Assembly: GCA_037189525.1 (NCBI GenBank)
Contig: JBBCJC010000002.1
Span: 1,312,001 to 1,376,000 of the forward strand
Length of the DNA: 64,000 nt
From: Gemmatimonadales bacterium
GTDB lineage: Bacteria; Gemmatimonadota; Gemmatimonadetes; Gemmatimonadales; GWC2-71-9
Direction of reading: 5' to 3'
Shown here: one piece after another, positions 1 to 64,000 of the stretch
How positions within the stretch are numbered: position 1 is the first letter of the stretch
Layout of the letters: each line of letters starts with the position of its first letter
Made by a program: the position numbers and the translations under genes
The notes under the pieces: model-generated
The model's input: the letters and a program-made list of their open reading frames with translations, nothing else
Databases searched by the model: none
Told to the model about the DNA's origin: nothing

Positions 1-48
1 CTGATGCAGTTCAGCGACTGATTTCTGCTTCAGTTCTGATATATCCAC
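1..48 (-). CDS. rho: Transcription termination factor Rho, N-terminus (partial, runs off window)
   Basis: Minus strand from GTG at 48 reads (M)DISELKQKSVAELHQ, resembling the Rho N-terminal domain. Only 16 codons visible. Confidence 0.65.
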   Translation of the reverse strand, partial: MDISELKQKSVAELHQ

Positions 49-228
49 GGGAGGGTGCCTCATGTCCGCCGTCGAAGCGACGGGGGGACGGGTGAAGATG
101 ACAAAGTTGCCTATTCAAGAGCCCCAGAACCGGAGCGATATTGTAGTTGGCCGAGACGATGCTTTCGGGGGTTCATACCGGATGGATAAATCATTTTAGC
201 GAACCAACCTACCTCCGTCAAGACCGGC

Positions 229-1362
229 GTGGATCAATTCGAGCGGTTCTTTAGCGCCTGGCGTACCATCCGTTGCGGTTCCCGTGAAGCCATCGATGCT
301 CTGGTGTTGCCGGCGCATACGGCCCCGTCGCCGGATCTCTCGGCGTTCCTGGCTGGTTGGCGGGGGGCCTACTACTGGGCCGACCGGCCAGCGGGCCATT
401 TGGTCCTCATCCGCGCTGTAGAAAGAGACGTCCCGGTCCGGTGGATCACGCACGTCGTCCTCTTTCTCCTGACCCTGGTCTTTTCCCTGGCGGCCGGGGC
501 CGCGATGGCGGGGGTTTGGTACCCGGTCGACAATCCGGGCTTTCTGGTCGGGCTCGGTCGGGACCTGGTCGATTTTGTCCGCGGGATCGCAGCCGGCGAC
601 TGGAAGCTCTTCCTCGGCGGCTGGTCATTCGCGGTTCCCGCGATCGGGATTCTCCTGATTCATGAACTGGGGCACTATTGGGCCGCCCGCCGGTATCTGA
701 TCGACGCGAGCCCGCCCTATTTTCTTCCGGTGCCTCCGTCGGTGTCGCCGATCGGGAGCTTCGGGGCGTTCATCCGGGTTCAGAGCCCGGTCATCGACCG
801 GCGCCAGCTGGCCGACGTTGGCGCGGCGGGCCCGCTTGCCGGGTTCGTGGTGGCCCTGGGTGTGATGATCTGGGGGTACCTGACCTCGGAGCGGGTGGCC
901 TGGGAGCCCGGGCTGGCCAAGAGCTATGTCGTTTTTGCCGGGCAGCTGATCCGGCTGGGCGACTCGCTGCTGACGTATTGGCTGCGGGAGTGGCTGCTCC
1001 CGGGGGGGACGGCCGTGCACCTGAGCCTGCCCGCCTTTGCCGGCTGGGTCGGGTGTTTTCTGACCGGCCTCAACCTGCTGCCGCTGAGCCAGCTCGATGG
1101 CGGCCATATCGCCTACGGATATCTCGGGAAGCGGCAGCACTGGCTGGCGATGATCACGGTCGCTGCGCTGCTCTTCCTGTCCCAGTACTCGTTCAGCTGG
1201 CTGATCTGGGTCGTGATGGCATTCGTGATCGGCGGCGGGCGCCTCTCGCATCCGCCGGTGGTGGTGCCGGATCGTCCCATTCCCGCCCGGCGCGCCTGGG
1301 TGGGCGTGGCATGCCTGATCGTGTTCGTGATAACCTTCGTCCCAATCCCCCTCGTCATGTGA
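229..1362 (+). CDS. Site-2 protease (M50 family intramembrane metalloprotease)
   Basis: HELGH zinc motif, AGPLAG, NLLPLSQLDGG motif, multiple TM segments. Confidence 0.9.
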   Translation: MDQFERFFSAWRTIRCGSREAIDALVLPAHTAPSPDLSAFLAGWRGAYYWADRPAGHLVLIRAVERDVPVRWITHVVLFLLTLVFSLAAGAAMAGVWYPVDNPGFLVGLGRDLVDFVRGIAAGDWKLFLGGWSFAVPAIGILLIHELGHYWAARRYLIDASPPYFLPVPPSVSPIGSFGAFIRVQSPVIDRRQLADVGAAGPLAGFVVALGVMIWGYLTSERVAWEPGLAKSYVVFAGQLIRLGDSLLTYWLREWLLPGGTAVHLSLPAFAGWVGCFLTGLNLLPLSQLDGGHIAYGYLGKRQHWLAMITVAALLFLSQYSFSWLIWVVMAFVIGGGRLSHPPVVVPDRPIPARRAWVGVACLIVFVITFVPIPLVM

Positions 1363-1568
1363 GTCCGGATGTGAGCGACCCCGATGCGCTGTATACGCTC
1401 CGGCACGACCTGGCCAATCCACTGGCCGCGCTCTTGGCCGAGACGCAGTTGCTGCTGATGGAGCCCGAGAAACTGGACGAGGAGACGCTGACCTCGTTAC
1501 GGGAGATCGAGAAGCTGGCGATTCGGATGCGCTCGATCCTGCGCGGCGAGCACCGCAGTACTCAGTAG
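1359..1568 (+). CDS. Small stand-alone HisKA/DHp-domain protein
   Basis: LRHDLANPLAALL H-box followed by two helices. GTG overlaps the upstream stop (alternative GTG at 1371). Confidence 0.7.
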   Translation: MSPDVSDPDALYTLRHDLANPLAALLAETQLLLMEPEKLDEETLTSLREIEKLAIRMRSILRGEHRSTQ

Positions 1569-1605
1569 GCATCGCGGCAGGAACGCCGGTCTCTGTGGGG
1601 CGTTC

Positions 1606-2121
1606 TCAGGGCGATGTCGAATCTGTCGGATAAAGTACCAGCCGCACCGTGTCATAGACCGGTGGTTGGCCCAGCGGAGCCAGCGTGATTCGCTTGACGA
1701 CAGAGCCGCTGGCGAAGGGTAGAACCTTTTCCCCTATCACGATGACGTCCGGTTGGGCGGTCCAGGAGGCGGAGATCCGTACCGTTGCCGTATCCGGAGT
1801 CGTCTCCGGTTGGGCAAGGGTGCGGGTCACCTCGAGCTGAACCGGCTCGCCATTCAAGCGATGTACCTCGGTCATGGTCGAGACGCCACCCCGCTGGTTG
1901 ATGCCTGCCAGATGGACGGTCAACCAGCTGACCCGGCGCGGCAAGAGCTGGACGATGGGCCCACCGTCTTCCGTCGTCAGATAGACCACGATACGAGCGC
2001 AGCCCCAATTGCCGAACTCGTCCGTCATGCGGCACACCTCTTCGGAGGGACCTGATGCGCAGCCGCCGGATAGCAGAATGACCGCGAGGCTCGTCGCGCT
2101 GATGAAAGAAGGACGCTTCAC
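1606..2121 (-). CDS. Hypothetical lipoprotein
   Basis: Signal peptide ending LSGGC. Confidence 0.6.
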   Translation of the reverse strand: MKRPSFISATSLAVILLSGGCASGPSEEVCRMTDEFGNWGCARIVVYLTTEDGGPIVQLLPRRVSWLTVHLAGINQRGGVSTMTEVHRLNGEPVQLEVTRTLAQPETTPDTATVRISASWTAQPDVIVIGEKVLPFASGSVVKRITLAPLGQPPVYDTVRLVLYPTDSTSP

Positions 2122-2136
2122 GGTTCGACCACGGGC

Positions 2137-2664
2137 TCAGCAGACCGGGTACTGGACGCCCGGTATCTGGGCCGAGGCCCAGAGATAGAGGGTGTCTGGC
2201 GGTTGTGCCGGGGCGGCCTCGAGCTGTCGAATGGCCACCTTGCGCTGCACCTCGGAACATACGAACCAACTGTACCGGTTGCGCAGGGCATGTACGCCTA
2301 CGAAGATCACATGTTTCCGCTCAACGGGAAGCGCGGCTGTGATCTGTGCGAGGGTGTCGCCGTTTGGGGTCACCAGCGCCACGGTGATCGGCCAGCCCGG
2401 GTTATCCGCCAGCGTGAGTGAACTGCTCCGGTAGTAGCTGCCATCCAGTTGGAAATCAGCGCCGCGCATCACGACCTGTCCGTCCGGGCCGCCGACGACT
2501 TGGAGATAGCTCGCCGGAAGCGTCGACGCGCCGAAGTACCCGACGTCGAGAATAGCCGGCGCCTCCTCCGGCTCGGAAGTGGAGGAGTGACAGCCACCCA
2601 GGCCAACCCAAGTCGCGGCGGCCAAGATCGAAAGGCCGAACCGGCGGGAGCGATCGATCTGCAT
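2137..2664 (-). CDS. Hypothetical lipoprotein
   Basis: ATG at 2664 gives MQIDRSRRFGLSILAAATWVGLGGC, a lipoprotein signal. The longer ORF overlaps the permease. Confidence 0.6.
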   Translation of the reverse strand: MQIDRSRRFGLSILAAATWVGLGGCHSSTSEPEEAPAILDVGYFGASTLPASYLQVVGGPDGQVVMRGADFQLDGSYYRSSSLTLADNPGWPITVALVTPNGDTLAQITAALPVERKHVIFVGVHALRNRYSWFVCSEVQRKVAIRQLEAAPAQPPDTLYLWASAQIPGVQYPVC

Positions 2665-2762
2665 GTCTCCAAGATGGGCCGTCGTCGCTCGTGGTGCAGT
2701 GACGGAGATCACCATTGGATTAGCGCCTGTCGGAGGGCGGTAGCCCGGTGTCGGGCGGCGGC

Positions 2763-5288
2763 CTAGCGTTCGTTGCGGAGCGCTTCGATCGGGTTGATTC
2801 GTCCGATCGGACGCGCCACTAGGTATGCACTGCCGGCCACGGCACCGGCAAGCATCGCGGCCGTGGTGATGAGCAGTACGGCACCGAATGCTTCTCCTCC
2901 GAATAGGAGGTGGTTGCGGGCGCCGAACAAGGCGCTGCTCAGGAGGCGTGACAGCCCCAGCGTCAGGCTGATCCCGATCACCCCGGCCAGCACGCCGATC
3001 ATGGTCGTTCGGAGCACCAGCCATCCCACCAAGCGCCTCGGGATGGCTCCCAGGGCCAGCCTGATTCCCATTTCCCGATAACGCGCCAGGACGACCTCGT
3101 TGACGGCGCTCGCGATGCTGGCGAGCGACAGTACCAGGCCGAGCATGGCGACCCACTGCATAGCCCGGAGGTTGAACCGGAGCCGGACCATGCCCCAGGT
3201 GTCGAGCGCCATGTCGTCGAACCGCTGAATTGCTTCGACCCGAAAGCCCGGCGCTGCCGACTCGATCGCGGTCACGAGTGCGCCGCGGGCGCGGCCGTCG
3301 AGCCGGTCGGTGCGCATTGCCACCGTTAGTGCTCCTGTCCATGGTATCTGATGCGGCGTTCGGTCGACGAACTGGCTGAGCGGCTGGAAGAAGGACGGAT
3401 AGAACTCGCCCGGGTACATCGCAGCGTATCGGTAGGCCTCCTGATTGACCGGGTGGGTGTTGGCGACGACGCCCACGACCGTGAGCCAAGGGTACGGAGA
3501 TGTGAGGCTTCCGATCTTGAATCGGCGCCCGATCGGGTTTTCACCTGGCCACCAGGCTCGGGCGGTCTGTTCCGTGACGAGCGCAACCGGCTCCGTACCG
3601 CGGCGGTCGGCGTCGGTGATATCGCGGCCGTCGATTACACGGAGGCCGATTGCGTTCACGAACCCCGGAAGGACACCCGTTGCGTTCAATGGCGCGGTGC
3701 AGTCCGTGGGATGGCGACAGTTGGCGATGAGACGTCGTTCGACGCCGGCGATCGTCACCCAGGGCTCACCGCGTTCGGCCATGACGCTGGGCGAGGCGGT
3801 GCGCCAGACGGTCGGGGTACGAACGCCTGCCACGCCCGCGATCCCGCGCGCGATGGCGTCCGCCGCCGCGTATCGGTCCGCATCGGACATCTGTCCGGCA
3901 TTTCGGGGCATGAGCGATGCCGCCACCAGGTCCTTCGTCTCGAAGCCGAGGTCGGCGTGGCGGACTCGGGTGAGCGACCGGGCCGGTGTTGCTGCCGTTG
4001 CCACGAGGACGACGGTGACAGCAAGCTGTGCAACGATCAGGCCAGTTCGTAGGAGGTTGCGCCCGCCACCGGCGACCGTGCCTACCGATCCGTCGGAACC
4101 GCCTGCCTGGAGATTCGATTCTCGTAAGGTCAGGATGCCTCCGATGGCACCCGCAACCGCGATAGTGCATCCGATCAGGAACGTGGCGCCGATGGCGCTC
4201 CAGTCGGGGCGCAGCTCGACGGCCAGCCCCAGTCGATGTTGAAGGAGAGGCCCTACGATCCGGAGGCTGATGAGCCCGGCGACGATCCCGAATCCGCTGG
4301 CGATCGCTCCGAGCACCGCTTGTTCGAGCAGTGCCACGGTGCGAAGCTGACTGCGTGAGGCGCCCAAGGCGGCCAGGATGGCAAACTCACCGGCCCGCCC
4401 CAACGTACGTCCGATGCCGATCAGCTGGAGCGTCAGGGCAAGTAGCGCCAGGATGGCCAGGTTGATCGTAATTGCCGTCCGGACCAAGTCGCTGTTACCC
4501 GTCTCGAGGTGGCTTGCGAGCGGGATGGCTATCAGTCCAGGACGCTCGTCTGTTGGCTGAGTAGCCGGCCACAGTTCGTCGGCCAGTACCCTCAACCGTG
4601 TGCGCAGCGCCGCGAACGCACCGGGCTCGGTGACCCGGACCAGGCCGCCGAAGAACCCCGTGCCGCTGTGCCGGTCCGCCTCGATGCCGTTAGTCAGGAG
4701 ATCGGTGCCCATCGGATACTCGGCTCCTGCCCGAAGCACCCCGACGATCTGGTACTGTTCACCGTCCAGATCGAGACGCTGCCCAATCACATCCGATGAA
4801 CGCGCGAAGTGCCTCCGCCATGCCGTTTCGGAGAGTAGCGCTACTCGAGGGGCTCCCGCGATGTCGTCGGCCGGCAGCAGCGGGCGGCCTGCGTGTACCG
4901 GACTGGTATGGAGCGCCGTGATTCGGCTCGAGGTTGCTGTGCCGGAGAACGTTCCGTGCCCATCGCCGTTCCGCCAATTGAAGCTGCGCATCCTAAAGGG
5001 AATGAACTCCGGCCCGACGACGTCACGGGCAATATGTTCCAGCGAGGCGCGGTCGAGCCAGTCGGGACAAAGGGTATCACATTGCCGATCGGTCGATGCC
5101 ATGACCACCGCGACCGAAGCGGGGTCGCGAAACTCGGCGAACCGAGCGTTGGTGGCATATTGGATCGACACAATGATCGTCGTCAGGGCGATGATCGGCC
5201 CCATGACGAGGACGAAGAACGCCGAGTGGGTGCGGGAGCGCCAAATCGAACGCAGCGATCGACGTATACCTGCAAGCAGCCATGTCAT
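2763..5288 (-). CDS. ABC transporter permease (MacB/FtsX-like, duplicated ADOP type)
   Basis: Two MacB-PCD + FtsX halves, REMGIRLALGA, C-terminal INPIEALRNE. Confidence 0.88.
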   Translation of the reverse strand: MTWLLAGIRRSLRSIWRSRTHSAFFVLVMGPIIALTTIIVSIQYATNARFAEFRDPASVAVVMASTDRQCDTLCPDWLDRASLEHIARDVVGPEFIPFRMRSFNWRNGDGHGTFSGTATSSRITALHTSPVHAGRPLLPADDIAGAPRVALLSETAWRRHFARSSDVIGQRLDLDGEQYQIVGVLRAGAEYPMGTDLLTNGIEADRHSGTGFFGGLVRVTEPGAFAALRTRLRVLADELWPATQPTDERPGLIAIPLASHLETGNSDLVRTAITINLAILALLALTLQLIGIGRTLGRAGEFAILAALGASRSQLRTVALLEQAVLGAIASGFGIVAGLISLRIVGPLLQHRLGLAVELRPDWSAIGATFLIGCTIAVAGAIGGILTLRESNLQAGGSDGSVGTVAGGGRNLLRTGLIVAQLAVTVVLVATAATPARSLTRVRHADLGFETKDLVAASLMPRNAGQMSDADRYAAADAIARGIAGVAGVRTPTVWRTASPSVMAERGEPWVTIAGVERRLIANCRHPTDCTAPLNATGVLPGFVNAIGLRVIDGRDITDADRRGTEPVALVTEQTARAWWPGENPIGRRFKIGSLTSPYPWLTVVGVVANTHPVNQEAYRYAAMYPGEFYPSFFQPLSQFVDRTPHQIPWTGALTVAMRTDRLDGRARGALVTAIESAAPGFRVEAIQRFDDMALDTWGMVRLRFNLRAMQWVAMLGLVLSLASIASAVNEVVLARYREMGIRLALGAIPRRLVGWLVLRTTMIGVLAGVIGISLTLGLSRLLSSALFGARNHLLFGGEAFGAVLLITTAAMLAGAVAGSAYLVARPIGRINPIEALRNER

Positions 5289-5373
5289 CCGATGGCCCCC
5301 GGCTAGAGGATTGGTCCTACTATGGCGTCGGCGCTGGGGAAGCGCGCGAGGTATGGTGAATCCGATCGCGAAG

Positions 5374-7686
5374 TCAGTGATCAGCGACGCGCGCGTTGCC
5401 GGCTGTTCCGTCGAGGACCTGGCGGACCCCGCGCGCGAGCGCGCTCATCCGATACGGTTTCTGGAGGAAGGCGTCCGCACCTGCCGCCAGCAGGCTTTGG
5501 ACCACTTCGTTCATTTCATACCCGCTCGAGATCATGACGCGCAGGTCCGGGCGCGCCGCCTTCAGGAACGGGAATGCCTCGGCGCCTCCAGCCAGGGGCA
5601 TGCCGAGGTCGAGGATGCAGAGGTGAAGCGCGCCGTCGTGCGTTCGCGCCGCTTCCACCGCCTCGACGCCGTCGCGGGCAACCACGACCCGATACTGGAG
5701 GCGCTCGAGTAGCGTTTTGGTGATGTCGAGGACGGCCTCGTCGTCGTCCACCAGGAGGATCGTTTCACGACCGGTCGGGAACGGCTGCGGTTCCGGAACC
5801 ACGGTAGCGGGCACCGAAGCAACCGCAGGGAAGTAGGCACTGAAGGTGGTGCCTTTGCCGAGGGTGCTCTCCACCCCGATGTAACCGCGGTGGTTCTTGA
5901 CGATCCCGTACGCGGCTGCGAGTCCCAGCCCGCGTCCCTGGAACTTCGTGCTGAAGAACGGCTCGAAGATCTTCGACAGCGCCACCGGTTCGATGCCGGT
6001 GCCCGTGTCGCTGACCTGAATCAGCACCGCCGGCCCCACGCGGAGCCCCGGCTTGTTACGGATGTCGTTGTCGGTCAGGCGAATCTGCCTGGTGCGCACG
6101 GTGAGCCGGCCCACGCCCGGCGTCGCTTCGGTGGCGTTGATGCACAAATTGGTCACGACCTGACCGATCTGGACCGGATCGGCATCGATTGCGGGGCTCG
6201 TCGGATCGAGATCGACCTCGAGTTGGACTCGCGGCGGCATGGCGTGCTTCTGGAGATGTAGCGCTTGGGTCACGATCTCGTTGACCGAGACGGCCGAGGT
6301 CTGGTACTTGCCTCCTCGGGCATAAGCGAGCAGTTGCTGGGCCAGGGCTCCGCCGCGTTTGGCGGAGTCGGCCACCTGGGTCAGACGCGAGGGCGCATCA
6401 GGAAATCCCGGGTCCGCCAGCAACAGCTCGGCATTGCCGAGGATCGAAGTCATCAGGTTGTTGAAGTCGTGCGCGACGCCCGCGGCGAGTGTGGCGGTTG
6501 CTTCCATACGCGAGGCGGTGCGCAGGATCTCCTCGGTGCGCATCCGCTCCGTGATGTCGCGCGTGATGCAGGTGATCGACGGCGCCCCGGTACTGGTTGT
6601 GGCTGCCTGCGCCGTCATCTCGCACCACAGAGTCGACTCGTCGGGTCGGAGCAAGCGAAAGGTCGTCAGCCGTTCGGCATCGCCGACGGAGGCTCGGGCA
6701 ATGGCCGTGGCGACGACCGCACGGTCTTCCTGATGGACCAGCTCCACCAGCGAGAGGCCGACCAGGCTCTCGGGTGATCGCTGCAGCAGCGTGATGGCGG
6801 ATTTGGACGCAAAGAGGAACTGTCCGTCGGGCGTGTGCTGCGAAATCAGATCGTGGCTACCCTCGGTCAGGCGACGAAACCGGAGCTCCGCCGTCTCGAA
6901 CTCGGCTTTGGTCCGGTGCAGCGCCGTCACGTCCTGGGTGACGACGAGCACCGAGGAGAGCGATCCGTCGGCGCGCTGTTCCGGCAGCGCCGAGCCCGCA
7001 AACCACCGGGTTCCGCCGCCCAGTTCCTGGGAAAAACCGAATCGCCGCGGGTTGGCGGACTGGACGACGTATTGCACCGCCTCGCTCCAGGCTTGAGCCG
7101 CCGCCTGTGACAGTCCGATGTCTGATGGGGTCCGGCCCAGCAGCCGGCTCGGGTGCGCACCGAAGACGCCATGCGCGGCGACATTGGCAAAGATCAGTCG
7201 CTGCTCGTGATCGAACCGGGCGACCGCAATCGGGAGTCGGTCGAGGGTCTCCGCCGGCGTCGGCGCGGTGCCGGTCAGGGTGGGCCGGAAGTAGGCGGCC
7301 GTCAGTCGCTGGTGCTCGAGCGGTACGGCGCGGAAGGCGACCGACAGGCGGAGGATGTGTCCATCGCGATGCCGGGCGACAAAGGTCGTGCTTTCGCCCA
7401 ATCCGGCGGCGGTGTCGTCCGCGCGGCTCGTCGGGAGGGTCGGAACGACTTCATGCAGGGGACGGCCCAGGAGCTCGACGCGACGGTAGCCGAAGAGCGA
7501 TTCCGCCGAGTGATTCACGATCACGATACGGTCCTGGTCGTCCGCCACGATCGCGGGATCGGGGGCGTATTCCAGGAATGAGACGAGCGAGTCGATCCCC
7601 TGGTCGGTCATGGCCTTGCAATCGGAGACGAGATCTCGAAGGAGTCGAGATGCCCGAAATCTGATCGCAGCCGAGTGCGATTTCAA
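5374..7686 (-). CDS. Multi-PAS hybrid sensor histidine kinase/response regulator
   Basis: PAS domains, AHDFNNL H-box, NLCINA, DTGTGI, FFSTK-GRGLGL, C-terminal receiver ILLVDDD. Start uncertain. Confidence 0.92.
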   Translation of the reverse strand: MKSHSAAIRFRASRLLRDLVSDCKAMTDQGIDSLVSFLEYAPDPAIVADDQDRIVIVNHSAESLFGYRRVELLGRPLHEVVPTLPTSRADDTAAGLGESTTFVARHRDGHILRLSVAFRAVPLEHQRLTAAYFRPTLTGTAPTPAETLDRLPIAVARFDHEQRLIFANVAAHGVFGAHPSRLLGRTPSDIGLSQAAAQAWSEAVQYVVQSANPRRFGFSQELGGGTRWFAGSALPEQRADGSLSSVLVVTQDVTALHRTKAEFETAELRFRRLTEGSHDLISQHTPDGQFLFASKSAITLLQRSPESLVGLSLVELVHQEDRAVVATAIARASVGDAERLTTFRLLRPDESTLWCEMTAQAATTSTGAPSITCITRDITERMRTEEILRTASRMEATATLAAGVAHDFNNLMTSILGNAELLLADPGFPDAPSRLTQVADSAKRGGALAQQLLAYARGGKYQTSAVSVNEIVTQALHLQKHAMPPRVQLEVDLDPTSPAIDADPVQIGQVVTNLCINATEATPGVGRLTVRTRQIRLTDNDIRNKPGLRVGPAVLIQVSDTGTGIEPVALSKIFEPFFSTKFQGRGLGLAAAYGIVKNHRGYIGVESTLGKGTTFSAYFPAVASVPATVVPEPQPFPTGRETILLVDDDEAVLDITKTLLERLQYRVVVARDGVEAVEAARTHDGALHLCILDLGMPLAGGAEAFPFLKAARPDLRVMISSGYEMNEVVQSLLAAGADAFLQKPYRMSALARGVRQVLDGTAGNARVADH

Positions 7687-7750
7687 CCGAACGGCAAGGA
7701 GGGACGACCAGGGCGTCAGCTGCGCTCGAATCGGACCCGGCCAGGCGGCA

Positions 7751-10036
7751 TCAGAAGTCCGCCCGCAGCGTGAAGGTCGGAATCGGCGGCAAATCGAAGA
7801 GGCGGCGATAGGGAAGCGAGTTGCCGGCCGGATCGGTGGCGTAGGCGCCCGCGGCCTGGCTCATGAAATCTCCGAACGGTGCCACCGCAGTGCCAAACAG
7901 GTTGATGATGGCGAGGCCGAGTGTAAATCGCCTCCGATTGGCGCCACCGAAGCTGTACTGGGTCCCGATATCGAAGCGGAAGGTTCCGCTGGTGGCCGCG
8001 CTATGTTCGGTGCCGTAGACGGGAGGCGTGGCGGCCCGCCCGCTGGCAGTCGTGCCCGGCGGGATGTCGGGTACGCCGGGCACGGGCAGCGTGTAGGCAA
8101 TCGGAGTGACCGGCAGTCCGGATGCGAGGTCGAACGCGCCCGACCAGGCCCACCCGCCGGTCCGAACCTGGGTAAAGGCGCGCAGATGATGGCGCCGATC
8201 CAGTGCCCAGGGCACCCAGTCGTCGTTCCAGCGACGCTCTGATCGCGACAGGACATAGCTTATCGACGCCGACTGCAGCGCACCGTCACTGTTGCGGATC
8301 GCAAGCTGCGCTTCCAGGCCGCTGGTTCGCGATTGCCCGAAACGGAAGAGCGCCTGCGATGTCGGACGCTGTGCGTGGCTCGGTCTCAACTCGCCGAGTC
8401 CATTGCCGGACGATCGATACAGAGACAGCCGAGCCACGACCGGTGAGAGATCGAGGCGCAGGTCAACGCTGCCGTGATCGACCACCGCCGCTGGAATCGA
8501 GTCGCCGCTGCTGAGCCAGAAGTCGAGGAAGTCGAACTCGGGTTCCGAGCGGGACTCGGAGAGCACGTGATAGAGCCGGCTGGTCCGTCCCACCGCCGCG
8601 CTCAACTCGACACGCGGCGCGGCAGCCCAGCGCGCATGGATACGCGGCTGGGTCGTCCGCTGTCCCGCTGCGGCATCGATGCGCACCGCGCCTTCGATCG
8701 TTATGGGTCCCAGCTGCCGGGCGAGATTCAGATAGGTGCCGAATTCCCACCGCTCAGCCGCAAGGTCGGCAGCGGGAAACTCGAACGGAGGTCGTTCCAT
8801 GCCGTCGGGAATCTCTACGGATTCGACGATCCGGTTGGTCACCGAACGCCATCCCAGGCTGAGGCCGAGCCCCAGTCGCGATATTGCGGAGGTGGCGACG
8901 AGATCGAGGCCGGCCGCCGAGCGGCTGAATTGGTTCCGAATGTCGGTGTTCGCGATACTGTAGAGTCCTGGAACATCCTCTCCACGTTGTGTGAAACGGG
9001 AAACCGAGGCGGACGCCTCGAGGCTCGCGGCCCCTTGGTCGAGGATCCGCCACCGGCCCCCCGTCATGAGATTGTCCCAATGCAGATAACTCCGCTGATC
9101 GATCTTGCCGGCCCGGTCTTGCGTAGCAAATACAGTGATCCGTCCGCGAGGGCGTTCCGGCGTGCCGAAGACGGCGCCGGCGTAGAGGTCTTCGAAGTGG
9201 TAGGGTACCTCGAGGTTGGGCACCAGATCGAGAGCCTTCCAGTAGAACATCCGGGTGTTGGCGAAGTATCGGATCCCGGGTCCGCCGCCGCCGGCGTACG
9301 CGCTGAGTGATCCATAGCTCCATCCCGCGCCGGCGTGCAGGCGATCCAGCTGTCCGGTTCGTCCGCTGATGTCGATGATCCCGGCAATGGAGCCGCCGTG
9401 GTTGGCCGGATAAGGCGCCGTCGAGACGGTGATCTGCTCCGCCGCGTCGGCGGGGAACGATGAAAAGACTCGACCCAGGTGGTAGAGATTGAGGATCTCG
9501 AATCCGTCGATCCGCGTGGTCACGTCCTGGGCGTCGTAACCTCGCATCGACGGGCGAGCGGACAGCGGGCTCGAGAACGTGACGGCCGGTACGAAGGCCA
9601 GGGCACGAAAGACATCGGTTTCGACGGCCGGAGGAATCGCGCGGGCATGGGCCAGCGGCATGGTCCACTGGCCGTGCTCCGCGAGGTCGAGCCGGCGGGA
9701 GGGCGCGGCGACAGCCAGGAGATCGGCCATGATCAGGACCGCCCGTGACAACCGGATGGTGAGCGCTTCGCTCGGCACTAAACCGATCGGCATCGTGTCG
9801 GGTTGCCATCCGATGGCGCTGACGACGAGGGTGTCGGGCAGGATCGACATCGTCAGTGTAAATCGCCCGAGCCGGTCACTGGCCGTCGCCTGCCTGCTGC
9901 GCATCGTCGTGAGCGTTGCGCCTGCGATCGGGGTGGCGCCCTCGACGGCCACGATCGTACCGCTGAGGGTCTGTGCCCCAAGATTCACCGGCGGCAGCAC
10001 ACCGGCAAGCAGAGTTGCGAGCAGGAGCCGGCTCAT
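7751..10036 (-). CDS. TonB-dependent receptor
   Basis: Signal peptide, carboxypeptidase-regulatory-like N-terminus, plug region, C-terminal ...LRADF. Confidence 0.8.
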   Translation of the reverse strand: MSRLLLATLLAGVLPPVNLGAQTLSGTIVAVEGATPIAGATLTTMRSRQATASDRLGRFTLTMSILPDTLVVSAIGWQPDTMPIGLVPSEALTIRLSRAVLIMADLLAVAAPSRRLDLAEHGQWTMPLAHARAIPPAVETDVFRALAFVPAVTFSSPLSARPSMRGYDAQDVTTRIDGFEILNLYHLGRVFSSFPADAAEQITVSTAPYPANHGGSIAGIIDISGRTGQLDRLHAGAGWSYGSLSAYAGGGGPGIRYFANTRMFYWKALDLVPNLEVPYHFEDLYAGAVFGTPERPRGRITVFATQDRAGKIDQRSYLHWDNLMTGGRWRILDQGAASLEASASVSRFTQRGEDVPGLYSIANTDIRNQFSRSAAGLDLVATSAISRLGLGLSLGWRSVTNRIVESVEIPDGMERPPFEFPAADLAAERWEFGTYLNLARQLGPITIEGAVRIDAAAGQRTTQPRIHARWAAAPRVELSAAVGRTSRLYHVLSESRSEPEFDFLDFWLSSGDSIPAAVVDHGSVDLRLDLSPVVARLSLYRSSGNGLGELRPSHAQRPTSQALFRFGQSRTSGLEAQLAIRNSDGALQSASISYVLSRSERRWNDDWVPWALDRRHHLRAFTQVRTGGWAWSGAFDLASGLPVTPIAYTLPVPGVPDIPPGTTASGRAATPPVYGTEHSAATSGTFRFDIGTQYSFGGANRRRFTLGLAIINLFGTAVAPFGDFMSQAAGAYATDPAGNSLPYRRLFDLPPIPTFTLRADF

Positions 10037-10752
10037 CGGGTCACCAGGCTGCGCTCAACCGCGATCGCCGCGCCGACGACCCCGAATCCGCCGAAGACGT
10101 TGCTGGCCGGCGCGGGCATCCGATAGAGGTACTCGTCCAGGTCGCGATTGACCGCGACGATGCGGAGCTGCCGGATCGGGGTGCCAGCCCGCCGGCGGGC
10201 AACGATCATCTGTCCGATCGGGGCGCGGGTTGCCGGTTGCCCGGGCGGAAACCAGGCCGAGTCGACCACGAAGGCCGTGGCGCCGAAGGCGTGCCAGCGG
10301 TAGTCGATGGCGGTGGTCAGAGCGTCCCCGATGGGCGCAGCGAGGATGATGCTGTCGCCGGCGGGGGCGTCGATGATGAACTGCTCCGGCACCGTGGTGG
10401 AGGCGTGGATTGCGGCGTCCCCGATTCGCCCCGCGAGCCGATACCGATGGCCGGCGAGAATCGGGAGGGTCGCGACAAAGAGGGTGTCGTTGTGTGGCGC
10501 CAGGCGGCTCGACTGTCCGGTTGTTTCGTTCGCCAAGGTCAGGTCGACGGCCGTTGCAGGGGCCGGGATGTTCGTGCCCGGCAACTGGCGATCAAGCCAG
10601 CCGACTCGCACCGTGGTGGTGGCGAACCCCGCGATCAGGGCCGCTTCCACAAACGGGATCCGGGCCGGCTCGGCCGGCGGGTCCACGATGTGGCCGCAGG
10701 CGGTGATGCCAGCCATGACGATTGGAACGAGCTGCCTGAGCGGTGTCGCCAT
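10033..10752 (-). CDS. DUF4249-like lipoprotein partnered with the TBDR
   Basis: Lipobox ITAC, C-terminal SNVFGGFGVVGA, coupled to the TBDR gene. Confidence 0.65.
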   Translation of the reverse strand: MATPLRQLVPIVMAGITACGHIVDPPAEPARIPFVEAALIAGFATTTVRVGWLDRQLPGTNIPAPATAVDLTLANETTGQSSRLAPHNDTLFVATLPILAGHRYRLAGRIGDAAIHASTTVPEQFIIDAPAGDSIILAAPIGDALTTAIDYRWHAFGATAFVVDSAWFPPGQPATRAPIGQMIVARRRAGTPIRQLRIVAVNRDLDEYLYRMPAPASNVFGGFGVVGAAIAVERSLVTR

Positions 10753-10868
10753 ATGCCCCGTCGGGGTCCGGATATGACGAACTTACCGGCCGGTCTCAAC
10801 CGATCGTCAAACGGTGCGGGGCATCCGCGGCGGCTCCGGATTCGGCGCCGGCGCCGCCGCGGGATGGG

Positions 10869-11360
10869 TCAGGCTGGCTGGAGAGGGCGTGAACTTAGGC
10901 GTCCGCCCCGGACCGTGGCGCCGATGACGATCGCGGTGCTGATCAGGACCAGGTTCTTGATGATGTACTGGCCTTCCAGGGTCGGCGCAAAGGGTGTCAC
11001 GGTAAACATTTCGCCGGGAAACAGCACCAGGGGCACGAAGGTGCCGATCATCTGAAGGCAGAGCAGCAGCAAGGTGATGCGCAGAAAGCGACCGGTCAGG
11101 AGGCCAACGCCGATCAGGACTTCCCAGGCGGCCAGGATGGGCAGCCCCAGCCCCGGCTGTACCAGGCCGAAGCTGATCGTCGCAATGGTCCGGGTCGACA
11201 GGTCTTCGGCGGGACTCCATCCGGGGATGAATTTGATTGCGCCGAACCAGAGAAACACCAACCCGAGCGAGATACGCGCGAGGCTGACGCCGTGACGGGC
11301 CATCCATGCGGTGATGGAAGCGTCGATCGAGTCGATCGGAGGCGGAACGGGGTTCGTCAT
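10869..11360 (-). CDS. DoxX-family membrane protein
   Basis: RISLGLVFLWFGAIKF, EVLIGVGLL, GQYIIKNLVL. Confidence 0.8.
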   Translation of the reverse strand: MTNPVPPPIDSIDASITAWMARHGVSLARISLGLVFLWFGAIKFIPGWSPAEDLSTRTIATISFGLVQPGLGLPILAAWEVLIGVGLLTGRFLRITLLLLCLQMIGTFVPLVLFPGEMFTVTPFAPTLEGQYIIKNLVLISTAIVIGATVRGGRLSSRPLQPA

Positions 11361-11487
11361 AGTGTTCGGAAATTCGCACGAGAGCCGAGCCTGCACCAGC
11401 CCGGACCGCGGGTGCATCTGCCGTCCTGATCGGGTACATTTCCAGGCTGTTCATCCTCCTTGTTACTCGTTGCCCCGAGGGTCCTCC

Positions 11488-12933
11488 ATGATGATCCGTG
11501 CTGCGACCGGAACCGCCCTGCTGCTCGTCGTTGCGTCTTCACCGCTGATTGCGCAGCGAGCGTCCTCATTCCATGCGGACTTACGGCAGTATGTCGCGGT
11601 CGATGCTCCGGTCATTGCCCTTACCAATGCCACGCTGATCGACGGCACGGGCGCGGCGCCGCGGTCGGGGCAGACGATCATCATTTCCGGCAACCGGATT
11701 CAGGCGGTCGGGCCGAGCGGATCGGTGACCGTGCCGGCGGGGGCGCGTGTGGTGGATGCCGCGGGGCACACGGTGATTCCCGGCCTCATGGGCATGCACG
11801 ATCACATGTTCTACACCACCCAGGCCGGGATGGTGCAATCGCCGTATTCGTTTCCCCGGCTCTATCTGGGCACCGGAGTCACGACGGTTCGGACGACTGG
11901 CAGCTTTGCACCCTACGCGGAACTCAATCTCAAGAACAACATCGAGCGGAACCAGATGCCCGGCCCGCGGATGCATATCACCGGTCCGTATCTGATTTCG
12001 CAGGGCAACGATCTCCGGCTCGATCAGATGGGGATGCACAAGCTGGAAACCGAAGCCGCGGCACGGCGGGTGGTCCGGCATTGGGCCGAAGAGGGTGCGG
12101 AGTGGATCAAGGGATATACCCAGCTTTCGCGCGAGATCTTCCGCGCGGTGATCGATGAGGCGCACAAGAACGGCATGAAGGTGACCGGACACCTCTGTTC
12201 CATCAGCTTCACCGAAGCCGTCGAGCTCGGCATCGACAACATCGAGCACGGGTTCCGCACCAATTCGGACTACGATACCGCCAAGAAGCCGGATGAGTGT
12301 CCCCCGAGCCACTTCGAGACGCTGGGCCAGCTCGACATGAAGGATCCGCGCATCGGGCGGACCTTCAAGACCATGATCGACAACAACGTGCCGATGACGA
12401 CCACGTCGGTCAACGAACAGCTGGCGCCCAATCGCCCGGGGCCGGATGCGCGTGTCCTGGCGGTGATGGCGCCGTGGATTGCCGAGCAGGAACTCGACCG
12501 CCGGAAGCGTCTGGATGCGTCGGTGCCCGGTGGCGAGATCTATCCGAAGATGCGGGAGATCTACCCGCGGTCGTTGGCATATGAGTTGGCGTTCGTACGG
12601 GCAGGTGGTGTGCTGGCCGCCGGCGTCGATCCGGCGTTCGGCGCGGTGGCGGGATACGGCAACCTGCGGGTGCTGGAGTTGCTTCTCGAGGCTGGGTTCA
12701 CCACGCCAGAGGCCGTCAAGGTGCTGACCTCGAATGGAGCGGTCGTGCTTGGTGTGCAGAAGGATATCGGGACGGTCGAGCCTGGCAAGCTGGCCGACCT
12801 GATTCTCCTGCGCGGCAACTTGGCCAACGATCCGAAGGTCATCTATGAAACGGTCACCGTCTTCAAGGACGGCATCGGCTACGACTCCGCGAAGCTGATC
12901 GCGGATGTGAAGGGGCAGGTCGGCATCCGCTAG
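11488..12933 (+). CDS. Amidohydrolase-family protein (secreted)
   Basis: Signal peptide, PGLMGMHDH, GVTTVR, IEHG, GTVEPGKLADLILL. Confidence 0.9.
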   Translation: MMIRAATGTALLLVVASSPLIAQRASSFHADLRQYVAVDAPVIALTNATLIDGTGAAPRSGQTIIISGNRIQAVGPSGSVTVPAGARVVDAAGHTVIPGLMGMHDHMFYTTQAGMVQSPYSFPRLYLGTGVTTVRTTGSFAPYAELNLKNNIERNQMPGPRMHITGPYLISQGNDLRLDQMGMHKLETEAAARRVVRHWAEEGAEWIKGYTQLSREIFRAVIDEAHKNGMKVTGHLCSISFTEAVELGIDNIEHGFRTNSDYDTAKKPDECPPSHFETLGQLDMKDPRIGRTFKTMIDNNVPMTTTSVNEQLAPNRPGPDARVLAVMAPWIAEQELDRRKRLDASVPGGEIYPKMREIYPRSLAYELAFVRAGGVLAAGVDPAFGAVAGYGNLRVLELLLEAGFTTPEAVKVLTSNGAVVLGVQKDIGTVEPGKLADLILLRGNLANDPKVIYETVTVFKDGIGYDSAKLIADVKGQVGIR

Positions 12934-12978
12934 GTCCGCTCGAGGCGCGTCCGGTCGGCAGCGGCCGGGCGCACCTGA

Positions 12979-13392
12979 TCACACCGATGGGTTCTTCCGA
13001 AACCAGTCGACGATTCCCGGCATGTTGGCTTCGAAGCCGCCCGGGATGAACACGTTCAGGACGCCGGCGCGCCGGTCGGTCCGGTTCTCGAAATCGTGGA
13101 CGACCGTGGCGGGGATGCGCAGAAACGTTCCGGCCGGCGCGTTGACATAGCGATCCCCTGCTCGGAAGGTCATCGTTCCTTCGATCACATAGAACAACTC
13201 CTCATTGGCCTCATGCGCATGCGGTCCCGGACCGGGTTTGCCGGGCTCGACCCACCAGATCGACGCCGAGTAGCGATTGCCCGTTTCATCGCCGTCGGCG
13301 AGGAAGAGGGCGTGCATGGGTCCGCAGTCGTAGTGCCGGCCTTCTCCGGGGGGCAGGATGATCACGGCCTCCGGCAAACGGGTGGGGTCCAT
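12979..13392 (-). CDS. Cupin domain protein
   Basis: GPHAHEANEELFYVIEG...VVHDF motifs. Confidence 0.88.
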   Translation of the reverse strand: MDPTRLPEAVIILPPGEGRHYDCGPMHALFLADGDETGNRYSASIWWVEPGKPGPGPHAHEANEELFYVIEGTMTFRAGDRYVNAPAGTFLRIPATVVHDFENRTDRRAGVLNVFIPGGFEANMPGIVDWFRKNPSV

Positions 13393-13532
13393 CGTGCCTC
13401 CGGTCGAATGGCTGGGTTTCCCAATCTATCGGCTGGGCTTGCCCGGGGCGATGTCCGGTTTTCTCCAGGTTCTCCGCGTTATCGGATGGCGACCGAAATC
13501 GAACGGTCGAATGTCGAACCTGTGAGGAGAAT

Positions 13533-14048
13533 ATGATGCCCATCCGTCGTGCCGCCGGCTGCTTTGCTACCATCCTGTTTGCGTCGACTCTGGCCGCCTG
13601 CAACGGCGCGGGGGACTTGATTGGTCCGGAACCGTGGCAGCCGGGACAGCCCACCGATGGGCGCCAGTTCCACGGCATCTATCGCCTGGTGTCGATCAAC
13701 GGGAATGCGCTGTCCACGCCGTACGTCCAACATCATCTGGGGAACGGAACCTTCGGCAAGCAGTTCGTCACCGATGGCCGGCTGGAGCTTCGCAGTGATG
13801 GGACGTACACCCTGTTTCTCAACAAGGCGCTCCAGATCGGGAACGGCCCGCTGGTGATGGGGCCGCTCAATCGGACGGGCAACTGGATGTACCAGCCGGG
13901 GCAGGCAGGGGATATGAGTGGTCCGATTCGGCTCGACTACACCGGCGGGCACGACCTGGTCGATGCAACGCCGTACACGGTGACGGATCTGCGCCACCTC
14001 GATCCCTTCAGTGACGGATCCGAGCGGCTGGTCTACTCGAAGGAGTGA
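13533..14048 (+). CDS. Hypothetical lipoprotein (lipocalin-like)
   Basis: AGGAG RBS, lipobox LAAC, GIYRLVSING...LELRSDGTY. Confidence 0.65.
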   Translation: MMPIRRAAGCFATILFASTLAACNGAGDLIGPEPWQPGQPTDGRQFHGIYRLVSINGNALSTPYVQHHLGNGTFGKQFVTDGRLELRSDGTYTLFLNKALQIGNGPLVMGPLNRTGNWMYQPGQAGDMSGPIRLDYTGGHDLVDATPYTVTDLRHLDPFSDGSERLVYSKE

Positions 14049-14053
14049 TGCGA

Positions 14054-14088
14054 CAGATGGCCCGCTCCCGATCGGAGCAGGCCACCTG
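14054..14088. terminator. Stem-loop between convergent genes
   Basis: cagatggcccgctcc...ggagcaggccacctg imperfect inverted repeat. Confidence 0.45.
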
Positions 14089-14096
14089 CTGCGGAG

Positions 14097-15284
14097 CTAC
14101 TGCAGTTTCTTGAGGGCGTCGGCGGCTCTCGTGTTGCCAGGATTGAGTTCCAACGATCGGCGGTAGTAACCGATGGCTTTCGCCTTGTCCCCCTTGGCGG
14201 CCCAGATGGCGCCCAGACGATCGTGGCTTCGCGGGCTGTTCGGATAGAGCCGGGTACCGATCTCGAAGAAGCCGATGGCTTTGGTCGTATCCTGTGAGAG
14301 GGCGATCTGTCCCAGCTGGTTGATGATCGCTTCCGATGGCGTGAACGGCGCGCCGAGCTTGGCCGAAATGGTCTCGTAGTGGGCGGTCAGCAGCGCGGGC
14401 GAGCCGAGCAGGCGTCCCAGGTCGAGCCGGTAGCCGTCGAAAATGAAGCGCAGCGCGTCGTAGGTGGTAATCAGCGGGACCGAGCCGTGGTCGTCGTCAT
14501 CGTAGTACTTGTAGCCGAACCGGAGCCCCGACTTGTTGTACGTCTGGGCCAGGCTGTTGAAGCGCACCATCGCATTGAAGTGCGGATTGGCAGTCGAGTC
14601 GTCCGGGTTGATCGTGTTGGCCTGGCCGAGATACAGCACCTTGTTGCGATAGTCGGCGTTCGACAGCCGCTCCTTGGTGGTTTTGAGCAGGACGGCATTG
14701 TCCCACCAGAGGCTCGGGTCGATCGCGACGTAGGCGTTGAACGTCTCCGGAATGGTAAAGAGCGCGTTGATGGTCGTGATGCCGCCCAGGGAATGCCCGA
14801 CGAAGATCCGATACGGTGTCGTTCGATACTTGGTGTCGGTGTCCGGGATCAGTTCGTTCTTGATGAACGACAGGAAGTTGGCCATGCCGCCACTGGTGCG
14901 GAACGCCTCGGTCGGTTTGCCGTCGAATCCGACGGTGACCTTGGTCGGCGTCATGTCACGGGTGCGATTCGTATTGGGAATCGCGACCACGATCATCTCG
15001 GGAACCGCGTAGGTCCCGTTGACGCCGGTGCCGAGAATCTGGGCCAGGCCGGTAACGGAGTGGAAATGGGCGTCGCCGTCGAGCAGGTACAGGACCGGAT
15101 ACCGTTGCGGGGCGAAGGTCGTATCGCTGTACGATGGCGGTGTATAGACCAGGAAACGCCGGGTCTCTCCGAGCGTCTGGGATCGGAGTGAGTCGCGCAC
15201 GCCGATCGTCAGCGGGTAGCGGCCTTGGGCCGTTGCGGTGCTGGAACAGATCAGCGCAGCCAGAACGAGCAGCAGGTATCGCAT
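14097..15284 (-). CDS. Alpha/beta hydrolase (IroE/esterase-like) with C-terminal TPR
   Basis: YPVLYLLDG, GHSLGG nucleophile motif, SLWW, terminal TPR. Confidence 0.9.
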   Translation of the reverse strand: MRYLLLVLAALICSSTATAQGRYPLTIGVRDSLRSQTLGETRRFLVYTPPSYSDTTFAPQRYPVLYLLDGDAHFHSVTGLAQILGTGVNGTYAVPEMIVVAIPNTNRTRDMTPTKVTVGFDGKPTEAFRTSGGMANFLSFIKNELIPDTDTKYRTTPYRIFVGHSLGGITTINALFTIPETFNAYVAIDPSLWWDNAVLLKTTKERLSNADYRNKVLYLGQANTINPDDSTANPHFNAMVRFNSLAQTYNKSGLRFGYKYYDDDDHGSVPLITTYDALRFIFDGYRLDLGRLLGSPALLTAHYETISAKLGAPFTPSEAIINQLGQIALSQDTTKAIGFFEIGTRLYPNSPRSHDRLGAIWAAKGDKAKAIGYYRRSLELNPGNTRAADALKKLQ

Positions 15285-15395
15285 CGAATGTGTCGTGGGA
15301 GAGTGGACCTTCAAGTTATCACGCTGATTCACTCGTCGGCAGAGGCCGGTTACCTTCGAGGTATCGTAAGGGTAACCTCAACCGGGATTCGTGCC

Positions 15396-15680
15396 ATGGC
15401 TCGTCGGAAGACTACCTCCAAAGTTCGCACCACCGCCAAGGCTCGTCCGCGTCGTAAGGCGGCGCGTGACCTTGAGCGCACCTACACGCGGTCGCAGTTC
15501 ATCGCGAAGCTGCGTCGCTTTGCCGATGCGCTCGAAGAGCGCAAGCCGTTCGCGATCCAGATTGCCGGCGAACGTCTGCACATCCCGGCCAAAGCGCTCT
15601 TCAATATCGAGCATGAGCGGGCCGGCGGGCAGGACGAACTCGAGTTTCAGCTTCGCTGGGAAACGCCGCGGGTCAAGTAG
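15396..15680 (+). CDS. Amphi-Trp domain protein
   Basis: FIAKLRRFADAL...IEHER...ELEFQLRW. Confidence 0.85.
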   Translation: MARRKTTSKVRTTAKARPRRKAARDLERTYTRSQFIAKLRRFADALEERKPFAIQIAGERLHIPAKALFNIEHERAGGQDELEFQLRWETPRVK

Positions 15681-15727
15681 CTCCTCCACGAACGGAAGCC
15701 GATCGCCAACCCTGACGCCGAACGTCG

Positions 15728-16945
15728 ATGTCCACGACCACCGACGCAGGCAGCCCCGTCCGGCCGGGTTGGCGCGCCGTACCCGGGAACGTCTGGGCGC
15801 TCGGGTTTGTCTCGATGCTGATGGACATCTCCTCGGAAGCGATTCACGCCCTCCTTCCGATCTACATGGTCACCGTACTCGGCACATCGGTGCTGGCCGT
15901 AGGCCTGATCGAGGGGATTGCCGAGGCCACCGCCTCGGTGGTCAAGGTGTTTTCGGGGGCGCTCAGCGATCGGCTGGGTAAGCGGAAGCTCCTGGCCGGC
16001 CTGGGCTATGGCTTGAGCGCGTTGACCAAACCGGTCTTTCCGCTGGCCGGAACGTTAGGCTGGCTGGTCGGGGCGCGGTTCATCGATCGGGTAGGGAAGG
16101 GCATTCGGGGGGCGCCCAGGGATGCGTTGATTGCGGATGTCACGCCGCCCGACCTGCGGGGCGCGGCATACGGGCTGCGACAGACGCTCGATACCATCGG
16201 CGCCTTCGTGGGCTCGCTCCTGGCCATCGGGCTGATGTGGCTCTTTGCGAACCGTTTCCAGGCCGTGTTCTGGGTGGCCACGATCCCCGCGTTTCTCGCG
16301 ATAGCGGTGCTGTTGGTCTTCGTTCGCGAGCCTGACCATTCGTCGGTTTCCCGTCCTCGAGCCGTGCTGAATCGCGAAGCCCTGGTGCATTTGGGGGGCG
16401 ACTACTGGTGGATCGTCGGGGTCGGGGTCGTCTTCACTCTGGCTCGCTTCAGCGAGGCATTCCTGCTCCTGCGCGCCGTCGATGCGGGGTTGTCACCGAT
16501 GTGGGCCCCGGCGGTGCTGGTCGTGATGGGTGTCGCGTTCTCGCTGTCGGCTTACCCAGCTGGCGCCTTGTCGGATCGGGTCAGCCGGGTCACCGTACTC
16601 GCCATCGGTATGGGGTGCTTGGCGGCTGCGGATCTCGTGCTGGCGTTTGCGCCGGGGCTGGGTGGCCTGGCGCTGGGTGTGGTGCTCTGGGGCGTTCACA
16701 TGGGCTTTACCCAGGGAGTGCTTGGTGCGCTGATCGCGGATAGCGCACCTGCAGACCGGCGCGGCACGGCTTTTGGCGTCTTCCATCTGCTTACCGGCTT
16801 GGCGCTGCTGCTTGCCAGTGTGATTGCCGGCATGCTCTGGGACTGGATCGGATATCGGGGGACCTTCGTGAGCGGTGCCGGCCTGGCGATGCTGACGGTG
16901 GTCGGACTGGTCATGTTCCGATATCGTACCTCCCGATTGGCCTGA
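15728..16945 (+). CDS. MFS transporter
   Basis: GALSDRLGKRK motif, DRVGKGIRGAPRDA, ~12 TM segments. Confidence 0.92.
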   Translation: MSTTTDAGSPVRPGWRAVPGNVWALGFVSMLMDISSEAIHALLPIYMVTVLGTSVLAVGLIEGIAEATASVVKVFSGALSDRLGKRKLLAGLGYGLSALTKPVFPLAGTLGWLVGARFIDRVGKGIRGAPRDALIADVTPPDLRGAAYGLRQTLDTIGAFVGSLLAIGLMWLFANRFQAVFWVATIPAFLAIAVLLVFVREPDHSSVSRPRAVLNREALVHLGGDYWWIVGVGVVFTLARFSEAFLLLRAVDAGLSPMWAPAVLVVMGVAFSLSAYPAGALSDRVSRVTVLAIGMGCLAAADLVLAFAPGLGGLALGVVLWGVHMGFTQGVLGALIADSAPADRRGTAFGVFHLLTGLALLLASVIAGMLWDWIGYRGTFVSGAGLAMLTVVGLVMFRYRTSRLA

Positions 16946-17040
16946 CTCGGCCGCGCGGGATCGCTGGGCCGCCGAGCTTGGCAAGCGAGTACTGCGTACC
17001 AGGCGAAGACGCTTCGGTGGGCACGGCGTTTTCGTGGAGC

Positions 17041-17112
17041 AGCGTCGGGCGCGAAGGTGGCGACGAAGCGATCCGGTTCTTTACCGAGCCCAAGAGCGTT
17101 TGCATCAAGCTT
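17041..17112 (+). pseudogene. Orphan C-terminal fragment of an aldehyde dehydrogenase
   Basis: Reads SVGREGGDEAIRFFTEPKSVCIKL, the ALDH C-terminal signature, with no ALDH sequence upstream. Confidence 0.6.
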
Positions 17113-17127
17113 CTTAGGAGCGCTCGA

Positions 17128-17673
17128 TCATCGCTGGTGCGCTAGATACTCGGTGACCTCGGTCTTGGCTGCTTCGATGAGGTCGGCTGGGGCCGCACCC
17201 ATGACGCGAAGTGCGCGGACGGCCACGCCGAACTCCGCGGCGCAGGCCGCCTGGAGCACATGGGCGCTCAACAACGGGCAACGGACGTCCTGCCTTTGGT
17301 CGTTTTCGACGATGGTGCGCAGCCGTTCCATCAACGCTTGCGCCGACGCTTGTACTCGATAGGCTTTGCCGGGAGACAGGGGGCGGGCCTCGTTCAGGTC
17401 GGCGTCGTGCGGAGCGTTGATGCCTAGGTTCTCTAGGGCGTCGCGGTATTGCTGCGCAATCGCATCCTGAAATCGTTCGGGGTCTGCCTGGATGCGGTGC
17501 AGGGCCTTTCGGGCCGTGCCGTCCGGCAACGCCAGGGCGGACAGTACCACATGCTCTGCCCCGGGTTCCTTCTGGCCATCGGCGTTGGCATAGCGCTCGG
17601 CGGTCAGCAGCAGCGCCTTGATGGTTCCCATATCGCGGATGCGCTGTCGGACGAGTCTGACGAACGTGAACAT
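17128..17673 (-). CDS. Clp protease N-terminal (repeat) domain protein
   Basis: AERYA...PGAEHVVLSAL and LLSAHVLQAA...AVRALRVMG repeats. Confidence 0.8.
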   Translation of the reverse strand: MFTFVRLVRQRIRDMGTIKALLLTAERYANADGQKEPGAEHVVLSALALPDGTARKALHRIQADPERFQDAIAQQYRDALENLGINAPHDADLNEARPLSPGKAYRVQASAQALMERLRTIVENDQRQDVRCPLLSAHVLQAACAAEFGVAVRALRVMGAAPADLIEAAKTEVTEYLAHQR

Positions 17674-17684
17674 CGATGGCTCCT

Positions 17685-17903
17685 TCAGGGAGTCGTCTTG
17701 GATTGCGGGTTGGCCAGCCGGCGGTGGGCGGCCTGCTTCGACACACCGAGCGCCTCGGCGATCTGGGACCAGGACCAGCCCTGGGCGAGGGCGCGGTCCA
17801 CGGCGTTTCGCTCCAGCTTGTCGGCGAGGATCCGAAGCGCCACGACGGCGGCGAGGGCTTCGGCCGGATCGTCCGGGGATGGGAGAGTCGCTGGATTGAT
17901 CAT
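17685..17903 (-). CDS. Small HTH DNA-binding protein
   Basis: AQGWSWSQIAEALGVSKQAAHRR. Confidence 0.85.
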   Translation of the reverse strand: MINPATLPSPDDPAEALAAVVALRILADKLERNAVDRALAQGWSWSQIAEALGVSKQAAHRRLANPQSKTTP

Positions 17904-17904
17904 C

Positions 17905-17950
17905 CGTCAACAATAGTTGACGATCCAAAGAATGTCAACAAAAGTTGACG
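17905..17950 (-). promoter_or_regulatory. Sigma70 promoter with two GTCAAC-N4-GTTGAC operators
   Basis: TTGACA (17938-17933)-N17-TATTGT (17915-17910). Palindromes at 17906-17921 and 17934-17949. Confidence 0.75.
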
Positions 17951-18081
17951 ATGAGATGGTTGGGGGGCGATGGGTTCGTCGCGCCGGGGTCTAATTCGTG
18001 TTTTCGATCGTTGCGGTCGAAATCCCGAGCACGGCTGCTGCTTTGGGAACCCGGGCCGGGGTTGATCCGAGCAGCCGTTCG

Positions 18082-19350
18082 TCAGCGCGTGGCGTGGAGG
18101 GTGGCGGTCAGCTGGCGATCGAGTCCGTAGATGTCCTGGTAGTAGCGTATGCCGCCCTCCGGGATGGCCTCCGCTGTCCCGTAGAACAGAATCACCATCG
18201 TGGGCTGAGTCACGGACATGATTCGGCGACTTGGTCCGGCCATGGCGCGTTCGGTGCTGTCCCGGTTCCAGCCCGGATGGTTCCCCAGACTCCATTCGGC
18301 CATTGCCGTCGGATCCGCCAGCCGGATGCAGCCGTGACTCAGATCGCGGCGCTCTCGGGAAAAGAGATTCTTGTCGGGCGTGTCGTGGAGAAAGATGCTC
18401 GACGGATTGGGGAACTCGAATTTGACGGCGCCGAGGGCATTCCGTTTGGTGGCCCGCTGTCGGATGCGCAGCTCGCCACGGCTCAGGCGGTCGAGTGTAT
18501 CGGTGTCGTAGGTGTCGCCGAGCACGGTGTCGCCCGGTCCGACGATTTCCATGTCGTGTTCGATCAGGTAGCGCGGATTCTTGCGCATGGCGGGCAGCAG
18601 TTCGCCCGCAAGAATGCTCTGGGGGACGTTCCAGAACGGGCGGAACTCGACGGTGCGCATTTGCGCAGCAAGCTGAGGCGTTCGGGTCGACCGGGCGCGC
18701 CCGACGATGACCGGCATGGTGAGTGCCGCGCTGCCCCCGAAGTCTGGGGAGTCGAACGCGGAGAGTTGGAATGCCGGGATGTTGACCAGGACGATCCGTC
18801 CCTCCACGCGACGAGGCAGCCAGCGGAGGCGCTCCATCGTGAGCCGGATCTTCTGGGTCGGTTCCGATGAATCCCTTGGGGCGCGCCGAAGCGCCTCGCG
18901 CAGTTGGCGATACTGCGGAAACGCCGGGGCCATGGCGTCGATCAATTCGGGGACGGTGTCCGCAGCGAGCGCGGTCCGGACGGCGGCGGCAATGTCGACC
19001 TGCTCGTTCTGGCGAGTGTTTGAATAGGGGTTGGGCCGGACCCGGCCGTACCGCAGGTCCTCGGCGAGGCGGATCAGGTTGATTGTGAGGGCGCTGTCCG
19101 CGGCGATCGGGTCGGTGCGGATCAACTGCTCGAGTCGCGGGAGGCCGTATCGCGCGGGTGGGAGTCCGTGCTCCTCAGCGGACCGGATCGCGGCCAGGGC
19201 CCGAGCGGCGCCGCGTTGTGCATCTGCCGATCCCGTCGGGGACAGCGATACGGCAACGAGGATGGCGAGAGATCTGATCCACGGTTGCTTGCGGGAGCGG
19301 GCTCGCTCCGGCGGCCTTGATGCGAGCAGGTCGTGCGTGCGATCTCTCAT
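18082..19350 (-). CDS. L,D-transpeptidase (YcbB/LdtD-like)
   Basis: VNIPAFQL, PFWNVPQSI, NALGAVKF, IFLHDTP, SHGCIRL. Confidence 0.9.
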   Translation of the reverse strand: MRDRTHDLLASRPPERARSRKQPWIRSLAILVAVSLSPTGSADAQRGAARALAAIRSAEEHGLPPARYGLPRLEQLIRTDPIAADSALTINLIRLAEDLRYGRVRPNPYSNTRQNEQVDIAAAVRTALAADTVPELIDAMAPAFPQYRQLREALRRAPRDSSEPTQKIRLTMERLRWLPRRVEGRIVLVNIPAFQLSAFDSPDFGGSAALTMPVIVGRARSTRTPQLAAQMRTVEFRPFWNVPQSILAGELLPAMRKNPRYLIEHDMEIVGPGDTVLGDTYDTDTLDRLSRGELRIRQRATKRNALGAVKFEFPNPSSIFLHDTPDKNLFSRERRDLSHGCIRLADPTAMAEWSLGNHPGWNRDSTERAMAGPSRRIMSVTQPTMVILFYGTAEAIPEGGIRYYQDIYGLDRQLTATLHATR

Positions 19351-19465
19351 CGCTTCGTATGCGCCGGAGCGCCTTTGCGGCGTGGGCGCGTGTGAACCGG
19401 GCTGATCTAGTAGGAGCGAAGCCTCGTCGACGCCAATGGCCGACGAGGCTTCGAGTTGTGACGAG

Positions 19466-19539
19466 CGGGCCCGGCGAGATTCGAACTCACGACCTCTTGC
19501 TCCGGAGGCAAGCGCTCTATCCAGCTGAGCTACGGGCCC
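19466..19539 (-). tRNA. tRNA-Arg(CCG)
   Basis: GGGCCCG acceptor stem, CTTGC-CT-CCG-GA-GCAAG anticodon arm, TTCGAAT T-loop. Confidence 0.95.
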
Positions 19540-19731
19540 TGATGCATGGCGTCGGAACAGCAGACCGGGATTGCTGCCGAATGAGCACCCGGTTTCCGGG
19601 CCCCCAATACTAATGACGCGGGCCGTTGGCGGTAGCCCTCGATCCCGGAGGCGGGCCCAGCCGGCGGCCACGGCGGTCGGGCGGAACTCGTTGAACAGCA
19701 CCATTTTCCGCGTTTCCGGGGCAGGCTCGAG

Positions 19732-20307
19732 CTAGTCGGCGCCCGGCCGGTCCCAGACTGCTGCCTCAGGCCGGCGGGGCGTCGGCTTCCCCTCGGGCCC
19801 GTAGCCCAGGCGGAGCACGAGTTGGGGTATTCCCCCGCCGGGAACCAGTTCCGCCAATCGCTGGCGCAACGTCGGGACTTCGACCGGCTGATTGAGAAAC
19901 GAGGCGCGGATCCCCGCCGCCGTGGCGAGCAGGAGTACCCGCGCCAGGGCTTGGCCGGACCGGATCCATGCGCCCGGATCGTCGCCGTCAGTGCTCAGGA
20001 CGGCCAGCACCGGCGACCCCCGCACCAATTCGGCGTTCCGCGCAGCGCGGCCGTTGCCCAGGTCGAAGGTCCGCACCACCAGCGGCGCCATGACCGCCGT
20101 CACCGGACTCATCTCGAGCGCATAGCCGGGCATGCCGTCGCCGGCCGAAGTCAGGCCGGAGCGGAGCCAACTGGAAAGCTCGACGCGGAAGTGTGGATCC
20201 GCCATCTGGATGCGGTCGCCGGCCATGACGAGATCGGCCAAGGGAGTACGGGCAGACTCGCCGAGGATCGAAAGCTGCGCACCTGCGCGCCTGGCCTCGA
20301 GCCCCGG
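19732..20307 (-). pseudogene. C-terminal half of an Acg-family nitroreductase-like protein
   Basis: FRVELSSW, AGDGMP, WIRSGQALARVLL, QPVEV, PQLVLRLGY, TPRRP. In-frame TAG just upstream and no N-terminal half seen. Confidence 0.6.
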
Positions 20308-20410
20308 CTATGGTCTCCCGGACTGCCTCGACCTCCTCAAACTACCGGTCGGTTCCCGACGGGGAATGAACCAATTGTGAAGAGTTGCTTAGCTATGTTT
20401 GCCGAAGGTG

Positions 20411-21904
20411 TCAGGCCGGTATCGGCTCTCGCAGCGGCGCCCCGGCCTGCCAGACCAACTCGGCGTCGATGCCGGCGGGCGCGTCGACCTTGAGCCAGTC
20501 GAGCATGGTCGCGAACAGGTCGACTGTGCGAAGCGGCGTCGGGCCAAGGGGCTGGCTGCTCCAGAGCGGGACCTGCATGTGGGCGCGAAACAGGCTGCCG
20601 TGACCCGCCTTGTGCTCCGGAATTTCCCAGCGGTCGCGGAAGTCATACCCTTCTCGTCCGATCACGACGAGATCGCCGGTGCGCGGCGAGCGGAACTGGT
20701 CGAGTAACTGTACGGCGGCGTCCGGATAGACCTCGTCGAAGCTCCGGGCCAGCATTTCGCGCCGATCGGCCTCGAACGGGCCGGTGCCCAGCGGGTCCGC
20801 GCTCTCCGGGCGGTAGCTGATGCGGTCGCCGTGGTCGGTGATGACGGCTTCACCCTGCGCATCCAGCAGCCGGACCTGGCCGGGCCGGTCTTCCGCCGCG
20901 ACGAATGCCACCGCGGGTTCGCGGACCAGCGCAGCAACCAGATCCTCACTCGATCCGAAGGCTTCGCGAGTACGCAGCTTGGCCAGGGGCCATCGCTCGG
21001 TGCGCGGAACGCCGGGCGTGGCGTAGAGCATCGCGGAACCGTTGCCGGCCACCATCACGGCCACTCGAGGGTCGCGTTGCCAGAGTTCCGGGTGCGCCAG
21101 GGTGGGAATCCCACGCTCGCGGAACCAGCTCGCCAGGTCGAGGTGCTCACGTACCGTGGTCGCGCCGTGATCGCTCACCAGCAGAATCAGCGTTTCGTCT
21201 CGCTGCCCCTTCTGTTCCAGCAGGGCCATCGTGTCACCGATGGCGGCGTCGACCTTGTGCAAGGCGCGCAGAACCTTGGGGGCATCGGGAGTCGTCTGGT
21301 GCGTATACCCGTCGACCGCCGGAAACTGGGCAAAGAGGAAGCGCCAGTCGGGGTCGCGCCCGATCCAGTCCAGCAACGCCTTGGCCACGACGCCGTCGGC
21401 CGGCTGGTGCCAGAGGAGATAGTGGGAGATGGCACCCCAGAACTTCCGCGCACCTTGCGTCGGATCCCGTTCCGGCGTGAGGCCGCGGGTGATCATCGTA
21501 AAGAAGGCGGCGCTTTCCGGAACCAGCTGAAAGATGGTTTGGACATCGGGGGTGATATCGGCGTCCAGCATCCCGGCCTGATAGCCGCAGTAACTGCGGA
21601 CCGCATCACGCTCCTGCCACCAGCGTCCTGCGTAGGCGGCGCGATCGAGCCAGCGGATCGACGGCACGTTGCAGCGGCCCGGCAGGCACCCGGTCAGGAA
21701 GGGCAGGTAGGCGACGCTGGTAGTCGACGGGAACGCCGTGATGGCCCGGCCGCGCCCCCCGGCACCCGTCAGGCGGGCCAGGTTCGGCAGGCGTCCGGCT
21801 GCCACCTCACGCTCAGCGACGTCGGGGCGGAGGCCGTCGACCAGGATCAGCAGGCAACGGCGGGTCGAGCTACGGTCCGGGAGTGATCTCGTCATGAGGC
21901 GCAA
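20411..21904 (-). CDS. Alkaline phosphatase superfamily nucleotide pyrophosphatase/phosphodiesterase
   Basis: LVDGLRPD, FPSTT, DGYTH, VSDHG, GHGS. Confidence 0.85.
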   Translation of the reverse strand: MRLMTRSLPDRSSTRRCLLILVDGLRPDVAEREVAAGRLPNLARLTGAGGRGRAITAFPSTTSVAYLPFLTGCLPGRCNVPSIRWLDRAAYAGRWWQERDAVRSYCGYQAGMLDADITPDVQTIFQLVPESAAFFTMITRGLTPERDPTQGARKFWGAISHYLLWHQPADGVVAKALLDWIGRDPDWRFLFAQFPAVDGYTHQTTPDAPKVLRALHKVDAAIGDTMALLEQKGQRDETLILLVSDHGATTVREHLDLASWFRERGIPTLAHPELWQRDPRVAVMVAGNGSAMLYATPGVPRTERWPLAKLRTREAFGSSEDLVAALVREPAVAFVAAEDRPGQVRLLDAQGEAVITDHGDRISYRPESADPLGTGPFEADRREMLARSFDEVYPDAAVQLLDQFRSPRTGDLVVIGREGYDFRDRWEIPEHKAGHGSLFRAHMQVPLWSSQPLGPTPLRTVDLFATMLDWLKVDAPAGIDAELVWQAGAPLREPIPA

Positions 21905-22413
21905 GATGCCTCATGGGCGTGACCTGTCTGTGGCCGGGCGACTGGCGCCGGCGGGCGATGCGAGAGCCGTCTCGAATGCGGGTCTGGAGGGTCGTCAGCG
22001 GTGCGTGGCACAGGGTAGAAAACTGGACTGGTGGGCGAGCCGGTTCAAGGCTTGGCGCGGTCGGCGGTCAGACGACGAAATCCTGCCCGGGTTCGGTTTG
22101 CGCCAGCAAGCCGGCCAGGATCGTCAATCCTGCCGTCACGCGCTCCCGATCCGTTTCATGGCCTAGGCAGAGTCGAACCGCACCCAAAAATACGTCGGCG
22201 ACAGCGCGAGGTCACTTCTGCTCACCTTGGGACCTCGACACTGGCAGTACCGATGCCTTTTCGCCCAGACCACGCCCCCCGCCCCGAAGGTCAGAACCAG
22301 ATCGAGCGTTAGGCCGTAATGTTCGCTGCGGGTCCCGGCATTCAGAGTGCCGTGCTGACGGATCGAGGCACTGTGGAGTATTTTTCGTATCTCAGAACTT
22401 AAAAGGTCTCGGA

Positions 22414-22854
22414 ATGATCGCCCCTGCGATCCTAGTCTTTCTCGGTGTCGCTGCAGGAGTCCAAGAGAAAGCCTTTCGGGAAGACGAGGTTGACACCCCT
22501 GCCGTGGTCACCCGTATGGCACAACCGCGGTACCATCCACTTCTCCTTCACGTCCACGTTGAGCCGACCGCCACTGTGACATTTGTGATCGATACAGCCG
22601 GTCGCATTGAGTCGGGGTCACTTGAGCTGAGTTTGTCGAACGAGCACATACGAGATGACGTTCGCGAGGCACTCCTTCAGTTTGCCTACAAACCGGCTTA
22701 CTTGGCCGGATCCCCGGTCCGGCAGAGGGCGAGTATGGAGATCCAGTTCATCGATTGCCGGCCGACCGAACCACTATGGCCCAAAAACAAAGAAATCTGT
22801 TCGAAGCACGCGGGACTGACAGCACTGTACTACAAACGGGAGATTCCGCGCTGA
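22414..22854 (+). CDS. TonB C-terminal domain protein
   Basis: EDEVDTPA, PRY, VTFVIDTAGRIE, YKPAYLAGSPVRQ. Confidence 0.7.
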   Translation: MIAPAILVFLGVAAGVQEKAFREDEVDTPAVVTRMAQPRYHPLLLHVHVEPTATVTFVIDTAGRIESGSLELSLSNEHIRDDVREALLQFAYKPAYLAGSPVRQRASMEIQFIDCRPTEPLWPKNKEICSKHAGLTALYYKREIPR

Positions 22855-22940
22855 CCCGCTGATTAACAGTCAGCTGCCTTAGGCGGTGTGGATCCTTCTG
22901 CCAGTCTGCGTGGGGGTGGAGTCGGAGCCGGCCGAAAACG

Positions 22941-22984
22941 ACGAAACCCCACCGAGCATAACGTTCGGTGGGGTTTCGTTTTTT
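22941..22984. terminator. Bidirectional intrinsic terminator (original tRNA-Pro downstream terminator)
   Basis: acgaaaccccaccgagc/gttcggtggggtttcgt hairpin with T-tracts on both strands. Confidence 0.8.
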
Positions 22985-23032
22985 GATCAGTCGGGGCGCC
23001 GGGATTTGAATCCGGGACCTCTTGCTCCCGAA
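22984..23032. repeat. att direct repeat (displaced 3' half of tRNA-Pro)
   Basis: tgatcagtcggggcgccgggatttgaa(t/c)ccgggacctcttgctcccgaa, 48/49 identical to 40647-40695. Confidence 0.95.
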
Positions 23033-23135
23033 TCGCAGCCGCCCGCTGATGGGCACCAGCCACCACCGAAAGATCGTTGATTTTCAACCACTTACGCCAG
23101 TGGACGCCGATCAGCAACAACCAGAAACGGGGGGA

Positions 23136-23156
23136 TTTGTTACCCGGAACGTTACC
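23136..23156. repeat. Putative integrase arm-type site
   Basis: TTTGTTACCCGGAACGTTACC, identical to 40558-40578. Confidence 0.7.
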
Positions 23157-23395
23157 CGGCGCTGACCACAGGTCATCCCAAACGACCGGCGGTCGTCCCA
23201 TAAGTGCGGGTTTAAGCTAGGGGTGAGAGTGTGGCATCTGTCTTGAGGAGATTCGCCGGAGGCGAACTGGCCGATCTGGCGGTCGACTCCATGTCAAGGT
23301 ACCTTCCCCCCCGCGATCGGGGCGCGGCCCCTTGATGTCTGGGAAGTCCTTGGTGGACAAACCCTTCCGATTACCGGATTCTCAATGATCCACCC

Positions 23396-24064
23396 ATGGT
23401 AGTTGAATCCGCGGTGATACCTGGCCAGTACCCGGCCGAGCACGTTCGCCGGGTCGAGGTATGGGCTTCTGCATCGATTGATGGCGAAACACACGAGCGA
23501 ATGTCGCCCATGTTGGACGACGACGGCGAGGTATTTGCTCCAATCATGATCAATGTATTGGGCGGTACAGTCGACGGAGCCGCTACGGTACGGTCGCTGT
23601 CTGACGAGCACGGACGAACGGTTCACAGGGCGCACATACGGCTGTGGTTTGAACCGTCTGAGCCTCTCGACCTTGGTGACTCCTTCCTTTCGAAGCAGGC
23701 CGAGCGGTGGAACAATGTGACGAGCGAGCTGGATTCGGCCTTCGCTGACGCATCGTGGTCGGTCTCGGCGATCTTTGGCTTGGAAACCGCGGCAGAGCCA
23801 ACGGTTGTTGAGCTTCCGATCGCTCTCGACGCGCGAACAACAAAGAGCTTCTCGGAAATTAGGGGGCTGCGGCTTGTCCAGCTTACCAGCGATCGATCGT
23901 CTGAGCTGTACTCGGTAGTAGTCGACCAGCAACCGCGAGGACTGTCTCTTCAGGTCGCGTCGACCATGCGGTCGAACGTCAGCTCGGGGATCCTAGCCAA
24001 GGCCATGCGTGAGGGTTGGAGAATCGCGCGCTTTGCGGTGCCTAGCTTGCCGGAGGCGGAATGA
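23396..24064 (+). CDS. Hypothetical protein (first gene of HEPN operon)
   Basis: 222-aa ORF with ATGA overlap to the next gene. Confidence 0.65.
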   Translation: MVVESAVIPGQYPAEHVRRVEVWASASIDGETHERMSPMLDDDGEVFAPIMINVLGGTVDGAATVRSLSDEHGRTVHRAHIRLWFEPSEPLDLGDSFLSKQAERWNNVTSELDSAFADASWSVSAIFGLETAAEPTVVELPIALDARTTKSFSEIRGLRLVQLTSDRSSELYSVVVDQQPRGLSLQVASTMRSNVSSGILAKAMREGWRIARFAVPSLPEAE

Positions 24065-24654
24065 CTCACGTTATCGATAGTCGCGGCGTTTGGCACAGAC
24101 TCGACGAAATCGAGTTCCAACGGCCAGGGCGCCATGACTCGGTCGAACTCGTTCAGCAGAGTCGGCGATACCTGGAACGTCAGGCCCAAGCAGACATTCG
24201 GTCCGCGACTCAGGATTCTATGTCGTCCCTCTTTGTTGCTCTCATTCAGGGAGCGGCGAAGAAGGGGGCGTCCGCGGTTCGGGCCGACCTGCTCGCTGAG
24301 GAGCTCAAGGACGCGAAGGCAACCATTGATCGGTTACTGGCCTTCGTTCCAGGACGGATGCCAACGCCAGACGTCGAGCGCCTCCGGACCATTTCCAGCG
24401 AGCTCATGCAAGCGGCCAAAGACGCCTTCGGACCTTTGGGTTGTAAGCAGTACAACGTGGTTGCGCTGCCCGAGGCGGATGACGATTGCGAGGCGGCCGT
24501 CCGGATCGTTCTGGACGTTCAGCTGACGCCAGAAGCGGTCGCGCAGTTCGGGGAGCACGCCTTCGCCGTTCACCGACGCTTTGTTGAGCTTACGACACCG
24601 ACCGAACGTCGTGCGATTCACCTTTCCGTGGGCTCGATTTCCGACCCGCTATGA
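24061..24654 (+). CDS. Hypothetical protein, putative HEPN partner/antitoxin
   Basis: GGAGG RBS, ATGA overlaps on both sides. Confidence 0.65.
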   Translation: MTHVIDSRGVWHRLDEIEFQRPGRHDSVELVQQSRRYLERQAQADIRSATQDSMSSLFVALIQGAAKKGASAVRADLLAEELKDAKATIDRLLAFVPGRMPTPDVERLRTISSELMQAAKDAFGPLGCKQYNVVALPEADDDCEAAVRIVLDVQLTPEAVAQFGEHAFAVHRRFVELTTPTERRAIHLSVGSISDPL

Positions 24655-25061
24655 ACCCCGGTGAGAACCTCCCTCTCGCCAAGCTGCTTGCGAAGCCGTT
24701 GTCAGGCTGTTTGGACGAGGCGGCTTGGCGAGGAGCCGTAGGTCGTGCTTACTACGCCGCTTTTTGCGCCTCCAGAGATGCACTTGCCGCTGCGTCGATA
24801 GAGGTTCCGAGGACTAGAGATGCCCACGGGGATGTAGCGCAAAAGCTAGGGGAGTCGAGCGACTCGGTCGTTGCGGCTTGTGGCTCGATGCTTAATGACA
24901 TTCGACGCGACCGCCGAGCGGCGGACTACGACGTAGGCCGTCAGCTGCCGAAGCGTCATCACGAGTGGAGGACGATAGCTGCACTTTCCATAGGTAAGGC
25001 GGAACAGGTCGTCGAAGGACTGGCGAAGATTTCATCGGCCGAACTTAAGCGCAGCTTCTAG
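24651..25061 (+). CDS. HEPN domain protein (UPF0332-like)
   Basis: AVGRAYYAAF, conserved H (DAHGDV), RRDRRAADYD. Confidence 0.85.
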   Translation: MNPGENLPLAKLLAKPLSGCLDEAAWRGAVGRAYYAAFCASRDALAAASIEVPRTRDAHGDVAQKLGESSDSVVAACGSMLNDIRRDRRAADYDVGRQLPKRHHEWRTIAALSIGKAEQVVEGLAKISSAELKRSF

Positions 25062-25105
25062 GGTTTGCCCCCCCCATTGACCTTCCCGCCCCATCGTGGG
25101 GGCAT

Positions 25106-25448
25106 CTACACCTTCCGTGAGCACATGCTGGCCGCCGTCCTCAGTGGCCGGGACCGCCTCCGCCGCCTATACCCCTGCTGGACGAACTCGATCTCCCGCC
25201 CGATCTCGGCATCGGTGGGCCACCCCAAGTCCTCGCTCTTGTTCGAGTTCATGTCGAATGCTCCGAGTAGGCTGAGGCGCCAGGTGCCGTCATAGCCCTT
25301 AGTGGCAGGTCCAGCCGACGAGTCATGGTCGACCTCGGCCGCGGACCATGTCCTCGAGCTGGGCGACCGTCAGGCGCATCCGCCGGGCAGCTTCCGCCAG
25401 GGTGTAGTAGTTCGCGTCGGTGGGGAATTGGAACCGCCAGTTCGGCAT
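25106..25448 (-). pseudogene. Frameshifted HTH_17/Xis-like gene
   Basis: MPNWRFQFPTDANYYTLAEAARRMRLTVAQLEDMVRG stops at 25323; another frame continues ATKGYDGTWRLS... Confidence 0.45.
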
Positions 25449-25632
25449 TGGGCCAAGATAGCAGGCCCGGCATTCCTAGTGTCGCGATTCCTGAGAGCGC
25501 ATGGATGGCCGACCTACGGTTGGGCCCAGTACGCCCCTGAGCGTCCGTAGCCCGCGGATCGGCCAGCGGGCGAGCCCCCTTGTTCTTAACACCGGCTCCG
25601 GCCTCACGCTTATCAGACGTGCGGCCTCAGTC

Positions 25633-25872
25633 TCAATCGGGCACTTGCCCCCGTTGCGCTCGATAAGCAGCGACAAAGTCGGCTGCCAATTGGCTGGGCA
25701 GCCTGGTGCCTAGCCGATGCGTGAACTCCCAGACAAATTGGGAACCATCTGGGTTTGGAATACCAACCGACATGACGGCGGCCGTGCTCACCGTCATCAG
25801 GTTGGGATCCGGCCCGCGTTCACTGAGCTCCCACTGAATCGCGGCAACGACCTTCGCGAATTCCTCACTCAT
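25633..25872 (-). CDS. Hypothetical protein
   Basis: 79 aa, ATGA-coupled to the upstream gene. Confidence 0.5.
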   Translation of the reverse strand: MSEEFAKVVAAIQWELSERGPDPNLMTVSTAAVMSVGIPNPDGSQFVWEFTHRLGTRLPSQLAADFVAAYRAQRGQVPD

Positions 25873-26957
25873 TGTGTCGAGTTCTCCGTGTCGGTGTGAT
25901 CAGGACCGGGTTCGTTGGCGAAGCTATCGCCGTCAACGTCCTGTGGTACTTCACCACTGGTCCGACGTTGCCTCGGTTTCGAGGTTAGTCGATGCACAGC
26001 GGCCTTGAGTTCTCCATCGTCGCGAATCGCGAGGTCCATCCGCTCAACGAGGTCGACCAGGACAAGGCGGAAGTCGGTCGCATTGGCCAAGAATTCCTCG
26101 TCTGTGCCGTCGTGAAGATCCGCGCTAATTGCTTGGTGAAGGAGCTGCAGAGGACTGTGCCCATTGATGCGCAGGATCTCGGGAATCGCCGATTTTATCG
26201 AAGCGATGGCGTTGGCGAACTGCGTCTGACCCTTAGCCTCTGTTAGTTCGGCAACGAGGTCGTCGTGACCCGGAAGTACGGATGCGACCTTGATCATCCT
26301 GTCGAAGATTCTGTCCTTTTGCCGTTCGACGACCCGGCGGTAGTAGGCGGCCGCGCCCAGTCCGAATCCCTCCTGCTCCGCTCGATACCCAAGCAGGAAC
26401 AGCTTTCGATCCTTCTGGAGGAGTCGCTCCACTCTGGCGGGAGGCTTCTGACCGTACTGCGGCCACTCACCGATTTTCCAGATGCGAAGGGAGAGGTCTT
26501 CCTTTGCGGCGTCATGTGGCCGCGCATGTACCTCGAGCCGATTGCCTGACTGCGATTTCCAGGCGTGGTACTTGGGTGGCGGGGTGCATCCAAGAGCAAA
26601 CGTCTTATGGCTTTTGTTGCAGTTCTGGCATCGGTACGACGCGATACCGAACCATGGGAAATCCAATAGGCATTCTCCTACCGTTTGCCCGAGGTGAGAG
26701 ATAGGGCCAAACCATCGGACTCCATCACACTCAGGACAGTGCAGCTGAATGCGGGGAAGGGTAACAACAACGAGGGCTGCTCCCGAGGTGGCGGGCGACA
26801 CCGACGGGGCCACGGTCCACCTCAGCAGCGAGATTGCCGTGCCGGGTGGCATCCTCCCCAAGAGAATGGCGATGTCCATGTCTGTCGCCGGAGTACTTTC
26901 CGAGGTCAACGAAGGGTCGGGCCCTTGGCCTTCATTCGTCATTGTTGCTCTCCGCAA
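25869..26957 (-). CDS. Zn-ribbon + DUF4145/HEPN-like protein
   Basis: CPEC and CQNC pairs, KIGEWP, GLGAAAYYRRVVE, LHQAISADLH. Confidence 0.65.
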   Translation of the reverse strand: MRRATMTNEGQGPDPSLTSESTPATDMDIAILLGRMPPGTAISLLRWTVAPSVSPATSGAALVVVTLPRIQLHCPECDGVRWFGPISHLGQTVGECLLDFPWFGIASYRCQNCNKSHKTFALGCTPPPKYHAWKSQSGNRLEVHARPHDAAKEDLSLRIWKIGEWPQYGQKPPARVERLLQKDRKLFLLGYRAEQEGFGLGAAAYYRRVVERQKDRIFDRMIKVASVLPGHDDLVAELTEAKGQTQFANAIASIKSAIPEILRINGHSPLQLLHQAISADLHDGTDEEFLANATDFRLVLVDLVERMDLAIRDDGELKAAVHRLTSKPRQRRTSGEVPQDVDGDSFANEPGPDHTDTENSTQ

Positions 26958-27030
26958 AAATGAGCAGTGTTGCGGTGTGCTGGGATGAACGGGCAGACTC
27001 AGCGCCGCCGATTGCGCGAATTTCGTCGAA

Positions 27031-27963
27031 CTAATCTCCGAGCTGCGCCTCGGTCGGGAGTGTCGCGCGAATGATTACGGTTAGCTCATCGCCAGCCTTG
27101 TCGAGGTTCGCAGGTTCCCAAATCACGGTCAGCTGGTGGCTGGTGTCGAAGTGGATATCGTTAAAAACGTCGCGACGGCATGTGTAGATGACTGGAAGCC
27201 CAACGCCTTCAGCGAAGCCTGCCTCCCAATAGGCGCCGCGATTTCCATGGGATAGATCAGCAATAAGGAACCGGCTCCGCCGGATCTCCACTCGTAGCCG
27301 GTCGTCGATCAGCCCGGCTTCGGGTTCGTCGTCGAGGCGGCGGAGATCAAAGCCGGCGCGCAAGACGGCAGGTTTGAAGGTGCTGTGGACAACGTTGTCC
27401 AGTTCCTCGTCTCCGAAGGGCATTGCCATGAAGGCGCGCTTACTAGATCTGAACGTTGAGTTCCGTAGTTGGCGGACGCTGTCCCAGCCCTTGAGCGTCA
27501 ATCCGACATCTCCCCCACTTCGTGGATACACCTTTCCATGGAGGAGCCCGCTATTGACTAACTCTCCAACGAGGTAACCGACACTCTCCGTTGTTGCACA
27601 CCCTACCAGGGCCTGGTGGGGAGGTGCATGAACAGTGATCCGATCTCCAACTGCCTCCGTGTGGTCGCTTACGAGGAAAAGGATGTTGGCTGCTTGCTCG
27701 TCAGGCGATGGAAGTGAGACGTTCTGGACAAGGCTCTCCCACAGGTGGGTCGTCAGCTTGGGTACTGTCCTGTTTTTAAGCCCGCAGAGGCGGCGGATCC
27801 CGTAGCTAAGGGCTGGGCTTCCCTTGGCGGTGCCCTTCATGAAGAGTGCAACCAGGGATCCTGTCATCTCGTAAGTACCGCACCTTGGGCACTCATAGCG
27901 CGTGACATGGCCGTTTGCCTCCGTCCGGCACTCAAGCGAACATACATGGCAGGACTCGTTCAC
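27031..27963 (-). CDS. Zn-ribbon + wHTH + nucleoside 2-deoxyribosyltransferase/TIR-like domain protein
   Basis: CHVC/CPRC, LTLKGW, AFMAMPF, IRRSRFLIADLSHGNRGAYWEAGFA, PVIYTC, HFD. Confidence 0.8.
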   Translation of the reverse strand: MNESCHVCSLECRTEANGHVTRYECPRCGTYEMTGSLVALFMKGTAKGSPALSYGIRRLCGLKNRTVPKLTTHLWESLVQNVSLPSPDEQAANILFLVSDHTEAVGDRITVHAPPHQALVGCATTESVGYLVGELVNSGLLHGKVYPRSGGDVGLTLKGWDSVRQLRNSTFRSSKRAFMAMPFGDEELDNVVHSTFKPAVLRAGFDLRRLDDEPEAGLIDDRLRVEIRRSRFLIADLSHGNRGAYWEAGFAEGVGLPVIYTCRRDVFNDIHFDTSHQLTVIWEPANLDKAGDELTVIIRATLPTEAQLGD

Positions 27964-28087
27964 CGGTTTTAGCTCCTTGTTTGAGGCCCGCTCTGTTGAC
28001 TAATGAGGTCAATCTGTTCGCTATGAAGAGCTCGACCTTAACGCCCCCGGTGAGGAGGAGAGTGGAATCGCTCTACGGCTTCAGCTC

Positions 28088-28852
28088 TCAGCTTCTCTTG
28101 TCGCGCGCACCATCGATTCTGATCCAGTCATGAAACCGCCGTCCCAGATCGTTGATACGGACCATCTTGTTGGTCGATTTGGGATCTTGCGTTGAGGCAT
28201 CGAAGATCGTGATCAGGCCAAGGGCTTGGAGACGCAGCAGCCGAGCTCCGTAGAGTTCGTTTGGCGGGTACTTGAGTCGATCGAGGCTTGTCTCGGATCG
28301 ATAGCCCCAGAACATGTCTAGGCTGAGGGATCTCGGGAGGTCGCTTACGTTGGCTAAGGCCTCGATGTGCTCGTACTCGAGTTGGTCGAGAATTATGGCC
28401 ATCGTTCGGCCTTCATCCCGGTCGGCGGGTGCTTCGTGTCGAAGGCCATTTGCAAGGAGGGCGCCGAACGCCTCACGCTTCTTCTCGGCGCGGGCTCGCA
28501 AAGCCATGGGAAGCACCGTCAGAACGAGTTCACCCCAATCCGCTACATCCGGACGAGCCTCGGGCTCGATCGCCATCCGGTCGATGGCGTCGACGAGCCA
28601 CCAGAGGATGTGCTCTAGTCGCTCTCGGTAGCGCTGTTGACCGAACTCGCCTAACCATGGAGCAACCGCGTCGACGAGCAGCGTTAACCCAGTACTCGTC
28701 GGGGAAACCGCAGCAATGCTCGCGAGAACGCTGGCAATTCGTCCATCGCTCGTCCCTTCGAGCTCGACGAGTAGCTCGCGGATGCGTTCAGTCGGGGTTT
28801 CCGGGGGCAACCTGGCCGGGAACGGGCCATCGGGCGTACCGGGACTGCTCAC
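28088..28852 (-). CDS. Hypothetical protein, Abi-alpha/DUF4393-like
   Basis: ILDQLEYEHIEAL, LLRLQALGLI, INDLGRRFHDWI pattern; GTGA-coupled to the repressor. Confidence 0.55.
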   Translation of the reverse strand: MSSPGTPDGPFPARLPPETPTERIRELLVELEGTSDGRIASVLASIAAVSPTSTGLTLLVDAVAPWLGEFGQQRYRERLEHILWWLVDAIDRMAIEPEARPDVADWGELVLTVLPMALRARAEKKREAFGALLANGLRHEAPADRDEGRTMAIILDQLEYEHIEALANVSDLPRSLSLDMFWGYRSETSLDRLKYPPNELYGARLLRLQALGLITIFDASTQDPKSTNKMVRINDLGRRFHDWIRIDGARDKRS

Positions 28853-29073
28853 CCCTTCTTCCCCTTCTTCGGTTCCCGCACGATCAGGTCGCCCGGCTCG
28901 ACGCCGAGGGCCGCGGCGAGTCGTTCGATTAGGTCGAGCTCGATTCGCTTTGCCCGGTTGTTCTCGAGGTCGCTAATCGTTGCTTGGCGGGTGCTCGCCT
29001 CGTCGGCTAGGCGGACCTGCGACCAGCCTTTGGCTTCACGTAGTTCCCGGAGGCGGAGGCGAATTGGTGACAT
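28849..29073 (-). CDS. XRE/Cro-CI family HTH repressor
   Basis: LRELREAKGWSQVRLADEASTRQATISDLENN...LAAALGVEPGDL. Confidence 0.92.
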   Translation of the reverse strand: MSPIRLRLRELREAKGWSQVRLADEASTRQATISDLENNRAKRIELDLIERLAAALGVEPGDLIVREPKKGKKG

Positions 29074-29078
29074 ACTAC

Positions 29079-29126
29079 ATGATACGGGAAACGTATATTG
29101 ACGGCAATACGCTAGGCGTATAGCCT
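29079..29126. promoter_or_regulatory. Divergent promoters with two ATACG-N5-CGTAT operators
   Basis: Operators at 29082-29096 and 29107-29121. Plus strand TTGACG-N17-TAGCCT; minus strand TTGCCG-N17-TATCAT. Confidence 0.75.
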
Positions 29127-29257
29127 GGGGTCAAGAACAACGCGCCAGCCGGCTATCTCTTGGCGGAGACCGGTCTGGCGCGTGACACCAATCCCCGAAG
29201 GGTCGGCGACCGCATTCTAGCGGCGGCCGATCCGGAGGACAACACCGGAGGTGCGCC

Positions 29258-29632
29258 GTGATTCTGCAGCAAATCGCATTTCTTGGGTCGCTTTCGAGGA
29301 CCCGGCTGGTGCTAGTCGATCTGACGAAGCAGCCCGTCACCATTGATGAGCTCCGCCAAGCCGCTGCCGCCATCCGATCAGCTCGAGGTGAAATCCTCTC
29401 CGTGCCCGATATCGTTGGGTGCGAAGTCTTGATGCGCATGCGTTCCGAGGGGGTCGGGCAAGTCCTTCCGCTGGTTGATCGCATGCTGGCGACGGCGGTT
29501 CAACTGGCGCCGACGCCAAAGAGAAGGCCTCAACTACGCCGTCTCCGGGACTTGGTTGGCCGGGCGATTGAGTTTGGTCTTTGCACTGAGGAAGCCGAGG
29601 CGCAGGAGTTCCTGCGAAGCCGTCATGGCTAA
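29258..29632 (+). CDS. Hypothetical protein
   Basis: GGAGG RBS before GTG. Confidence 0.6.
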   Translation: MILQQIAFLGSLSRTRLVLVDLTKQPVTIDELRQAAAAIRSARGEILSVPDIVGCEVLMRMRSEGVGQVLPLVDRMLATAVQLAPTPKRRPQLRRLRDLVGRAIEFGLCTEEAEAQEFLRSRHG

Positions 29633-29903
29633 GGCAAAGCAGTCTTCGCAGGTCCAGCGCATCTATCGGATCGATCGCCCCATACCTGGGGTCGTTGGCG
29701 GTTACGACGACTACGTCGTCTTCGATCCGAAGGGTAAGGTCACCTTTACTATCTGTGTTGCCGTCGAGCGAGACCTTGAACCGGTTATTCGAGCGGCCAT
29801 CGCCAGGGGGGCATTCTCGGAAGTGATAGTAGATGACCAGCAAGAGCCTGCAGCGTCGCCGACCGCTTCGAAGAAGCCACGTATCCTTCAGATAGTTCGC
29901 TGA
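29625..29903 (+). CDS. Hypothetical protein
   Basis: ATG at 29625 overlapping the upstream stop; 92 aa. Confidence 0.55.
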   Translation: MAKAKQSSQVQRIYRIDRPIPGVVGGYDDYVVFDPKGKVTFTICVAVERDLEPVIRAAIARGAFSEVIVDDQQEPAASPTASKKPRILQIVR

Positions 29904-29918
29904 CCCGTGATGCCGCTG

Positions 29919-30113
29919 TCACTTTGCGCGGTCGTGCAGGTACGCTCGGAGATTGACCACCGGGTATCGGATCGTTCGGTGGCCTATCCGAACTTACGGA
30001 ATCGGAAGCCGTTTGAGCTGTTTCACCGTGATCGAGAGCATTCGCGCTGCGACGTCCGGTGGGACGGCCAGGACGTCGTTCGCTGGATTGTCAGAGGTTT
30101 TAGTCGAAGTCAT
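29919..30113 (-). pseudogene. AlpA/Xis-like HTH gene with premature stop
   Basis: AGGAG RBS; MTSTKTSDNPANDVLAVPPDVAARMLSITVKQLKRLPIP*VRIGHRTIRYPVVNLRAYLHDRAK, with TAA at 29996-29994. Confidence 0.65.
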
Positions 30114-30122
30114 TCGATGCTC

Positions 30123-31205
30123 CTAACGTGGTATACTCGTTCGCTTCCGAGATTCGGCCTTCAGGATCGTATTTCGGGATCGCCTGCATGCCTCGCTGCA
30201 AAGGGTTGCTTGACCACGCTTAGGAGCACGACTTCTCGAGATGAAGCGGCCGCATTGGTCACAGGCCGCGGAACTTCCGATTCCCCCAACGATTTGAAGC
30301 AGGCCGTACCCGATTGCTGCCCAAGGACCTCCAGTGTAGGCAATACGAAGCTTCGTTGGCTTGTCTTTGGTCATCGCAAGGACAGGGTAGCAACGTCCAG
30401 CTTCCATCCACCAATTGACGAAGGGTACGAGAATTTCCGTTACTTGAAGGTGGCTGCGCAACTCTGTCATGCCGGAAGTCAGCAACTTCTCCATCGTCAG
30501 GTCCATCGCGTTGGTAGTTCGTGGCGAATCCTTTCCGAAGGCGATTGCCCGCCAACGATCGATGCCTGCCTCTCCAACGGATTCTGGTATTCCATCGACG
30601 TAGACCAGGTCCCTCTCCTTTGCGACCCATCGTCCCAAGAACCGCCCCCAATGAGCTTCCAAAGGCGCAAGGTCCTTGGCGATCGCCCGGCGGGCTTGCG
30701 TGCTCAGGGTTGTATGCTCGCGCAGGTACTCCGCTCCTCGAACGACGGCCCAAGCAAGAGCAGCATAGCGGTAGTACGCGGAGCATGGTTCCCCAGTAAT
30801 CTCAGTTATGGTGCCGTCCTTACCCTCCACTCCTTTGAGCTGTTGATGCTGAGCCCAGCCGGCCGGCCACTCGTTGTCGTCCAAACCCAAGTATCCGTAT
30901 CGGCTTACGAACGAGCGGATTGTCTCACTTTGGCCGCCGTGGATGCCGAGAAAGTCGCGAAGAATGTTCCTGGTTGTAACCGACTGGCTGCTCCTGTCGA
31001 TCAGCACACGCTGCAAGTCCTCAATCGACGGTGCGTCCGGATGTCCGGATGCATCGAAATTCATCGAACGATATCGAAGATGAACGCGCTGCTCCCTTTG
31101 TCGGAGCTCGGCTCCAATTGGGGGGCCGGCTGCCCCTCGTACGACAATGGAGGCTCCGATATCGATGCCCATGCATCGCTTCAGTATCTGCTTTCGTGTT
31201 GGCAT
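30123..31205 (-). CDS. Protein with C-terminal CGNR-like zinc finger (putative regulator)
   Basis: FVSRYGYLG, CDQCGRF...LCSEACRRSR. Confidence 0.65.
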   Translation of the reverse strand: MPTRKQILKRCMGIDIGASIVVRGAAGPPIGAELRQREQRVHLRYRSMNFDASGHPDAPSIEDLQRVLIDRSSQSVTTRNILRDFLGIHGGQSETIRSFVSRYGYLGLDDNEWPAGWAQHQQLKGVEGKDGTITEITGEPCSAYYRYAALAWAVVRGAEYLREHTTLSTQARRAIAKDLAPLEAHWGRFLGRWVAKERDLVYVDGIPESVGEAGIDRWRAIAFGKDSPRTTNAMDLTMEKLLTSGMTELRSHLQVTEILVPFVNWWMEAGRCYPVLAMTKDKPTKLRIAYTGGPWAAIGYGLLQIVGGIGSSAACDQCGRFISRSRAPKRGQATLCSEACRRSRNTILKAESRKRTSIPR

Positions 31206-31301
31206 GTCACGATTAGTCACGAATAGATGAGAACGACACCTTTGCCCAACGCAAGATAGGTGATGTAGTGTCTGTGTGTACATATACAGCTTGAGGGAAC
31301 G

Positions 31302-31487
31302 ATGGTGGAATTGCGATTTATCCCGGCGCCGGAAGCGGCAGTAGCGGCGAGCATCTCCCGTGAACGGATCATCCGCCTGGTTCAGCGGGGCGAAATCAAT
31401 GGGCGGCTCGTCAGTGGCAGATGGCAGGTCGCCGAGGGCGAGGTCGAGCGGTTGCGTCAGCGCGCTGCCCAGGCTGCCGACACATGA
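31302..31487 (+). CDS. HTH_17 excisionase/AlpA-like protein
   Basis: PEAAVAASISRERIIRLVQRGEINGRLVSGRWQV. Confidence 0.8.
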   Translation: MVELRFIPAPEAAVAASISRERIIRLVQRGEINGRLVSGRWQVAEGEVERLRQRAAQAADT

Positions 31488-32092
31488 AATCCCGCGCCTC
31501 AGTTGCCGAATCGACCGTGGTACATACAACTGCCGCGCCGCCTAGGCGGGTCGATTTCGTCCGGGTTTTCGATGCGGCGCGTGCGATTGGTGTTCCATTC
31601 GATGGAGGTCCGGGTGAGGACTTGACCATACGTCGAAACTGGGATGTGATCGACCTTGCCGGGATGGCGGTTGTGCGACGCGCCGTTCTGGTCGAGCGCG
31701 GCCTCGAGCCCGAAACACGCCTCATTCTCTCAATCGATGAAAGTTGGTTGTCGCCGGTTCCGGATGACTTGGTTGCGCGCCAAACACCCGGTCCAGTCGG
31801 TCGCGACGTCACCTTCGGGGGCGGCGCAAGCGTTCCTCGGGGGACGATCATCGTCGACCGTGACGGATTTTTTGAGCCTCTGGCAGTCGCAGATGACCTC
31901 GCGTTTGTTCGCGGCGTCCTCCTCCGAGAGCTGCCGTCACTGGAATCATTGCGGCCGGCGACTGTCATCGTTCGGGGGGGCGTAAACCGTCATGCGCTCC
32001 GTTGGCCCGCCGAGATCGAGCCTGATGCCGTCGTCGAGGCGCTACGCCTTGCGTCAATCACTGTCCACTCCGCTACCGAGGACCAAAAGTGA
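31484..32092 (+). CDS. Head decoration protein (lambda gpD-like) with N-terminal extension
   Basis: C-terminal VTFGGGASVPRGTII...VRGVLLREL...ATVIVRGGVNRHALRWP...VEALRLASITV resembles the gpD/HDPD family. Confidence 0.6.
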   Translation: MKSRASVAESTVVHTTAAPPRRVDFVRVFDAARAIGVPFDGGPGEDLTIRRNWDVIDLAGMAVVRRAVLVERGLEPETRLILSIDESWLSPVPDDLVARQTPGPVGRDVTFGGGASVPRGTIIVDRDGFFEPLAVADDLAFVRGVLLRELPSLESLRPATVIVRGGVNRHALRWPAEIEPDAVVEALRLASITVHSATEDQK

Positions 32093-32658
32093 AAAACCAC
32101 GCTGAGCCGATCAAGAAACTGATCGACAAAGAGAAGCTCCATATCACCAAGCTCCGAGCGGAGCAAGCAGAGCGCCGAGCGCAGTGGGGCCAGTTCGTCG
32201 ATTCCGGACGGCCGTCGTCAGAGGCCGGCTCCCTGAAGACGCAAATGGATGTTGTCGACGAGCGACTTATCAAGGCGATGGCCCGGCTCTCAGAGCTCGA
32301 AGCGCAGCTCGAACAGGCGGAAGCCGAGGATCTTCACGAACGGCGGCTGATCGAAATCAAGGGCGCGGGTGCGCTCATTCAAGCCGTGACGGCGCGGCGA
32401 GCGGAGGTCGGCCGACTGGCGGGACAGCTGGCGGCTGCGCTGGGCGCCGAGGATGCGGCACATCAGCAGTTGCTAGACCTAGCGGATCGGGTCGGTACCT
32501 GGGATGCGGAGCGGGCGGCCAGCGGGCACGCGTCGGACACCTTCTACCTGGTGTTCAGGGACGTTGTGCCTGACCGCGCCCTGCGCCGCGGAGAATTCGA
32601 TCCGTCCGAATACCGGCTTGAGACGATCGATGGTGATCGCCTCTGGCCGACGCGATGA
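32089..32658 (+). CDS. Coiled-coil hypothetical protein
   Basis: Long heptad-rich helices; coupled on both sides. Confidence 0.65.
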   Translation: MKNHAEPIKKLIDKEKLHITKLRAEQAERRAQWGQFVDSGRPSSEAGSLKTQMDVVDERLIKAMARLSELEAQLEQAEAEDLHERRLIEIKGAGALIQAVTARRAEVGRLAGQLAAALGAEDAAHQQLLDLADRVGTWDAERAASGHASDTFYLVFRDVVPDRALRRGEFDPSEYRLETIDGDRLWPTR

Positions 32659-33107
32659 ACATCGCGGCGTGGCTTGACGCCCATTCCCGGCCGTGGACCG
32701 TCCGGTTCCCACGGCCGGCGAAGGTGACCATCCGTCGCGGTCGGGTCCCGCAGCCGTATCTGGAATACGCAGCCCGGGATTTGTCCGCGGTCGAAGTGGC
32801 CGGCTTTCTCGAGCAGTACCAAGCGATTCCATCAGCGGACGAGGCACGCCGCATCAGGCAGCTTCGCGCCTTCCTGCGGCGCCTTTTCCCGGGGCTGTTC
32901 TGGTGGACGCGGCCGGATCCGGTGGAGCTCATCTTGGCGCTACCGAAGCCGGGCCAGGATGCCGTACTCAACGATTTTTTCGCGTACCGGGCGGGCCAAT
33001 CCCGTCCGGCGATATCGACAGCGCCGACACCGGCGAGCCCCTCGCGCCCATTCCCCCCGCCTATGGCGACGGTCCCGACAGCGGTGAGGTCCGGCTCGGA
33101 TGGTTGA
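32655..33107 (+). CDS. Putative tail assembly chaperone (gpG-like)
   Basis: Lies directly upstream of the TMP; in-frame T TTT TTC slippery heptamer at 32975-32981. Confidence 0.6.
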   Translation: MNIAAWLDAHSRPWTVRFPRPAKVTIRRGRVPQPYLEYAARDLSAVEVAGFLEQYQAIPSADEARRIRQLRAFLRRLFPGLFWWTRPDPVELILALPKPGQDAVLNDFFAYRAGQSRPAISTAPTPASPSRPFPPPMATVPTAVRSGSDG

Positions 33108-33334
33108 TCGCGGCCGCCGCGCGCTGGTGGGGACCGGATTGGTTCCGTCACCCTCTCTATCGGACGCCCGATCGGATCGTTCCGTGGCGGATCTTCGTGG
33201 CCTCGCTGCCGCTGATGCGGGCACTCGAGGCCCGCGAACAACTGGCGCGGGTGACCGCCTCGGCATTTATGCACCAAGTAGATCCGACGGCCGCCGTGCG
33301 CCGGCTCGAGCGGATCGCTTACGGGCAGGAGTGA
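32981..33334 (+). CDS. -1 frameshift extension (gpT-like) of the tail assembly chaperone
   Basis: Open -1 frame after the slippery site, ending 8 bp before the TMP start. Confidence 0.6.
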   Translation, partial: RVPGGPIPSGDIDSADTGEPLAPIPPAYGDGPDSGEVRLGWLIAAAARWWGPDWFRHPLYRTPDRIVPWRIFVASLPLMRALEAREQLARVTASAFMHQVDPTAAVRRLERIAYGQE

Positions 33335-33342
33335 GGTAGCCC

Positions 33343-36234
33343 ATGGCCCGCGACTGGTCGTTAGTCATCAGGGTTCTAGACCATTTCACGGCCCCGATCC
33401 GTAGCGCCAACAATCAGCTGAAGGGACTGGCCGATGGGATCAACGGCTGGTTCAAAGGGATCGGGGCGACCCTCGCGGCATTTGGCGTGGGCGCCTTCCT
33501 CAAGGGCGCGATCGACGAGGCCGCCCAGTATGAGAAGGAAGTGGGACGGCTCGACGTTGCCCTCCGAAATGCGGGGACTTCGTTCGCTGAGGTCGGTGAC
33601 GAGGCGATGGCGGCCGTGGATGAGATCGAGCGCACCACCAAGTTCTCCGGTGGCGAGGCCGTTGAGGCGCTCACCAAGCTGACAACGATGACGGGCGACT
33701 ACAACGGGAGCCTGAAGGAACTGGGCACCGTCGCCGACATCGCCGCCTACAAGGAAGTCTCGATGGTCCAGGCCGCCGAGCTCCTCGGCAAAGCCAAGCA
33801 AGGCAACGCGAAGGCCTTCAAGGAATTCGGCATCGAAGTCGGATCGAACACGGAGAAGCTCGAGCAGCTCCGTCAGAAAACTCAGGGCTTCGGTGAGCAG
33901 AGCGGGAGCGGCATCAACGGCTGGATTGCCCGGACGGTGAACAGCTGGGACAACTTTCGCGAGAAGGTCGGCCTCGCACTCACGCAATCGGATGCCCTCG
34001 CGCCGGTCGTCGATGGCTTGGTAGGCGGACTCGCGAACCTGGCCGAATGGATCGAAACCAACTCTCACAAGATCGAAGGCTTTGTTGGTGGCCTCGTCTC
34101 GGTTGCCACGATCATCAAGGATGTAGTCGTTGGCGCGTTCGGCCTTCTGGGCGGTGTTCTCGATTGGATCGCTATCGGCCTTCTGAAGCTCGACACGGCC
34201 TTCCAGAGTTCACAGCAGAAAGCGCGCATTGTCTTCGGCCAGTTCCTGCAGAGCATCGGCGAGTTCATGGCTGCCGGCAAAGATGTGCTGCGGAAGTTCG
34301 GGATCGATGTAGGTGAAGGCGTTGCGGAGAACATGGCAAAGGCCGGCGCGCGGATGGCGAGTCAGGCACGGGCGGACCTCGCGGTCATCAACAATGAGTA
34401 CGCTCTGAAGCGGAAACAGCTGGAGGGCGTCGTCGCGACCAGCGAGCGCGAGGTCAGCAAGATCGTCAAGGACGGCAGCACGGGCCGAACCAAACTCACC
34501 GCGGAGGAACTCAAGGAGGTCGAGCAGAAGCGCAAGGATTCAGCGAAGGCTCTGGAGGAGGTCGAAAAAATTGCGCATAAGAGCAGTGGCGAACTGCTCT
34601 CTGCCGCGCAGCGCAACTACCAGGAAGCCGTCCGGACGTTCCAGGACAAGATGCAGCAGATGTCGGCCGAGGATCGCGCCAAGGCCGAACGTCTACTGAA
34701 GACCCATCTCGAAAACCTGCTGCTGAAGTGGGCCGGATTCGATGCGTCGATGGAGCAGCGGAAGCCCAAGCTCCAGCAGACGTCTGACCTGTTCCAGGTC
34801 CAAGGACGAACAGCCGATGAGCTTGGCGCTGCACTGCAACGCCTCAGCGGGAAGGCCCTCGAAGCCGCGACGGCGGATGAGCGGAACAACGCGAAGCGCA
34901 TCGTTGTTCGCCAGCACATCAAGGACGTCGCCGACGCCTACGTCGACGCCGTCACTCAGATGGGCATCTTCGTCGAGGCGCTCGGCGGATCGAGTTCGGA
35001 GATGGACGCCTTCATCACTGGCCTCGAGAACATCGGCGACGCGATCGGCAAGATCGCGATAGGCGACATGGTCGGCGGGTTGCAGTCGGGCATCATGGGC
35101 GTGGCCAGCATGGTCAAGCTCGCCTTCGGATCCGAGTCCGCCTCGGCCCGCGCCGTCCGCCTCGCCAACGAGAAGACCCAGGCCAAGCTCGAGCAGCACC
35201 GTCAGCGGATCGGTGACCTGATCGAGATCTCCGCCCCCGGTCGACAGATGAGTGTGGTGGAGCAGGCCCTCGGCTCGATCGACCTCGGACGGTTCTCCAA
35301 GGCAGACAACGCGCGGGACGTCAACGATCAGGTTCTCCGCCAGCAACTCGGGCGATTCTTGGTCGAGCGCGGCATGACGATGACCGACCTGAACGCCGTC
35401 GCCGATGCCTATGGCGTCTCGATCAAGGACGACAAGGGACGACTCAACGCACAGCTGCTGCAGGGATTGCTACACCTGCTCAAGGCATCTGAGGTCGGGT
35501 ATAGCGACACGTTCAGCGGTCAGATGGAGCGGATCCAGCAAGGCAAATCGTTGGGCATCATCGATGAGCTGGACGAACTGATGACGCTGATTCGGGATCC
35601 GCGACTTGGCATCCCGGCCCTCGCAGCGGCCCTCGAGGGTGTTGATGAAACGGCCGAAGGACGCGCGCGCGGCCGCGCCGCCATTCAGGAGCTGTTCACT
35701 CAGCTCGGCACACCAGGCGCCATCTCGAAGGCGGGCCTCGGCGGCGCCAACGAGTCGCAGTTCCGCGCGTTGCTCGCCCAATTCATGGAACTCTTCGCGG
35801 CCGACGAGACCGAGGAGGAGCCGGGCCCGGCGCTGCCCGAACCCGTACTGCCTCCACCCCCACCCGTCGAGGTATCACGGAGCGACACGACCGACGCCGG
35901 CGTCGACTTTGGGCTTGGGGATGTGGGTTCCGACTGGGCGAGTACCGCGCGGAGTGTCGCGCTGGTGCCGGAGTTTCTCGCCGCTGAACTTGTGCCGATC
36001 CGCGATCACCTGGCCGCCATTCGCCTGGGGACGACGGAGCTCGTCCACTTGGCCAACCGCTCGGCGGCCTTCGCCGGCGGTCCGGTGCCGGTCAACGTGT
36101 CGGTGGCCATCGGGGAAGTGCACCAGTACGCGACCGAAGATCCCGAGGCCTTCACCAATCGCATTCTCGCGGACATCCGGCTTCGCTGGGCTGAGGAACT
36201 GCGATTCTATCGCCAAGCGAAGGGAACGATATGA
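33343..36234 (+). CDS. Phage tail tape measure protein
   Basis: 963 aa, helical and Ala/Gly-rich. TMP-like N-terminus (LVIRVLDHFTAPI; ADIAAYKEVSMVQAAELLGKA..G...FKEFGI) and C-terminus (VNVSVAI...EDPEAFTNRI). Confidence 0.85.
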   Translation: MARDWSLVIRVLDHFTAPIRSANNQLKGLADGINGWFKGIGATLAAFGVGAFLKGAIDEAAQYEKEVGRLDVALRNAGTSFAEVGDEAMAAVDEIERTTKFSGGEAVEALTKLTTMTGDYNGSLKELGTVADIAAYKEVSMVQAAELLGKAKQGNAKAFKEFGIEVGSNTEKLEQLRQKTQGFGEQSGSGINGWIARTVNSWDNFREKVGLALTQSDALAPVVDGLVGGLANLAEWIETNSHKIEGFVGGLVSVATIIKDVVVGAFGLLGGVLDWIAIGLLKLDTAFQSSQQKARIVFGQFLQSIGEFMAAGKDVLRKFGIDVGEGVAENMAKAGARMASQARADLAVINNEYALKRKQLEGVVATSEREVSKIVKDGSTGRTKLTAEELKEVEQKRKDSAKALEEVEKIAHKSSGELLSAAQRNYQEAVRTFQDKMQQMSAEDRAKAERLLKTHLENLLLKWAGFDASMEQRKPKLQQTSDLFQVQGRTADELGAALQRLSGKALEAATADERNNAKRIVVRQHIKDVADAYVDAVTQMGIFVEALGGSSSEMDAFITGLENIGDAIGKIAIGDMVGGLQSGIMGVASMVKLAFGSESASARAVRLANEKTQAKLEQHRQRIGDLIEISAPGRQMSVVEQALGSIDLGRFSKADNARDVNDQVLRQQLGRFLVERGMTMTDLNAVADAYGVSIKDDKGRLNAQLLQGLLHLLKASEVGYSDTFSGQMERIQQGKSLGIIDELDELMTLIRDPRLGIPALAAALEGVDETAEGRARGRAAIQELFTQLGTPGAISKAGLGGANESQFRALLAQFMELFAADETEEEPGPALPEPVLPPPPPVEVSRSDTTDAGVDFGLGDVGSDWASTARSVALVPEFLAAELVPIRDHLAAIRLGTTELVHLANRSAAFAGGPVPVNVSVAIGEVHQYATEDPEAFTNRILADIRLRWAEELRFYRQAKGTI

Positions 36235-36614
36235 AGGTTGGGGAAGACGCGGATATCGCGCAGGCGGCCGCCGCGGCCGAGCGGAAACGGATCCTGTCGA
36301 TTCAGCAGCTGGCAATGCCAGGTGCGGACGACATCATCGCCGCGGCGATCGCCGATCCGACCGTGACGGCTGGGGCGACGGCACTCAAAATCCTGCAGAC
36401 GCAGAACGCCGGCCGATTGCGAAAGCTGCGCGCGTTGCAGCGCGACGTTGAGGTCGACCCGACCCCCCGGTCGCTGCCCTCGAGTGAGTTCGATGGTCGT
36501 ACGGCGGCGGGGCGCTCCTTGCTGGGGACCGTGAAGCGCGTCCAGGCGGAGCAGGAAGCCATAGCGGCGGCTCAGGCGGATCTGGGTCGCATAGGGCAGC
36601 TGGGAGGGGGTTGA
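36231..36614 (+). CDS. Stand-alone Nu3-like capsid scaffolding protein
   Basis: AAAAERKRILSIQQLAMPGADDIIAAAIADPTVTAGATALKIL resembles the C-terminal scaffold region of S49 head-maturation proteases. Confidence 0.6.
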   Translation: MKVGEDADIAQAAAAAERKRILSIQQLAMPGADDIIAAAIADPTVTAGATALKILQTQNAGRLRKLRALQRDVEVDPTPRSLPSSEFDGRTAAGRSLLGTVKRVQAEQEAIAAAQADLGRIGQLGGG

Positions 36615-37165
36615 TGCGACCGAGGGAGCACCGGCATGCACGTTGTCGCTTGAGCGAAGGGGCCCGGCTCTCGGCCGTCCTCGACTATTCCAACGCGGTC
36701 GCGAGTCTCACGATCGCAATCCCGCCGAGCACTTTTGATCGGTTGCGGTACGCGATTCGGAGCCGATCAACACCGAGCGAGCTCCTCGAGCTGGTGCGCG
36801 TCACCTGGTTGTTCCACGCGTCACCTGGTTGTTCCATCGGATGCGGCGCGCGACATATCGGCGGCGCACGAGCCGATCGAAACCCTGGCGCGGAGCAAGA
36901 TGGCGTGTTCGGATGGGCGGTGTGGGTTCGTGGGGACGACTGGTCGGGGGTAGCTCACCTGGAGCCCGGTCCCGCGAGGCAACAGGGCTTCCTGCGGAAT
37001 CCGCCAGTGCGGTGGCCCGCCCGCACCTGTAGTACGGGAGTAACGCAGCTGGTAGCTCTGGCCACTACTGCGTTTGTCGCAATGAGAAAAGGCGCACACG
37101 GCCGAAGATCCGTGAGCGCCTCACTCCTCAGCGAGAAAGAGGTCTCGCCGTGCCATCGAAGCTAG
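36614..37165 (+). CDS. Hypothetical protein, possibly frameshifted by a 20-bp duplication
   Basis: Coupled to the upstream stop; contains a tandem repeat at 36797-36836. Confidence 0.4.
   Translation: MRPREHRHARCRLSEGARLSAVLDYSNAVASLTIAIPPSTFDRLRYAIRSRSTPSELLELVRVTWLFHASPGCSIGCGARHIGGARADRNPGAEQDGVFGWAVWVRGDDWSGVAHLEPGPARQQGFLRNPPVRWPARTCSTGVTQLVALATTAFVAMRKGAHGRRSVSASLLSEKEVSPCHRS
36797..36836. repeat. Perfect 20-bp tandem duplication
   Basis: CGCGTCACCTGGTTGTTCCA x2. Confidence 0.95.
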
Positions 37166-37256
37166 CAGGAACCCTCATCCATCGGCAACCGTTACGGACT
37201 TCGGCCGACGTGCGCATTGAACGGCTCGATGATGGGCGGATCCGAGGGCATTCAGC

Positions 37257-38234
37257 GTGATGCTTGCCCTTCACCAGGATCCGCGGCCCTCGAGGTTTCA
37301 GCCGATGACGGTCGAGGAGCTTGCCCGACTGCCGAAACCGACATGGGATGTTGAGGGGCTTTTCGTGACCGGTGGCCTTTCGGTTCTGTTCAGCGAACCA
37401 GGCGGGGGGAAGACATTGCTCGCGCTCGACCTGGCCCTCTCGATGGCTGCAGGTCACGATGAGTGGTTCGGACGACGCCTCCGCAGTGGTTCAGTAGTAT
37501 ACGCGGCTGGCGAGGGCCTGCGCAGTCTCTCTCCGCGCATCGAGGCGTGGCGTTCGCGCGCTCCAGGTGCCTTTCACCTACGGTTTCTGGCCGTTCCAGA
37601 TGTCCCGAATCTGGGTAGCCCCGCCGAGTGCACTGAATTCGTAACCGAGCTGGCAAACAGGGGCGAAACATCGCCAGCGTTGTTGGTGATTGATACCTTG
37701 GCCAGGGCCACCGCCGGCCGTGACGAGAACGACGCGCTTGAAATGGGGGTTTCGGTGGAGGGGCTCGAATACCTCGCGCGCGAGCTCGGGTGCGGTATCC
37801 TGGTTCTCCATCACTCGGGATGGTCAAAGGGCCGGGAACGGGGCTCGAGTGCCCTGCGCGCGGCCTGCGACACGGTCGCCGGCCTTGAGCGGGATGGCGA
37901 CGATTTCGTTCTGCGAGTTGTCAAGCAGCGCGACGGAGAAGTCGGGGTTGCCATGCGGCTTCGATTATCAAAAGCCGCTCCGTCGGTTGTCTTCGATGTC
38001 GTCGAGGGTGATGTGACGGATAGTGGTCCTGATCTTACACCGCGGCAGCGCGACGTGGTTCGATCGTTGATCGAACTCAATCGAGCAGCAACGTTCTCAG
38101 AACTCGTCGATCATACCGGGGCTTCGAAGAGCACCATATCCGGTGCGGTGAACCTACTGTCTCGCTGCGGCTTGGTACGTAAATCTAATGATCGGTATGA
38201 GTTAACCGAGGCGGGATTGAATGCAGTTCGCTGA
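37257..38234 (+). CDS. AAA_25 / RepA-like SF4 helicase with C-terminal wHTH
   Basis: Walker A SEPGGGKT, YAAGEG, Walker B LLVIDTLAR, LVLHHSG, RGSSAL, KQRDG. Confidence 0.88.
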   Translation: MMLALHQDPRPSRFQPMTVEELARLPKPTWDVEGLFVTGGLSVLFSEPGGGKTLLALDLALSMAAGHDEWFGRRLRSGSVVYAAGEGLRSLSPRIEAWRSRAPGAFHLRFLAVPDVPNLGSPAECTEFVTELANRGETSPALLVIDTLARATAGRDENDALEMGVSVEGLEYLARELGCGILVLHHSGWSKGRERGSSALRAACDTVAGLERDGDDFVLRVVKQRDGEVGVAMRLRLSKAAPSVVFDVVEGDVTDSGPDLTPRQRDVVRSLIELNRAATFSELVDHTGASKSTISGAVNLLSRCGLVRKSNDRYELTEAGLNAVR

Positions 38235-38446
38235 GTTCGGTCCGGTTCGATTCGGGTTCGATCGAACCTTCTCTGGACGGAGGTTGGTTCGGTTCGATGG
38301 TTCGGGGTCTAAAGACCCCTCGAACCAATCGAACCTGGGCCTAGCGACCAACCTCCGCGGGGGGATATGCACGGCAGGCGCGTTGCTTATGTCACTTCTT
38401 CTGGTTCGGTTCGGTTCGATATTGGTTCGATCGAACTCTGCGAACC
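38226..38446. repeat. Iteron-like (G)GTTCG/CGAAC(C) array, putative replication origin
   Basis: About 16 GTTCG/CGAAC copies in both orientations; central inverted repeat at ~38291-38335. Confidence 0.7.
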
Positions 38447-38498
38447 TGGACGCGCCGCATGATCGGGACGGGGACAGTCGGGTCGCTCGGAAGCGAAC

Positions 38499-38590
38499 GG
38501 GTCCTCCCAGAGGATCGGCCGCGCTAGCGGGTGACGCAGCCCCCCGGCACTGTCTGTATACCGGATTTTCTAGGGGACTTTCCGTTTCCA
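38499..38590 (+). other. Lambda-like cos packaging site (cosQ-cosN-cosB start)
   Basis: GGGTCCT at 38499-38505, 23-nt spacer, GGGTGACGCAGC at 38529-38540, then ATTTTC and TTTCCGTT; lies just upstream of the Nu1-like gene. Confidence 0.7.
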
Positions 38591-38615
38591 CTCAATCGCA
38601 GGGTTTTGAGGCTTT

Positions 38616-38873
38616 GTGACGGCAAAACAGCAGGAAATTCGTGGACCGTTGCTGGCGCGATTGCTCGGTGTTACGACGCGCACCCTGCATAACCTCCGTA
38701 CCCGGGGAATGCCGCATCGACGGGACGGCCGCGAGGTGTGGTACCCGGTGCCGACTTGCCTGGCCTGGTATTTCCGCTCCGGAGATGGCGCGGCTGCGGC
38801 GCCGGCGCCCACCGTTCGACCGGAAATTCGCCCCATTCCGAAGGCCACCTCGTTTTCGGTGGGAGCCGAATAA
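38616..38873 (+). CDS. Truncated terminase-small-subunit (Nu1) DNA-binding domain, Rpp-like
   Basis: LARLLGVTTRTLHNLRTRGMP...EVWYPVPTCLAWY parallels the lambda Nu1 wHTH; only 85 aa. Confidence 0.7.
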   Translation: MTAKQQEIRGPLLARLLGVTTRTLHNLRTRGMPHRRDGREVWYPVPTCLAWYFRSGDGAAAAPAPTVRPEIRPIPKATSFSVGAE

Positions 38874-39266
38874 GTGGTTCAGCTCGAGCAGCTGCGCGCG
38901 TTGGCAAATGCGCTGCCGGCGGGGACGGCGTTGCCGGTTCCGCGGGAGTGGGTGCTCGAGCTGCTTGACCGGATTGACGGCCAGGTACCGGCGATGGTGT
39001 CGACGTCGGCCGATCTCACGGTTTCGGACTTGGCGGGGCGGTTCAACCGATCGCCGTCGACGGTACGCTGGTGGATCGAATGCGGCCGCTTCGTCGGGGC
39101 CTATCGGCTGCGGGGCAGGGAATGGCGGGTTCCGCCGGCGGTGCTGCAGGCCTTCGAAGAGGCGGAGCGCTCGGCAGCACCGCGAGGTCCGGCAAATCCC
39201 GATCCGACACCGCGACGGTCACGGGGGAAGGTTGTAGACCTGGGCGACTGGCGGAAGGTAGGTTAA
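38874..39266 (+). CDS. Excisionase-like HTH_17 protein
   Basis: LTVSDLAGRFNRSPSTVRWWIECG...GAYRLRGREWRVP; adjacent to the integrase. Confidence 0.8.
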   Translation: MVQLEQLRALANALPAGTALPVPREWVLELLDRIDGQVPAMVSTSADLTVSDLAGRFNRSPSTVRWWIECGRFVGAYRLRGREWRVPPAVLQAFEEAERSAAPRGPANPDPTPRRSRGKVVDLGDWRKVG

Positions 39267-39270
39267 GGCG

Positions 39271-40734
39271 ATGATGACGCCTCGGAAGCGACAGTCGCGG
39301 GTCTACTGGCGAGTGCGAAGCGGCACCCGCCGCGCGTACGGGGATTTCCGCGACTATGCCGACGTCGGGGGAAAGCTCGAGCCGTTGATTCCGATTGGGG
39401 AACGGTTTGCAACGACGGATCCGGATCTCGCGCTGCGGCTGGCGCTGCGCCGTTTGGAAGAGCTCGAGGCAGCCCGGAAACGGCGAGCGATCACCGGGAA
39501 GGCCGATGTGATCACGCTGGCCGAGTATGCCCGCGACTATCTGATCGCCAAAAGGAAAACGGGGAATGTGACGACCGGCTGGCTGGCCGCGTGTCAGAAG
39601 TTCCTTGAGCGCGCTGTGGCCTTCCTGGGTGCTGATCGACCACTCGATGAGGTCCGGGTTTCGGATGTGCGCGCCTGGTCGGCCCATCTCCTGACGCATG
39701 TCGAGCTGCCGCGCACGGGGCCGAATGCCCCGAAGAACAAGGCGCCCAAGTCGCTGTCGCCGGACAGCGTTAGGCGGCACCTGTTCACCCTGTCGAACCT
39801 ATACCGGTTTGCGCAGGAGGCAGAGCACGTGCCTCCTGGTTTCAATCCGGTTGCCTCGTTCGCGGACAAGCCGCCCAAGCCGCAGCGGTCGGCGGCCTGG
39901 TTGGAAGCGCCCGATGTCGCGTTGCTGCTGGAGAGTGCCCGCACCGTACAAACCGTGGCCACGCCATTCGCGGAGGGCTTCGATGCCGGCTTTGTTCATC
40001 CTCTCCTCGCGACGCTTGCGCTGACGGGTGGCCGCCGTGGGGAAGTGCTGGGGCTAGAGCTCGATGATGTGAGCCTCGACCGCCGGACGATCACCTTCCG
40101 AGCCAATCGGTGGCGTGATCGTCTCAAAACGGGGGCGTCCTGGCGCACGGTGCCGCTGTGGCCGCAGCTCGAGGGGATTCTCCGCCCCTACCTGTTCGGC
40201 CCGCGCCTGCTGCGGGGTGGTTCGCTGCTGTTCCCGTCGTTCGTCGCTGGCCGCGAGCAGCCGCTGCGGGAGATTCGGCCGATGCTCGACCGGGTGGCGA
40301 TGCGAGCTGGCTGGAAGGCCCGTGAGATCAACGCCCGGATGTTCCGTCACGCCTACTGCGCAGCTCGCCTCCAGACCCTGGACCACGGGGCGCCGGTCAG
40401 CGTGTACACTGTGAGCCGCGAGCTGGGCCACGGGTCAACGGATATGGTTGAGAAAGTGTATTCGCACTTGGGGACCGTGCGGCATCGGTCGGAGGAGGTT
40501 GAGTTCCGAATCGAGCAACACTTCGAGGTCCTGGGCCAGCGGCTCGAAGGCCTGCCGTTTGTTACCCGGAACGTTACCGGCGAACACTCGTTGACCGCAA
40601 AAGATGAAGCCCCGCCGAGCATAACGTTCGACGAGGCTTCACTTTATGATCAGTCGGGGCGCCGGGATTTGAACCCGGGACCTCTTGCTCCCGAAGCAAG
40701 CGCGCTACCAGGCTGCGCTACGCCCCGTCACTGA
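39271..40734 (+). CDS. Tyrosine recombinase/integrase
   Basis: TGGRRGEVLGL (R), LKT, RMFRH, ELGH, VYSH (Y); the ORF runs through the att site and antisense tRNA-Pro. Confidence 0.93.
   Translation: MMTPRKRQSRVYWRVRSGTRRAYGDFRDYADVGGKLEPLIPIGERFATTDPDLALRLALRRLEELEAARKRRAITGKADVITLAEYARDYLIAKRKTGNVTTGWLAACQKFLERAVAFLGADRPLDEVRVSDVRAWSAHLLTHVELPRTGPNAPKNKAPKSLSPDSVRRHLFTLSNLYRFAQEAEHVPPGFNPVASFADKPPKPQRSAAWLEAPDVALLLESARTVQTVATPFAEGFDAGFVHPLLATLALTGGRRGEVLGLELDDVSLDRRTITFRANRWRDRLKTGASWRTVPLWPQLEGILRPYLFGPRLLRGGSLLFPSFVAGREQPLREIRPMLDRVAMRAGWKAREINARMFRHAYCAARLQTLDHGAPVSVYTVSRELGHGSTDMVEKVYSHLGTVRHRSEEVEFRIEQHFEVLGQRLEGLPFVTRNVTGEHSLTAKDEAPPSITFDEASLYDQSGRRDLNPGPLAPEASALPGCATPRH
40558..40578. 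repeat. Putative integrase arm-type site (within int)
   Basis: Identical to 23136-23156. Confidence 0.7.
40606..40640 (-). terminator. Element-supplied terminator for the tRNA operon
   Basis: Hairpin homologous to 22943-22977; pairs via G-U only on the minus-strand RNA; followed by AUCUUUU. Confidence 0.65.
40647..40695. repeat. att direct repeat overlapping intact tRNA-Pro
   Basis: 48/49 identical to 22984-23032. Confidence 0.95.
40654..40727 (-). tRNA. tRNA-Pro(CGG)
   Basis: CGGGGCG acceptor stem, CTTGC-TT-CGG-GA-GCAAG. Confidence 0.95.
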
Positions 40735-40772
40735 CTCACCTGCATCCTGGTTCACTACACCTGCATACCGCA

Positions 40773-40846
<74 letters not shown>

Positions 40847-40896
40847 TCACTACTCTCGGGACGAGCCGATCAACTGGCGGGCCCTCGACATCCCAG

Positions 40897-40970
<74 letters not shown>

Positions 40971-41098
40971 TAACGTCACTCGCGGAACTGCCCCTCACGC
41001 GAGACGGACAGCGGTCTGACGAATCGGCAGCGCCGTGAACCAGCGGTGGTCACAGGTGCAGCCGTCCGACTGTCCGACTGTCCGTCTTCCAACTGCCA

Positions 41099-41172
41099 TG
41101 GCGGGGGTGGGATTTGAACCCACGACCTCCGGGTTATGAGCCCGGCGAGCTACCAGACTGCTCCACCCCGCG
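41099..41172 (-). tRNA. tRNA-fMet(CAT), initiator
   Basis: Unpaired C1, GGG/CCC anticodon stem, CAT anticodon. Confidence 0.93.
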
Positions 41173-41278
41173 TCGTCCGTTGCCAGCCTCGAATCGACCC
41201 GAGCCGGCGGATTTCTCGACACCCCCAGGGTGTCACTTCTCAATCGAGTGAACCGTCCGTCCGATTCATCGACCCCAG

Positions 41279-41351
41279 AGCGGGAAACGGGACTCGAACC
41301 CGCGACCCCAACCTTGGCAAGGTTGTGCTCTACCAACTGAGCTATTCCCGC
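41279..41351 (-). tRNA. tRNA-Gly(GCC)
   Basis: AACC-TT-GCC-AA-GGTT. Confidence 0.95.
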
Positions 41352-41438
41352 GCGTCCAGCGGGCACCCAACGTACCATCGGGTGCTTCCATTAGCAACCG
41401 TATCGGCTACCGCCCGAACGGGCTTCCGACCCGGTCAA

Positions 41439-41511
41439 TGGAGACGAGGGGGATCGAACCCCTGACCTCGTGAATGCCATTCACGCGCTCTCCCAACTGA
41501 GCTACGTCCCC
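41439..41511 (-). tRNA. tRNA-Ala(GGC)
   Basis: G3-U70 pair, GTGA-AT-GGC-AT-TCAC. Confidence 0.95.
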
Positions 41512-41553
41512 GGTCTTGTACCCGCTCGCGCCGCGCTTATGTTGGAGCAAAGC

Positions 41554-41583
41554 AAGCTAGCATGTCCGGCGGAGACATGTCAA
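41554..41583 (-). promoter_or_regulatory. Sigma70 promoter of the tRNA operon
   Basis: TTGACA-N18-TAGCTT with extended TGn. Confidence 0.6.
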
Positions 41584-41795
41584 GCGAAACTCATGCCGTT
41601 TCCCTCGTAGATCACCGATCGGCACATGGCCTGGACCAACCCCCGAAATTGCCATACTGGCAGGTCCGCCGCCGAGACGGACACGCACCGGTCGCCAGGC
41701 GTCGCGCGACCGGATGCCCTCCGCATAGTGACCGCCAATGATCGGGATACACGCAAGCTGCGCAACGGCGAAACCGTCTGCGCGAACGTGATCGC

Positions 41796-42557
41796 GTGAG
41801 CACCCGCCTCGATCTCGCCGGCGTCGCACAACTGGGCTTCATCCGTCGGACCGGCCGATGGGCCATCGATGCCTCCCGCGCGCTGGCCATGCCCCGGGTC
41901 TGGTTGCCCCAGGTCGCCGTCAACATGCGGCGGCTCGGCGTCGACTCGATTCCGATTGCGCTCTTTCTGGCCATCTTCACGGGGATCGTCCTCGCGCTGC
42001 TCGCGTCGTACATCTTCACCGGCGCCGTGCCGCTCTACTTCGTCGGCGCGCTGGTTGCCAAGACGATCATGATGGAACTGGGTCCCGTACTGACCGGCAT
42101 GGCGCTGGCCGGTCGCGTCGGCGCCAACATCGCCGCGGAACTCGGTACCATGAAGGTGACCGAACAGGTCGACGCGCTCGAAACGCTGGCGGTCGACGTG
42201 CACGCCTATCTCGTGGTCCCGCGCGCCGTGGCGGCCACGTTGATGTTTCCCGTCGTGACGGCGATGGCCATCGGGGTCGGCGTCATTTCCGGCTGGATCA
42301 CCGCGACCAATCTGCTCGACCTCTCGACCCCCGAGTTCTTCAAGGGCGTGCGTCAGTTCTATCAGTTCAAGGACATCTGGTTCGGCTTGGTCAAGAGCGC
42401 CAGCTTCGGCTGCGCCGTCGCGGTCATGGGCGCCCTGACCGGCCTGCGCACCCAGGGCGGCGCCGAAGGGGTCGGTCGCTCCACCACCCGGGCCGTGGTG
42501 CTCGGATGCCAGGCCATCCTAGTGCTCGATGCGTTCTGGGCATTGGTTCTGCTGTGA
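41796..42557 (+). CDS. mlaE: MlaE-family ABC permease
   Basis: ELGPVLTG, AELGTMKVTEQVDAL, GAEGVGRSTTRAVV. Confidence 0.92.
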   Translation: MSTRLDLAGVAQLGFIRRTGRWAIDASRALAMPRVWLPQVAVNMRRLGVDSIPIALFLAIFTGIVLALLASYIFTGAVPLYFVGALVAKTIMMELGPVLTGMALAGRVGANIAAELGTMKVTEQVDALETLAVDVHAYLVVPRAVAATLMFPVVTAMAIGVGVISGWITATNLLDLSTPEFFKGVRQFYQFKDIWFGLVKSASFGCAVAVMGALTGLRTQGGAEGVGRSTTRAVVLGCQAILVLDAFWALVLL

Positions 42558-42567
42558 TGCCGCGCCG

Positions 42568-43290
42568 ATGATCCGATTCACCCATGTCAGCAAAGCGTTC
42601 GGCCCCAAACGGGTGCTCGAAGACGTTTCGCTCGAGATCCCGGACGGACAGACCACGGCCCTGCTCGGGTATTCGGGTACCGGCAAGAGCGTGGCACTCA
42701 AGCTGATCGTCGGCCTGCTCGAGCCGGATGCCGGCACCGTCGAGGTCAACGGCCAGGTGGTGGCGGACCTCTCCCGCCAGGAACTGATGGCGCTTCGGTC
42801 CACCATCGGGTTCGTCTTCCAGTTTGCCGCCCTGTTCGACTCCATGACCGTGTTCGACAACGTGGCTCTGGGCCTCCGCCAGCAGCGCGTCCCGGAGACC
42901 GACGTGACCGCGCGTGTCCAGGCCAGCCTCGAGCGGGTCGGTCTGGCGGATGCGGCCGAGCGATTCCCGAGCGAACTCTCCGGCGGGATGCGGAAGCGGG
43001 TGGGGATTGCCCGGGCGATTGCGCTCGAGCCTCGCTACATTTTGTACGATGAGCCGACCACCGGTCTGGACCCGGTGACGTCGGCGGTGATCGACGACCT
43101 GATGGTGCGGACAAAGCGCGACCTCGGTGTGACGGGCGTGATGGTGACGCACGACATGCGCAGCGCGTTTGCCGTGGCCGATCGGATCGCGATGCTGTAC
43201 CAGGGACGGATCCACGCCGTCGGCACCGTGGACGAAATTCGGCGGACCGACGACCCGATCGTCCGCCAGTTCATCGAAGGACGGCCATGA
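42568..43290 (+). CDS. mlaF: MlaF-family ABC ATPase
   Basis: GYSGTGKS, FQFAALFDSM, LSGGMRKR, YDEPTTGLDP. Confidence 0.92.
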   Translation: MIRFTHVSKAFGPKRVLEDVSLEIPDGQTTALLGYSGTGKSVALKLIVGLLEPDAGTVEVNGQVVADLSRQELMALRSTIGFVFQFAALFDSMTVFDNVALGLRQQRVPETDVTARVQASLERVGLADAAERFPSELSGGMRKRVGIARAIALEPRYILYDEPTTGLDPVTSAVIDDLMVRTKRDLGVTGVMVTHDMRSAFAVADRIAMLYQGRIHAVGTVDEIRRTDDPIVRQFIEGRP

Positions 43291-44294
43291 AGCGACAGAA
43301 TGAATTCCTGGTCGGTATTTCCGTGATCATCGCGTTTGCCGCGGTGGTGGGCGGAGCCATCTGGCTTTCCGAGAGCGACCTGGGCAATCCGCAGGAGATC
43401 TCCACCGTCCGCTTTCGCGAAGTCGGCGGGCTCGGCGTCGGCGCGCCCGTCACGGTGCGCGGCGTCAAAGTCGGGCGCGTCAATGCCATCCGGCTCGCCG
43501 CCAACGACTGGGTCGAAGCCGATCTGCGCATCGGCGCCGATGTGATCCTGCCCAAACGTCCCGTGGCGATCGCCGCCTCCGGCAGCCTCTTCGGCGAATG
43601 GCAAGTGACGGTGGTCGACTTCGATGCCACGCCGCTCGACCCGGCGCTCCGCCAGCAGCTGACGGAGTCCGGCGCACCTGGCGGCGCTGCATGGCCCGGC
43701 GCCACGCTGCCCGATATCGGCCAGCTGACTCAGCAGGCCAGCCGGATTGCCTCCGACATCGGTCTGGTGACCAACCGGGTGTCCGGCGCGCTCGATTCCG
43801 CCGCCGTCACCGATGTGCGCCAGAGCCTACGCGCCTTGCGGGAGGCGGCCGACGGTCTGGCCCAATTTGCCCGCCAGCAGACCGGACCGTTCAATCAGCT
43901 GGCCAACAACCTCGCGGCCACCTCGGTCGAGGTCGGCGCCGCGTCGGAACGGGTCAACACGCTGCTCGGTCGCGTCGACGAAGCCACCAAAGACGGCCAG
44001 CTCGCCACCATTCTCAACTCGGCGCAGTCGACCATGGGCGACCTCCGTTCGGCCTCGAACGACGCCAAGGAACTGGTCGCCGTGATCCGCGGGCACGAAC
44101 AGACGCTGAGCCGGATCATGCAGACCACCGATACGCTGCTCACCAAGGTGCAGACGGGCCAGGGAAGTCTCGGCCTGCTCGCCCGCGATTCGTCGTTGTA
44201 CCTGGAGACGACCGCTGCCATTGCCCAGATGCGGCAGCTGCTGGCGGATATCCAGGCCAATCCGCGCCGCTACTTCCGCTTCTCGGTCTTCTGA
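43287..44294 (+). CDS. mlaD: MlaD/MCE-family protein
   Basis: N-terminal [21 protein letters not shown]-terminal NPRRYF. Confidence 0.88.
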
Positions 44295-44296
44295 GC

Positions 44297-44794
44297 ATGG
44301 CCGACGCGCCACGCTCGGAATCCCGGTCCGGTCAGGGCCGCGCCCGTCGCGCCAAGAAGGAAGTGAGCGCGGGGGGAGTGGTCTTTCGCCGCAGCGGGCA
44401 GGGGCCGCGCTTCCTGCTGATTCGCGATAGCTACGGACACTGGGGCTTTCCCAAGGGCCATCTGGAGCCGGGAGAAACCCCCGCCGAAGCCGCCATCCGG
44501 GAAACGACCGAGGAAACCGGGCTTGAGACGCTGGTGCTCCACCGGCCCCTCGACACGATCGACTGGTATTTCCGGCTGCGCGGCAAGCTAATCCATAAGT
44601 TCTGTCATTTCTTTCTGCTCGAGTCCGAGGCCGGCGATCCCACGCCGCAACAGGACGAGGGAATCACCGAATGCGCCTGGTACTCGCTCGACGAGGCCGT
44701 GGCCGCCATCGGATACCAGAACGCCCGCAGCGTGCTGCGCGGCGCCGGCGAGGCGACCCGCGCCGTGCTGGAAGGACCCGGGCAGGAACGCTGA
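44297..44794 (+). CDS. NUDIX hydrolase (Ap4A hydrolase-like)
   Basis: Nudix box [24 protein letters not shown]. Confidence 0.9.
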
Positions 44795-44840
44795 CGCCTG
44801 CCGGCACATCACAGGCGAGCCAACGAGGCGATAGCTGCGG

Positions 44841-45623
44841 ATGCGCGTCGTGAATACGGTAGCCACGCTGCTGGACACTTCCGCCGCGCTGCAGTCGCTG
44901 CGCCGATCGCTGCCGGTGCGACGGACCAAAGTGCGCGGCTGCCGTTCCGCTAGCGCTCTGCTCGGCTTGCTCGAATCCACTCTGGTCGACGCCGTCGTGG
45001 TCGGCACCGCAGCCTACCGGCGCGACGGGCTCGCGGCACTCCGGGCCCGGTTTCCCAACATCCCGATCGTGCTCTTCGGCGCGGTTCGCCCCGATGATGC
45101 CCGCATGCTGGTCGAGGCAGGGCGATCGGAATCCATTCGCGGTGTCCTGGTCGAGGGCGTCGACGACCCCATGGCGGGTGAACTGGTTGCCCGGTCTGGC
45201 TATCTGGCCACTCGGCGGACGCGCCTGGCGCATCTCCCCAAGCTGCTTCGGCTGACCGAACCCCTCCAGTTGCGGGCCTTCGAACTGCTCCTGTCGGCCG
45301 CAGGCCCTCCACCTACAACTGACGGACTGGCCGCCGCCCTGGGCGTGAGCCGAGAACACCTGTCGCGGCAGTTCGCCGCCGGGGGGGCGCCTAATCTCAA
45401 GCGGATCATAGGCTTACTCGTCGTGCTCACGGCCCGTGACCTGCTGGCCAACCCGGGGTATTCGCCTGCCTCGGTCGCCGCCCTGCTCGGGTTCGGCCGG
45501 CCCGGGCAACTTCGCGACACGGTCGATCGGGTAGCTGGCCTGTCCCTAGATGATTTGAGCCGCCCCGATGCGCCCGACCCGATCCGCCGTTTTCTGGGCG
45601 CCAGATCCCGCAGCCGCCGCTAA
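44841..45623 (+). CDS. AraC-family HTH regulator
   Basis: LAAALGVSREHLSRQF and VAALLGF double HTH. Confidence 0.75.
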   Translation: MRVVNTVATLLDTSAALQSLRRSLPVRRTKVRGCRSASALLGLLESTLVDAVVVGTAAYRRDGLAALRARFPNIPIVLFGAVRPDDARMLVEAGRSESIRGVLVEGVDDPMAGELVARSGYLATRRTRLAHLPKLLRLTEPLQLRAFELLLSAAGPPPTTDGLAAALGVSREHLSRQFAAGGAPNLKRIIGLLVVLTARDLLANPGYSPASVAALLGFGRPGQLRDTVDRVAGLSLDDLSRPDAPDPIRRFLGARSRSRR

Positions 45624-45719
45624 GATTCTGCCCCGGTCGGCTTGCAAGTCCGGAGGATTGTGATATTTTTCACAAGCTATACTCTGACTTGACCAAATCA
45701 TCTCAACGCACTGACGACG

Positions 45720-47297
45720 ATGGCCACAGAATCCACGCTGCGACCCGGTGAAATCAAGGACATCCTCCTCAAGGAGATCGCGGCTGCCGACCTGGGATCG
45801 GTCGATACGGCTGAGGTCGGAACCACGCTGGAGGTGCGTGACGGGGTAGCCCGGGTCTACGGACTCCGCTCCGCCGTTGCGGGTGAAATGCTCGAGTTCA
45901 CTTCGGCCGGGACGGGCGAAGTCGTCACGGGTCTGGTGCTCAACCTGGAGCAGGACAACGTCGGCGCCGTCATTCTGGGCGATTACCTCAAGCTCAAAGA
46001 GGGCGACCAGGTCCGCTGCACCGGCCGCCTCCTTGAGGTGCCCACCGGCGACGCCATGCTCGGTCGCGTCGTCAACGCACTGGGCCAGCCGGTCGACGGC
46101 CGAGGCCCGATTGCGACCAAGACGACCCGTCCGGTCGAGATGATCGCCCCGGGCATCATCGTGCGTCAGCCGGTGAAAGAGCCGCTTCAGACCGGGCTCA
46201 AGGCCGTCGACTCGATGATTCCGATCGGGCGCGGTCAGCGCGAGCTGATCATCGGCGACCGCGGCACCGGTAAGACGGCCATCGCGATCGATACGATCAT
46301 CAATCAGAAGGGCCAGGGCGTCGTCTGCGTCTACGTCGCGATCGGGCAGAAGCGCTCGACCGTGGCTACCGTGGTGGAACGTCTCAAGGCTGCCGGCGCG
46401 ATGGAGTACACCATCGTCGTCGTTGCCTCCGCCTCCGATCCGGCGCCGCTCCAGTACATCGCGCCCTATACCGGTTGCGCGCTGGCTGAGCACTTCATGT
46501 ACGAAGACGGCAAGCCGACGCTCTGCGTCTACGACGACTTGTCCAAGCAGGCCGCTGCGTACCGTCAGCTCTCCCTGATTCTCCGCCGCCCGCCGGGCCG
46601 CGAAGCCTATCCGGGTGACGTCTTCTACCTGCACAGTCGCTTGCTCGAGCGCGCCGCCAAGATCTCGGAAGATCCGAACGTCGTGAAGCTCGACAGCCGG
46701 ATCAAGAAGCCGGGCGGATCGCTCACCGCGTTGCCGATCATCGAAACCCAGGCCGGCGACGTCTCGGCGTACATCCCGACCAACGTGATTTCGATTACGG
46801 ACGGTCAGATCTACCTGACGACCGACCTCTTCTTCTCCAACGTGCGCCCCGCCGTCGACGCCGGTATCTCGGTCAGTCGTGTCGGTGGTAACGCGCAGAT
46901 CAAGGCGATGAAGCAGGTGGCCGGTCCGCTCCGGTTGGCGCTGGCGCAGTTCCGCGAACTCGAAGCGTTTGCGCAGTTCGGCTCCGATCTCGATCAGGCC
47001 ACGCAGCGGCAGCTGGCGCGCGGCGCCCGGCTGGTCGAAATCTTCAAGCAGCCCCAGTACCAGCCGATGCCGGTCGAGCAGCAGGTCGTGATCATCTACG
47101 CGGTGACCAACGGCCATCTCGATTCGGTCGACGTCAAGCACGTGCGGCAGTGGGAGCGGGACTTCCTGGCCTACGTCGGTGCACAGCACGGCGGCATCTT
47201 CGAGACGATTCGCACCAAGAAGACGCTCGATGATTCCCAGAAGGCCCAGATCGAGCAGGCCATCGCATCGTTCAAGCCGCTCTTCAAGCCTGAATAA
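45720..47297 (+). CDS. atpA: F1 ATP synthase alpha subunit
   Basis: [29 protein letters not shown]. Confidence 0.98.
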
Positions 47298-48172
47298 TGT
47301 CCAAGAATCGGCAGCTCAAGGGCCGGATGCGGGCGGTTCAGAATACCCGCAAGATCACCCGGACGATGGAGCTGGTCGCGACGTCGAAGCTGAAGCGCGC
47401 CCAGGACCGCGTCATCGCGGCGCGCCCGTACGCGGAAGCGTTGCGTGAGGTGATTGCCGACCTGATGACGCCGGAGTTGGCGGAACGGTTTCCGCTGCTG
47501 CGCCGTCCGGCGCCGCCTGCGCAGGGCGGGCCGGTGCGCGCGGCGGTGGTCCTGGTCACCGCCAATCGCGGCCTGGCCGGCGCCTTCAACAGCAATCTGA
47601 TCAAGGAAGCCCGGCGCCGGATTGCCGAGCTGGAAGAGCAGGGCTACACCGTCGAGCTGCACGCGGTGGGGAAGAAGGGCGCCGGGTACTTCAAGTATCT
47701 CGGTCGTACGCTGGCTGCGGATCGGCAGGACGTCGGCGACAAGCCGACGGCCGACCACGCCGCGAGCATCGTCGAGGGACTGATTGCCGATTATGAGGCC
47801 GGCAAACTCGCCAGCGTCGATCTGGTGCACGCCAAGTTCGTGAGCGCGATCTCGACTCCGCCGACGACCACCCGGGTGCTCCCGGTCGAGGCGCCGACCG
47901 ATCAGAAGGTGCGGCCGGATTACATCCTCGAGCCGGGCCCGGACGAGATCCTCGAGAAGCTGCTGCCGCTTTACGTCAGGAACTCGGTCTATCGCGGCCT
48001 GGTCGAAACAGTGGCCGGGTTCTACGGTTCGCAGCGGACCGCGATGAAGAACGCGACCGATAACGCCGGTGAAATTCTCGAGCATTTGAAGCGGACCTTC
48101 AACCGCAACCGTCAGGCGCAGATCACGCAGGAAATCGCGGAGATCGTCGGCGGCGCAGCGGCGTTGGGCTGA
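47297..48172 (+). CDS. atpG: F1 ATP synthase gamma subunit
   Basis: KITRTMELVA, RGLAGAFN, RQAQITQEIAEIVGG. Confidence 0.97.
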   Translation: MSKNRQLKGRMRAVQNTRKITRTMELVATSKLKRAQDRVIAARPYAEALREVIADLMTPELAERFPLLRRPAPPAQGGPVRAAVVLVTANRGLAGAFNSNLIKEARRRIAELEEQGYTVELHAVGKKGAGYFKYLGRTLAADRQDVGDKPTADHAASIVEGLIADYEAGKLASVDLVHAKFVSAISTPPTTTRVLPVEAPTDQKVRPDYILEPGPDEILEKLLPLYVRNSVYRGLVETVAGFYGSQRTAMKNATDNAGEILEHLKRTFNRNRQAQITQEIAEIVGGAAALG

Positions 48173-48209
48173 TCTCACATACGGAGCAGCTACGGTGCGA
48201 TCGGTGTGA

Positions 48210-49693
<1,484 letters not shown>

Positions 49694-49694
<1 letters not shown>

Positions 49695-49945
49695 TGCAGG
49701 TCACCGTGATCGGTCCGGAAGCGTCCGTCTTCAACGGCGAGGCGGACGCCCTCGTCGCCCCGGCGTACGACGGGCAGGTGGGGATTCTGCCCAACCATGC
49801 GCCGTTCATGACGCTGTTGGGCTCCGGCGTCCTCACGGTGAAACACCGCGGTGCCGTTCATCGTTTCACTGTGCAGGGCGGCTTCCTGCAAGTCGTCTCT
49901 AATCGGGTTCGCGTGGTGGCTGAACACGTGGCGCCGGCGGCGTAA
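49694..49945 (+). CDS. atpC: F1 ATP synthase epsilon subunit (beta-sandwich only)
   Basis: GQVGILPNHAP, GGFLQV; 83 aa. Confidence 0.92.
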
Positions 49946-49974
49946 GCCGGCGCCCCACTCGAGGGAGACAATCG

Positions 49975-50583
49975 ATGTTTCGTAAAGCTCTCGTACTCGG
50001 CGGGCTGGCGCTTGCCGTTGGTGGCGGCGCAATCGACCTGGTGGCGCAGTCCACCGGCACCCCCGTCTTTCAAGCCCCGTATCGGGCGTTTCAGCGAGTC
50101 GAGTTTGGCGGGACCATCTCCGACCCGGGCTACGGGCTCGCTGCGGAGGGGTTCTACCGCTTCGGACAGCGGCGCTGGGATGTCGGCCTGCGGGGCGGTT
50201 TCCACGACGGTCGCGGCTCCGATACCCGGCTGCTGTTAGGCGCCGATTTCCGCACCCGGGTGCTCGATCATTCGACGGACTTTCCCTTCGACGGGGCCTT
50301 TACGGTCGGGGTGGGCGGCAACTTCGGCGACGGACGCTCGACGATGTTCGTGCCGGTCGGGATTTCGCTCGGTCGCCGGGTGCAGCTCGAGGACTCGGAT
50401 GTCGAGTTCGTTCCCTTCGTCCACCCCGTGCTGGTACCCGCTTTCGGCGGTGGAGACAGCGACCTGCTGTTCGGCCTGGGTTTGGGCATCGACATCGCGT
50501 TCAACCGCCGGTTCGAACTGCGGGTCAGCGCGGGTATCGGTGACTACGACGGCGTCGCAGTCAGCTTCGCATTCACCCGATAG
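49975..50583 (+). CDS. Outer-membrane beta-barrel-like protein
   Basis: Signal peptide, amphipathic Gly/aromatic strands. Confidence 0.65.
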   Translation: MFRKALVLGGLALAVGGGAIDLVAQSTGTPVFQAPYRAFQRVEFGGTISDPGYGLAAEGFYRFGQRRWDVGLRGGFHDGRGSDTRLLLGADFRTRVLDHSTDFPFDGAFTVGVGGNFGDGRSTMFVPVGISLGRRVQLEDSDVEFVPFVHPVLVPAFGGGDSDLLFGLGLGIDIAFNRRFELRVSAGIGDYDGVAVSFAFTR

Positions 50584-50728
50584 TGATTTGATCCGCGGGG
50601 CAGGTCAGGGGCCCGCCGGTTACCCCGTGTCGCATCGGAGTCCCGGGCTCGTTGCCTCGGGACTCCGCGCCGTTTTGGGCCTCCGATCGTGGCATGACGG
50701 TTGTCGCAGGCAGTCAGGAGAGTGGGAC

Positions 50729-51406
50729 ATGAAGCAGATTCTGATCGGAATCCTGATGGCGGGGGTGGCGCTGCCACTCGCTGCGCAGGCGCCGGGCCTT
50801 CCGGTGGTCAATGCGGGTGTGGCCAGCGGTATCAAGGTCGGCACGCTGGTGGGGCGCGGCAACGACGGGGCGGGCGCCGGGACCACCCTCGCGGTCAACG
50901 GGAGTATCGGTTCTCGGCGCGCCTCGGTGGGCGGATACGTCGCGCGAATGAGCGGCTCGAACTGGAGCGAGGAGGCGATCTACGCACCTGGCGTGGTCGG
51001 CGGCTATCGTCTGGCGGGCGGGCCGCTCGTGCCGGTGGCGGTCAACCTGCAGGCCGGCGCCGGGCGGCATTCGGTGCCGATCGGTATCGGCGGCGAGCGG
51101 GTCTCCGTCTGGCAGGTGCCCGTGGGTGTGGGCATCTCGTGGACCATTCCGCAACCTGCCCTGGCCATCAAGCCGTGGGTTGCGCCGCGTGTGCAGTACA
51201 GTCGGCAGAGCAGGCCTGCAACCGTGCTCGCCGCCGGGGCGGGGAGCGTCACCACTACGGATGTCGCATTCGGACTCAGTGGTGGGGTCGCCTTCGGCCT
51301 GCTCAACGGGGTCGGAATCGATCTGGCAGTCGACCGTGTCTTCGATGACCGGCTGACGTCGAAACCGACCACGGTTGGTGTCGGAGTCAGCCTCAACCTG
51401 AAGTAG
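50729..51406 (+). CDS. Outer-membrane beta-barrel-like protein
   Basis: AGGAG RBS, signal peptide, paralog of the next gene (IKPWVAPRV). Confidence 0.65.
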   Translation: MKQILIGILMAGVALPLAAQAPGLPVVNAGVASGIKVGTLVGRGNDGAGAGTTLAVNGSIGSRRASVGGYVARMSGSNWSEEAIYAPGVVGGYRLAGGPLVPVAVNLQAGAGRHSVPIGIGGERVSVWQVPVGVGISWTIPQPALAIKPWVAPRVQYSRQSRPATVLAAGAGSVTTTDVAFGLSGGVAFGLLNGVGIDLAVDRVFDDRLTSKPTTVGVGVSLNLK

Positions 51407-51448
51407 AGGAAGAGGAGGTGCATCATTCGACCGACCATCTTCGCGGCT

Positions 51449-52081
51449 TTGTTCTTGGCCGGTATGACTCTAGTTTCCGACGCAACTGCCCAGATCTCGG
51501 GCATTCCGATTCGGAACGCCGGTGTGACCGGCGGATTTGGCCTCGCGGCCGATGTGGGGTTTGGCAGCATCAAGCGTCCCGGTGACAACGATAAGTCCCG
51601 TGCCCTTGGAGTGACCGGTGCGCTGGGCTTCGGACCGCTCGGTCTGTCGGCTGGGCTGATCCGGACCACGATCGATCCGGTCATGGGTCCGAACGTCAGC
51701 CAGACGTCGCTTGCGGCAGCTGCCCAGTTTGCGGTGTTCGGCGGCCCCCTGGTGCCGCTCAAGGTGACATGGCAGGCCGGCGTGGTGCAGCCGTTCGATG
51801 CCCCTGAAGGCGGTTCCAAGCCGTGGCGCGGCCATCTTGGGATTGGGGCGGCTTTTGCCATTCCGGCCGTCGCCGTGTCGATTCGGCCCTGGATTGCTCC
51901 GCGGGTCGATCTGATTCGGGTCGACGGTACGCAGGTCAAAGGTGCGGTGAGCGGCGGGATCGATTTCGGATTGCTATCGGGCCTCGGTTTCCGATTGGCG
52001 TACGACAGCCGTCTGGGCTGGGCCGGCGACGATCAGCCCGCATCCGGTTTCAGTGTCGGCGTGGGTTATCACTTTCGGTGA
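51449..52081 (+). CDS. Outer-membrane beta-barrel-like protein
   Basis: IRPWIAPRV, C-terminal VGVGYHFR; start uncertain. Confidence 0.65.
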   Translation: MFLAGMTLVSDATAQISGIPIRNAGVTGGFGLAADVGFGSIKRPGDNDKSRALGVTGALGFGPLGLSAGLIRTTIDPVMGPNVSQTSLAAAAQFAVFGGPLVPLKVTWQAGVVQPFDAPEGGSKPWRGHLGIGAAFAIPAVAVSIRPWIAPRVDLIRVDGTQVKGAVSGGIDFGLLSGLGFRLAYDSRLGWAGDDQPASGFSVGVGYHFR

Positions 52082-52083
52082 GG

Positions 52084-52458
52084 ATGACGTTGGCAAGCAC
52101 AATGCGGCGGGTGGTGGTAGCGGGCGCGCTGGTAGGGTTGTTGAGCGGGTGCGCCCAGACCTTTGATGCAACCTCGCTGGGGGTTCCGGCCACGATGGCC
52201 GCCGCCGCGGGCGATCCGGCCGCCGGCCAGGCCTTCCAGGTCCGAACCCACACGGTGCATGCCTTCTGGGGCGTGGTGCAACTCAAGGAAGCGCGTCTCG
52301 ACCGCGCCCTTGCTTCGCAGCTGGTGGGCGGCAAGGAAATCGCGCAGCTCAAAATCAAGACGAAAAGCCGCTGGACCGACCTCCTGGTCACCGGCCTGAC
52401 GCTCGGCATCGTCGCGCCGAAGACGGTGGTCTATGAAGGGGTCGTGATCGGGCGTTAG
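52084..52458 (+). CDS. Bor/Iss-like lipoprotein
   Basis: Lipobox LSGC, AFWG, DLLVTGLTLGIVAPKTV. Confidence 0.65.
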   Translation: MTLASTMRRVVVAGALVGLLSGCAQTFDATSLGVPATMAAAAGDPAAGQAFQVRTHTVHAFWGVVQLKEARLDRALASQLVGGKEIAQLKIKTKSRWTDLLVTGLTLGIVAPKTVVYEGVVIGR

Positions 52459-52513
52459 GCTGCGTGGTGGCGGCGAGCGGGACAGGGCTCGCCGCGGTCC
52501 TGCCGGATATTGC

Positions 52514-53827
52514 CTAACGAGCCGGCGCTCTTTCCATCAGTCGTTCCACCAGCTCCGCATTCCGCCGGGCGGCGCCGCGCTCCTTTTCGATCACGGCGAG
52601 CGCCGCCCGTCCGGCCTCCGCCCGGCTGGTCGGGTCTTCCAGCCATCGATTCCACGTTTCCGCCAGCCGATCGGCCGCATCCGATGCGTCGTCCGGCAGG
52701 GCGACAGCGGCCCGGGCTTCCAGCAGGAGCCCGGCTTCCCGACTCGCATGCCAGCGGGGACCCACTACGGTGGGAATCCCGCAGACCGCCGGTTCGAGTA
52801 CGGAGTGCAGCCCCGCTCGGCCAAAGCCGCCACCGACATAGGCCAGGGCCGCTCCCCGATAGAGCCCGGCCAGGACGCCGACCTGATCCACGATCAGCAG
52901 CGGAGGAACCACGCTCCGGTCCGGCAACTCGGACAGCCGAGTACCGGTCATACCGGCGCTGGCCAGGCGGGCAGACAAGAGACGGAGATGCGCAGGCGTC
53001 GGTTCGTGCGGCACCAGAACGAGCCGAGCATGGGCGTGCTTGCTCTGCACCGCGCGCCACGCTTCGATCAGGACCCGTTCGTCTCCCTCCCAGGTCGATC
53101 CGGCCACCAGTGTCGCAGCACCTTGGGTCAGGTGTGCCAGCGGCCAATCGCTGGGCAGGTTCGCGACTTTGGCAACGGCACTGTCGACCCGCGGATCGCC
53201 GATGACGGTGACGCGAGTGGCATCCGCGCCAAGCTCGACGAGACGTTCGGCGTCGTCGGCGGCAATGGCGCCAGCTTGGTCGATTGCTGCGTAGCCGGCG
53301 CGGGTCAGCGCGCGCGCGATTGGGCGACGCCGGCCGCTCACGGGGCTCACCGTGCCGGCAATCAGGCCGACCTTGGTGCCACGCCGATGCGCACGGGTGG
53401 CGAGTTCGGGCCAGAGATCGAGCTTGGTGAAAACTAGTGCGGTCGGCTCGAGCACGTGCAGCATCGCATCGACGTTGGCGCGCGTATCGTAGGGCAGGTA
53501 GTCGGCATGATCGACGGGCTGGCGCCGCGCCAGCGCTTCGGCGGAGGGGCTGAAGAACGAGTACACCATCTGCCACTCGGGGTGTGCCTCGCGCAGCAGC
53601 GACAGCACCGCCTCGGCCTGGAGTCCTTCGCCGACCGAAGGGGCGTGGACCCAGAGGAGCGGACGGCGGCGATCGCGCGCCGTTTGGCTCCAGGCAGCCC
53701 AGCGAGCCACGGCCCCGCGGCGGGCGAGGTCGCCGATGCGCAACTTGGGCGCCGCGCCGCGGACCAGCGGCAGGAGCGTCACGGCGGCGCGGGCCGCTGC
53801 CCGATAGGCGAAGCTGGTGGCGAGCAC
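52514..53827 (-). CDS. waaA: 3-deoxy-D-manno-octulosonic acid transferase
   Basis: WVHAPSVGE, YLPYD, VAGSTW, LVPHEP, AYVGGGF, HSVLEPA. Confidence 0.9.
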   Translation of the reverse strand: MLATSFAYRAAARAAVTLLPLVRGAAPKLRIGDLARRGAVARWAAWSQTARDRRRPLLWVHAPSVGEGLQAEAVLSLLREAHPEWQMVYSFFSPSAEALARRQPVDHADYLPYDTRANVDAMLHVLEPTALVFTKLDLWPELATRAHRRGTKVGLIAGTVSPVSGRRRPIARALTRAGYAAIDQAGAIAADDAERLVELGADATRVTVIGDPRVDSAVAKVANLPSDWPLAHLTQGAATLVAGSTWEGDERVLIEAWRAVQSKHAHARLVLVPHEPTPAHLRLLSARLASAGMTGTRLSELPDRSVVPPLLIVDQVGVLAGLYRGAALAYVGGGFGRAGLHSVLEPAVCGIPTVVGPRWHASREAGLLLEARAAVALPDDASDAADRLAETWNRWLEDPTSRAEAGRAALAVIEKERGAARRNAELVERLMERAPAR

Positions 53828-54190
53828 GGGTCAATGATAACCCGTCGGTATTACGGCTGGCCGGTCGGAGCCCTTGTCAACCGGCGGCGACCTTCCCAAG
53901 TTTAGCCATGCCCCTGTGGCAGTCCTGTTCCACCGCAAACCGAGGAGGTGATCCATTGTCTAGTGAAAAACGTCCTTCGAGCTCGAGCTGGGCAAGCGGT
54001 CGCCAGGAGATCGCGTAGCTTCGAGAGCACGAGAGTGCGGCCTCGGAGCCTGATGGTTCCCGGTGGTCGTCTCGAGCTCGAATGACTCGAATCGCGCCGT
54101 TCGCCGTTTTCGGCGGGCGGCGCGATCTTCTTTCCAGGATATCGCACCGCGCGGTGAATCCTGGGCTCCGAAAACTCGTACGACGGACGT

Positions 54191-54922
54191 ATGGCACGGA
54201 CTTCCTATTGGGCCAAGACGCGTGCGCCGCGACACAGCCTGACCTTCGCGTTGCCGCTTCTCTTGTTGTACGAAGCGGTTGCGTACCTGCTGAGCGGCGA
54301 TGCAATCGCCGGTGTCAGAAACGGCGCCGACGTCCTGCTCAAGAGCGCCTTCCTGTTTCTGGGCGGCCGGCACGGTCTCACGGTCTTTGCCGTGGTGCTG
54401 ATCGGCATCGGCGCGTACCTGGTGCTCAAGGATCGGAAAAATGGTCCGATCGAGCCCCGGCTCTACTGGGGTATGCTCGCGGAATCGCTGCTCTATGCGG
54501 TGATTCTGGGTGGTGTGGCCAGCACCCTGACCGCCGTCCTGCTCGGTCGGTTGAGCTTCGCGCTCGCTGCCGGCGCGTTCGATCAGTTCGGCTTTGCCAC
54601 CCAGATCATGATTTCGCTCGGTGCGGGGCTCTACGAGGAACTGGTTTTCCGGGTCCTGCTGGTGTCCGGCCTGGCCTGGGTCGCGACTCGTCTGCTGGGT
54701 TGGTCGCCCCGGGCCGGTGCGGTGACAGCGGCGGTGGTCGGGGCGCTCATCTTTTCCGCGTTCCACTACATCGGTCCCTACGGAGATCCTTTCCAGATCG
54801 AGTCGTTCACCTTCCGTGCGGTGGCCGGGCTCTTGTTCAGCGGCCTCTATCTGACTCGCGGCTTCGGAATTGCCGCGTGGAGTCACGCACTGTACGACGT
54901 GGTCCTGGCGATCCTGCGCTAG
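54191..54922 (+). CDS. CPBP/PrsW-like intramembrane glutamic endopeptidase
   Basis: YEELVFR, FSAFH, HALYD. Confidence 0.85.
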   Translation: MARTSYWAKTRAPRHSLTFALPLLLLYEAVAYLLSGDAIAGVRNGADVLLKSAFLFLGGRHGLTVFAVVLIGIGAYLVLKDRKNGPIEPRLYWGMLAESLLYAVILGGVASTLTAVLLGRLSFALAAGAFDQFGFATQIMISLGAGLYEELVFRVLLVSGLAWVATRLLGWSPRAGAVTAAVVGALIFSAFHYIGPYGDPFQIESFTFRAVAGLLFSGLYLTRGFGIAAWSHALYDVVLAILR

Positions 54923-54940
54923 CTGCCAGCCGTGTCGCGA

Positions 54941-56203
54941 TCAGGCGCGTTCCGGTTCGGTCGTGAGACCGCCGTCTGAGCGGAGCAAGCGTTTCACGAT
55001 CAGAATGAAGAGCCCGGTCGCCAGCAGGTTGAAGGCGAGCGACAGCACTGCGACCGTGAGCGCCGGGCCGCCGATGCCGTAGCCGATACTGACCACCAGC
55101 ACGCCGGCGCCGACTTCCCCGCGCGGAAACATCGCCACCGACAGGGCCAGTCGCTCGCGGATCGTCGCCTCCCGGCGGTAGCAGAAGGCCGGGAACATCT
55201 TCCCGAGATTGCCGATCAAGGTGATCATCAGCACGTGAAAGGCGATCATGCCCGGGCTCGGCATGGTCGCCTTCTGAGTCATGATCTCAGCCGAAACGCC
55301 CTCGTACGGAAGGGCATGGTACTCGACGGCCGCGGATGCCGCGCCGGTACCGAACACCGATGGCATCGACAGACCGACCAGGACCATGAAGCAGGCGGAG
55401 ACGATGGTGGAGACCCGCTGCTCCGCCGCCGATTCCGGACCTTGTTCCGACCCTTCGGTCGCATCGTCGCGATGCGGATCGGCGCCCGCGGGCCGAGCCA
55501 TCATGCAGCCCAGCACGAAGGCGGGCAGCAGCACCTCGAGGTGGATCGGCACGCTCGCATCGATCGACTTGCTGAGCAGATAGATCGCTTCGGAGGCCGC
55601 GGCAATCAGCACGGCATAGCTGAGCACGAACGGCCAGCGGACCGGCAGGCGAATCTGATGCAGATAGCGCCAGGCCATCCAGAGCAGCGTGAAGATCACG
55701 GTCACGATGATGATCAGCTGCCACTTCATCCCGACCATCATGATCTTGAGCGGAATCATGAACAGGATGGTGTCCAAGTCGTCGAAGATGGCCAGGATGC
55801 GTGCCTTCTTGAACACCCAGGTCGCTGCGAGGCCGGCGGCGGCCAGCATGGAAAACAGCACACCGGCGCTGGTCGGCGAGGCAAATCGGGACTCCAGGAG
55901 GGACTCCCGCCAGAGGTCGCCATGGCTCCACAACTCGGGCGGCGCCATCACGTAGATGAAGTAGAGGGCGCAGAAAATCCACGGAAATGCCGCGGCGGTC
56001 CCGGCCACGATGTAGTCCCAGAGGTACTGACGAGGGCGGGTCTTGTCGATCTCGAACTCATACCCGACGTGGATCATGATGAATGAGAGCGCGACCATCG
56101 TCAGGAAACGGACCGGCCAGTCGATCAGGTCGACAGGGGGGAGGATCTGGCTGGCGACGAGTCCGGTAACGAGCAGGAGGGAATAGAGCAGGACCTTGCG
56201 CAT
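54941..56203 (-). CDS. Cation/H+ antiporter-like membrane protein
   Basis: ~12 TM segments, LAIFDDL, FPRGEVG. Confidence 0.8.
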   Translation of the reverse strand: MRKVLLYSLLLVTGLVASQILPPVDLIDWPVRFLTMVALSFIMIHVGYEFEIDKTRPRQYLWDYIVAGTAAAFPWIFCALYFIYVMAPPELWSHGDLWRESLLESRFASPTSAGVLFSMLAAAGLAATWVFKKARILAIFDDLDTILFMIPLKIMMVGMKWQLIIIVTVIFTLLWMAWRYLHQIRLPVRWPFVLSYAVLIAAASEAIYLLSKSIDASVPIHLEVLLPAFVLGCMMARPAGADPHRDDATEGSEQGPESAAEQRVSTIVSACFMVLVGLSMPSVFGTGAASAAVEYHALPYEGVSAEIMTQKATMPSPGMIAFHVLMITLIGNLGKMFPAFCYRREATIRERLALSVAMFPRGEVGAGVLVVSIGYGIGGPALTVAVLSLAFNLLATGLFILIVKRLLRSDGGLTTEPERA

Positions 56204-56245
56204 GCAACGTTCCTTTCAGCCGCGTGAGCAGCGGCCCGAAAGGAT

Positions 56246-56299
56246 GACGGCCCGATCATCCGAGATGGTCCCTGCAGCCGGATTGTTCCGACTGCACCC
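56246..56299 (-). ncRNA. Probable nhaA-I (Li+-I) riboswitch
   Basis: GGGUG-hairpin(CAGUCGGA/UCCGGCUG)-CAGG...GAUCGGGCCGUC in the antiporter 5' UTR. Confidence 0.65.
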
Positions 56300-56317
56300 G
56301 GTGGCGATGTCGCTCGG

Positions 56318-56346
56318 ATTGTAGCGTCCACCGGGTGTCGGGGCAA
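56318..56346 (-). promoter_or_regulatory. Sigma70 promoter of the antiporter
   Basis: TTGCCC-N17-TACAAT. Confidence 0.6.
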
Positions 56347-56356
56347 GCCGGCACGA

Positions 56357-57535
56357 TCAGCGCGTCGGGTACGGCGCTGTACGATAGGCGCGCAGGACGT
56401 CGCCCTCCGCTTCCTGGCGGCGCGTCACGACCCGGTCGTTCGAGAAGGCAATTCCAAAGTCTTCGGAGTCGGTTGGTCGGAAACATCGGGTCGGGATGCC
56501 CGTCTCGGTGAAGCGGACGTACACTTTGCTCCCCGACGCGACCGGTGGATGAAAGGCGAGCCAGAAGCCATTGGCGGCGTCGGTGCCATGCCACGCCATC
56601 GCGGCCCGGGTAGGAGGGTATTGCTTGAGCAATTCCATGTCGGCTGTCGAGGAAAAACCGCGCTTGAAGCCCAGCTCGTGACGCTCACCGACGCTGTCAC
56701 GATCGGCCTTACTGATGGGAGGATCAGTCACTTCGAATGTGAGTACGCGCTTGGTACGCCCGGAGGGATCCAGGATCTCGATTTCGGTTTTCCCGTCGTC
56801 GTGCACCAGAATCGAGTGGTCGGTTACGCCGAAAAGGGTGCGTCGGGGAAAGTTCACCCTGAAGGGGGACCGCTCCTTGTTGCGCATCACGATGCGAAGC
56901 TCCGGACCTGGAAATCCGGCTCGAACGACTTCCGCGCCGCCTGCGCCCGGGCGCCAACGGACCAGATCGATAGTGGGTCGATGGATGCCTTTGTTCGGGA
57001 CGCCTTCGGTCATGCTATGGTTGGCGCCGAAGATCAGGGTGCCGTCGGCCAGTCTGCCCATCAGGCCGGCCACACCGAGGGAGGGGACAGCACCGTGACT
57101 GATCGATGTGGTAAAACCCTGATTGGTGAAGAAGGAAATCCGCGCCGTGCTCACGTCGCGCACGGCAATCGTGTCGCCGGCCCAGCGGAAGAAATACGAG
57201 GCGAGTTGAAATTCGCCGGGGCCGTTGCCCTGCCCGCCGACACGCCCGATTTCCTTTCCGCTTGGTGCGATGATCCGGATCCGCTTGGCCGTCCGGTCGT
57301 AGACGATGAACCGCCCGTCCGCCATGAACAGATATTGTCCCGGGATGTTCATCTCCTCGACGACGATAGGCTCGGGCCATTCCTCCGCGCGGGACGGTGC
57401 GGTGCATGAGGCAGGATTGGCCAGGGCGCGGGCCAATGTCTTTCGGTCGACGCGCACCGTATCGGTGGCCGGTACCTCGGGTACGGCCGGTATCATGCCC
57501 AGCAACAGGACGGCGAGAGACGGGGACCACGGCAT
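56357..57535 (-). CDS. 6-bladed beta-propeller protein
   Basis: VGGQGNGPGEF, GDTIAVRD. Confidence 0.75.
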   Translation of the reverse strand: MPWSPSLAVLLLGMIPAVPEVPATDTVRVDRKTLARALANPASCTAPSRAEEWPEPIVVEEMNIPGQYLFMADGRFIVYDRTAKRIRIIAPSGKEIGRVGGQGNGPGEFQLASYFFRWAGDTIAVRDVSTARISFFTNQGFTTSISHGAVPSLGVAGLMGRLADGTLIFGANHSMTEGVPNKGIHRPTIDLVRWRPGAGGAEVVRAGFPGPELRIVMRNKERSPFRVNFPRRTLFGVTDHSILVHDDGKTEIEILDPSGRTKRVLTFEVTDPPISKADRDSVGERHELGFKRGFSSTADMELLKQYPPTRAAMAWHGTDAANGFWLAFHPPVASGSKVYVRFTETGIPTRCFRPTDSEDFGIAFSNDRVVTRRQEAEGDVLRAYRTAPYPTR

Positions 57536-57839
57536 GGCGGCAGCTCCTCGGGGTCAGGCCTATCCTCTCAAGTATCGTGCATGGGGGCGCACGGCTTGAG
57601 GGAGGCATTGGGTGCCGTCAGGATGGCGCCGGTCGATCAACCGTTCCTCAAATGCCGGGACTGGTTAGGCAATGTCGGGTGGAAAGAGGGTAGAGAGCGC
57701 CGATGCGATTAGGATCGGTTGATGGGGTGATGCCAGTTTGGGTGAGGTTCGTCGCGAGGCGAGCCGGATAATCTGCAGGGCGGAGGCCCGATGAGGTCCA
57801 GGAACGGCTGGACCACCATCGGGTCTTTCCGTCGTGCTA

Positions 57840-58328
57840 TTACGGCGCGGTCGGGGTGGCCGCCGCCACGTCGCTGATCCGAAGCCAATGACCGTCAACC
57901 AGGTGCCAGTGAATCATGTAGGTGCCTGATTCGGTGGTCGCCGCGCGCGCGCCTGGCGGGGTGAGCGACAGCGTGTAGTCGCCCAATTCGACCGCCAAGG
58001 GGCCATGCCGAGTGACCGTTCGAGCCCGGGTGGTGATGGCGGCCTTGAGCTTGGCCATTTCGGCAACCATTCCCGCAATCGCCTGCCGCCCCTTGAACGG
58101 CGGCTGTCCACTGACCACGAGTTCGCCATCGGTGGTGTATTGGGCAGCCACGATGTCGCCCAGTCCGGAGCTGAAGGCGCCATTGAATTCGAGGTTGAGC
58201 GAGTCGATGACCCGCTTGGCTTCGGTCGTTTCTGCGGCCTCCCGCTGTGCCGTTTGCTCCGGAGATTCCGTTGGCGGAGCTGATGAACAGGCGGCGAGCA
58301 GTAGCAATGCCGGGGCAAGGCTTCTCAT
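57840..58328 (-). CDS. NTF2-like (DUF4440) lipoprotein
   Basis: Lipobox LAAC, GRQAIA, AVELGDY, GTYMIHW..DGHW. Confidence 0.8.
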   Translation of the reverse strand: MRSLAPALLLLAACSSAPPTESPEQTAQREAAETTEAKRVIDSLNLEFNGAFSSGLGDIVAAQYTTDGELVVSGQPPFKGRQAIAGMVAEMAKLKAAITTRARTVTRHGPLAVELGDYTLSLTPPGARAATTESGTYMIHWHLVDGHWLRISDVAAATPTAP

Positions 58329-58408
58329 GGTGACGACCTTATGTGGTGGTTGAAGGCAGGTGTGTCGACAAGCATACTTCGGCATAGCCGGTCCAGCCAG
58401 GAGGGGGT

Positions 58409-59590
58409 ATGGGACGTATCGTCAATCGGGAAGGCCTCGCGGTCGCGGCTCTCCTGGTACTCGCCGGCTGCGGCGAAGGGCCGGACCCGACGGTCCGCCG
58501 CGACAGTCTGGGCATCGCGATCGTCGAGTCGAGCGCGCCAGTTTGGAGTGCGCGGCCTGCCTGGTCAGTCGACACCGTTCCGCTTCTCTCCCTGGGGCGC
58601 GAGGAAGCGTCGGCTGCGGAAGAATTTCACCAGATCGTCGGCACCGTTCGGCAGCCGAATGGCGACATCGTCGTCGTCGACGGCGGAACCCGGGAGCTGC
58701 GCACCTTCGACGCAACCGGTCGACATCGCTGGACGTTCGGTCGCATTGGAGACGGCCCCGGTGATTTCCGTCAGATCCTGACTTTGTTGCGCTGGCCTGG
58801 CGATTCGCTGGCGGTGTTCGACTACCGGCTGGGCCGGCTCACCGTCGTTTCCTCGACGGGGGAGTTTGGGCGGGTCGTAGCCCTGCTCGGGAACCATCCT
58901 GCCACATATGGTTTACAGCTGCTGGGCGACTCGCTGTTGGTGGCCAAGGCGATCATGCTTGGTGCGCTCCAGGGCACCGGGCTGACGCGTCTCCCCGCAG
59001 CCATCATCACGGTCCCGCTAGCCGGCCAAGGTCCGGATACGATCGCGATCGTACCTGCCGAGGAAACGGTGCTGAGCGGCGACGGCAGTTCCGGCGGGGT
59101 GCTCTACGGCAAGGATGCCTCGGTTACCACGGCCGGGAATGCGATCGTGTTGGGTACGGCCGAACGTCTGGAGATTGCCTGGTTGGATCGCAGTGGGCGT
59201 GTGACGCAGTCGGCTCGGGTGCCGTCGTTCGACCTGTCGATCCCGCCGGAGGAACGGGAGCGCGAGCGGGCCTTCCTGCTCGGCGCCAATCGCTCGCCGA
59301 ACGCGCAGGCCCGGCTCGACGCGATGCCGGTTCTCACCGAGCGCCCGGCGTATCGCGCCCTGCTTGGTGATCCCACCGGGGCGGTCTGGGCTGAACCGCA
59401 CGTCCCGTTTTCGGATCGGGAGACCAATCGTCCCTGGCAGGTTTTTGCTCCGACCGGTGAGTGGCTGGGGCCGTTCCTGATGCCGGCCCGGTTCAGGCCG
59501 TTCGACATCGGTCGGGACTATCTGCTGGGCGTGCAAACCGATTCTCTGGGGATCGAACGGGTCCGGCTGTTCCGGCTCCAGCGTAGCTAA
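58409..59590 (+). CDS. 6-bladed beta-propeller lipoprotein
   Basis: Lipobox LAGC, VRRDSLGIAIVE, FGRIGDGPGDF. Confidence 0.78.
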   Translation: MGRIVNREGLAVAALLVLAGCGEGPDPTVRRDSLGIAIVESSAPVWSARPAWSVDTVPLLSLGREEASAAEEFHQIVGTVRQPNGDIVVVDGGTRELRTFDATGRHRWTFGRIGDGPGDFRQILTLLRWPGDSLAVFDYRLGRLTVVSSTGEFGRVVALLGNHPATYGLQLLGDSLLVAKAIMLGALQGTGLTRLPAAIITVPLAGQGPDTIAIVPAEETVLSGDGSSGGVLYGKDASVTTAGNAIVLGTAERLEIAWLDRSGRVTQSARVPSFDLSIPPEERERERAFLLGANRSPNAQARLDAMPVLTERPAYRALLGDPTGAVWAEPHVPFSDRETNRPWQVFAPTGEWLGPFLMPARFRPFDIGRDYLLGVQTDSLGIERVRLFRLQRS

Positions 59591-59741
59591 ATCCGACACT
59601 CCCGGTTTTGGCGTCCGGTCCAGGCCCGCTTTGGGTCTCCCGCTGCCGCTACTCCCCTACATCCGCCTTGTCCAATCGACTAGGTTTCGTACCTGCCATT
59701 TTGGCGTTACTTGCCCCTCATCTTCGGTCAGGTTTAGCACC

Positions 59742-60851
59742 ATGAGCGATTCGACGTCCCTTCTCCAGACCCCTTTGGTTGAGATCCACCGCACCTCCGG
59801 CGGCAAGATGGTGCCCTTCGCGGGATGGGAGATGCCGGTCCAGTACACCTCGGGCATCATGGCCGAGCACCAGGCGGTGCGAACGGGCTGTGGCGTCTTC
59901 GATGTCTCCCATATGGGTGAGTTCGAAGTGACAGGCCCCGATCGGAACGCTTTCGTCAACCGGATCACCTGCAACGACGTTAGCGCGCTGGCCTCCGGTC
60001 AGGTCCAGTACTCGGCCCTCCTCACCAAAGAGGGGACCGTCGTCGACGATTGTACCGTCTATCGGTTCGACGACAAGCTGATGCTGGTCGTCAACGCGGC
60101 CAACCGCGCCAAGGCGTGGGAGCATATCGTCGATCTCAAGGGCGGCGCCAACATCCGGCTCCGCGACATCTCCGACGACATCGGCTTGCTTGCCGTGCAG
60201 GGCCCCAAGACGCAGGAACTGCTGCAGCCGATCTCGAGCGTGGCGCTCGACGCCATCGGCTACTATCACCATACCACGGGCCGGATCGGCGGGGTGGACT
60301 GCTTCATTTCCCGGACCGGTTACACCGGCGAAGACGGCTTCGAGATCTACTGCCGTTGGCGCGACACGGTGGCCCTCTGGGAGGCCGTGGTCAACGTCGG
60401 CGCCAAGCCGATCGGCCTGGGCGCGCGCGATTCGCTCCGGCTCGAGATGGGATACGCGCTCTACGGCCAGGAAATCGACGAGACCATCACGCCGCTCGAG
60501 GCCGGGTTGGGTTGGATCGTCAAGCTCGACAAGGGCGCTCCGTTCGTCGGCGCCGAGGCGCTCAGGTCGCAGAAGGAACGCGGGGTGACCCGCCGGTTGG
60601 TGGGCTTCAAGCTGCTGGGCCGAGGCGTGCCCCGCCCGGGCTATCCGGTCTGGATCGACGGCCGCCAGGTCGATCAGGTGCGCAGCGGGAGCCAGAGCCC
60701 CTCGCTCGGTGCGCCGATCGGGACCACGTTCCTGCCGGCTGCGCAGGCCAAGGTCGGAACCCGGTTCGAAGTCGAGTGCCGCGGTGAGCGGATCCCGGCC
60801 GAAGTGGTCAAGCGCCCCTTCTGGGACAAGGGGTCGGTCCGTAAGGCCTGA
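59742..60851 (+). CDS. gcvT: Glycine cleavage system aminomethyltransferase T
   Basis: [40 protein letters not shown]. Confidence 0.96.
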
Positions 60852-60852
60852 G

Positions 60853-61345
60853 ATGAGCGGGGGGCGTCCGGTCCGGGTGGCCATCCTCACCGTCTCCGAC
60901 GCCGGTGTGCGCGGCGAGCGTGCGGATACCTCGGGCGACGCCATCGCGGCGTGGGCGGCCGAGCGCGGCTACCCGATCGCAGCCCGCGCGCTGGTGGCGG
61001 ATGAGGTGGCGCAGATCGTTCCGGTGCTGTTGCAGTGGGCCGATCGGGACGTGGCCGATCTCATCCTCACCACGGGCGGCACCGGTTTGACGGCGCGTGA
61101 CGTAACGCCCGAGGCCACCCGTGTCGTGCTCGAGAAGGAAGCGCCCGGCATTGCCGAGGCCATTCGGATGACCGGGTACCGGGAGTTCCCCAGGGCGGTG
61201 CTCTCGCGGGGGCTGTCCGGAAGCCGGGCGCGGAGCCTCATCGTCAATTTGCCGGGAAGTACCGGTGGGGTCCGCGACGGACTCGCGGTGCTGTCACCGC
61301 TGGTCGAACACGCCGTGGATCTGCTGCAGGGAGTACGAACCGGGC

Positions 61346-61353
<8 letters not shown>
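60853..61353 (+). CDS. mog: Molybdopterin adenylyltransferase (MogA/MoaB)
   Basis: [27 protein letters not shown]. Confidence 0.9.
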
Positions 61354-62845
<1,492 letters not shown>

Positions 62846-62942
62846 CGGGCCAGGTGTAAAAAAATAAGGCACTGGAACTTGACTTTGATCCGATCAATGT
62901 TGATCGTTCTTGCGTCACCCCCAGAGCCATTCAGGGCGTAGC

Positions 62943-64000
62943 GTGCATTTCGTCATCGATGACGAGGCCTGCGTCGGCTGTCTGGCGTGCGTCCGGGTGT
63001 GTCCGAGCAACGCAATTGCGGTTGCGCCGGACGGCTCTTGGGTGCGCGTCATCGACGAGGCGTGCGTGCACTGCGGGCTGTGTGTGCCGGAATGCCCTCA
63101 TGGCGCGGTCGATGTGGCCGGCGAGTTGGGGCATGCCGTCGCGATTGCTGCGGAGGGAACCGGCGCGCTGATTCTCGACACCGAGTGCGCGGCGCATTTT
63201 TATCCGGCCGTGCCGGAGCAGGTCGTCAATGCCTGCTACGCAGCGGGGTTCCGGCTGGTGTCGCGCGGCGTGATCGGTGACGAGTTGGTGGCCATGGAGT
63301 ATCTCCGGCTCTGGCAGAGCGAGACCTGGGGCACGCTGATTCGGTCGACCGATCCTGTCGTGGTCGCCACGGTGCGCTCGGAGTTTCCGGAGCTGGTGCC
63401 GTACCTTGCGCCGGTGGTGCCGCCGGTGGTCGCCGAAGGGCGCTACCTGCGCTCGATCCAGCCGGAGGGGATCAAGGTCGTCTATGCGGGTCTCACGCCT
63501 ATGGCGGGCGTACCGGAGATCGACGCGGCGATCACCTTTGCGGAACTGGACGAGCTGTTCCGGGCCCGCGGGGTTGCGGTGCAGGCGCAGCCGACGGTCT
63601 TTACCCGGGTTCCCCAGGAGCGGCGTCGGCATTTGAGCGTGGCGGGTGGCTTGCCGGTAACGATGCTGGAGGAGGCCAAGCACTCGAGCCGGCGGTTCCA
63701 GAAAGTCCGCGGGCTCTCGGGGCTCAAGGCCATCTCGCGTGCGGTGACGGTGGATCGGATCGATCTCGGGTTTGTCGACGTGCTCTCGTATGAGGGCGCC
63801 CTCGATCACCCGCTCTCCGGTCCGCGCGACCAGCTGTACTGGCGCCGGGCGGTGGTACAGAACACCGAGCCGCCGCGGAGCCGGGTACCGGTGGTCGAGG
63901 CGGGTGTGGTGGCCAGCGTGGGGGCAGTCTTCGATATTCGGCCGCGGACCAATGCGGGCGCCGAGCCGGAGCAGGTCGAGCAGGTCCTTGCCGCCATCGG
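62943..64000 (+). CDS. 2x[4Fe-4S] ferredoxin + degenerate [FeFe]-hydrogenase-like domain protein (partial)
   Basis: CVGCLACVRVCP and CVHCGLCVPECP; LIRSTDPVVV..FPELVPYLAPVVPP; runs off the window. Confidence 0.75.
   Translation, partial: MHFVIDDEACVGCLACVRVCPSNAIAVAPDGSWVRVIDEACVHCGLCVPECPHGAVDVAGELGHAVAIAAEGTGALILDTECAAHFYPAVPEQVVNACYAAGFRLVSRGVIGDELVAMEYLRLWQSETWGTLIRSTDPVVVATVRSEFPELVPYLAPVVPPVVAEGRYLRSIQPEGIKVVYAGLTPMAGVPEIDAAITFAELDELFRARGVAVQAQPTVFTRVPQERRRHLSVAGGLPVTMLEEAKHSSRRFQKVRGLSGLKAISRAVTVDRIDLGFVDVLSYEGALDHPLSGPRDQLYWRRAVVQNTEPPRSRVPVVEAGVVASVGAVFDIRPRTNAGAEPEQVEQVLAAI

Follow-up and report, generated by a model that had tools for sequence, protein, structure and literature searches.

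The tRNA-Pro(CGG) gene of a soil bacterium is occupied by a 17.7-kb mobile island that is quite possibly a helper-dependent phage satellite, the helper being a siphovirus with a lambda-type head. We have this one example only, and favour the reading in part because the element is without the genes that an autonomous phage needs. Its features are collected in Table 1, with positions counted in the window, the whole 64,000-nucleotide stretch that was analysed.

A discrete island at tRNA-Pro

The unit forms a discrete integrative island, equipped with replication and regulation genes of its own and bounded by an imperfect 101-nt direct repeat (87% identity, spacing 17,663 bp) that includes the 3' half of tRNA-Pro(CGG); the best stretch, 22984-23032 versus 40647-40695, has one mismatch. 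A terminator-like hairpin lies at 22940-22980 within the attL-side copy, and the integrase ORF continues across attR and the tRNA. With these repeats, an intact tRNA and an empty site in two other species of the genus (G255 and G354, where the flank gene is about 100 bp away from tRNA-Pro), the 17,663-bp unit described in the sequence-only reading stands. Other species carry inserts of 1.7, 3.3 and 19.4 kb at this tRNA gene, which is thus a hot spot where mosaics are expected. The proposed check for excision returned neither an attP nor an attB junction in the contigs assembled from the single sequencing run containing the DNA.

Table 1. Features of the island, in window coordinates
Feature	Position	Strand	Evidence or remark
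attL-side repeat	22932..23032		displaced 3' part of tRNA-Pro and downstream terminator hairpin
Candidate integrase arm-type site, distal arm, TTTGTTACCCGGAACGTTACC	23136..23156	+	21-nt exact repeat
Three coupled accessory ORFs (222, 197, 136 aa)	23396..25061	+	third, phrog_5176 E 4.3e-9; second, phrog_1053 1.3e-4; no Pfam or PADLOC match
Accessory genes (79, 362, 310, 254 aa)	25633..28852	-	phrog_25239 E 7.1e-41; phrog_16139 E 1.2e-21
XRE/cI-type repressor, 74 aa	28849..29073	-	HTH_3 E 5.5e-13; phrog_3 transcriptional repressor E 1.8e-13
Divergent early ORF(s) facing repressor	29258..29903	+	codon-position GC fits coding; no match in Pfam and PHROG scans
~360-aa protein, C-terminal Cys-rich motif	30123..31205	-	ORF open to 31529; no family match, unnamed atlas clusters only
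HTH, 61 aa, AlpA/excisionase-type, first operon gene	31302..31487	+	HTH_17 E 7.7e-4, below cut-off
gpD-like (head decoration), 202 aa	31484..32092	+	phrog_49 E 3.6e-8, residues 92-200
Coiled-coil hairpin protein, 189 aa, orphan	32089..32658	+	AF2 pLDDT 83, helices 5-39 and 44-144
Tail assembly chaperone G with -1 frame extension T	32655..33334	+	G, 32655-33107; T, to 33334
Tape measure protein (TMP), 963 aa	33343..36234	+	collinear with G177 phage TMP
Nu3-like scaffold C-domain, stand-alone, 127 aa	36231..36614	+	ATGA overlap with TMP stop
640-bp stretch without convincing ORF	36615..37256		between Nu3-like and helicase genes
RepA-like AAA_25 helicase, C-terminal winged HTH	37257..38234	+	AAA_25 E 9.1e-35; MarR_2 E 1.9e-7; phrog_906 E 6.8e-37
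Iteron array, GGTTCGAT, both orientations	38235..38450		probable replication origin; adjoins helicase gene
MerR/Nu1-type winged HTH protein, 85 aa	38616..38873	+	phrog_57 (TerS) E 2.1e-7, profile positions 11-68 of 199
Xis/excisionase, 130 aa	38874..39266	+	HTH_17 E 6.4e-7; phrog_66, phrog_1840
Tyrosine integrase	39271..40734	+	Phage_integrase E 4.5e-8; phrog_1 E 1.3e-38
Candidate arm site, second copy, int-proximal	40558..40578	+	exact 21-nt match to first copy
attR-side repeat	40595..40695		gives intact tRNA-Pro(cgg) its 3' part
tRNA-Pro(cgg), intact	40653-40727	-	Rfam 68.7 bits

The integrase, Xis and repressor named in the sequence-only reading are all present by their Pfam matches and, with divergent early genes and a helicase-winged-HTH protein beside iterons, make integration, excision, repression and probably self-replication possible. 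The helicase-plus-origin assignment is likewise upheld: allowing up to one mismatch, GGTTCGAT has 97 matches in the window, 13 of them inside 38244-38437, and none of 100 shuffles reached 97. No primase was found in the island. A sibling island of the same genus at the same tRNA (G048) has a related integrase (83% identical), Xis (55%) and repressor (62%), and repeats the 21-nt arm-type site near its distal end with 2 mismatches. It carries none of the structural genes, its cargo being non-structural, which makes the backbone a general chassis for islands.

The gene previously called Nu1-like encodes an 85-aa winged HTH protein that matches phrog_57; Pfam gives no Phage_Nu1 and only MerR (E 0.025), and Xis also matches phrog_57 (E 4.8e-3). 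The protein is of MerR/excisionase type, its Nu1 role is unproven, and it is only a candidate for packaging recognition of island DNA. No TerS, cos or pac is demonstrable in the island.

The accessory genes downstream of the repressor, in the same orientation, are candidate defence cargo and include a weak TIR effector match (27031-27963, E 9.5e-4). The 640-bp stretch holds a 20-nt perfect tandem duplication at 36797-36836, and the codon-position GC of an ORF at 36611-37165 is not coding-like. Composition varies between parts of the island.

A coupled operon of phage assembly genes

Upstream of the replication-excision genes, and in the same orientation, lies an operon that runs from the small HTH gene, preceded by a 90-bp AT-rich region, through the gpD-like, coiled-coil hairpin, G/GT chaperone and tape measure genes to the Nu3-like piece. 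Its junctions read ATGA (linking the HTH and gpD-like genes), GTGA, ATGA, an 8-nt gap and ATGA, that is, four start/stop overlaps of 4 nt each and a single gap, which bears out the tight coupling claimed earlier. Two composition classes join seamlessly here, GC3 being 0.63 in the gpD-like gene versus 0.73-0.80 in the coiled-coil, G, TMP and Nu3-like genes.

The identities of the chaperone, tape measure and scaffold piece are supported by homology. Island G shares 35% identity with its G177 phage counterpart (E 7e-18), and the -1 extension alone 36% (E 9e-6); the G177 -1-frame ORF matches both chaperone parts (E 4.9e-10), and a candidate slippery C CCC CCG lies at 33053-33059. A +1 ORF at 33100-33339 was rejected as the T extension in favour of the conserved -1 frame. 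The tape measure matches that of G177 over residues 2-399 (35%) and 372-817 (28%), is 31% identical to the G150 TMP, which itself matches phrog_1533 (E 9e-51), and in its C-terminal half is 48% identical, up to the C-terminus, to P0003, half a TMP that carries PF10145. Across 98 aa, the Nu3-like ORF shares 38% identity (E 2e-12) with residues 334-430 of the G150 phage protease/scaffold (435 aa), whose gene is positioned between portal and D. Judged from their sequences, these structural genes are genuine and apparently complete: neither the 2.9-kb TMP frame nor the chaperone's -1 extension is interrupted. For the Nu3-like domain with a gpE-type capsid protein, both chains being stand-ins from phages of other genera, the predicted contact score is 0.37 versus 0.01 for the best control; of 157 solved complexes, 116 reach the mark, as do 2 of 215 mismatched pairs, and at scores of 0.60 or below only 18 of the 157 and both passing mismatched pairs do so. 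Between runs, at least 64% of contacts agree, and partner pLDDT is at least 64. This prediction lends weak support to a contact between the two proteins.

The gpD-like label stands on its PHROG match and on a sub-threshold match to Pfam HDPD, which reaches 25.3 bits for the ORF and 26.4 bits in a six-frame genome search, below the cut-off of 29.1. The protein has an N-terminal extension of about 90 aa, hhalign against lambda D and a relative's D gave no support, and the fold model (pLDDT 35) does not confirm the assignment. One relative, P0005, found on contigs of 1.3-4 kb, is 41% identical (E 3.4e-22) with a common MKSRA start and has no phrog_49 match. We regard the product as a probable head decoration protein. 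A start at 31421 was rejected in favour of 31484. The neighbouring coiled-coil protein, whose fold matches are generic coiled coils only, is all-helical and therefore predicted to have neither a tube nor a capsid fold; its gene occupies the exact position expected for the capsid-to-tube genes.

No major capsid, portal, TerL, tail tube, tail tip or lysis gene is recognisable in Pfam and PHROGs scans of 22 ORFs, and when 31 proteins from three related phage modules were searched by tblastn, the island showed no fragments of further phage genes, in agreement with the absence first reported. The order D, coiled coil, G/GT, TMP, Nu3-like differs both from C/nu3, D, E in lambda and from a related phage module of the same bacterial family (portal, protease/scaffold, D, E, ..., G/GT, TMP), so it is indeed scrambled. 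By this comparison the island order is not derivable from family phage modules through deletion alone, and every change from phage order coincides with a gene boundary. Because genes meet cleanly at every junction and no stray fragments turned up, simple decay is argued against, as the sequence-only reading had proposed, and the arrangement points to selection. The further claim that only size- and specificity-setting parts were kept holds for the chaperone, the tape measure, the scaffold C-domain and the probable decoration protein, with the TerS (Nu1) part unproven.

Relatives and the search for a helper

The nearest relatives of the chaperone, TMP and scaffold piece belong to ordinary siphovirus modules of lambda-like type, found elsewhere in the family in other genera. 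Among 200 other family genomes, 4 have a match to the TMP (the weakest being G039), the three strongest matches lying in ordinary phage structural modules; among 400 other phylum genomes there are 3, and G177 remains the closest. The coiled-coil protein has no credible match in 400 other family genomes, where nine partial matches (E 1e-4 to 8.6e-3) fall within longer or broken frames, and the D-like profile likewise matched 0 of 400. Pattern scans of viral contigs, one-genome-per-species contigs and JGI metagenomes gave no relative, GenBank phages no match, and a word-index search with the D-like and coiled-coil ORFs the window's own protein only; P0005 and P0003 are the only other relatives. 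Absence of the gene set elsewhere had been named as one of the points on which the satellite proposal would fall; because the set was found in no genome, contig, metagenome or phage set searched, this result counts against the proposal, as far as the data go.

A co-resident lambda-like helper, which the sequence-only reading had proposed to look for, was found neither in the bacterium's own genome nor in 21 other genomes of the genus. The own genome is without Phage_capsid, Phage_cap_E, TerL_ATPase, Phage_portal and GpA_ATPase matches, its one phage contig (C14) is podovirus-like and without a TMP, and none of 22 genus genomes has Phage_cap_E. The bacterial family as a whole is infected by phages whose heads are of the matching Phage_cap_E type.

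Competing origins and the satellite model

The failed searches for a helper and for a conserved gene set are what one would see if the island were a cryptic, rearranged remnant of a lambda-like temperate siphovirus at tRNA-Pro, stripped of most late genes by deletions and recombination with other islands, with structural ORFs that have no present function and owe their intact state only to the recency of the loss. The presence of homologues of its chaperone, TMP and Nu3-like piece in complete phage modules of the same family, the mosaics expected at the hot spot and the compositional differences among its parts agree with such a history, which we nonetheless find doubtful. Deletion alone does not bring a Nu3-like piece behind the TMP; at each of three separate novel junctions (D/coiled coil, coiled coil/G, TMP/Nu3-like) start and stop codons overlap exactly, with no ORF truncated or fused; fragments of capsid, portal, connector, tube and Dit genes are all absent; and the long TMP and -1 frames are undamaged, with an orphan gene placed precisely where the capsid-to-tube genes should be.

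A full-length TMP with a matching, frameshifting G/GT chaperone exceeds what decoys would need. It is unlikely that the island is an integrative defence element in which phage-derived assembly proteins (chaperone, TMP, scaffold domain, decoration-like protein) act as poisons of tail or head assembly in infecting lambda-like siphoviruses, the island itself spreading unpackaged by other routes. Tail-assembly interference by satellite and prophage genes does have precedents in Tai systems (PMC11364771) and in Rta of PLE11 (PMC12987554); the further candidate defence cargo, the sibling's different cargo on the same chassis and the lack of a demonstrable packaging signal or TerS fit as well. However, the operon proteins match no known defence family, their position upstream of co-oriented replication-excision genes resembles a lytic-phase programme, and a size of 17.7 kb with an own origin fits a packaged replicon. 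That the island is instead a small autonomous temperate phage, its capsid, portal and terminase too divergent to recognise, is very improbable, even with at least nine ORFs lacking a family assignment in a phylum whose phages are poorly sampled and no match among GenBank phages. The 2.9-kb TMP and about 5 kb of mobility genes leave too little room in 17.7 kb, no ORF has a terminase-type ATPase match, the largest ORF without assignment spans about 360-468 aa and ends in a Cys-rich tail, the coiled-coil ORF is helical throughout, and no lysis gene was found.

The satellite reading has published precedents. PLE satellites, which encode a TMP, a TAC and a baseplate hub, assemble chimeric tails (PMC12987554), and EPIP satellites carry a TMP (PMC12822802). 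The PLE parallel drawn in the sequence-only reading, for TMP and chaperone genes on a satellite, is real; its phrase 'new type' overstates the case, because satellites with a TMP and TAC are already published.

Under the satellite reading, infection by or induction of a helper would derepress the island, which would excise and replicate from its iterons. In tail assembly, its chaperone and tape measure would take the place of the helper's, and the tails would be chimeric, as they are with Vibrio PLEs. The Nu3-like domain would bind the helper's gpE-type capsid protein, with the coiled-coil protein possibly acting as an alternative scaffold beside it, and would direct a smaller shell fitting about 18 kb, stabilised by the decoration protein that the island encodes. 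The genes that share the repressor's orientation may be accessory or defence cargo expressed during lysogeny. That the element has so few assembly genes, namely a tail ruler, a chaperone, a scaffold piece and a probable decoration protein, suggests that it parasitises a virus.

Insertion at tRNA-Pro and the mobility genes

The G+C content is about 65% over the window and about 59% at 22-32 kb, and the island is framed by a long direct repeat that spans the 3' 43 nt of the tRNA-Pro gene together with the terminator hairpin behind it (table below). The repeat marked in the sequence-only reading is the best 49 nt, with one mismatch, of this longer pair. A shorter exact repeat has a further copy, with two mismatches, toward the far end of a sibling island found in G048, another species of the genus, and it fits what would be expected of a candidate arm site for the integrase. 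About 100 bp separate the conserved left-flank gene from tRNA-Pro in two further species (G255 and G354), and at the same tRNA other members of the genus contain inserts of 1.7 kb (G200), 3.3 kb (G299) and 19.4 kb (the G048 island). Comparison within the genus shows the island to be an insertion and, judged by these inserts, the tRNA-Pro site is an integration hot spot. Between the flank gene and the left repeat lies about 1 kb of low-G+C DNA (58.8%), compared with only about 100 bp in two genomes of the genus, which may be the leftover of an earlier insertion at this hot spot. An Rfam scan of the region returned tRNAs only, and promoter and terminator scans performed no better than chance.

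Features of the island and its surroundings, and annotated phage loci of the same bacterial family
Feature	Position	Strand	Remarks
Low-G+C stretch beside the left repeat	21905-22931		
Direct repeat, 101 nt	22,932-23,032 and 40,595-40,695		87% identity, spacing 17,663 bp
Exact 21-nt repeat	starts 23,136 and 40,558		just within either island end
Left-arm genes, first group	23396-25061	+	
Left-arm genes, second group	25633-28852	-	
C CCC CCG run	33,053-33,059		in chaperone gene
Tandem duplication, 20 nt	36797-36836		perfect, two copies
Six tRNA genes	40,653-41,511	-	
tRNA-Pro(cgg), first of the six	40,653-40,727	-	Rfam 68.7 bits
Phage locus	G150:C117		portal, protease/scaffold, D, gpE-type capsid, head closure, 341-aa ORF, G/GT, TMP, Dit
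Phage locus	G177:C299		capsid, the 341-aa ORF as in G150, G/GT, TMP
Phage locus	G101:C177		HK97-type capsid through to TMP

The island encodes a tyrosine integrase (Phage_integrase, E 4.5e-8; phrog_1, E 1.3e-38), an Xis (HTH_17, E 6.4e-7), a 74-aa XRE repressor (HTH_3, E 5.5e-13) and an AAA_25 helicase with a C-terminal winged HTH (E 9.1e-35). Words resembling GGTTCGAT with at most one mismatch number 97 in the window, a count attained by none of 100 shuffles, and 13 of these 97 are gathered, in both orientations, within the 195 bp directly 3' of the helicase gene, a cluster that is a probable iteron origin. The island thus has its own integration and excision genes (int, xis) and its own replication functions (helicase-wHTH, iterons), as is expected of a satellite, although no primase was found in it. 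A second AAA_25 helicase, 27% identical to that of the island, is encoded in the same genome (G000:C8:3272-4060) on a 15.6-kb contig of low G+C content (59.9%) that could represent a plasmid or a further small mobile element.

The left arm contains unassigned genes, some of them co-oriented with the repressor. They include a pair whose products have N-terminal Cys-pair motifs, one matching phrog_25239 and the other phrog_16139, the latter also with a weak match to a TIR effector (E 9.5e-4), as well as a gene for a phrog_5176 protein. These genes are candidates for anti-phage cargo.

The Nu1-like gene of the sequence-only reading is at most a candidate for a packaging role. Its product is an 85-aa wHTH alone, with no Pfam match to Phage_Nu1 or to a terminase small subunit, and the match to a TerS PHROG (E 2.1e-7) is confined to the DNA-binding part (profile positions 11-68 of 199). 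In Pfam the protein matches MerR only (E 0.025), and Xis matches the same TerS PHROG (E 4.8e-3), so that a packaging role is not separable from that of a regulator or a second excisionase. Lambda Nu1 joins its wHTH to a gpA-binding C-terminal part and is encoded beside cosB, features that the 85-aa protein does not reproduce; no cos site was identified in the island.

Tail and head genes of the operon

The operon, preceded by an AT-rich gap of 90 bp, encodes in order a 61-aa HTH protein, a 202-aa gpD-like protein, a 189-aa coiled-coil protein, the tail assembly chaperone (G/GT), a 963-aa tape measure protein (TMP) and a 127-aa Nu3-like ORF; its successive junctions are ATGA, GTGA, ATGA, an 8-nt gap and ATGA. 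None of these proteins has a match in PADLOC or NCBIfam, and the HTH protein at the head of the operon matches HTH_17 under the cut-off (E 7.7e-4).

Four of 200 other genomes of the family contain matches to the TMP; we annotated the three strongest (G150, G177 and G101), the weakest being in G039. The island TMP is collinear with that of the G177 phage (35% identity at residues 2-399, 28% at 372-817) and 31% identical to that of G150, which itself matches phrog_1533 (E 9e-51). With P0003, a PF10145 protein of 1,089 aa, the island TMP shares 48% identity over its C-terminal half, and the aligned identities reach the last residue. PF10145 itself was undetected in the island TMP, and phrog_5062 gave E 1.7e-3 only. 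Bona fide TMP homology, the position behind G/GT and the long helical product together identify the gene as a TMP. In the closest phage TMP (G177:C299:3830-6418) the two matched halves are separated by a single in-frame TAG, for which gene breakage, a misassembly or read-through could account.

The chaperone is 35-42% identical to G of the G177 phage. Its -1 frame is open to 33,334 and encodes a product with 36% identity to that of the -1 frame ORF in G177 (E 9e-6); the C CCC CCG run is a candidate slip site. A +1 ORF at 33100-33339 was also considered as the T part; it has no match, and the -1 frame, homologous to that of G177, is preferred. The TMP is directly preceded by a cognate chaperone, G and -1 frame T both being homologous to G177; a TMP and its cognate chaperone, both encoded by the satellite, are also a mark of PLE-type tail substitution. 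No Dit, hub or tip homologue was detected in the island by PHROGs or tblastn.

On the head side, the Nu3-like ORF aligns over 98 aa, at 38% identity (E 2e-12), with residues 334-430 of a 435-aa protease/scaffold protein of the G150 phage, which matches phrog_53 and whose gene lies between portal and D, like C/nu3 in lambda. This homology to the C-terminal scaffold part places the ORF with C/Nu3-type scaffolds; with lambda Nu3 itself it shares a 29-residue motif only (E 0.026). In complex prediction, the Nu3-like domain and the gpE-type capsid protein of G150/G177, taken from phages of other genera, scored 0.37 against 0.01 for the best control, with contact agreement between runs of at least 64% and a partner pLDDT of at least 64. 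Of 157 solved complexes 116 pass the mark applied, as do 2 of 215 mismatches; passes with a score of 0.60 or less, however, include only 18 of the 157 solved complexes and both passing mismatches. The prediction lends weak support to a contact between the domain and a gpE-type capsid protein.

The gpD-like protein matches phrog_49 through residues 92-200 (E 3.6e-8) and reaches 25.3 bits as an ORF, or 26.4 bits in a six-frame genome search, against Pfam HDPD (PF02924), whose gathering cut-off is 29.1 bits. Its one relative, P0005, is 41% identical (E 3.4e-22) and shares the MKSRA start, which is why we place the start at 31,484; P0005 has no phrog_49 match of its own. An hhalign comparison of this pair with lambda D and the D of G150, to which the gene is barely related, gave a probability of 0.4 and no support, and the AF2 model is unusable (pLDDT 35). 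A head decoration protein is the probable assignment. GC3 is 0.63 in this gene and 0.73-0.80 in the coiled-coil, G, TMP and Nu3-like genes, against a host mean of about 0.77.

The model of the coiled-coil protein is confident (pLDDT 83) and consists of a long helical hairpin with a small C-terminal part. Foldseek on BFVD and PDB gave no match at E <= 0.001, and a VIA-wide comparison returned common coiled-coil hairpins only (Z <= 11). A lead from the atlas (0.90) to the P4 protein Psu was dropped because of these two results, and no island ORF matches Pfam Psu at E up to 0.1. Going by the predicted fold, the protein cannot be a tube or a capsid protein.

Phage relatives, helper and activity

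Among the 22 ORFs, neither Pfam nor PHROGs matched capsid, portal, terminase, connector, tube, tip or lysis families. A tblastn search with 31 proteins of three related phage modules matched only G, GT, TMP and the scaffold C-domain in the island, and in its own genome nothing further except a repeat-domain protein. None of the capsid, portal, protease and connector genes of cf-PICIs was detected in the island by Pfam, PHROGs or tblastn.

The homologous annotated loci indicate that the parts of the island come from lambda-type-head siphoviruses of this bacterial family. The lambda-like prophages of G150 and G177 have homologous G/GT, TMP and protease/scaffold C-domain and a head of the gpE/gpD type, both capsids being Phage_cap_E; the 341-aa ORF in tail-tube position in G150 has no family match. 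These prophages have the full canonical order, whereas the island has five or six such functions, reordered, and nothing else. The Nu3-like piece lies 3' of the TMP, an orphan gene occupies the place of the capsid-to-tube genes, and the D-like gene is only remotely related to the D of G150 and deviates in GC3 from the coiled-coil, G, TMP and Nu3-like genes. The sequence-only reading had foreseen that its homologues might turn out to be full prophages and the island their simple deletion product; the homologues are indeed full phages, and a simple deletion does not account for the island.

Searched in 400 other family genomes, the coiled-coil protein gave nothing credible, only nine partial matches with E 1e-4 to 8.6e-3, and the D-like profile matched none of the 400. 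TMP matches occur in three of 400 other genomes of the phylum, none nearer than G177, and 50,697 GenBank phage records gave no match. Pattern scans for the TMP and the D-like protein over viral contigs, genome contigs and JGI metagenomes gave no confirmed locus, the five-row TMP alignment being too divergent for scanning. A word-index protein search returned the window's own protein only for the D-like and coiled-coil proteins and P0003 for the TMP, and an exhaustive HMMER search with the D-like protein found P0005 only, plus a weak repeat match (P0006). Related elements with a conserved hijacking module, the mark of a satellite family, were thus absent from all genome, viral and metagenome sets searched, and conservation of the gene set, whose absence elsewhere the sequence-only reading had named as a refutation of its case, was not found on present data.

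The sibling island of G048 (G048:C35, about 71,700-91,100) shares the tRNA and the mobility genes (identity of 83% for int, 55% for xis and 62% for the repressor). Its cargo is entirely different, mostly unassignable and without a structural gene; it includes an apparent 1,417-aa ORF with no Pfam or PHROG match. Three unpublished genomes (G187, G134 and G068) entered the comparison through integrase similarity only and support none of the statements made here.

The co-resident lambda-like helper that had been anticipated was not found in the island's own genome by Pfam profiles or tblastn. This genome, which is 98.1% complete, has no match to Phage_capsid, Phage_cap_E, TerL_ATPase, Phage_portal or GpA_ATPase, and Phage_cap_E is absent from all 22 genomes of the genus. 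The single Terminase_6N lies on C14, a contig of 42,830 bp that as a whole resembles a complete temperate podovirus-like phage, with an integrase, an Erf-type recombinase, a cI-like repressor, the Terminase_6N TerL, lysins and an Ant-like anti-repressor. Its head genes encode a portal (phrog_1216), a scaffold and a major head protein (phrog_1328), no tape measure is present, and its G+C content is 60.5% compared with 65.7% for the chromosome. C14 is the only phage-like contig of the genome, and we rejected it as helper because it is podovirus-like and TMP and tube genes are absent.

The only public run that contains the island (X1) is probably its source sample and is available as assembled contigs; no RNA run is listed. 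The contigs contain no circle and no empty-site joint and, since contigs are blind to rare forms, the missing joints are no evidence against excision. Depth is equal in the island (about 99-118) and the left flank (104). The run contigs break at 36,562/36,594, near the tandem duplication CGCGTCACCTGGTTGTTCCA; this duplication is situated between the Nu3-like and helicase genes, where no convincing ORF is present over 640 bp.

Known satellites and the nature of the island

The island resembles PICIs, Gram-negative cos-type ones included, in size class, in site-specific integration, in the regulators that diverge from the repressor, in the helicase with its adjoining probable iteron origin and in the small AlpA-like HTH that is first in the operon. 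PICIs have neither structural nor lysis genes. From the PICI core it has int, the XRE repressor, the helicase and iterons, whereas a primase domain is absent and the layout differs, since the island int closes the rightward operon and PICI int is divergent at the left end. Homologues of the packaging-redirection proteins (TerS, Ppi, Rpp) and of Cpm were undetected, the 85-aa wHTH with its TerS PHROG match apart. To our knowledge, no gpD-like or Nu3-like gene has been described in PICIs. P4-like satellites redirect capsid size with proteins of their own, Psu for decoration and the all-helical Sid for size determination, and depend on cos packaging by the helper. No homology to Psu, Sid, Delta or alpha-primase was found in the island, and P4 has no tail genes, whereas the island has TMP and G/GT. 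Psu is reported to be a capsid building block (PMC11718236).

The PLEs of Vibrio cholerae (PLE1, PLE4 and PLE11) are, like the island, integrative elements without capsid or tail building blocks that have their own chaperone and TMP, with which chimeric tails are built on the helper (PMC12987554). Their separate capsid-size factor is a further likeness. In contrast to the island, in which no hub was found, they parasitise the lytic myovirus ICP1 and carry a baseplate hub. By description, the head genes differ: the island has a Nu3-like domain of the internal-scaffold type together with a gpD-like protein, and the PLEs have TcaP, which has been described as an external scaffold (PMC10945586). 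The EPIP satellites of Mycolicibacterium aichiense are small and TMP-bearing, with most tail genes absent, and altered tail length and smaller heads were reported for their particles (PMC12822802). They are about 11 kb long and have a serine integrase, TerS, a head-to-tail adaptor and a stopper; the preprint is inconsistent on the capsid, since a major capsid protein appears in its list of conserved genes and capsid proteins are elsewhere said to be lacking (PMC12822802). The island differs in its tyrosine integrase and in the lack of TerS, adaptor, stopper and major capsid protein.

Based on the above data, we propose that selection brought the operon together and maintained it, as argued by its clean junctions, the intact 2.9-kb TMP frame, the conserved frameshift extension, the non-phage order, the lack of leftover fragments and the presence of an own replication module. 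Together with the PLE precedent (PMC12987554) and the EPIPs as a second case (PMC12822802), these arguments lead us to rank a helper-dependent phage satellite first, with a probability that we would place slightly below even. A 17,663-bp mobile element lacking the capsid, portal, large terminase, tail and lysis genes of a phage is what a satellite in general would look like, and it is very improbable that the island is a cryptic tiny phage. A rearranged prophage remnant, for which full phages with homologous genes exist in the family, is unlikely; in a defective prophage the order would be that of the phage, fragments of late genes would persist and ORFs would be truncated or fused at the deletion joints, whereas here the order differs, the junctions are clean overlaps and no such fragments are found. 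Were the remnant correct, this would be an ordinary island at a tRNA hot spot. We consider an interference island that is not itself packaged rather improbable.

A more specific version of the helper-dependent satellite is doubtful in our estimate: an element that would bring no building blocks but a complete "size and specificity kit", with which it would refit the head as well as the tail of a siphovirus of the lambda type. On the head side, the internal-scaffold domain, its coiled-coil partner and the island's own decoration protein would give a smaller head; on the tail side, the kit would consist of its own chaperone and tape measure. The claim of a new type of satellite is too strong, as the gene set is unconserved elsewhere on present data and satellites bearing TMP and chaperone genes have already been published. 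The novelty would lie in joining these genes to a Nu3-like scaffold domain and to a decoration-like protein, directed against a lambda-type-head siphovirus.

It is worth noting that tail-ruler substitution was shown experimentally in 2026 for the cholera-phage system (PMC12987554). If the island is a working satellite, such substitution would not be peculiar to that system and would occur in soil bacteria and against siphoviruses also. One element could then join tail substitution to head remodelling by a borrowed scaffold domain and an own decoration protein, and would offer a small, naturally occurring system in which to study what sets the size of the capsid and the length of the tail. We know of no described satellite in Gemmatimonadota, and the island would, if this reading is true, open a first way into the study of phage satellites in a phylum of which hardly any phages are in culture.

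Follow-up and report, generated by a model that had tools for sequence, protein, structure and literature searches.

A 17.7 kb island at a tRNA-Pro gene of a soil Gemmatimonadota bacterium is, at about even odds (a probability of roughly 0.5), a phage satellite that would be packaged at a cos-like site by the terminase of a lambda-like helper, with an 85-amino-acid TerS fragment serving only as an accessory binder. It is likely to be a satellite because it encodes an integrase, an excisionase and a helicase and carries a cos-like site, but contains no TerL, portal, capsid or tail tube gene. The evidence comes from the anatomy of the island, the match of its packaging site to a motif of GpA-type prophages in the same phylum, the fold and truncation of its short terS ORF, and the cos-terS cassettes of sister loci. 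The island lies within the window, by which we mean the whole 64,000 nt stretch of DNA that was analysed, and the window's numbering is used throughout.

Anatomy of the island

The island is bounded by a 101 nt direct repeat. The attL-like copy at 22932–23032, which reproduces the 3' end of tRNA-Pro and its flank, is 87% identical to the copy at 40595–40695 (spacing 17,663 nt), and the latter overlaps the 3' end of the tRNA-Pro(CGG) gene called at 40653–40727. The tyrosine integrase gene (39271–40734, forward strand; phrog_1, E 1.3e-38) runs into attR, and we note that its frame passes through attR and the full length of the tRNA-Pro gene, which is on the other strand. From attL onwards the island contains, in order, cargo genes, an XRE repressor gene, an HTH_17 gene, and decoration-like, coiled-coil, G/GT, tape-measure and scaffold-like genes; these are followed by an uncharacterised ORF, an AAA helicase gene, an iteron cluster, the cos-like site, the truncated terS, xis and int.

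The repressor is a 74 aa XRE/Cro-type protein (28849–29073, reverse strand; Pfam HTH_3, E 5.5e-13) with a 62% identical homologue in the G126 sister island, and the HTH_17 protein (31302–31487, forward strand; Pfam HTH_17, E 7.7e-4) is an AlpA/Xis-like regulator at the head of a morphogenesis-like operon, whose G411 homologue precedes a coiled-coil gene. The helicase (rep; 37257–38234, forward strand) joins an AAA_25 domain (Pfam E 9.1e-35; phrog_906, E 6.8e-37) to a C-terminal winged helix-turn-helix (wHTH). It is followed at 38235–38446 by an iteron-like cluster of GGTTCG/CGAACC words, the densest in the window (13 matches in 250 nt, where the window averages 0.28) and likely the origin of replication. 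The excisionase-like HTH_17 protein (38874–39266, forward strand; Pfam HTH_17, E 6.4e-7) begins immediately after the terS stop codon, with a gap of 0 nt. The cargo region (23396–28852) has a lower GC content and encodes a HEPN-like protein (phrog_5176), a 362 aa protein (phrog_25239) and a TIR-like protein of 310 aa, all possible defence genes; PADLOC gave one weak TIR match among the 10 cargo ORFs.

The first product of the morphogenesis-like operon after the regulator is a 202 aa head-decoration (gpD)-like protein (31484–32092, forward strand), which matches phrog_49 (E 3.6e-8, residues 92–200) and Pfam HDPD (E 1.7e-5, below the cut-off). The match is confined to its C-terminal half, and its codon score is weak, being negative like those of the ORF at 36611 and the AAA ORF. 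Next to it lies the gene for a 189 aa protein (32089–32658, forward strand) modelled as a coiled-coil hairpin (helices at residues 5–39 and 44–144); homologue searches with this protein and with the decoration-like protein returned only the queries themselves. An identity with Psu (Atlas lead 0.90) was rejected for the 189 aa protein after two fold searches gave generic coiled coils only. We note that coiled-coil proteins of 180–250 aa recur in islands of this kind (L107:10769, L108:8573, L117:8782, L104:10896, L122:7182, L110:7900, L103:4067 and L143:3401), with alignment identities of 14–22%; a Psu/Sid-like capsid role for them is a lead only.

The tail assembly chaperone gene G (32655–33107, forward strand) is predicted to be extended by a −1 frameshift at a slippery run (32975–32981) to give GT (32655–33334), and is followed by an uninterrupted tape-measure-like gene of 963 codons (33343–36234, forward strand; phrog_5062, E 0.0017). 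G, GT and the tape-measure protein (TMP) are collinear with the genes that follow the tail tube gene of the G369 prophage, where the counterparts of G and GT come before the tape measure. G (E 2e-8) and GT (E 8e-7) are 45% and 31% identical to their G369 counterparts, a 17 nt block around the slippery run is identical in G369, and the TMP matches over aa 2–401 (E 1e-51) and 358–818 (E 2e-19) a counterpart whose N-terminal ORF matches phrog_28 TMP. The 127 aa scaffold-like protein (36231–36614, forward strand) weakly resembles the C-terminal region of head maturation proteases (phrog_53 positions 344–457, E 0.029) and is 40% identical over aa 17–100 (E 0.006) to the end of the G369 gene that precedes the decoration-like gene there. 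Five junctions in the operon have 4 nt stop/start overlaps, some of them joining genes that are not adjacent in the G369 prophage, and these overlaps favour an operon that was put together over one left behind by random deletion. No baseplate hub-like gene was recognised among the island ORFs in Pfam and PHROG scans, and none of the 8 matches in 366 family genomes is a second island with a TMP and no tube (one, in G044, is cut by a contig end). In a G571 prophage (L153:15558–18748, L154) terS-terL is preceded by the chaperone and tape-measure genes and followed by the tail tube gene.

Twelve structural and TerL queries from three prophages of the phylum gave no match in the host genome at E ≤ 1e-3, and against the island alone a single match, at 0.87, reached E ≤ 1. 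The host genome (98% complete) lacks PF05876, and no helper with a GpA-type terminase was found in it. Among public sequencing runs the island was present in one only, possibly the source. Contig C8 of G000 was considered as a helper and rejected, its phrog_57 match being an Xis-like HTH and no GpA-type TerL being present. This contig (L005, 15.6 kb) has terminal repeats, a lower GC content, an integrase and an AAA helicase and, by eye, a terminase-large-like ORF and injection-protein-like ORFs, with no recognised capsid gene; it could be a further satellite, or a contaminant from binning.

The cos-like site and the truncated terS gene

The original prediction read the sequence at 38499 as a lambda-like cos site, and most of the matches that it listed are present in both the window and the lambda record (J02459). 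The cosQ-like box (38499–38508, forward strand) contains the lambda 7-mer GGGTCCT and also fits the consensus of the phylum; 23 nt separate the 7-mer from the GGG at 38529, as in lambda, GATC occupies spacer position 8 in both, and ATTTTC is at +37 in both. The R3-like TTTCCGTT is likewise present downstream, but at +51 rather than at +55, that is, 4 nt off. The R3-I1-R2-R1 arrangement of the lambda cosB is not found; there is one R3-like box, a single R3 being the layout of the N15 and PICI cos sites (PMC9026076), and the start codon of the next ORF is at +88, only 88 nt from the second box. Local alignment of the whole site to lambda cos did not bear out the similarity (score 24 against 20.6 ± 3.1 for 1000 shuffles, not significant; other 300-mers of the window reach scores up to 29), so lambda alone is no proof of the site. 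GGGTCCT occurs 475 times in the host genome, and a single occurrence, that in the island, has TTTCCGTT 60–80 nt downstream.

A TerS profile run over 401 genomes of the phylum gave 39 matches in 30 genomes. These comprise 21 rows for 20 loci with a GpA-type terL downstream of terS (the terL of G127 matches phrog_15), one row for the island and 13 rows for 11 loci without TerL; four rows were set aside, G398 and G286 at contig ends and two of G057, weak Xis-like HTHs that precede another type of terminase. A GGGTCC(T/C)-type box is found 70–285 nt upstream of terS in 18 of the 20 TerL-linked loci (the chance of this pattern is roughly 0.13 per locus); one of the two exceptions is cut by a contig end and the other, L109, showed no box. 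A two-box model trained only on these 18 prophage sites, with the window excluded, ranks 38499 first among 9,304,130 positions of the host genome (25.1; runner-up 20.8), within the range of leave-one-out scores of the training sites (10.9–28.3). Its second, cosN-like box alone (38525–38544, forward strand; 23 nt past the 7-mer) scores 10.3, the highest value among the 475 GGGTCCT sites, where lambda scores −2.0. The two-box model was used in place of a fixed-register matrix from nine prophage sites, which gave the window −17 owing to its longer spacer.

The spacers of the 18 prophage sites are 17–22 nt long, the 23 nt of the island lying one base beyond, and none of them contains GATC. Because of this, and because lambda scores so low on the second box, we regard the motif as cos-like and native to the phylum, with an exact lambda register that is partly coincidental. 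From the position of the motif and its conserved cosQ (PMC4669245), we infer that it is probably the cut site in these phages. The 12 nt cohesive end predicted at 38529–38540 is a guess, since GATC, the 23 nt spacer and ATTTTC are not conserved in the sites of the phylum. The proposed 12-mer shares 6 of 12 bases with the lambda cohesive end, and in the surrounding 22 nt only 4 of 22 positions are self-complementary (10 of 22 in lambda); in place of a lambda-like symmetric cosN, it is the box of the phylum that is matched. A dyad-symmetry scan across the 18 sites gave no clear centre (0.25–0.39).

The R3-like box (38579–38589, forward strand) has its 9-mer at +52, and the same 9-mer is found at +51 to +54 in 5 of the 18 phylum prophage sites (G167, G111, G271, G223 and G010), the box being missing from the other 13. 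A recognition helix of the form T-x-R-x-x-x-(N/D)-L, resembling that of the island's 85 aa protein, is present in all five prophages with the box versus 3 of 13 without it (p 0.007, for a pattern chosen after sequence inspection and among related genomes). As the 9-mer is common to these five prophages and all five have that helix, box and helix look like a cognate phage pair and not an invention specific to the island.

The ORF that follows (38616–38873, forward strand) begins with GTG behind a good Shine-Dalgarno-like GAGG and encodes 85 aa, comprising a wHTH (aa 7–55) and a 30 aa disordered, Pro/Ala-rich tail. The prediction that it is a Nu1-type wHTH ending before the coiled-coil and TerL-binding part agrees with its match to the PHROG 57 terminase small subunit (E 2.1e-7), which covers profile positions 11–68 of 199. 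A Pfam scan at E ≤ 0.1 gave MerR only (0.025) and no Phage_Nu1. A profile built from the ORF and two homologues found only lambda TerS chains in the PDB (three sequences at E ≤ 10), with RppC unlisted; RppC against the family profile gave E 0.013. The predicted structure has a confident wHTH at residues 7–55 and no helix after residue 55, where pLDDT is about 55. In Foldseek the top five rows are TerS DNA-binding domains (DBDs; E 2e-3 to 3e-2, none below 1e-3), with the RdfS excisionase at ranks 9–10 and RppC, by its wHTH only, at rank 29. Homodimer complex predictions for the 85 aa protein scored 0.25 and 0.23 (mark 0.42).

No remnant of the TerS coiled coil or of TerL was found in any frame downstream or within the island. 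The closest longer relatives are proteins of 149–176 aa with the TerS coiled-coil half, and these form a supported clade with the ORF (98/97; 56 columns only) in a TerS tree where island and phage rows are interleaved, mostly with weak support. Two 84 aa homologues, 83% and 75% identical, have the same end point, and an assembly error therefore does not explain the truncation. Differences from the ORF number 4/53 in the wHTH vs 9/30 in the tail for one homologue and 3/53 vs 17/30 for the other (Fisher p 0.011 and 4e-7), which suggests selection on the 85 aa protein; recent descent or a DNA-level constraint would also fit. Viral contigs scanned with the ORF, the integrase, the decoration-like protein, the TerS alignment and two tape measures gave no match, and a metagenome scan gave one locus, which was spurious.

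Sister TerS loci and competing explanations

Besides the island, 11 loci have no GpA-type terL in the DNA examined (only 1.3 kb in the case of G333). Six of these carry a full-length TerS (G147, G138 in three frames, G025, G301, G114 and G332), and because they do, the truncation in the island appears to be a derived and rare state; a bare wHTH like that of the island is found in none of the 11. In the remaining five (G127, G114, G309, G333 and G344) the wHTH is joined to a different C-terminal segment, helical by eye, and four of the five are behind a cos-like site. Compared with the 85 aa ORF, these fusions (L105:9391–9912 in G127, L104:9671–10000 in G114, L106:17996–18355 in G309, L100 in G333 and L111:4555–4950 in G344) are the stronger candidates for true Rpp analogues. 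A cos-like site scoring above 20 is present in 8 of the 11 loci (G344 has one at 16.8, in one locus none was found and one is cut upstream), and an integrase adjoins in five of these TerL-less loci, four of them with a tRNA.

The closest sister island, in G147, has an integrase 85% identical over aa 1–78 and the order rep-cos-full TerS...xis-int, and G138 and G025 have cos-terS-xis-int at tRNA-Leu. The same gene set, or a copy of the middle of the island, was found nowhere else among 21–22 genomes of the genus. Among 29 further loci that encode an Xis relative, none has a TerS within 1.2 kb upstream (that of G147 is further upstream than this), and six of the 29 have scattered GGGTCC(T/C). We note that two small primase-bearing elements of G057 (L107:7853–14736 and L108:5913–14396) have their own phrog_2-type large terminase, and that no capsid gene was recognised among their scanned ORFs.

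We infer the functional steps of the preferred reading, a satellite packaged by a helper terminase, as follows. The cos-terS cassette would have been acquired from a phage with the type of TerS recognition helix that accompanies the TTCCGTTTC box, and the coiled coil and TerL-binding half of TerS would then have been lost. On helper infection the island would excise and replicate, and the GpA-type terminase of the helper would recognise its phage-type cos directly, by analogy with cos-carrying SaPIs. The leftover wHTH might bind the R3-like box or pair weakly with the helper TerS, and so tune packaging, or transcription of the terS'-xis-int unit, without switching specificity, as at most an accessory cos binder. 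Helper tails and heads would be adapted to the island by its G/GT-tape-measure, scaffold-like and decoration-like genes. The att repeats, tRNA target, Int, Xis, rep and iterons count in favour of a satellite, and the spacer, outside the range of the 18 phylum prophages, counts against it, spacing being known to matter in lambda cos (for cosN–cosB; PMC9026076). Also against the preferred reading, isolated lambda TerS DBD bound specific and non-specific DNA about equally (PMC9026076). We consider unlikely an active three-step hijacker of lambda-like phages in which the DBD-only protein is a proto-Rpp that redirects or poisons the terminase of the helper, the scaffold, decoration and coiled-coil proteins resize the head and the G/GT-tape-measure genes build chimeric tails; if true, it would be part of an undescribed family of cos-terS islands in the phylum running from a full TerS to a bare wHTH to a wHTH with a new helical C-terminus.

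The island could instead be a relic, in which the cos and the first 55 terS codons are left over, the phage-like genes are debris of one or more lambda-like prophages, and the ORF has no packaging role and is kept by recent descent or by translational coupling to xis; taken together we judge this rather unlikely. The full-length TerS of the six sister loci would agree with decay in the island, yet three proteins at 75–83% identity share one end point and a nearly invariant wHTH, and the good GAGG element still precedes the GTG. Likewise the atypical spacer and the negative codon scores of the decoration-like, 36611 and AAA ORFs are what a relic might have, whereas the att sites, Int, Xis, the 963-codon TMP gene and the slippery site are intact. 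The G571 prophage also has chaperone and tape-measure genes a few kb upstream of terS-terL, but the gene order of the island is unlike that of the phylum prophages and its new junctions are tightly overlapped. An ordinary Xis/MerR-like regulator beside chance lambda-like motifs is a very improbable reading and already largely refuted: although the alignment to lambda cos is not significant, GGGTCCT is frequent in the genome, the ORF abuts xis and RdfS appears among the fold matches, the independently trained model puts the site at rank 1 of 9.3 million positions, the pairing of GGGTCCT with the R3-like word at that distance is unique in the genome, and the closest longer relatives of the ORF carry the TerS coiled-coil half.

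The original prediction went further and placed an Rpp-like packaging hijack in a distant phylum. The arrangement that it described stands, a cos-like site and then a TerS DBD-only gene after the rep/ori of a PICI-like island, but the identity of the protein as an Rpp is not supported as stated. Rpps are 139–154 aa long (PMC9026076); in PMC6739421, RppA has 144 aa and RppC 153, residues 65–139 form the dimer helices α4–α6, and the substitution F121R in α6 of RppA abolished homodimers, impaired TerS binding and island transfer, and removed interference. The island protein has the N-terminal TerS-like wHTH of an Rpp, and its gene comes after the ori and immediately follows a cos whose cosQ/cosN are helper-like, but at 85 aa it has no α4–α6 domain. 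Because the DBD is present and the dimer domain is missing, we do not file it as an Rpp, and an Rpp in this distant phylum is not established.

It is quite unlikely, in our estimate, that the protein is a minimal Rpp whose wHTH pairs with the helper TerS through a DBD-DBD interface, grafts the R3 specificity of the island onto helpers whose cosB differs, blocks their packaging and recruits TerL by way of the helper subunit. E. coli PICIs have the same layout, cos-rpp after the ori with one R3-equivalent (PMC9026076), and the protein is a TerS-type wHTH without a TerL-binding half; PMC6739421 adds that lambda TerS DBDs dimerise alone and that Rpps are thought to be TerS-derived, but also that α6 dimerisation, for which the island protein has no helices, is needed for RppA function. 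Since 13 of the 18 phylum prophages lack the R3-like box, helpers with a different cosB exist and a weak Rpp-like role toward them is possible; against this, the box and helix are phage-type and not island-specific, where the cosB of PICIs has no match to the helper R3 (PMC9026076), and by the Foldseek ranks the protein is nearer to lambda TerS than to RppC.

Comparison with known satellites

The island resembles PICIs in having an integrase, att repeats at a fixed site (tRNA-Pro) and a size (17.7 kb) near the ~15 kb typical of them, and a replication module with an origin (AAA_25 helicase-wHTH and iterons; no primase domain was recognised). PICIs have no phage structural or lytic genes (PMC6092414), and the island contains chaperone, tape-measure and decoration-like genes; it would thus work like a cos-type PICI but departs from that definition. 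With the cos-rpp islands of E. coli (RppA/B/C; PDB 6HLK, 6HN7; PMC6739421, PMC9026076) it shares an int, a rep-ori and a cos with conserved cosQ, a single box at the R3 position, a TerS-derived wHTH gene without the TerL-binding end, and the absence of TerL. Unlike their Rpps of 139–154 aa with C-terminal dimer helices, its 85 aa protein has no such helices and is nearer to lambda TerS than to RppC in both sequence and fold; the cosB of Rpp islands is unlike that of the helper, whereas the R3-like box of the Gemmatimonadota island is common to 5 of 18 phylum prophages. It also differs from E. coli PICIs in carrying tail and head genes and in having xis-int after the cassette. The sister islands could serve as a natural series in which to examine the origin of Rpp-like proteins from TerS, which PMC6739421 leaves open.

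The DBD of lambda Nu1/TerS (PDB 1J9I, 7LW0) is alike in its ~55-residue wHTH (30–33% identity) and gives the top fold matches, and the cosQ 7-mer and R3 core are shared; in contrast to lambda cos, the second box of the island is of the phylum's type, there is one R box, the start codon follows within 88 nt, and the whole lies within an intact island. Across phyla, then, the cosQ word of lambda and a core like that of R3 appear to persist, the variable parts being the spacer and the second box, and this might provide a usable marker for the genome ends of uncultured GpA-type phages.

Satellites that have a TerS of their own or the cos of the helper, namely the SaPIs, pac and cos (PMC6092414), and the marine VEIMEs (PMC9618062), are alike in having an integrase, an excisionase, a primase/helicase and a terS homologue close to those of co-occurring phages, and TerS-bearing satellites are widespread in marine particles (PMC9618062). 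The island differs from both in that its TerS is a DNA-binding domain only, in its Gemmatimonadota host, and in being known from its genes alone. A literature search, mostly of openly available main texts, found no report of phage satellites in Gemmatimonadota and none of a truncated, dominant-negative TerS in satellites; the island would extend cos-type satellites to a phylum for which that search found no satellite report.

The closest parallel for the tail genes is the tail module of the Vibrio cholerae PLEs (TAC, TMP and BhuB; PMC12987554), which, like the island, has its own chaperone and tape measure and no tail tube. The island differs in its lambda-type G/GT frameshift pair, which probably belongs to a non-contractile tail, in its tyrosine integrase and cos-type site, and in having no recognised baseplate hub gene. 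PLEs are the only satellites reported to encode a TMP (PMC12987554), and an element of satellite type that has a chaperone and a tape measure of its own would join them.
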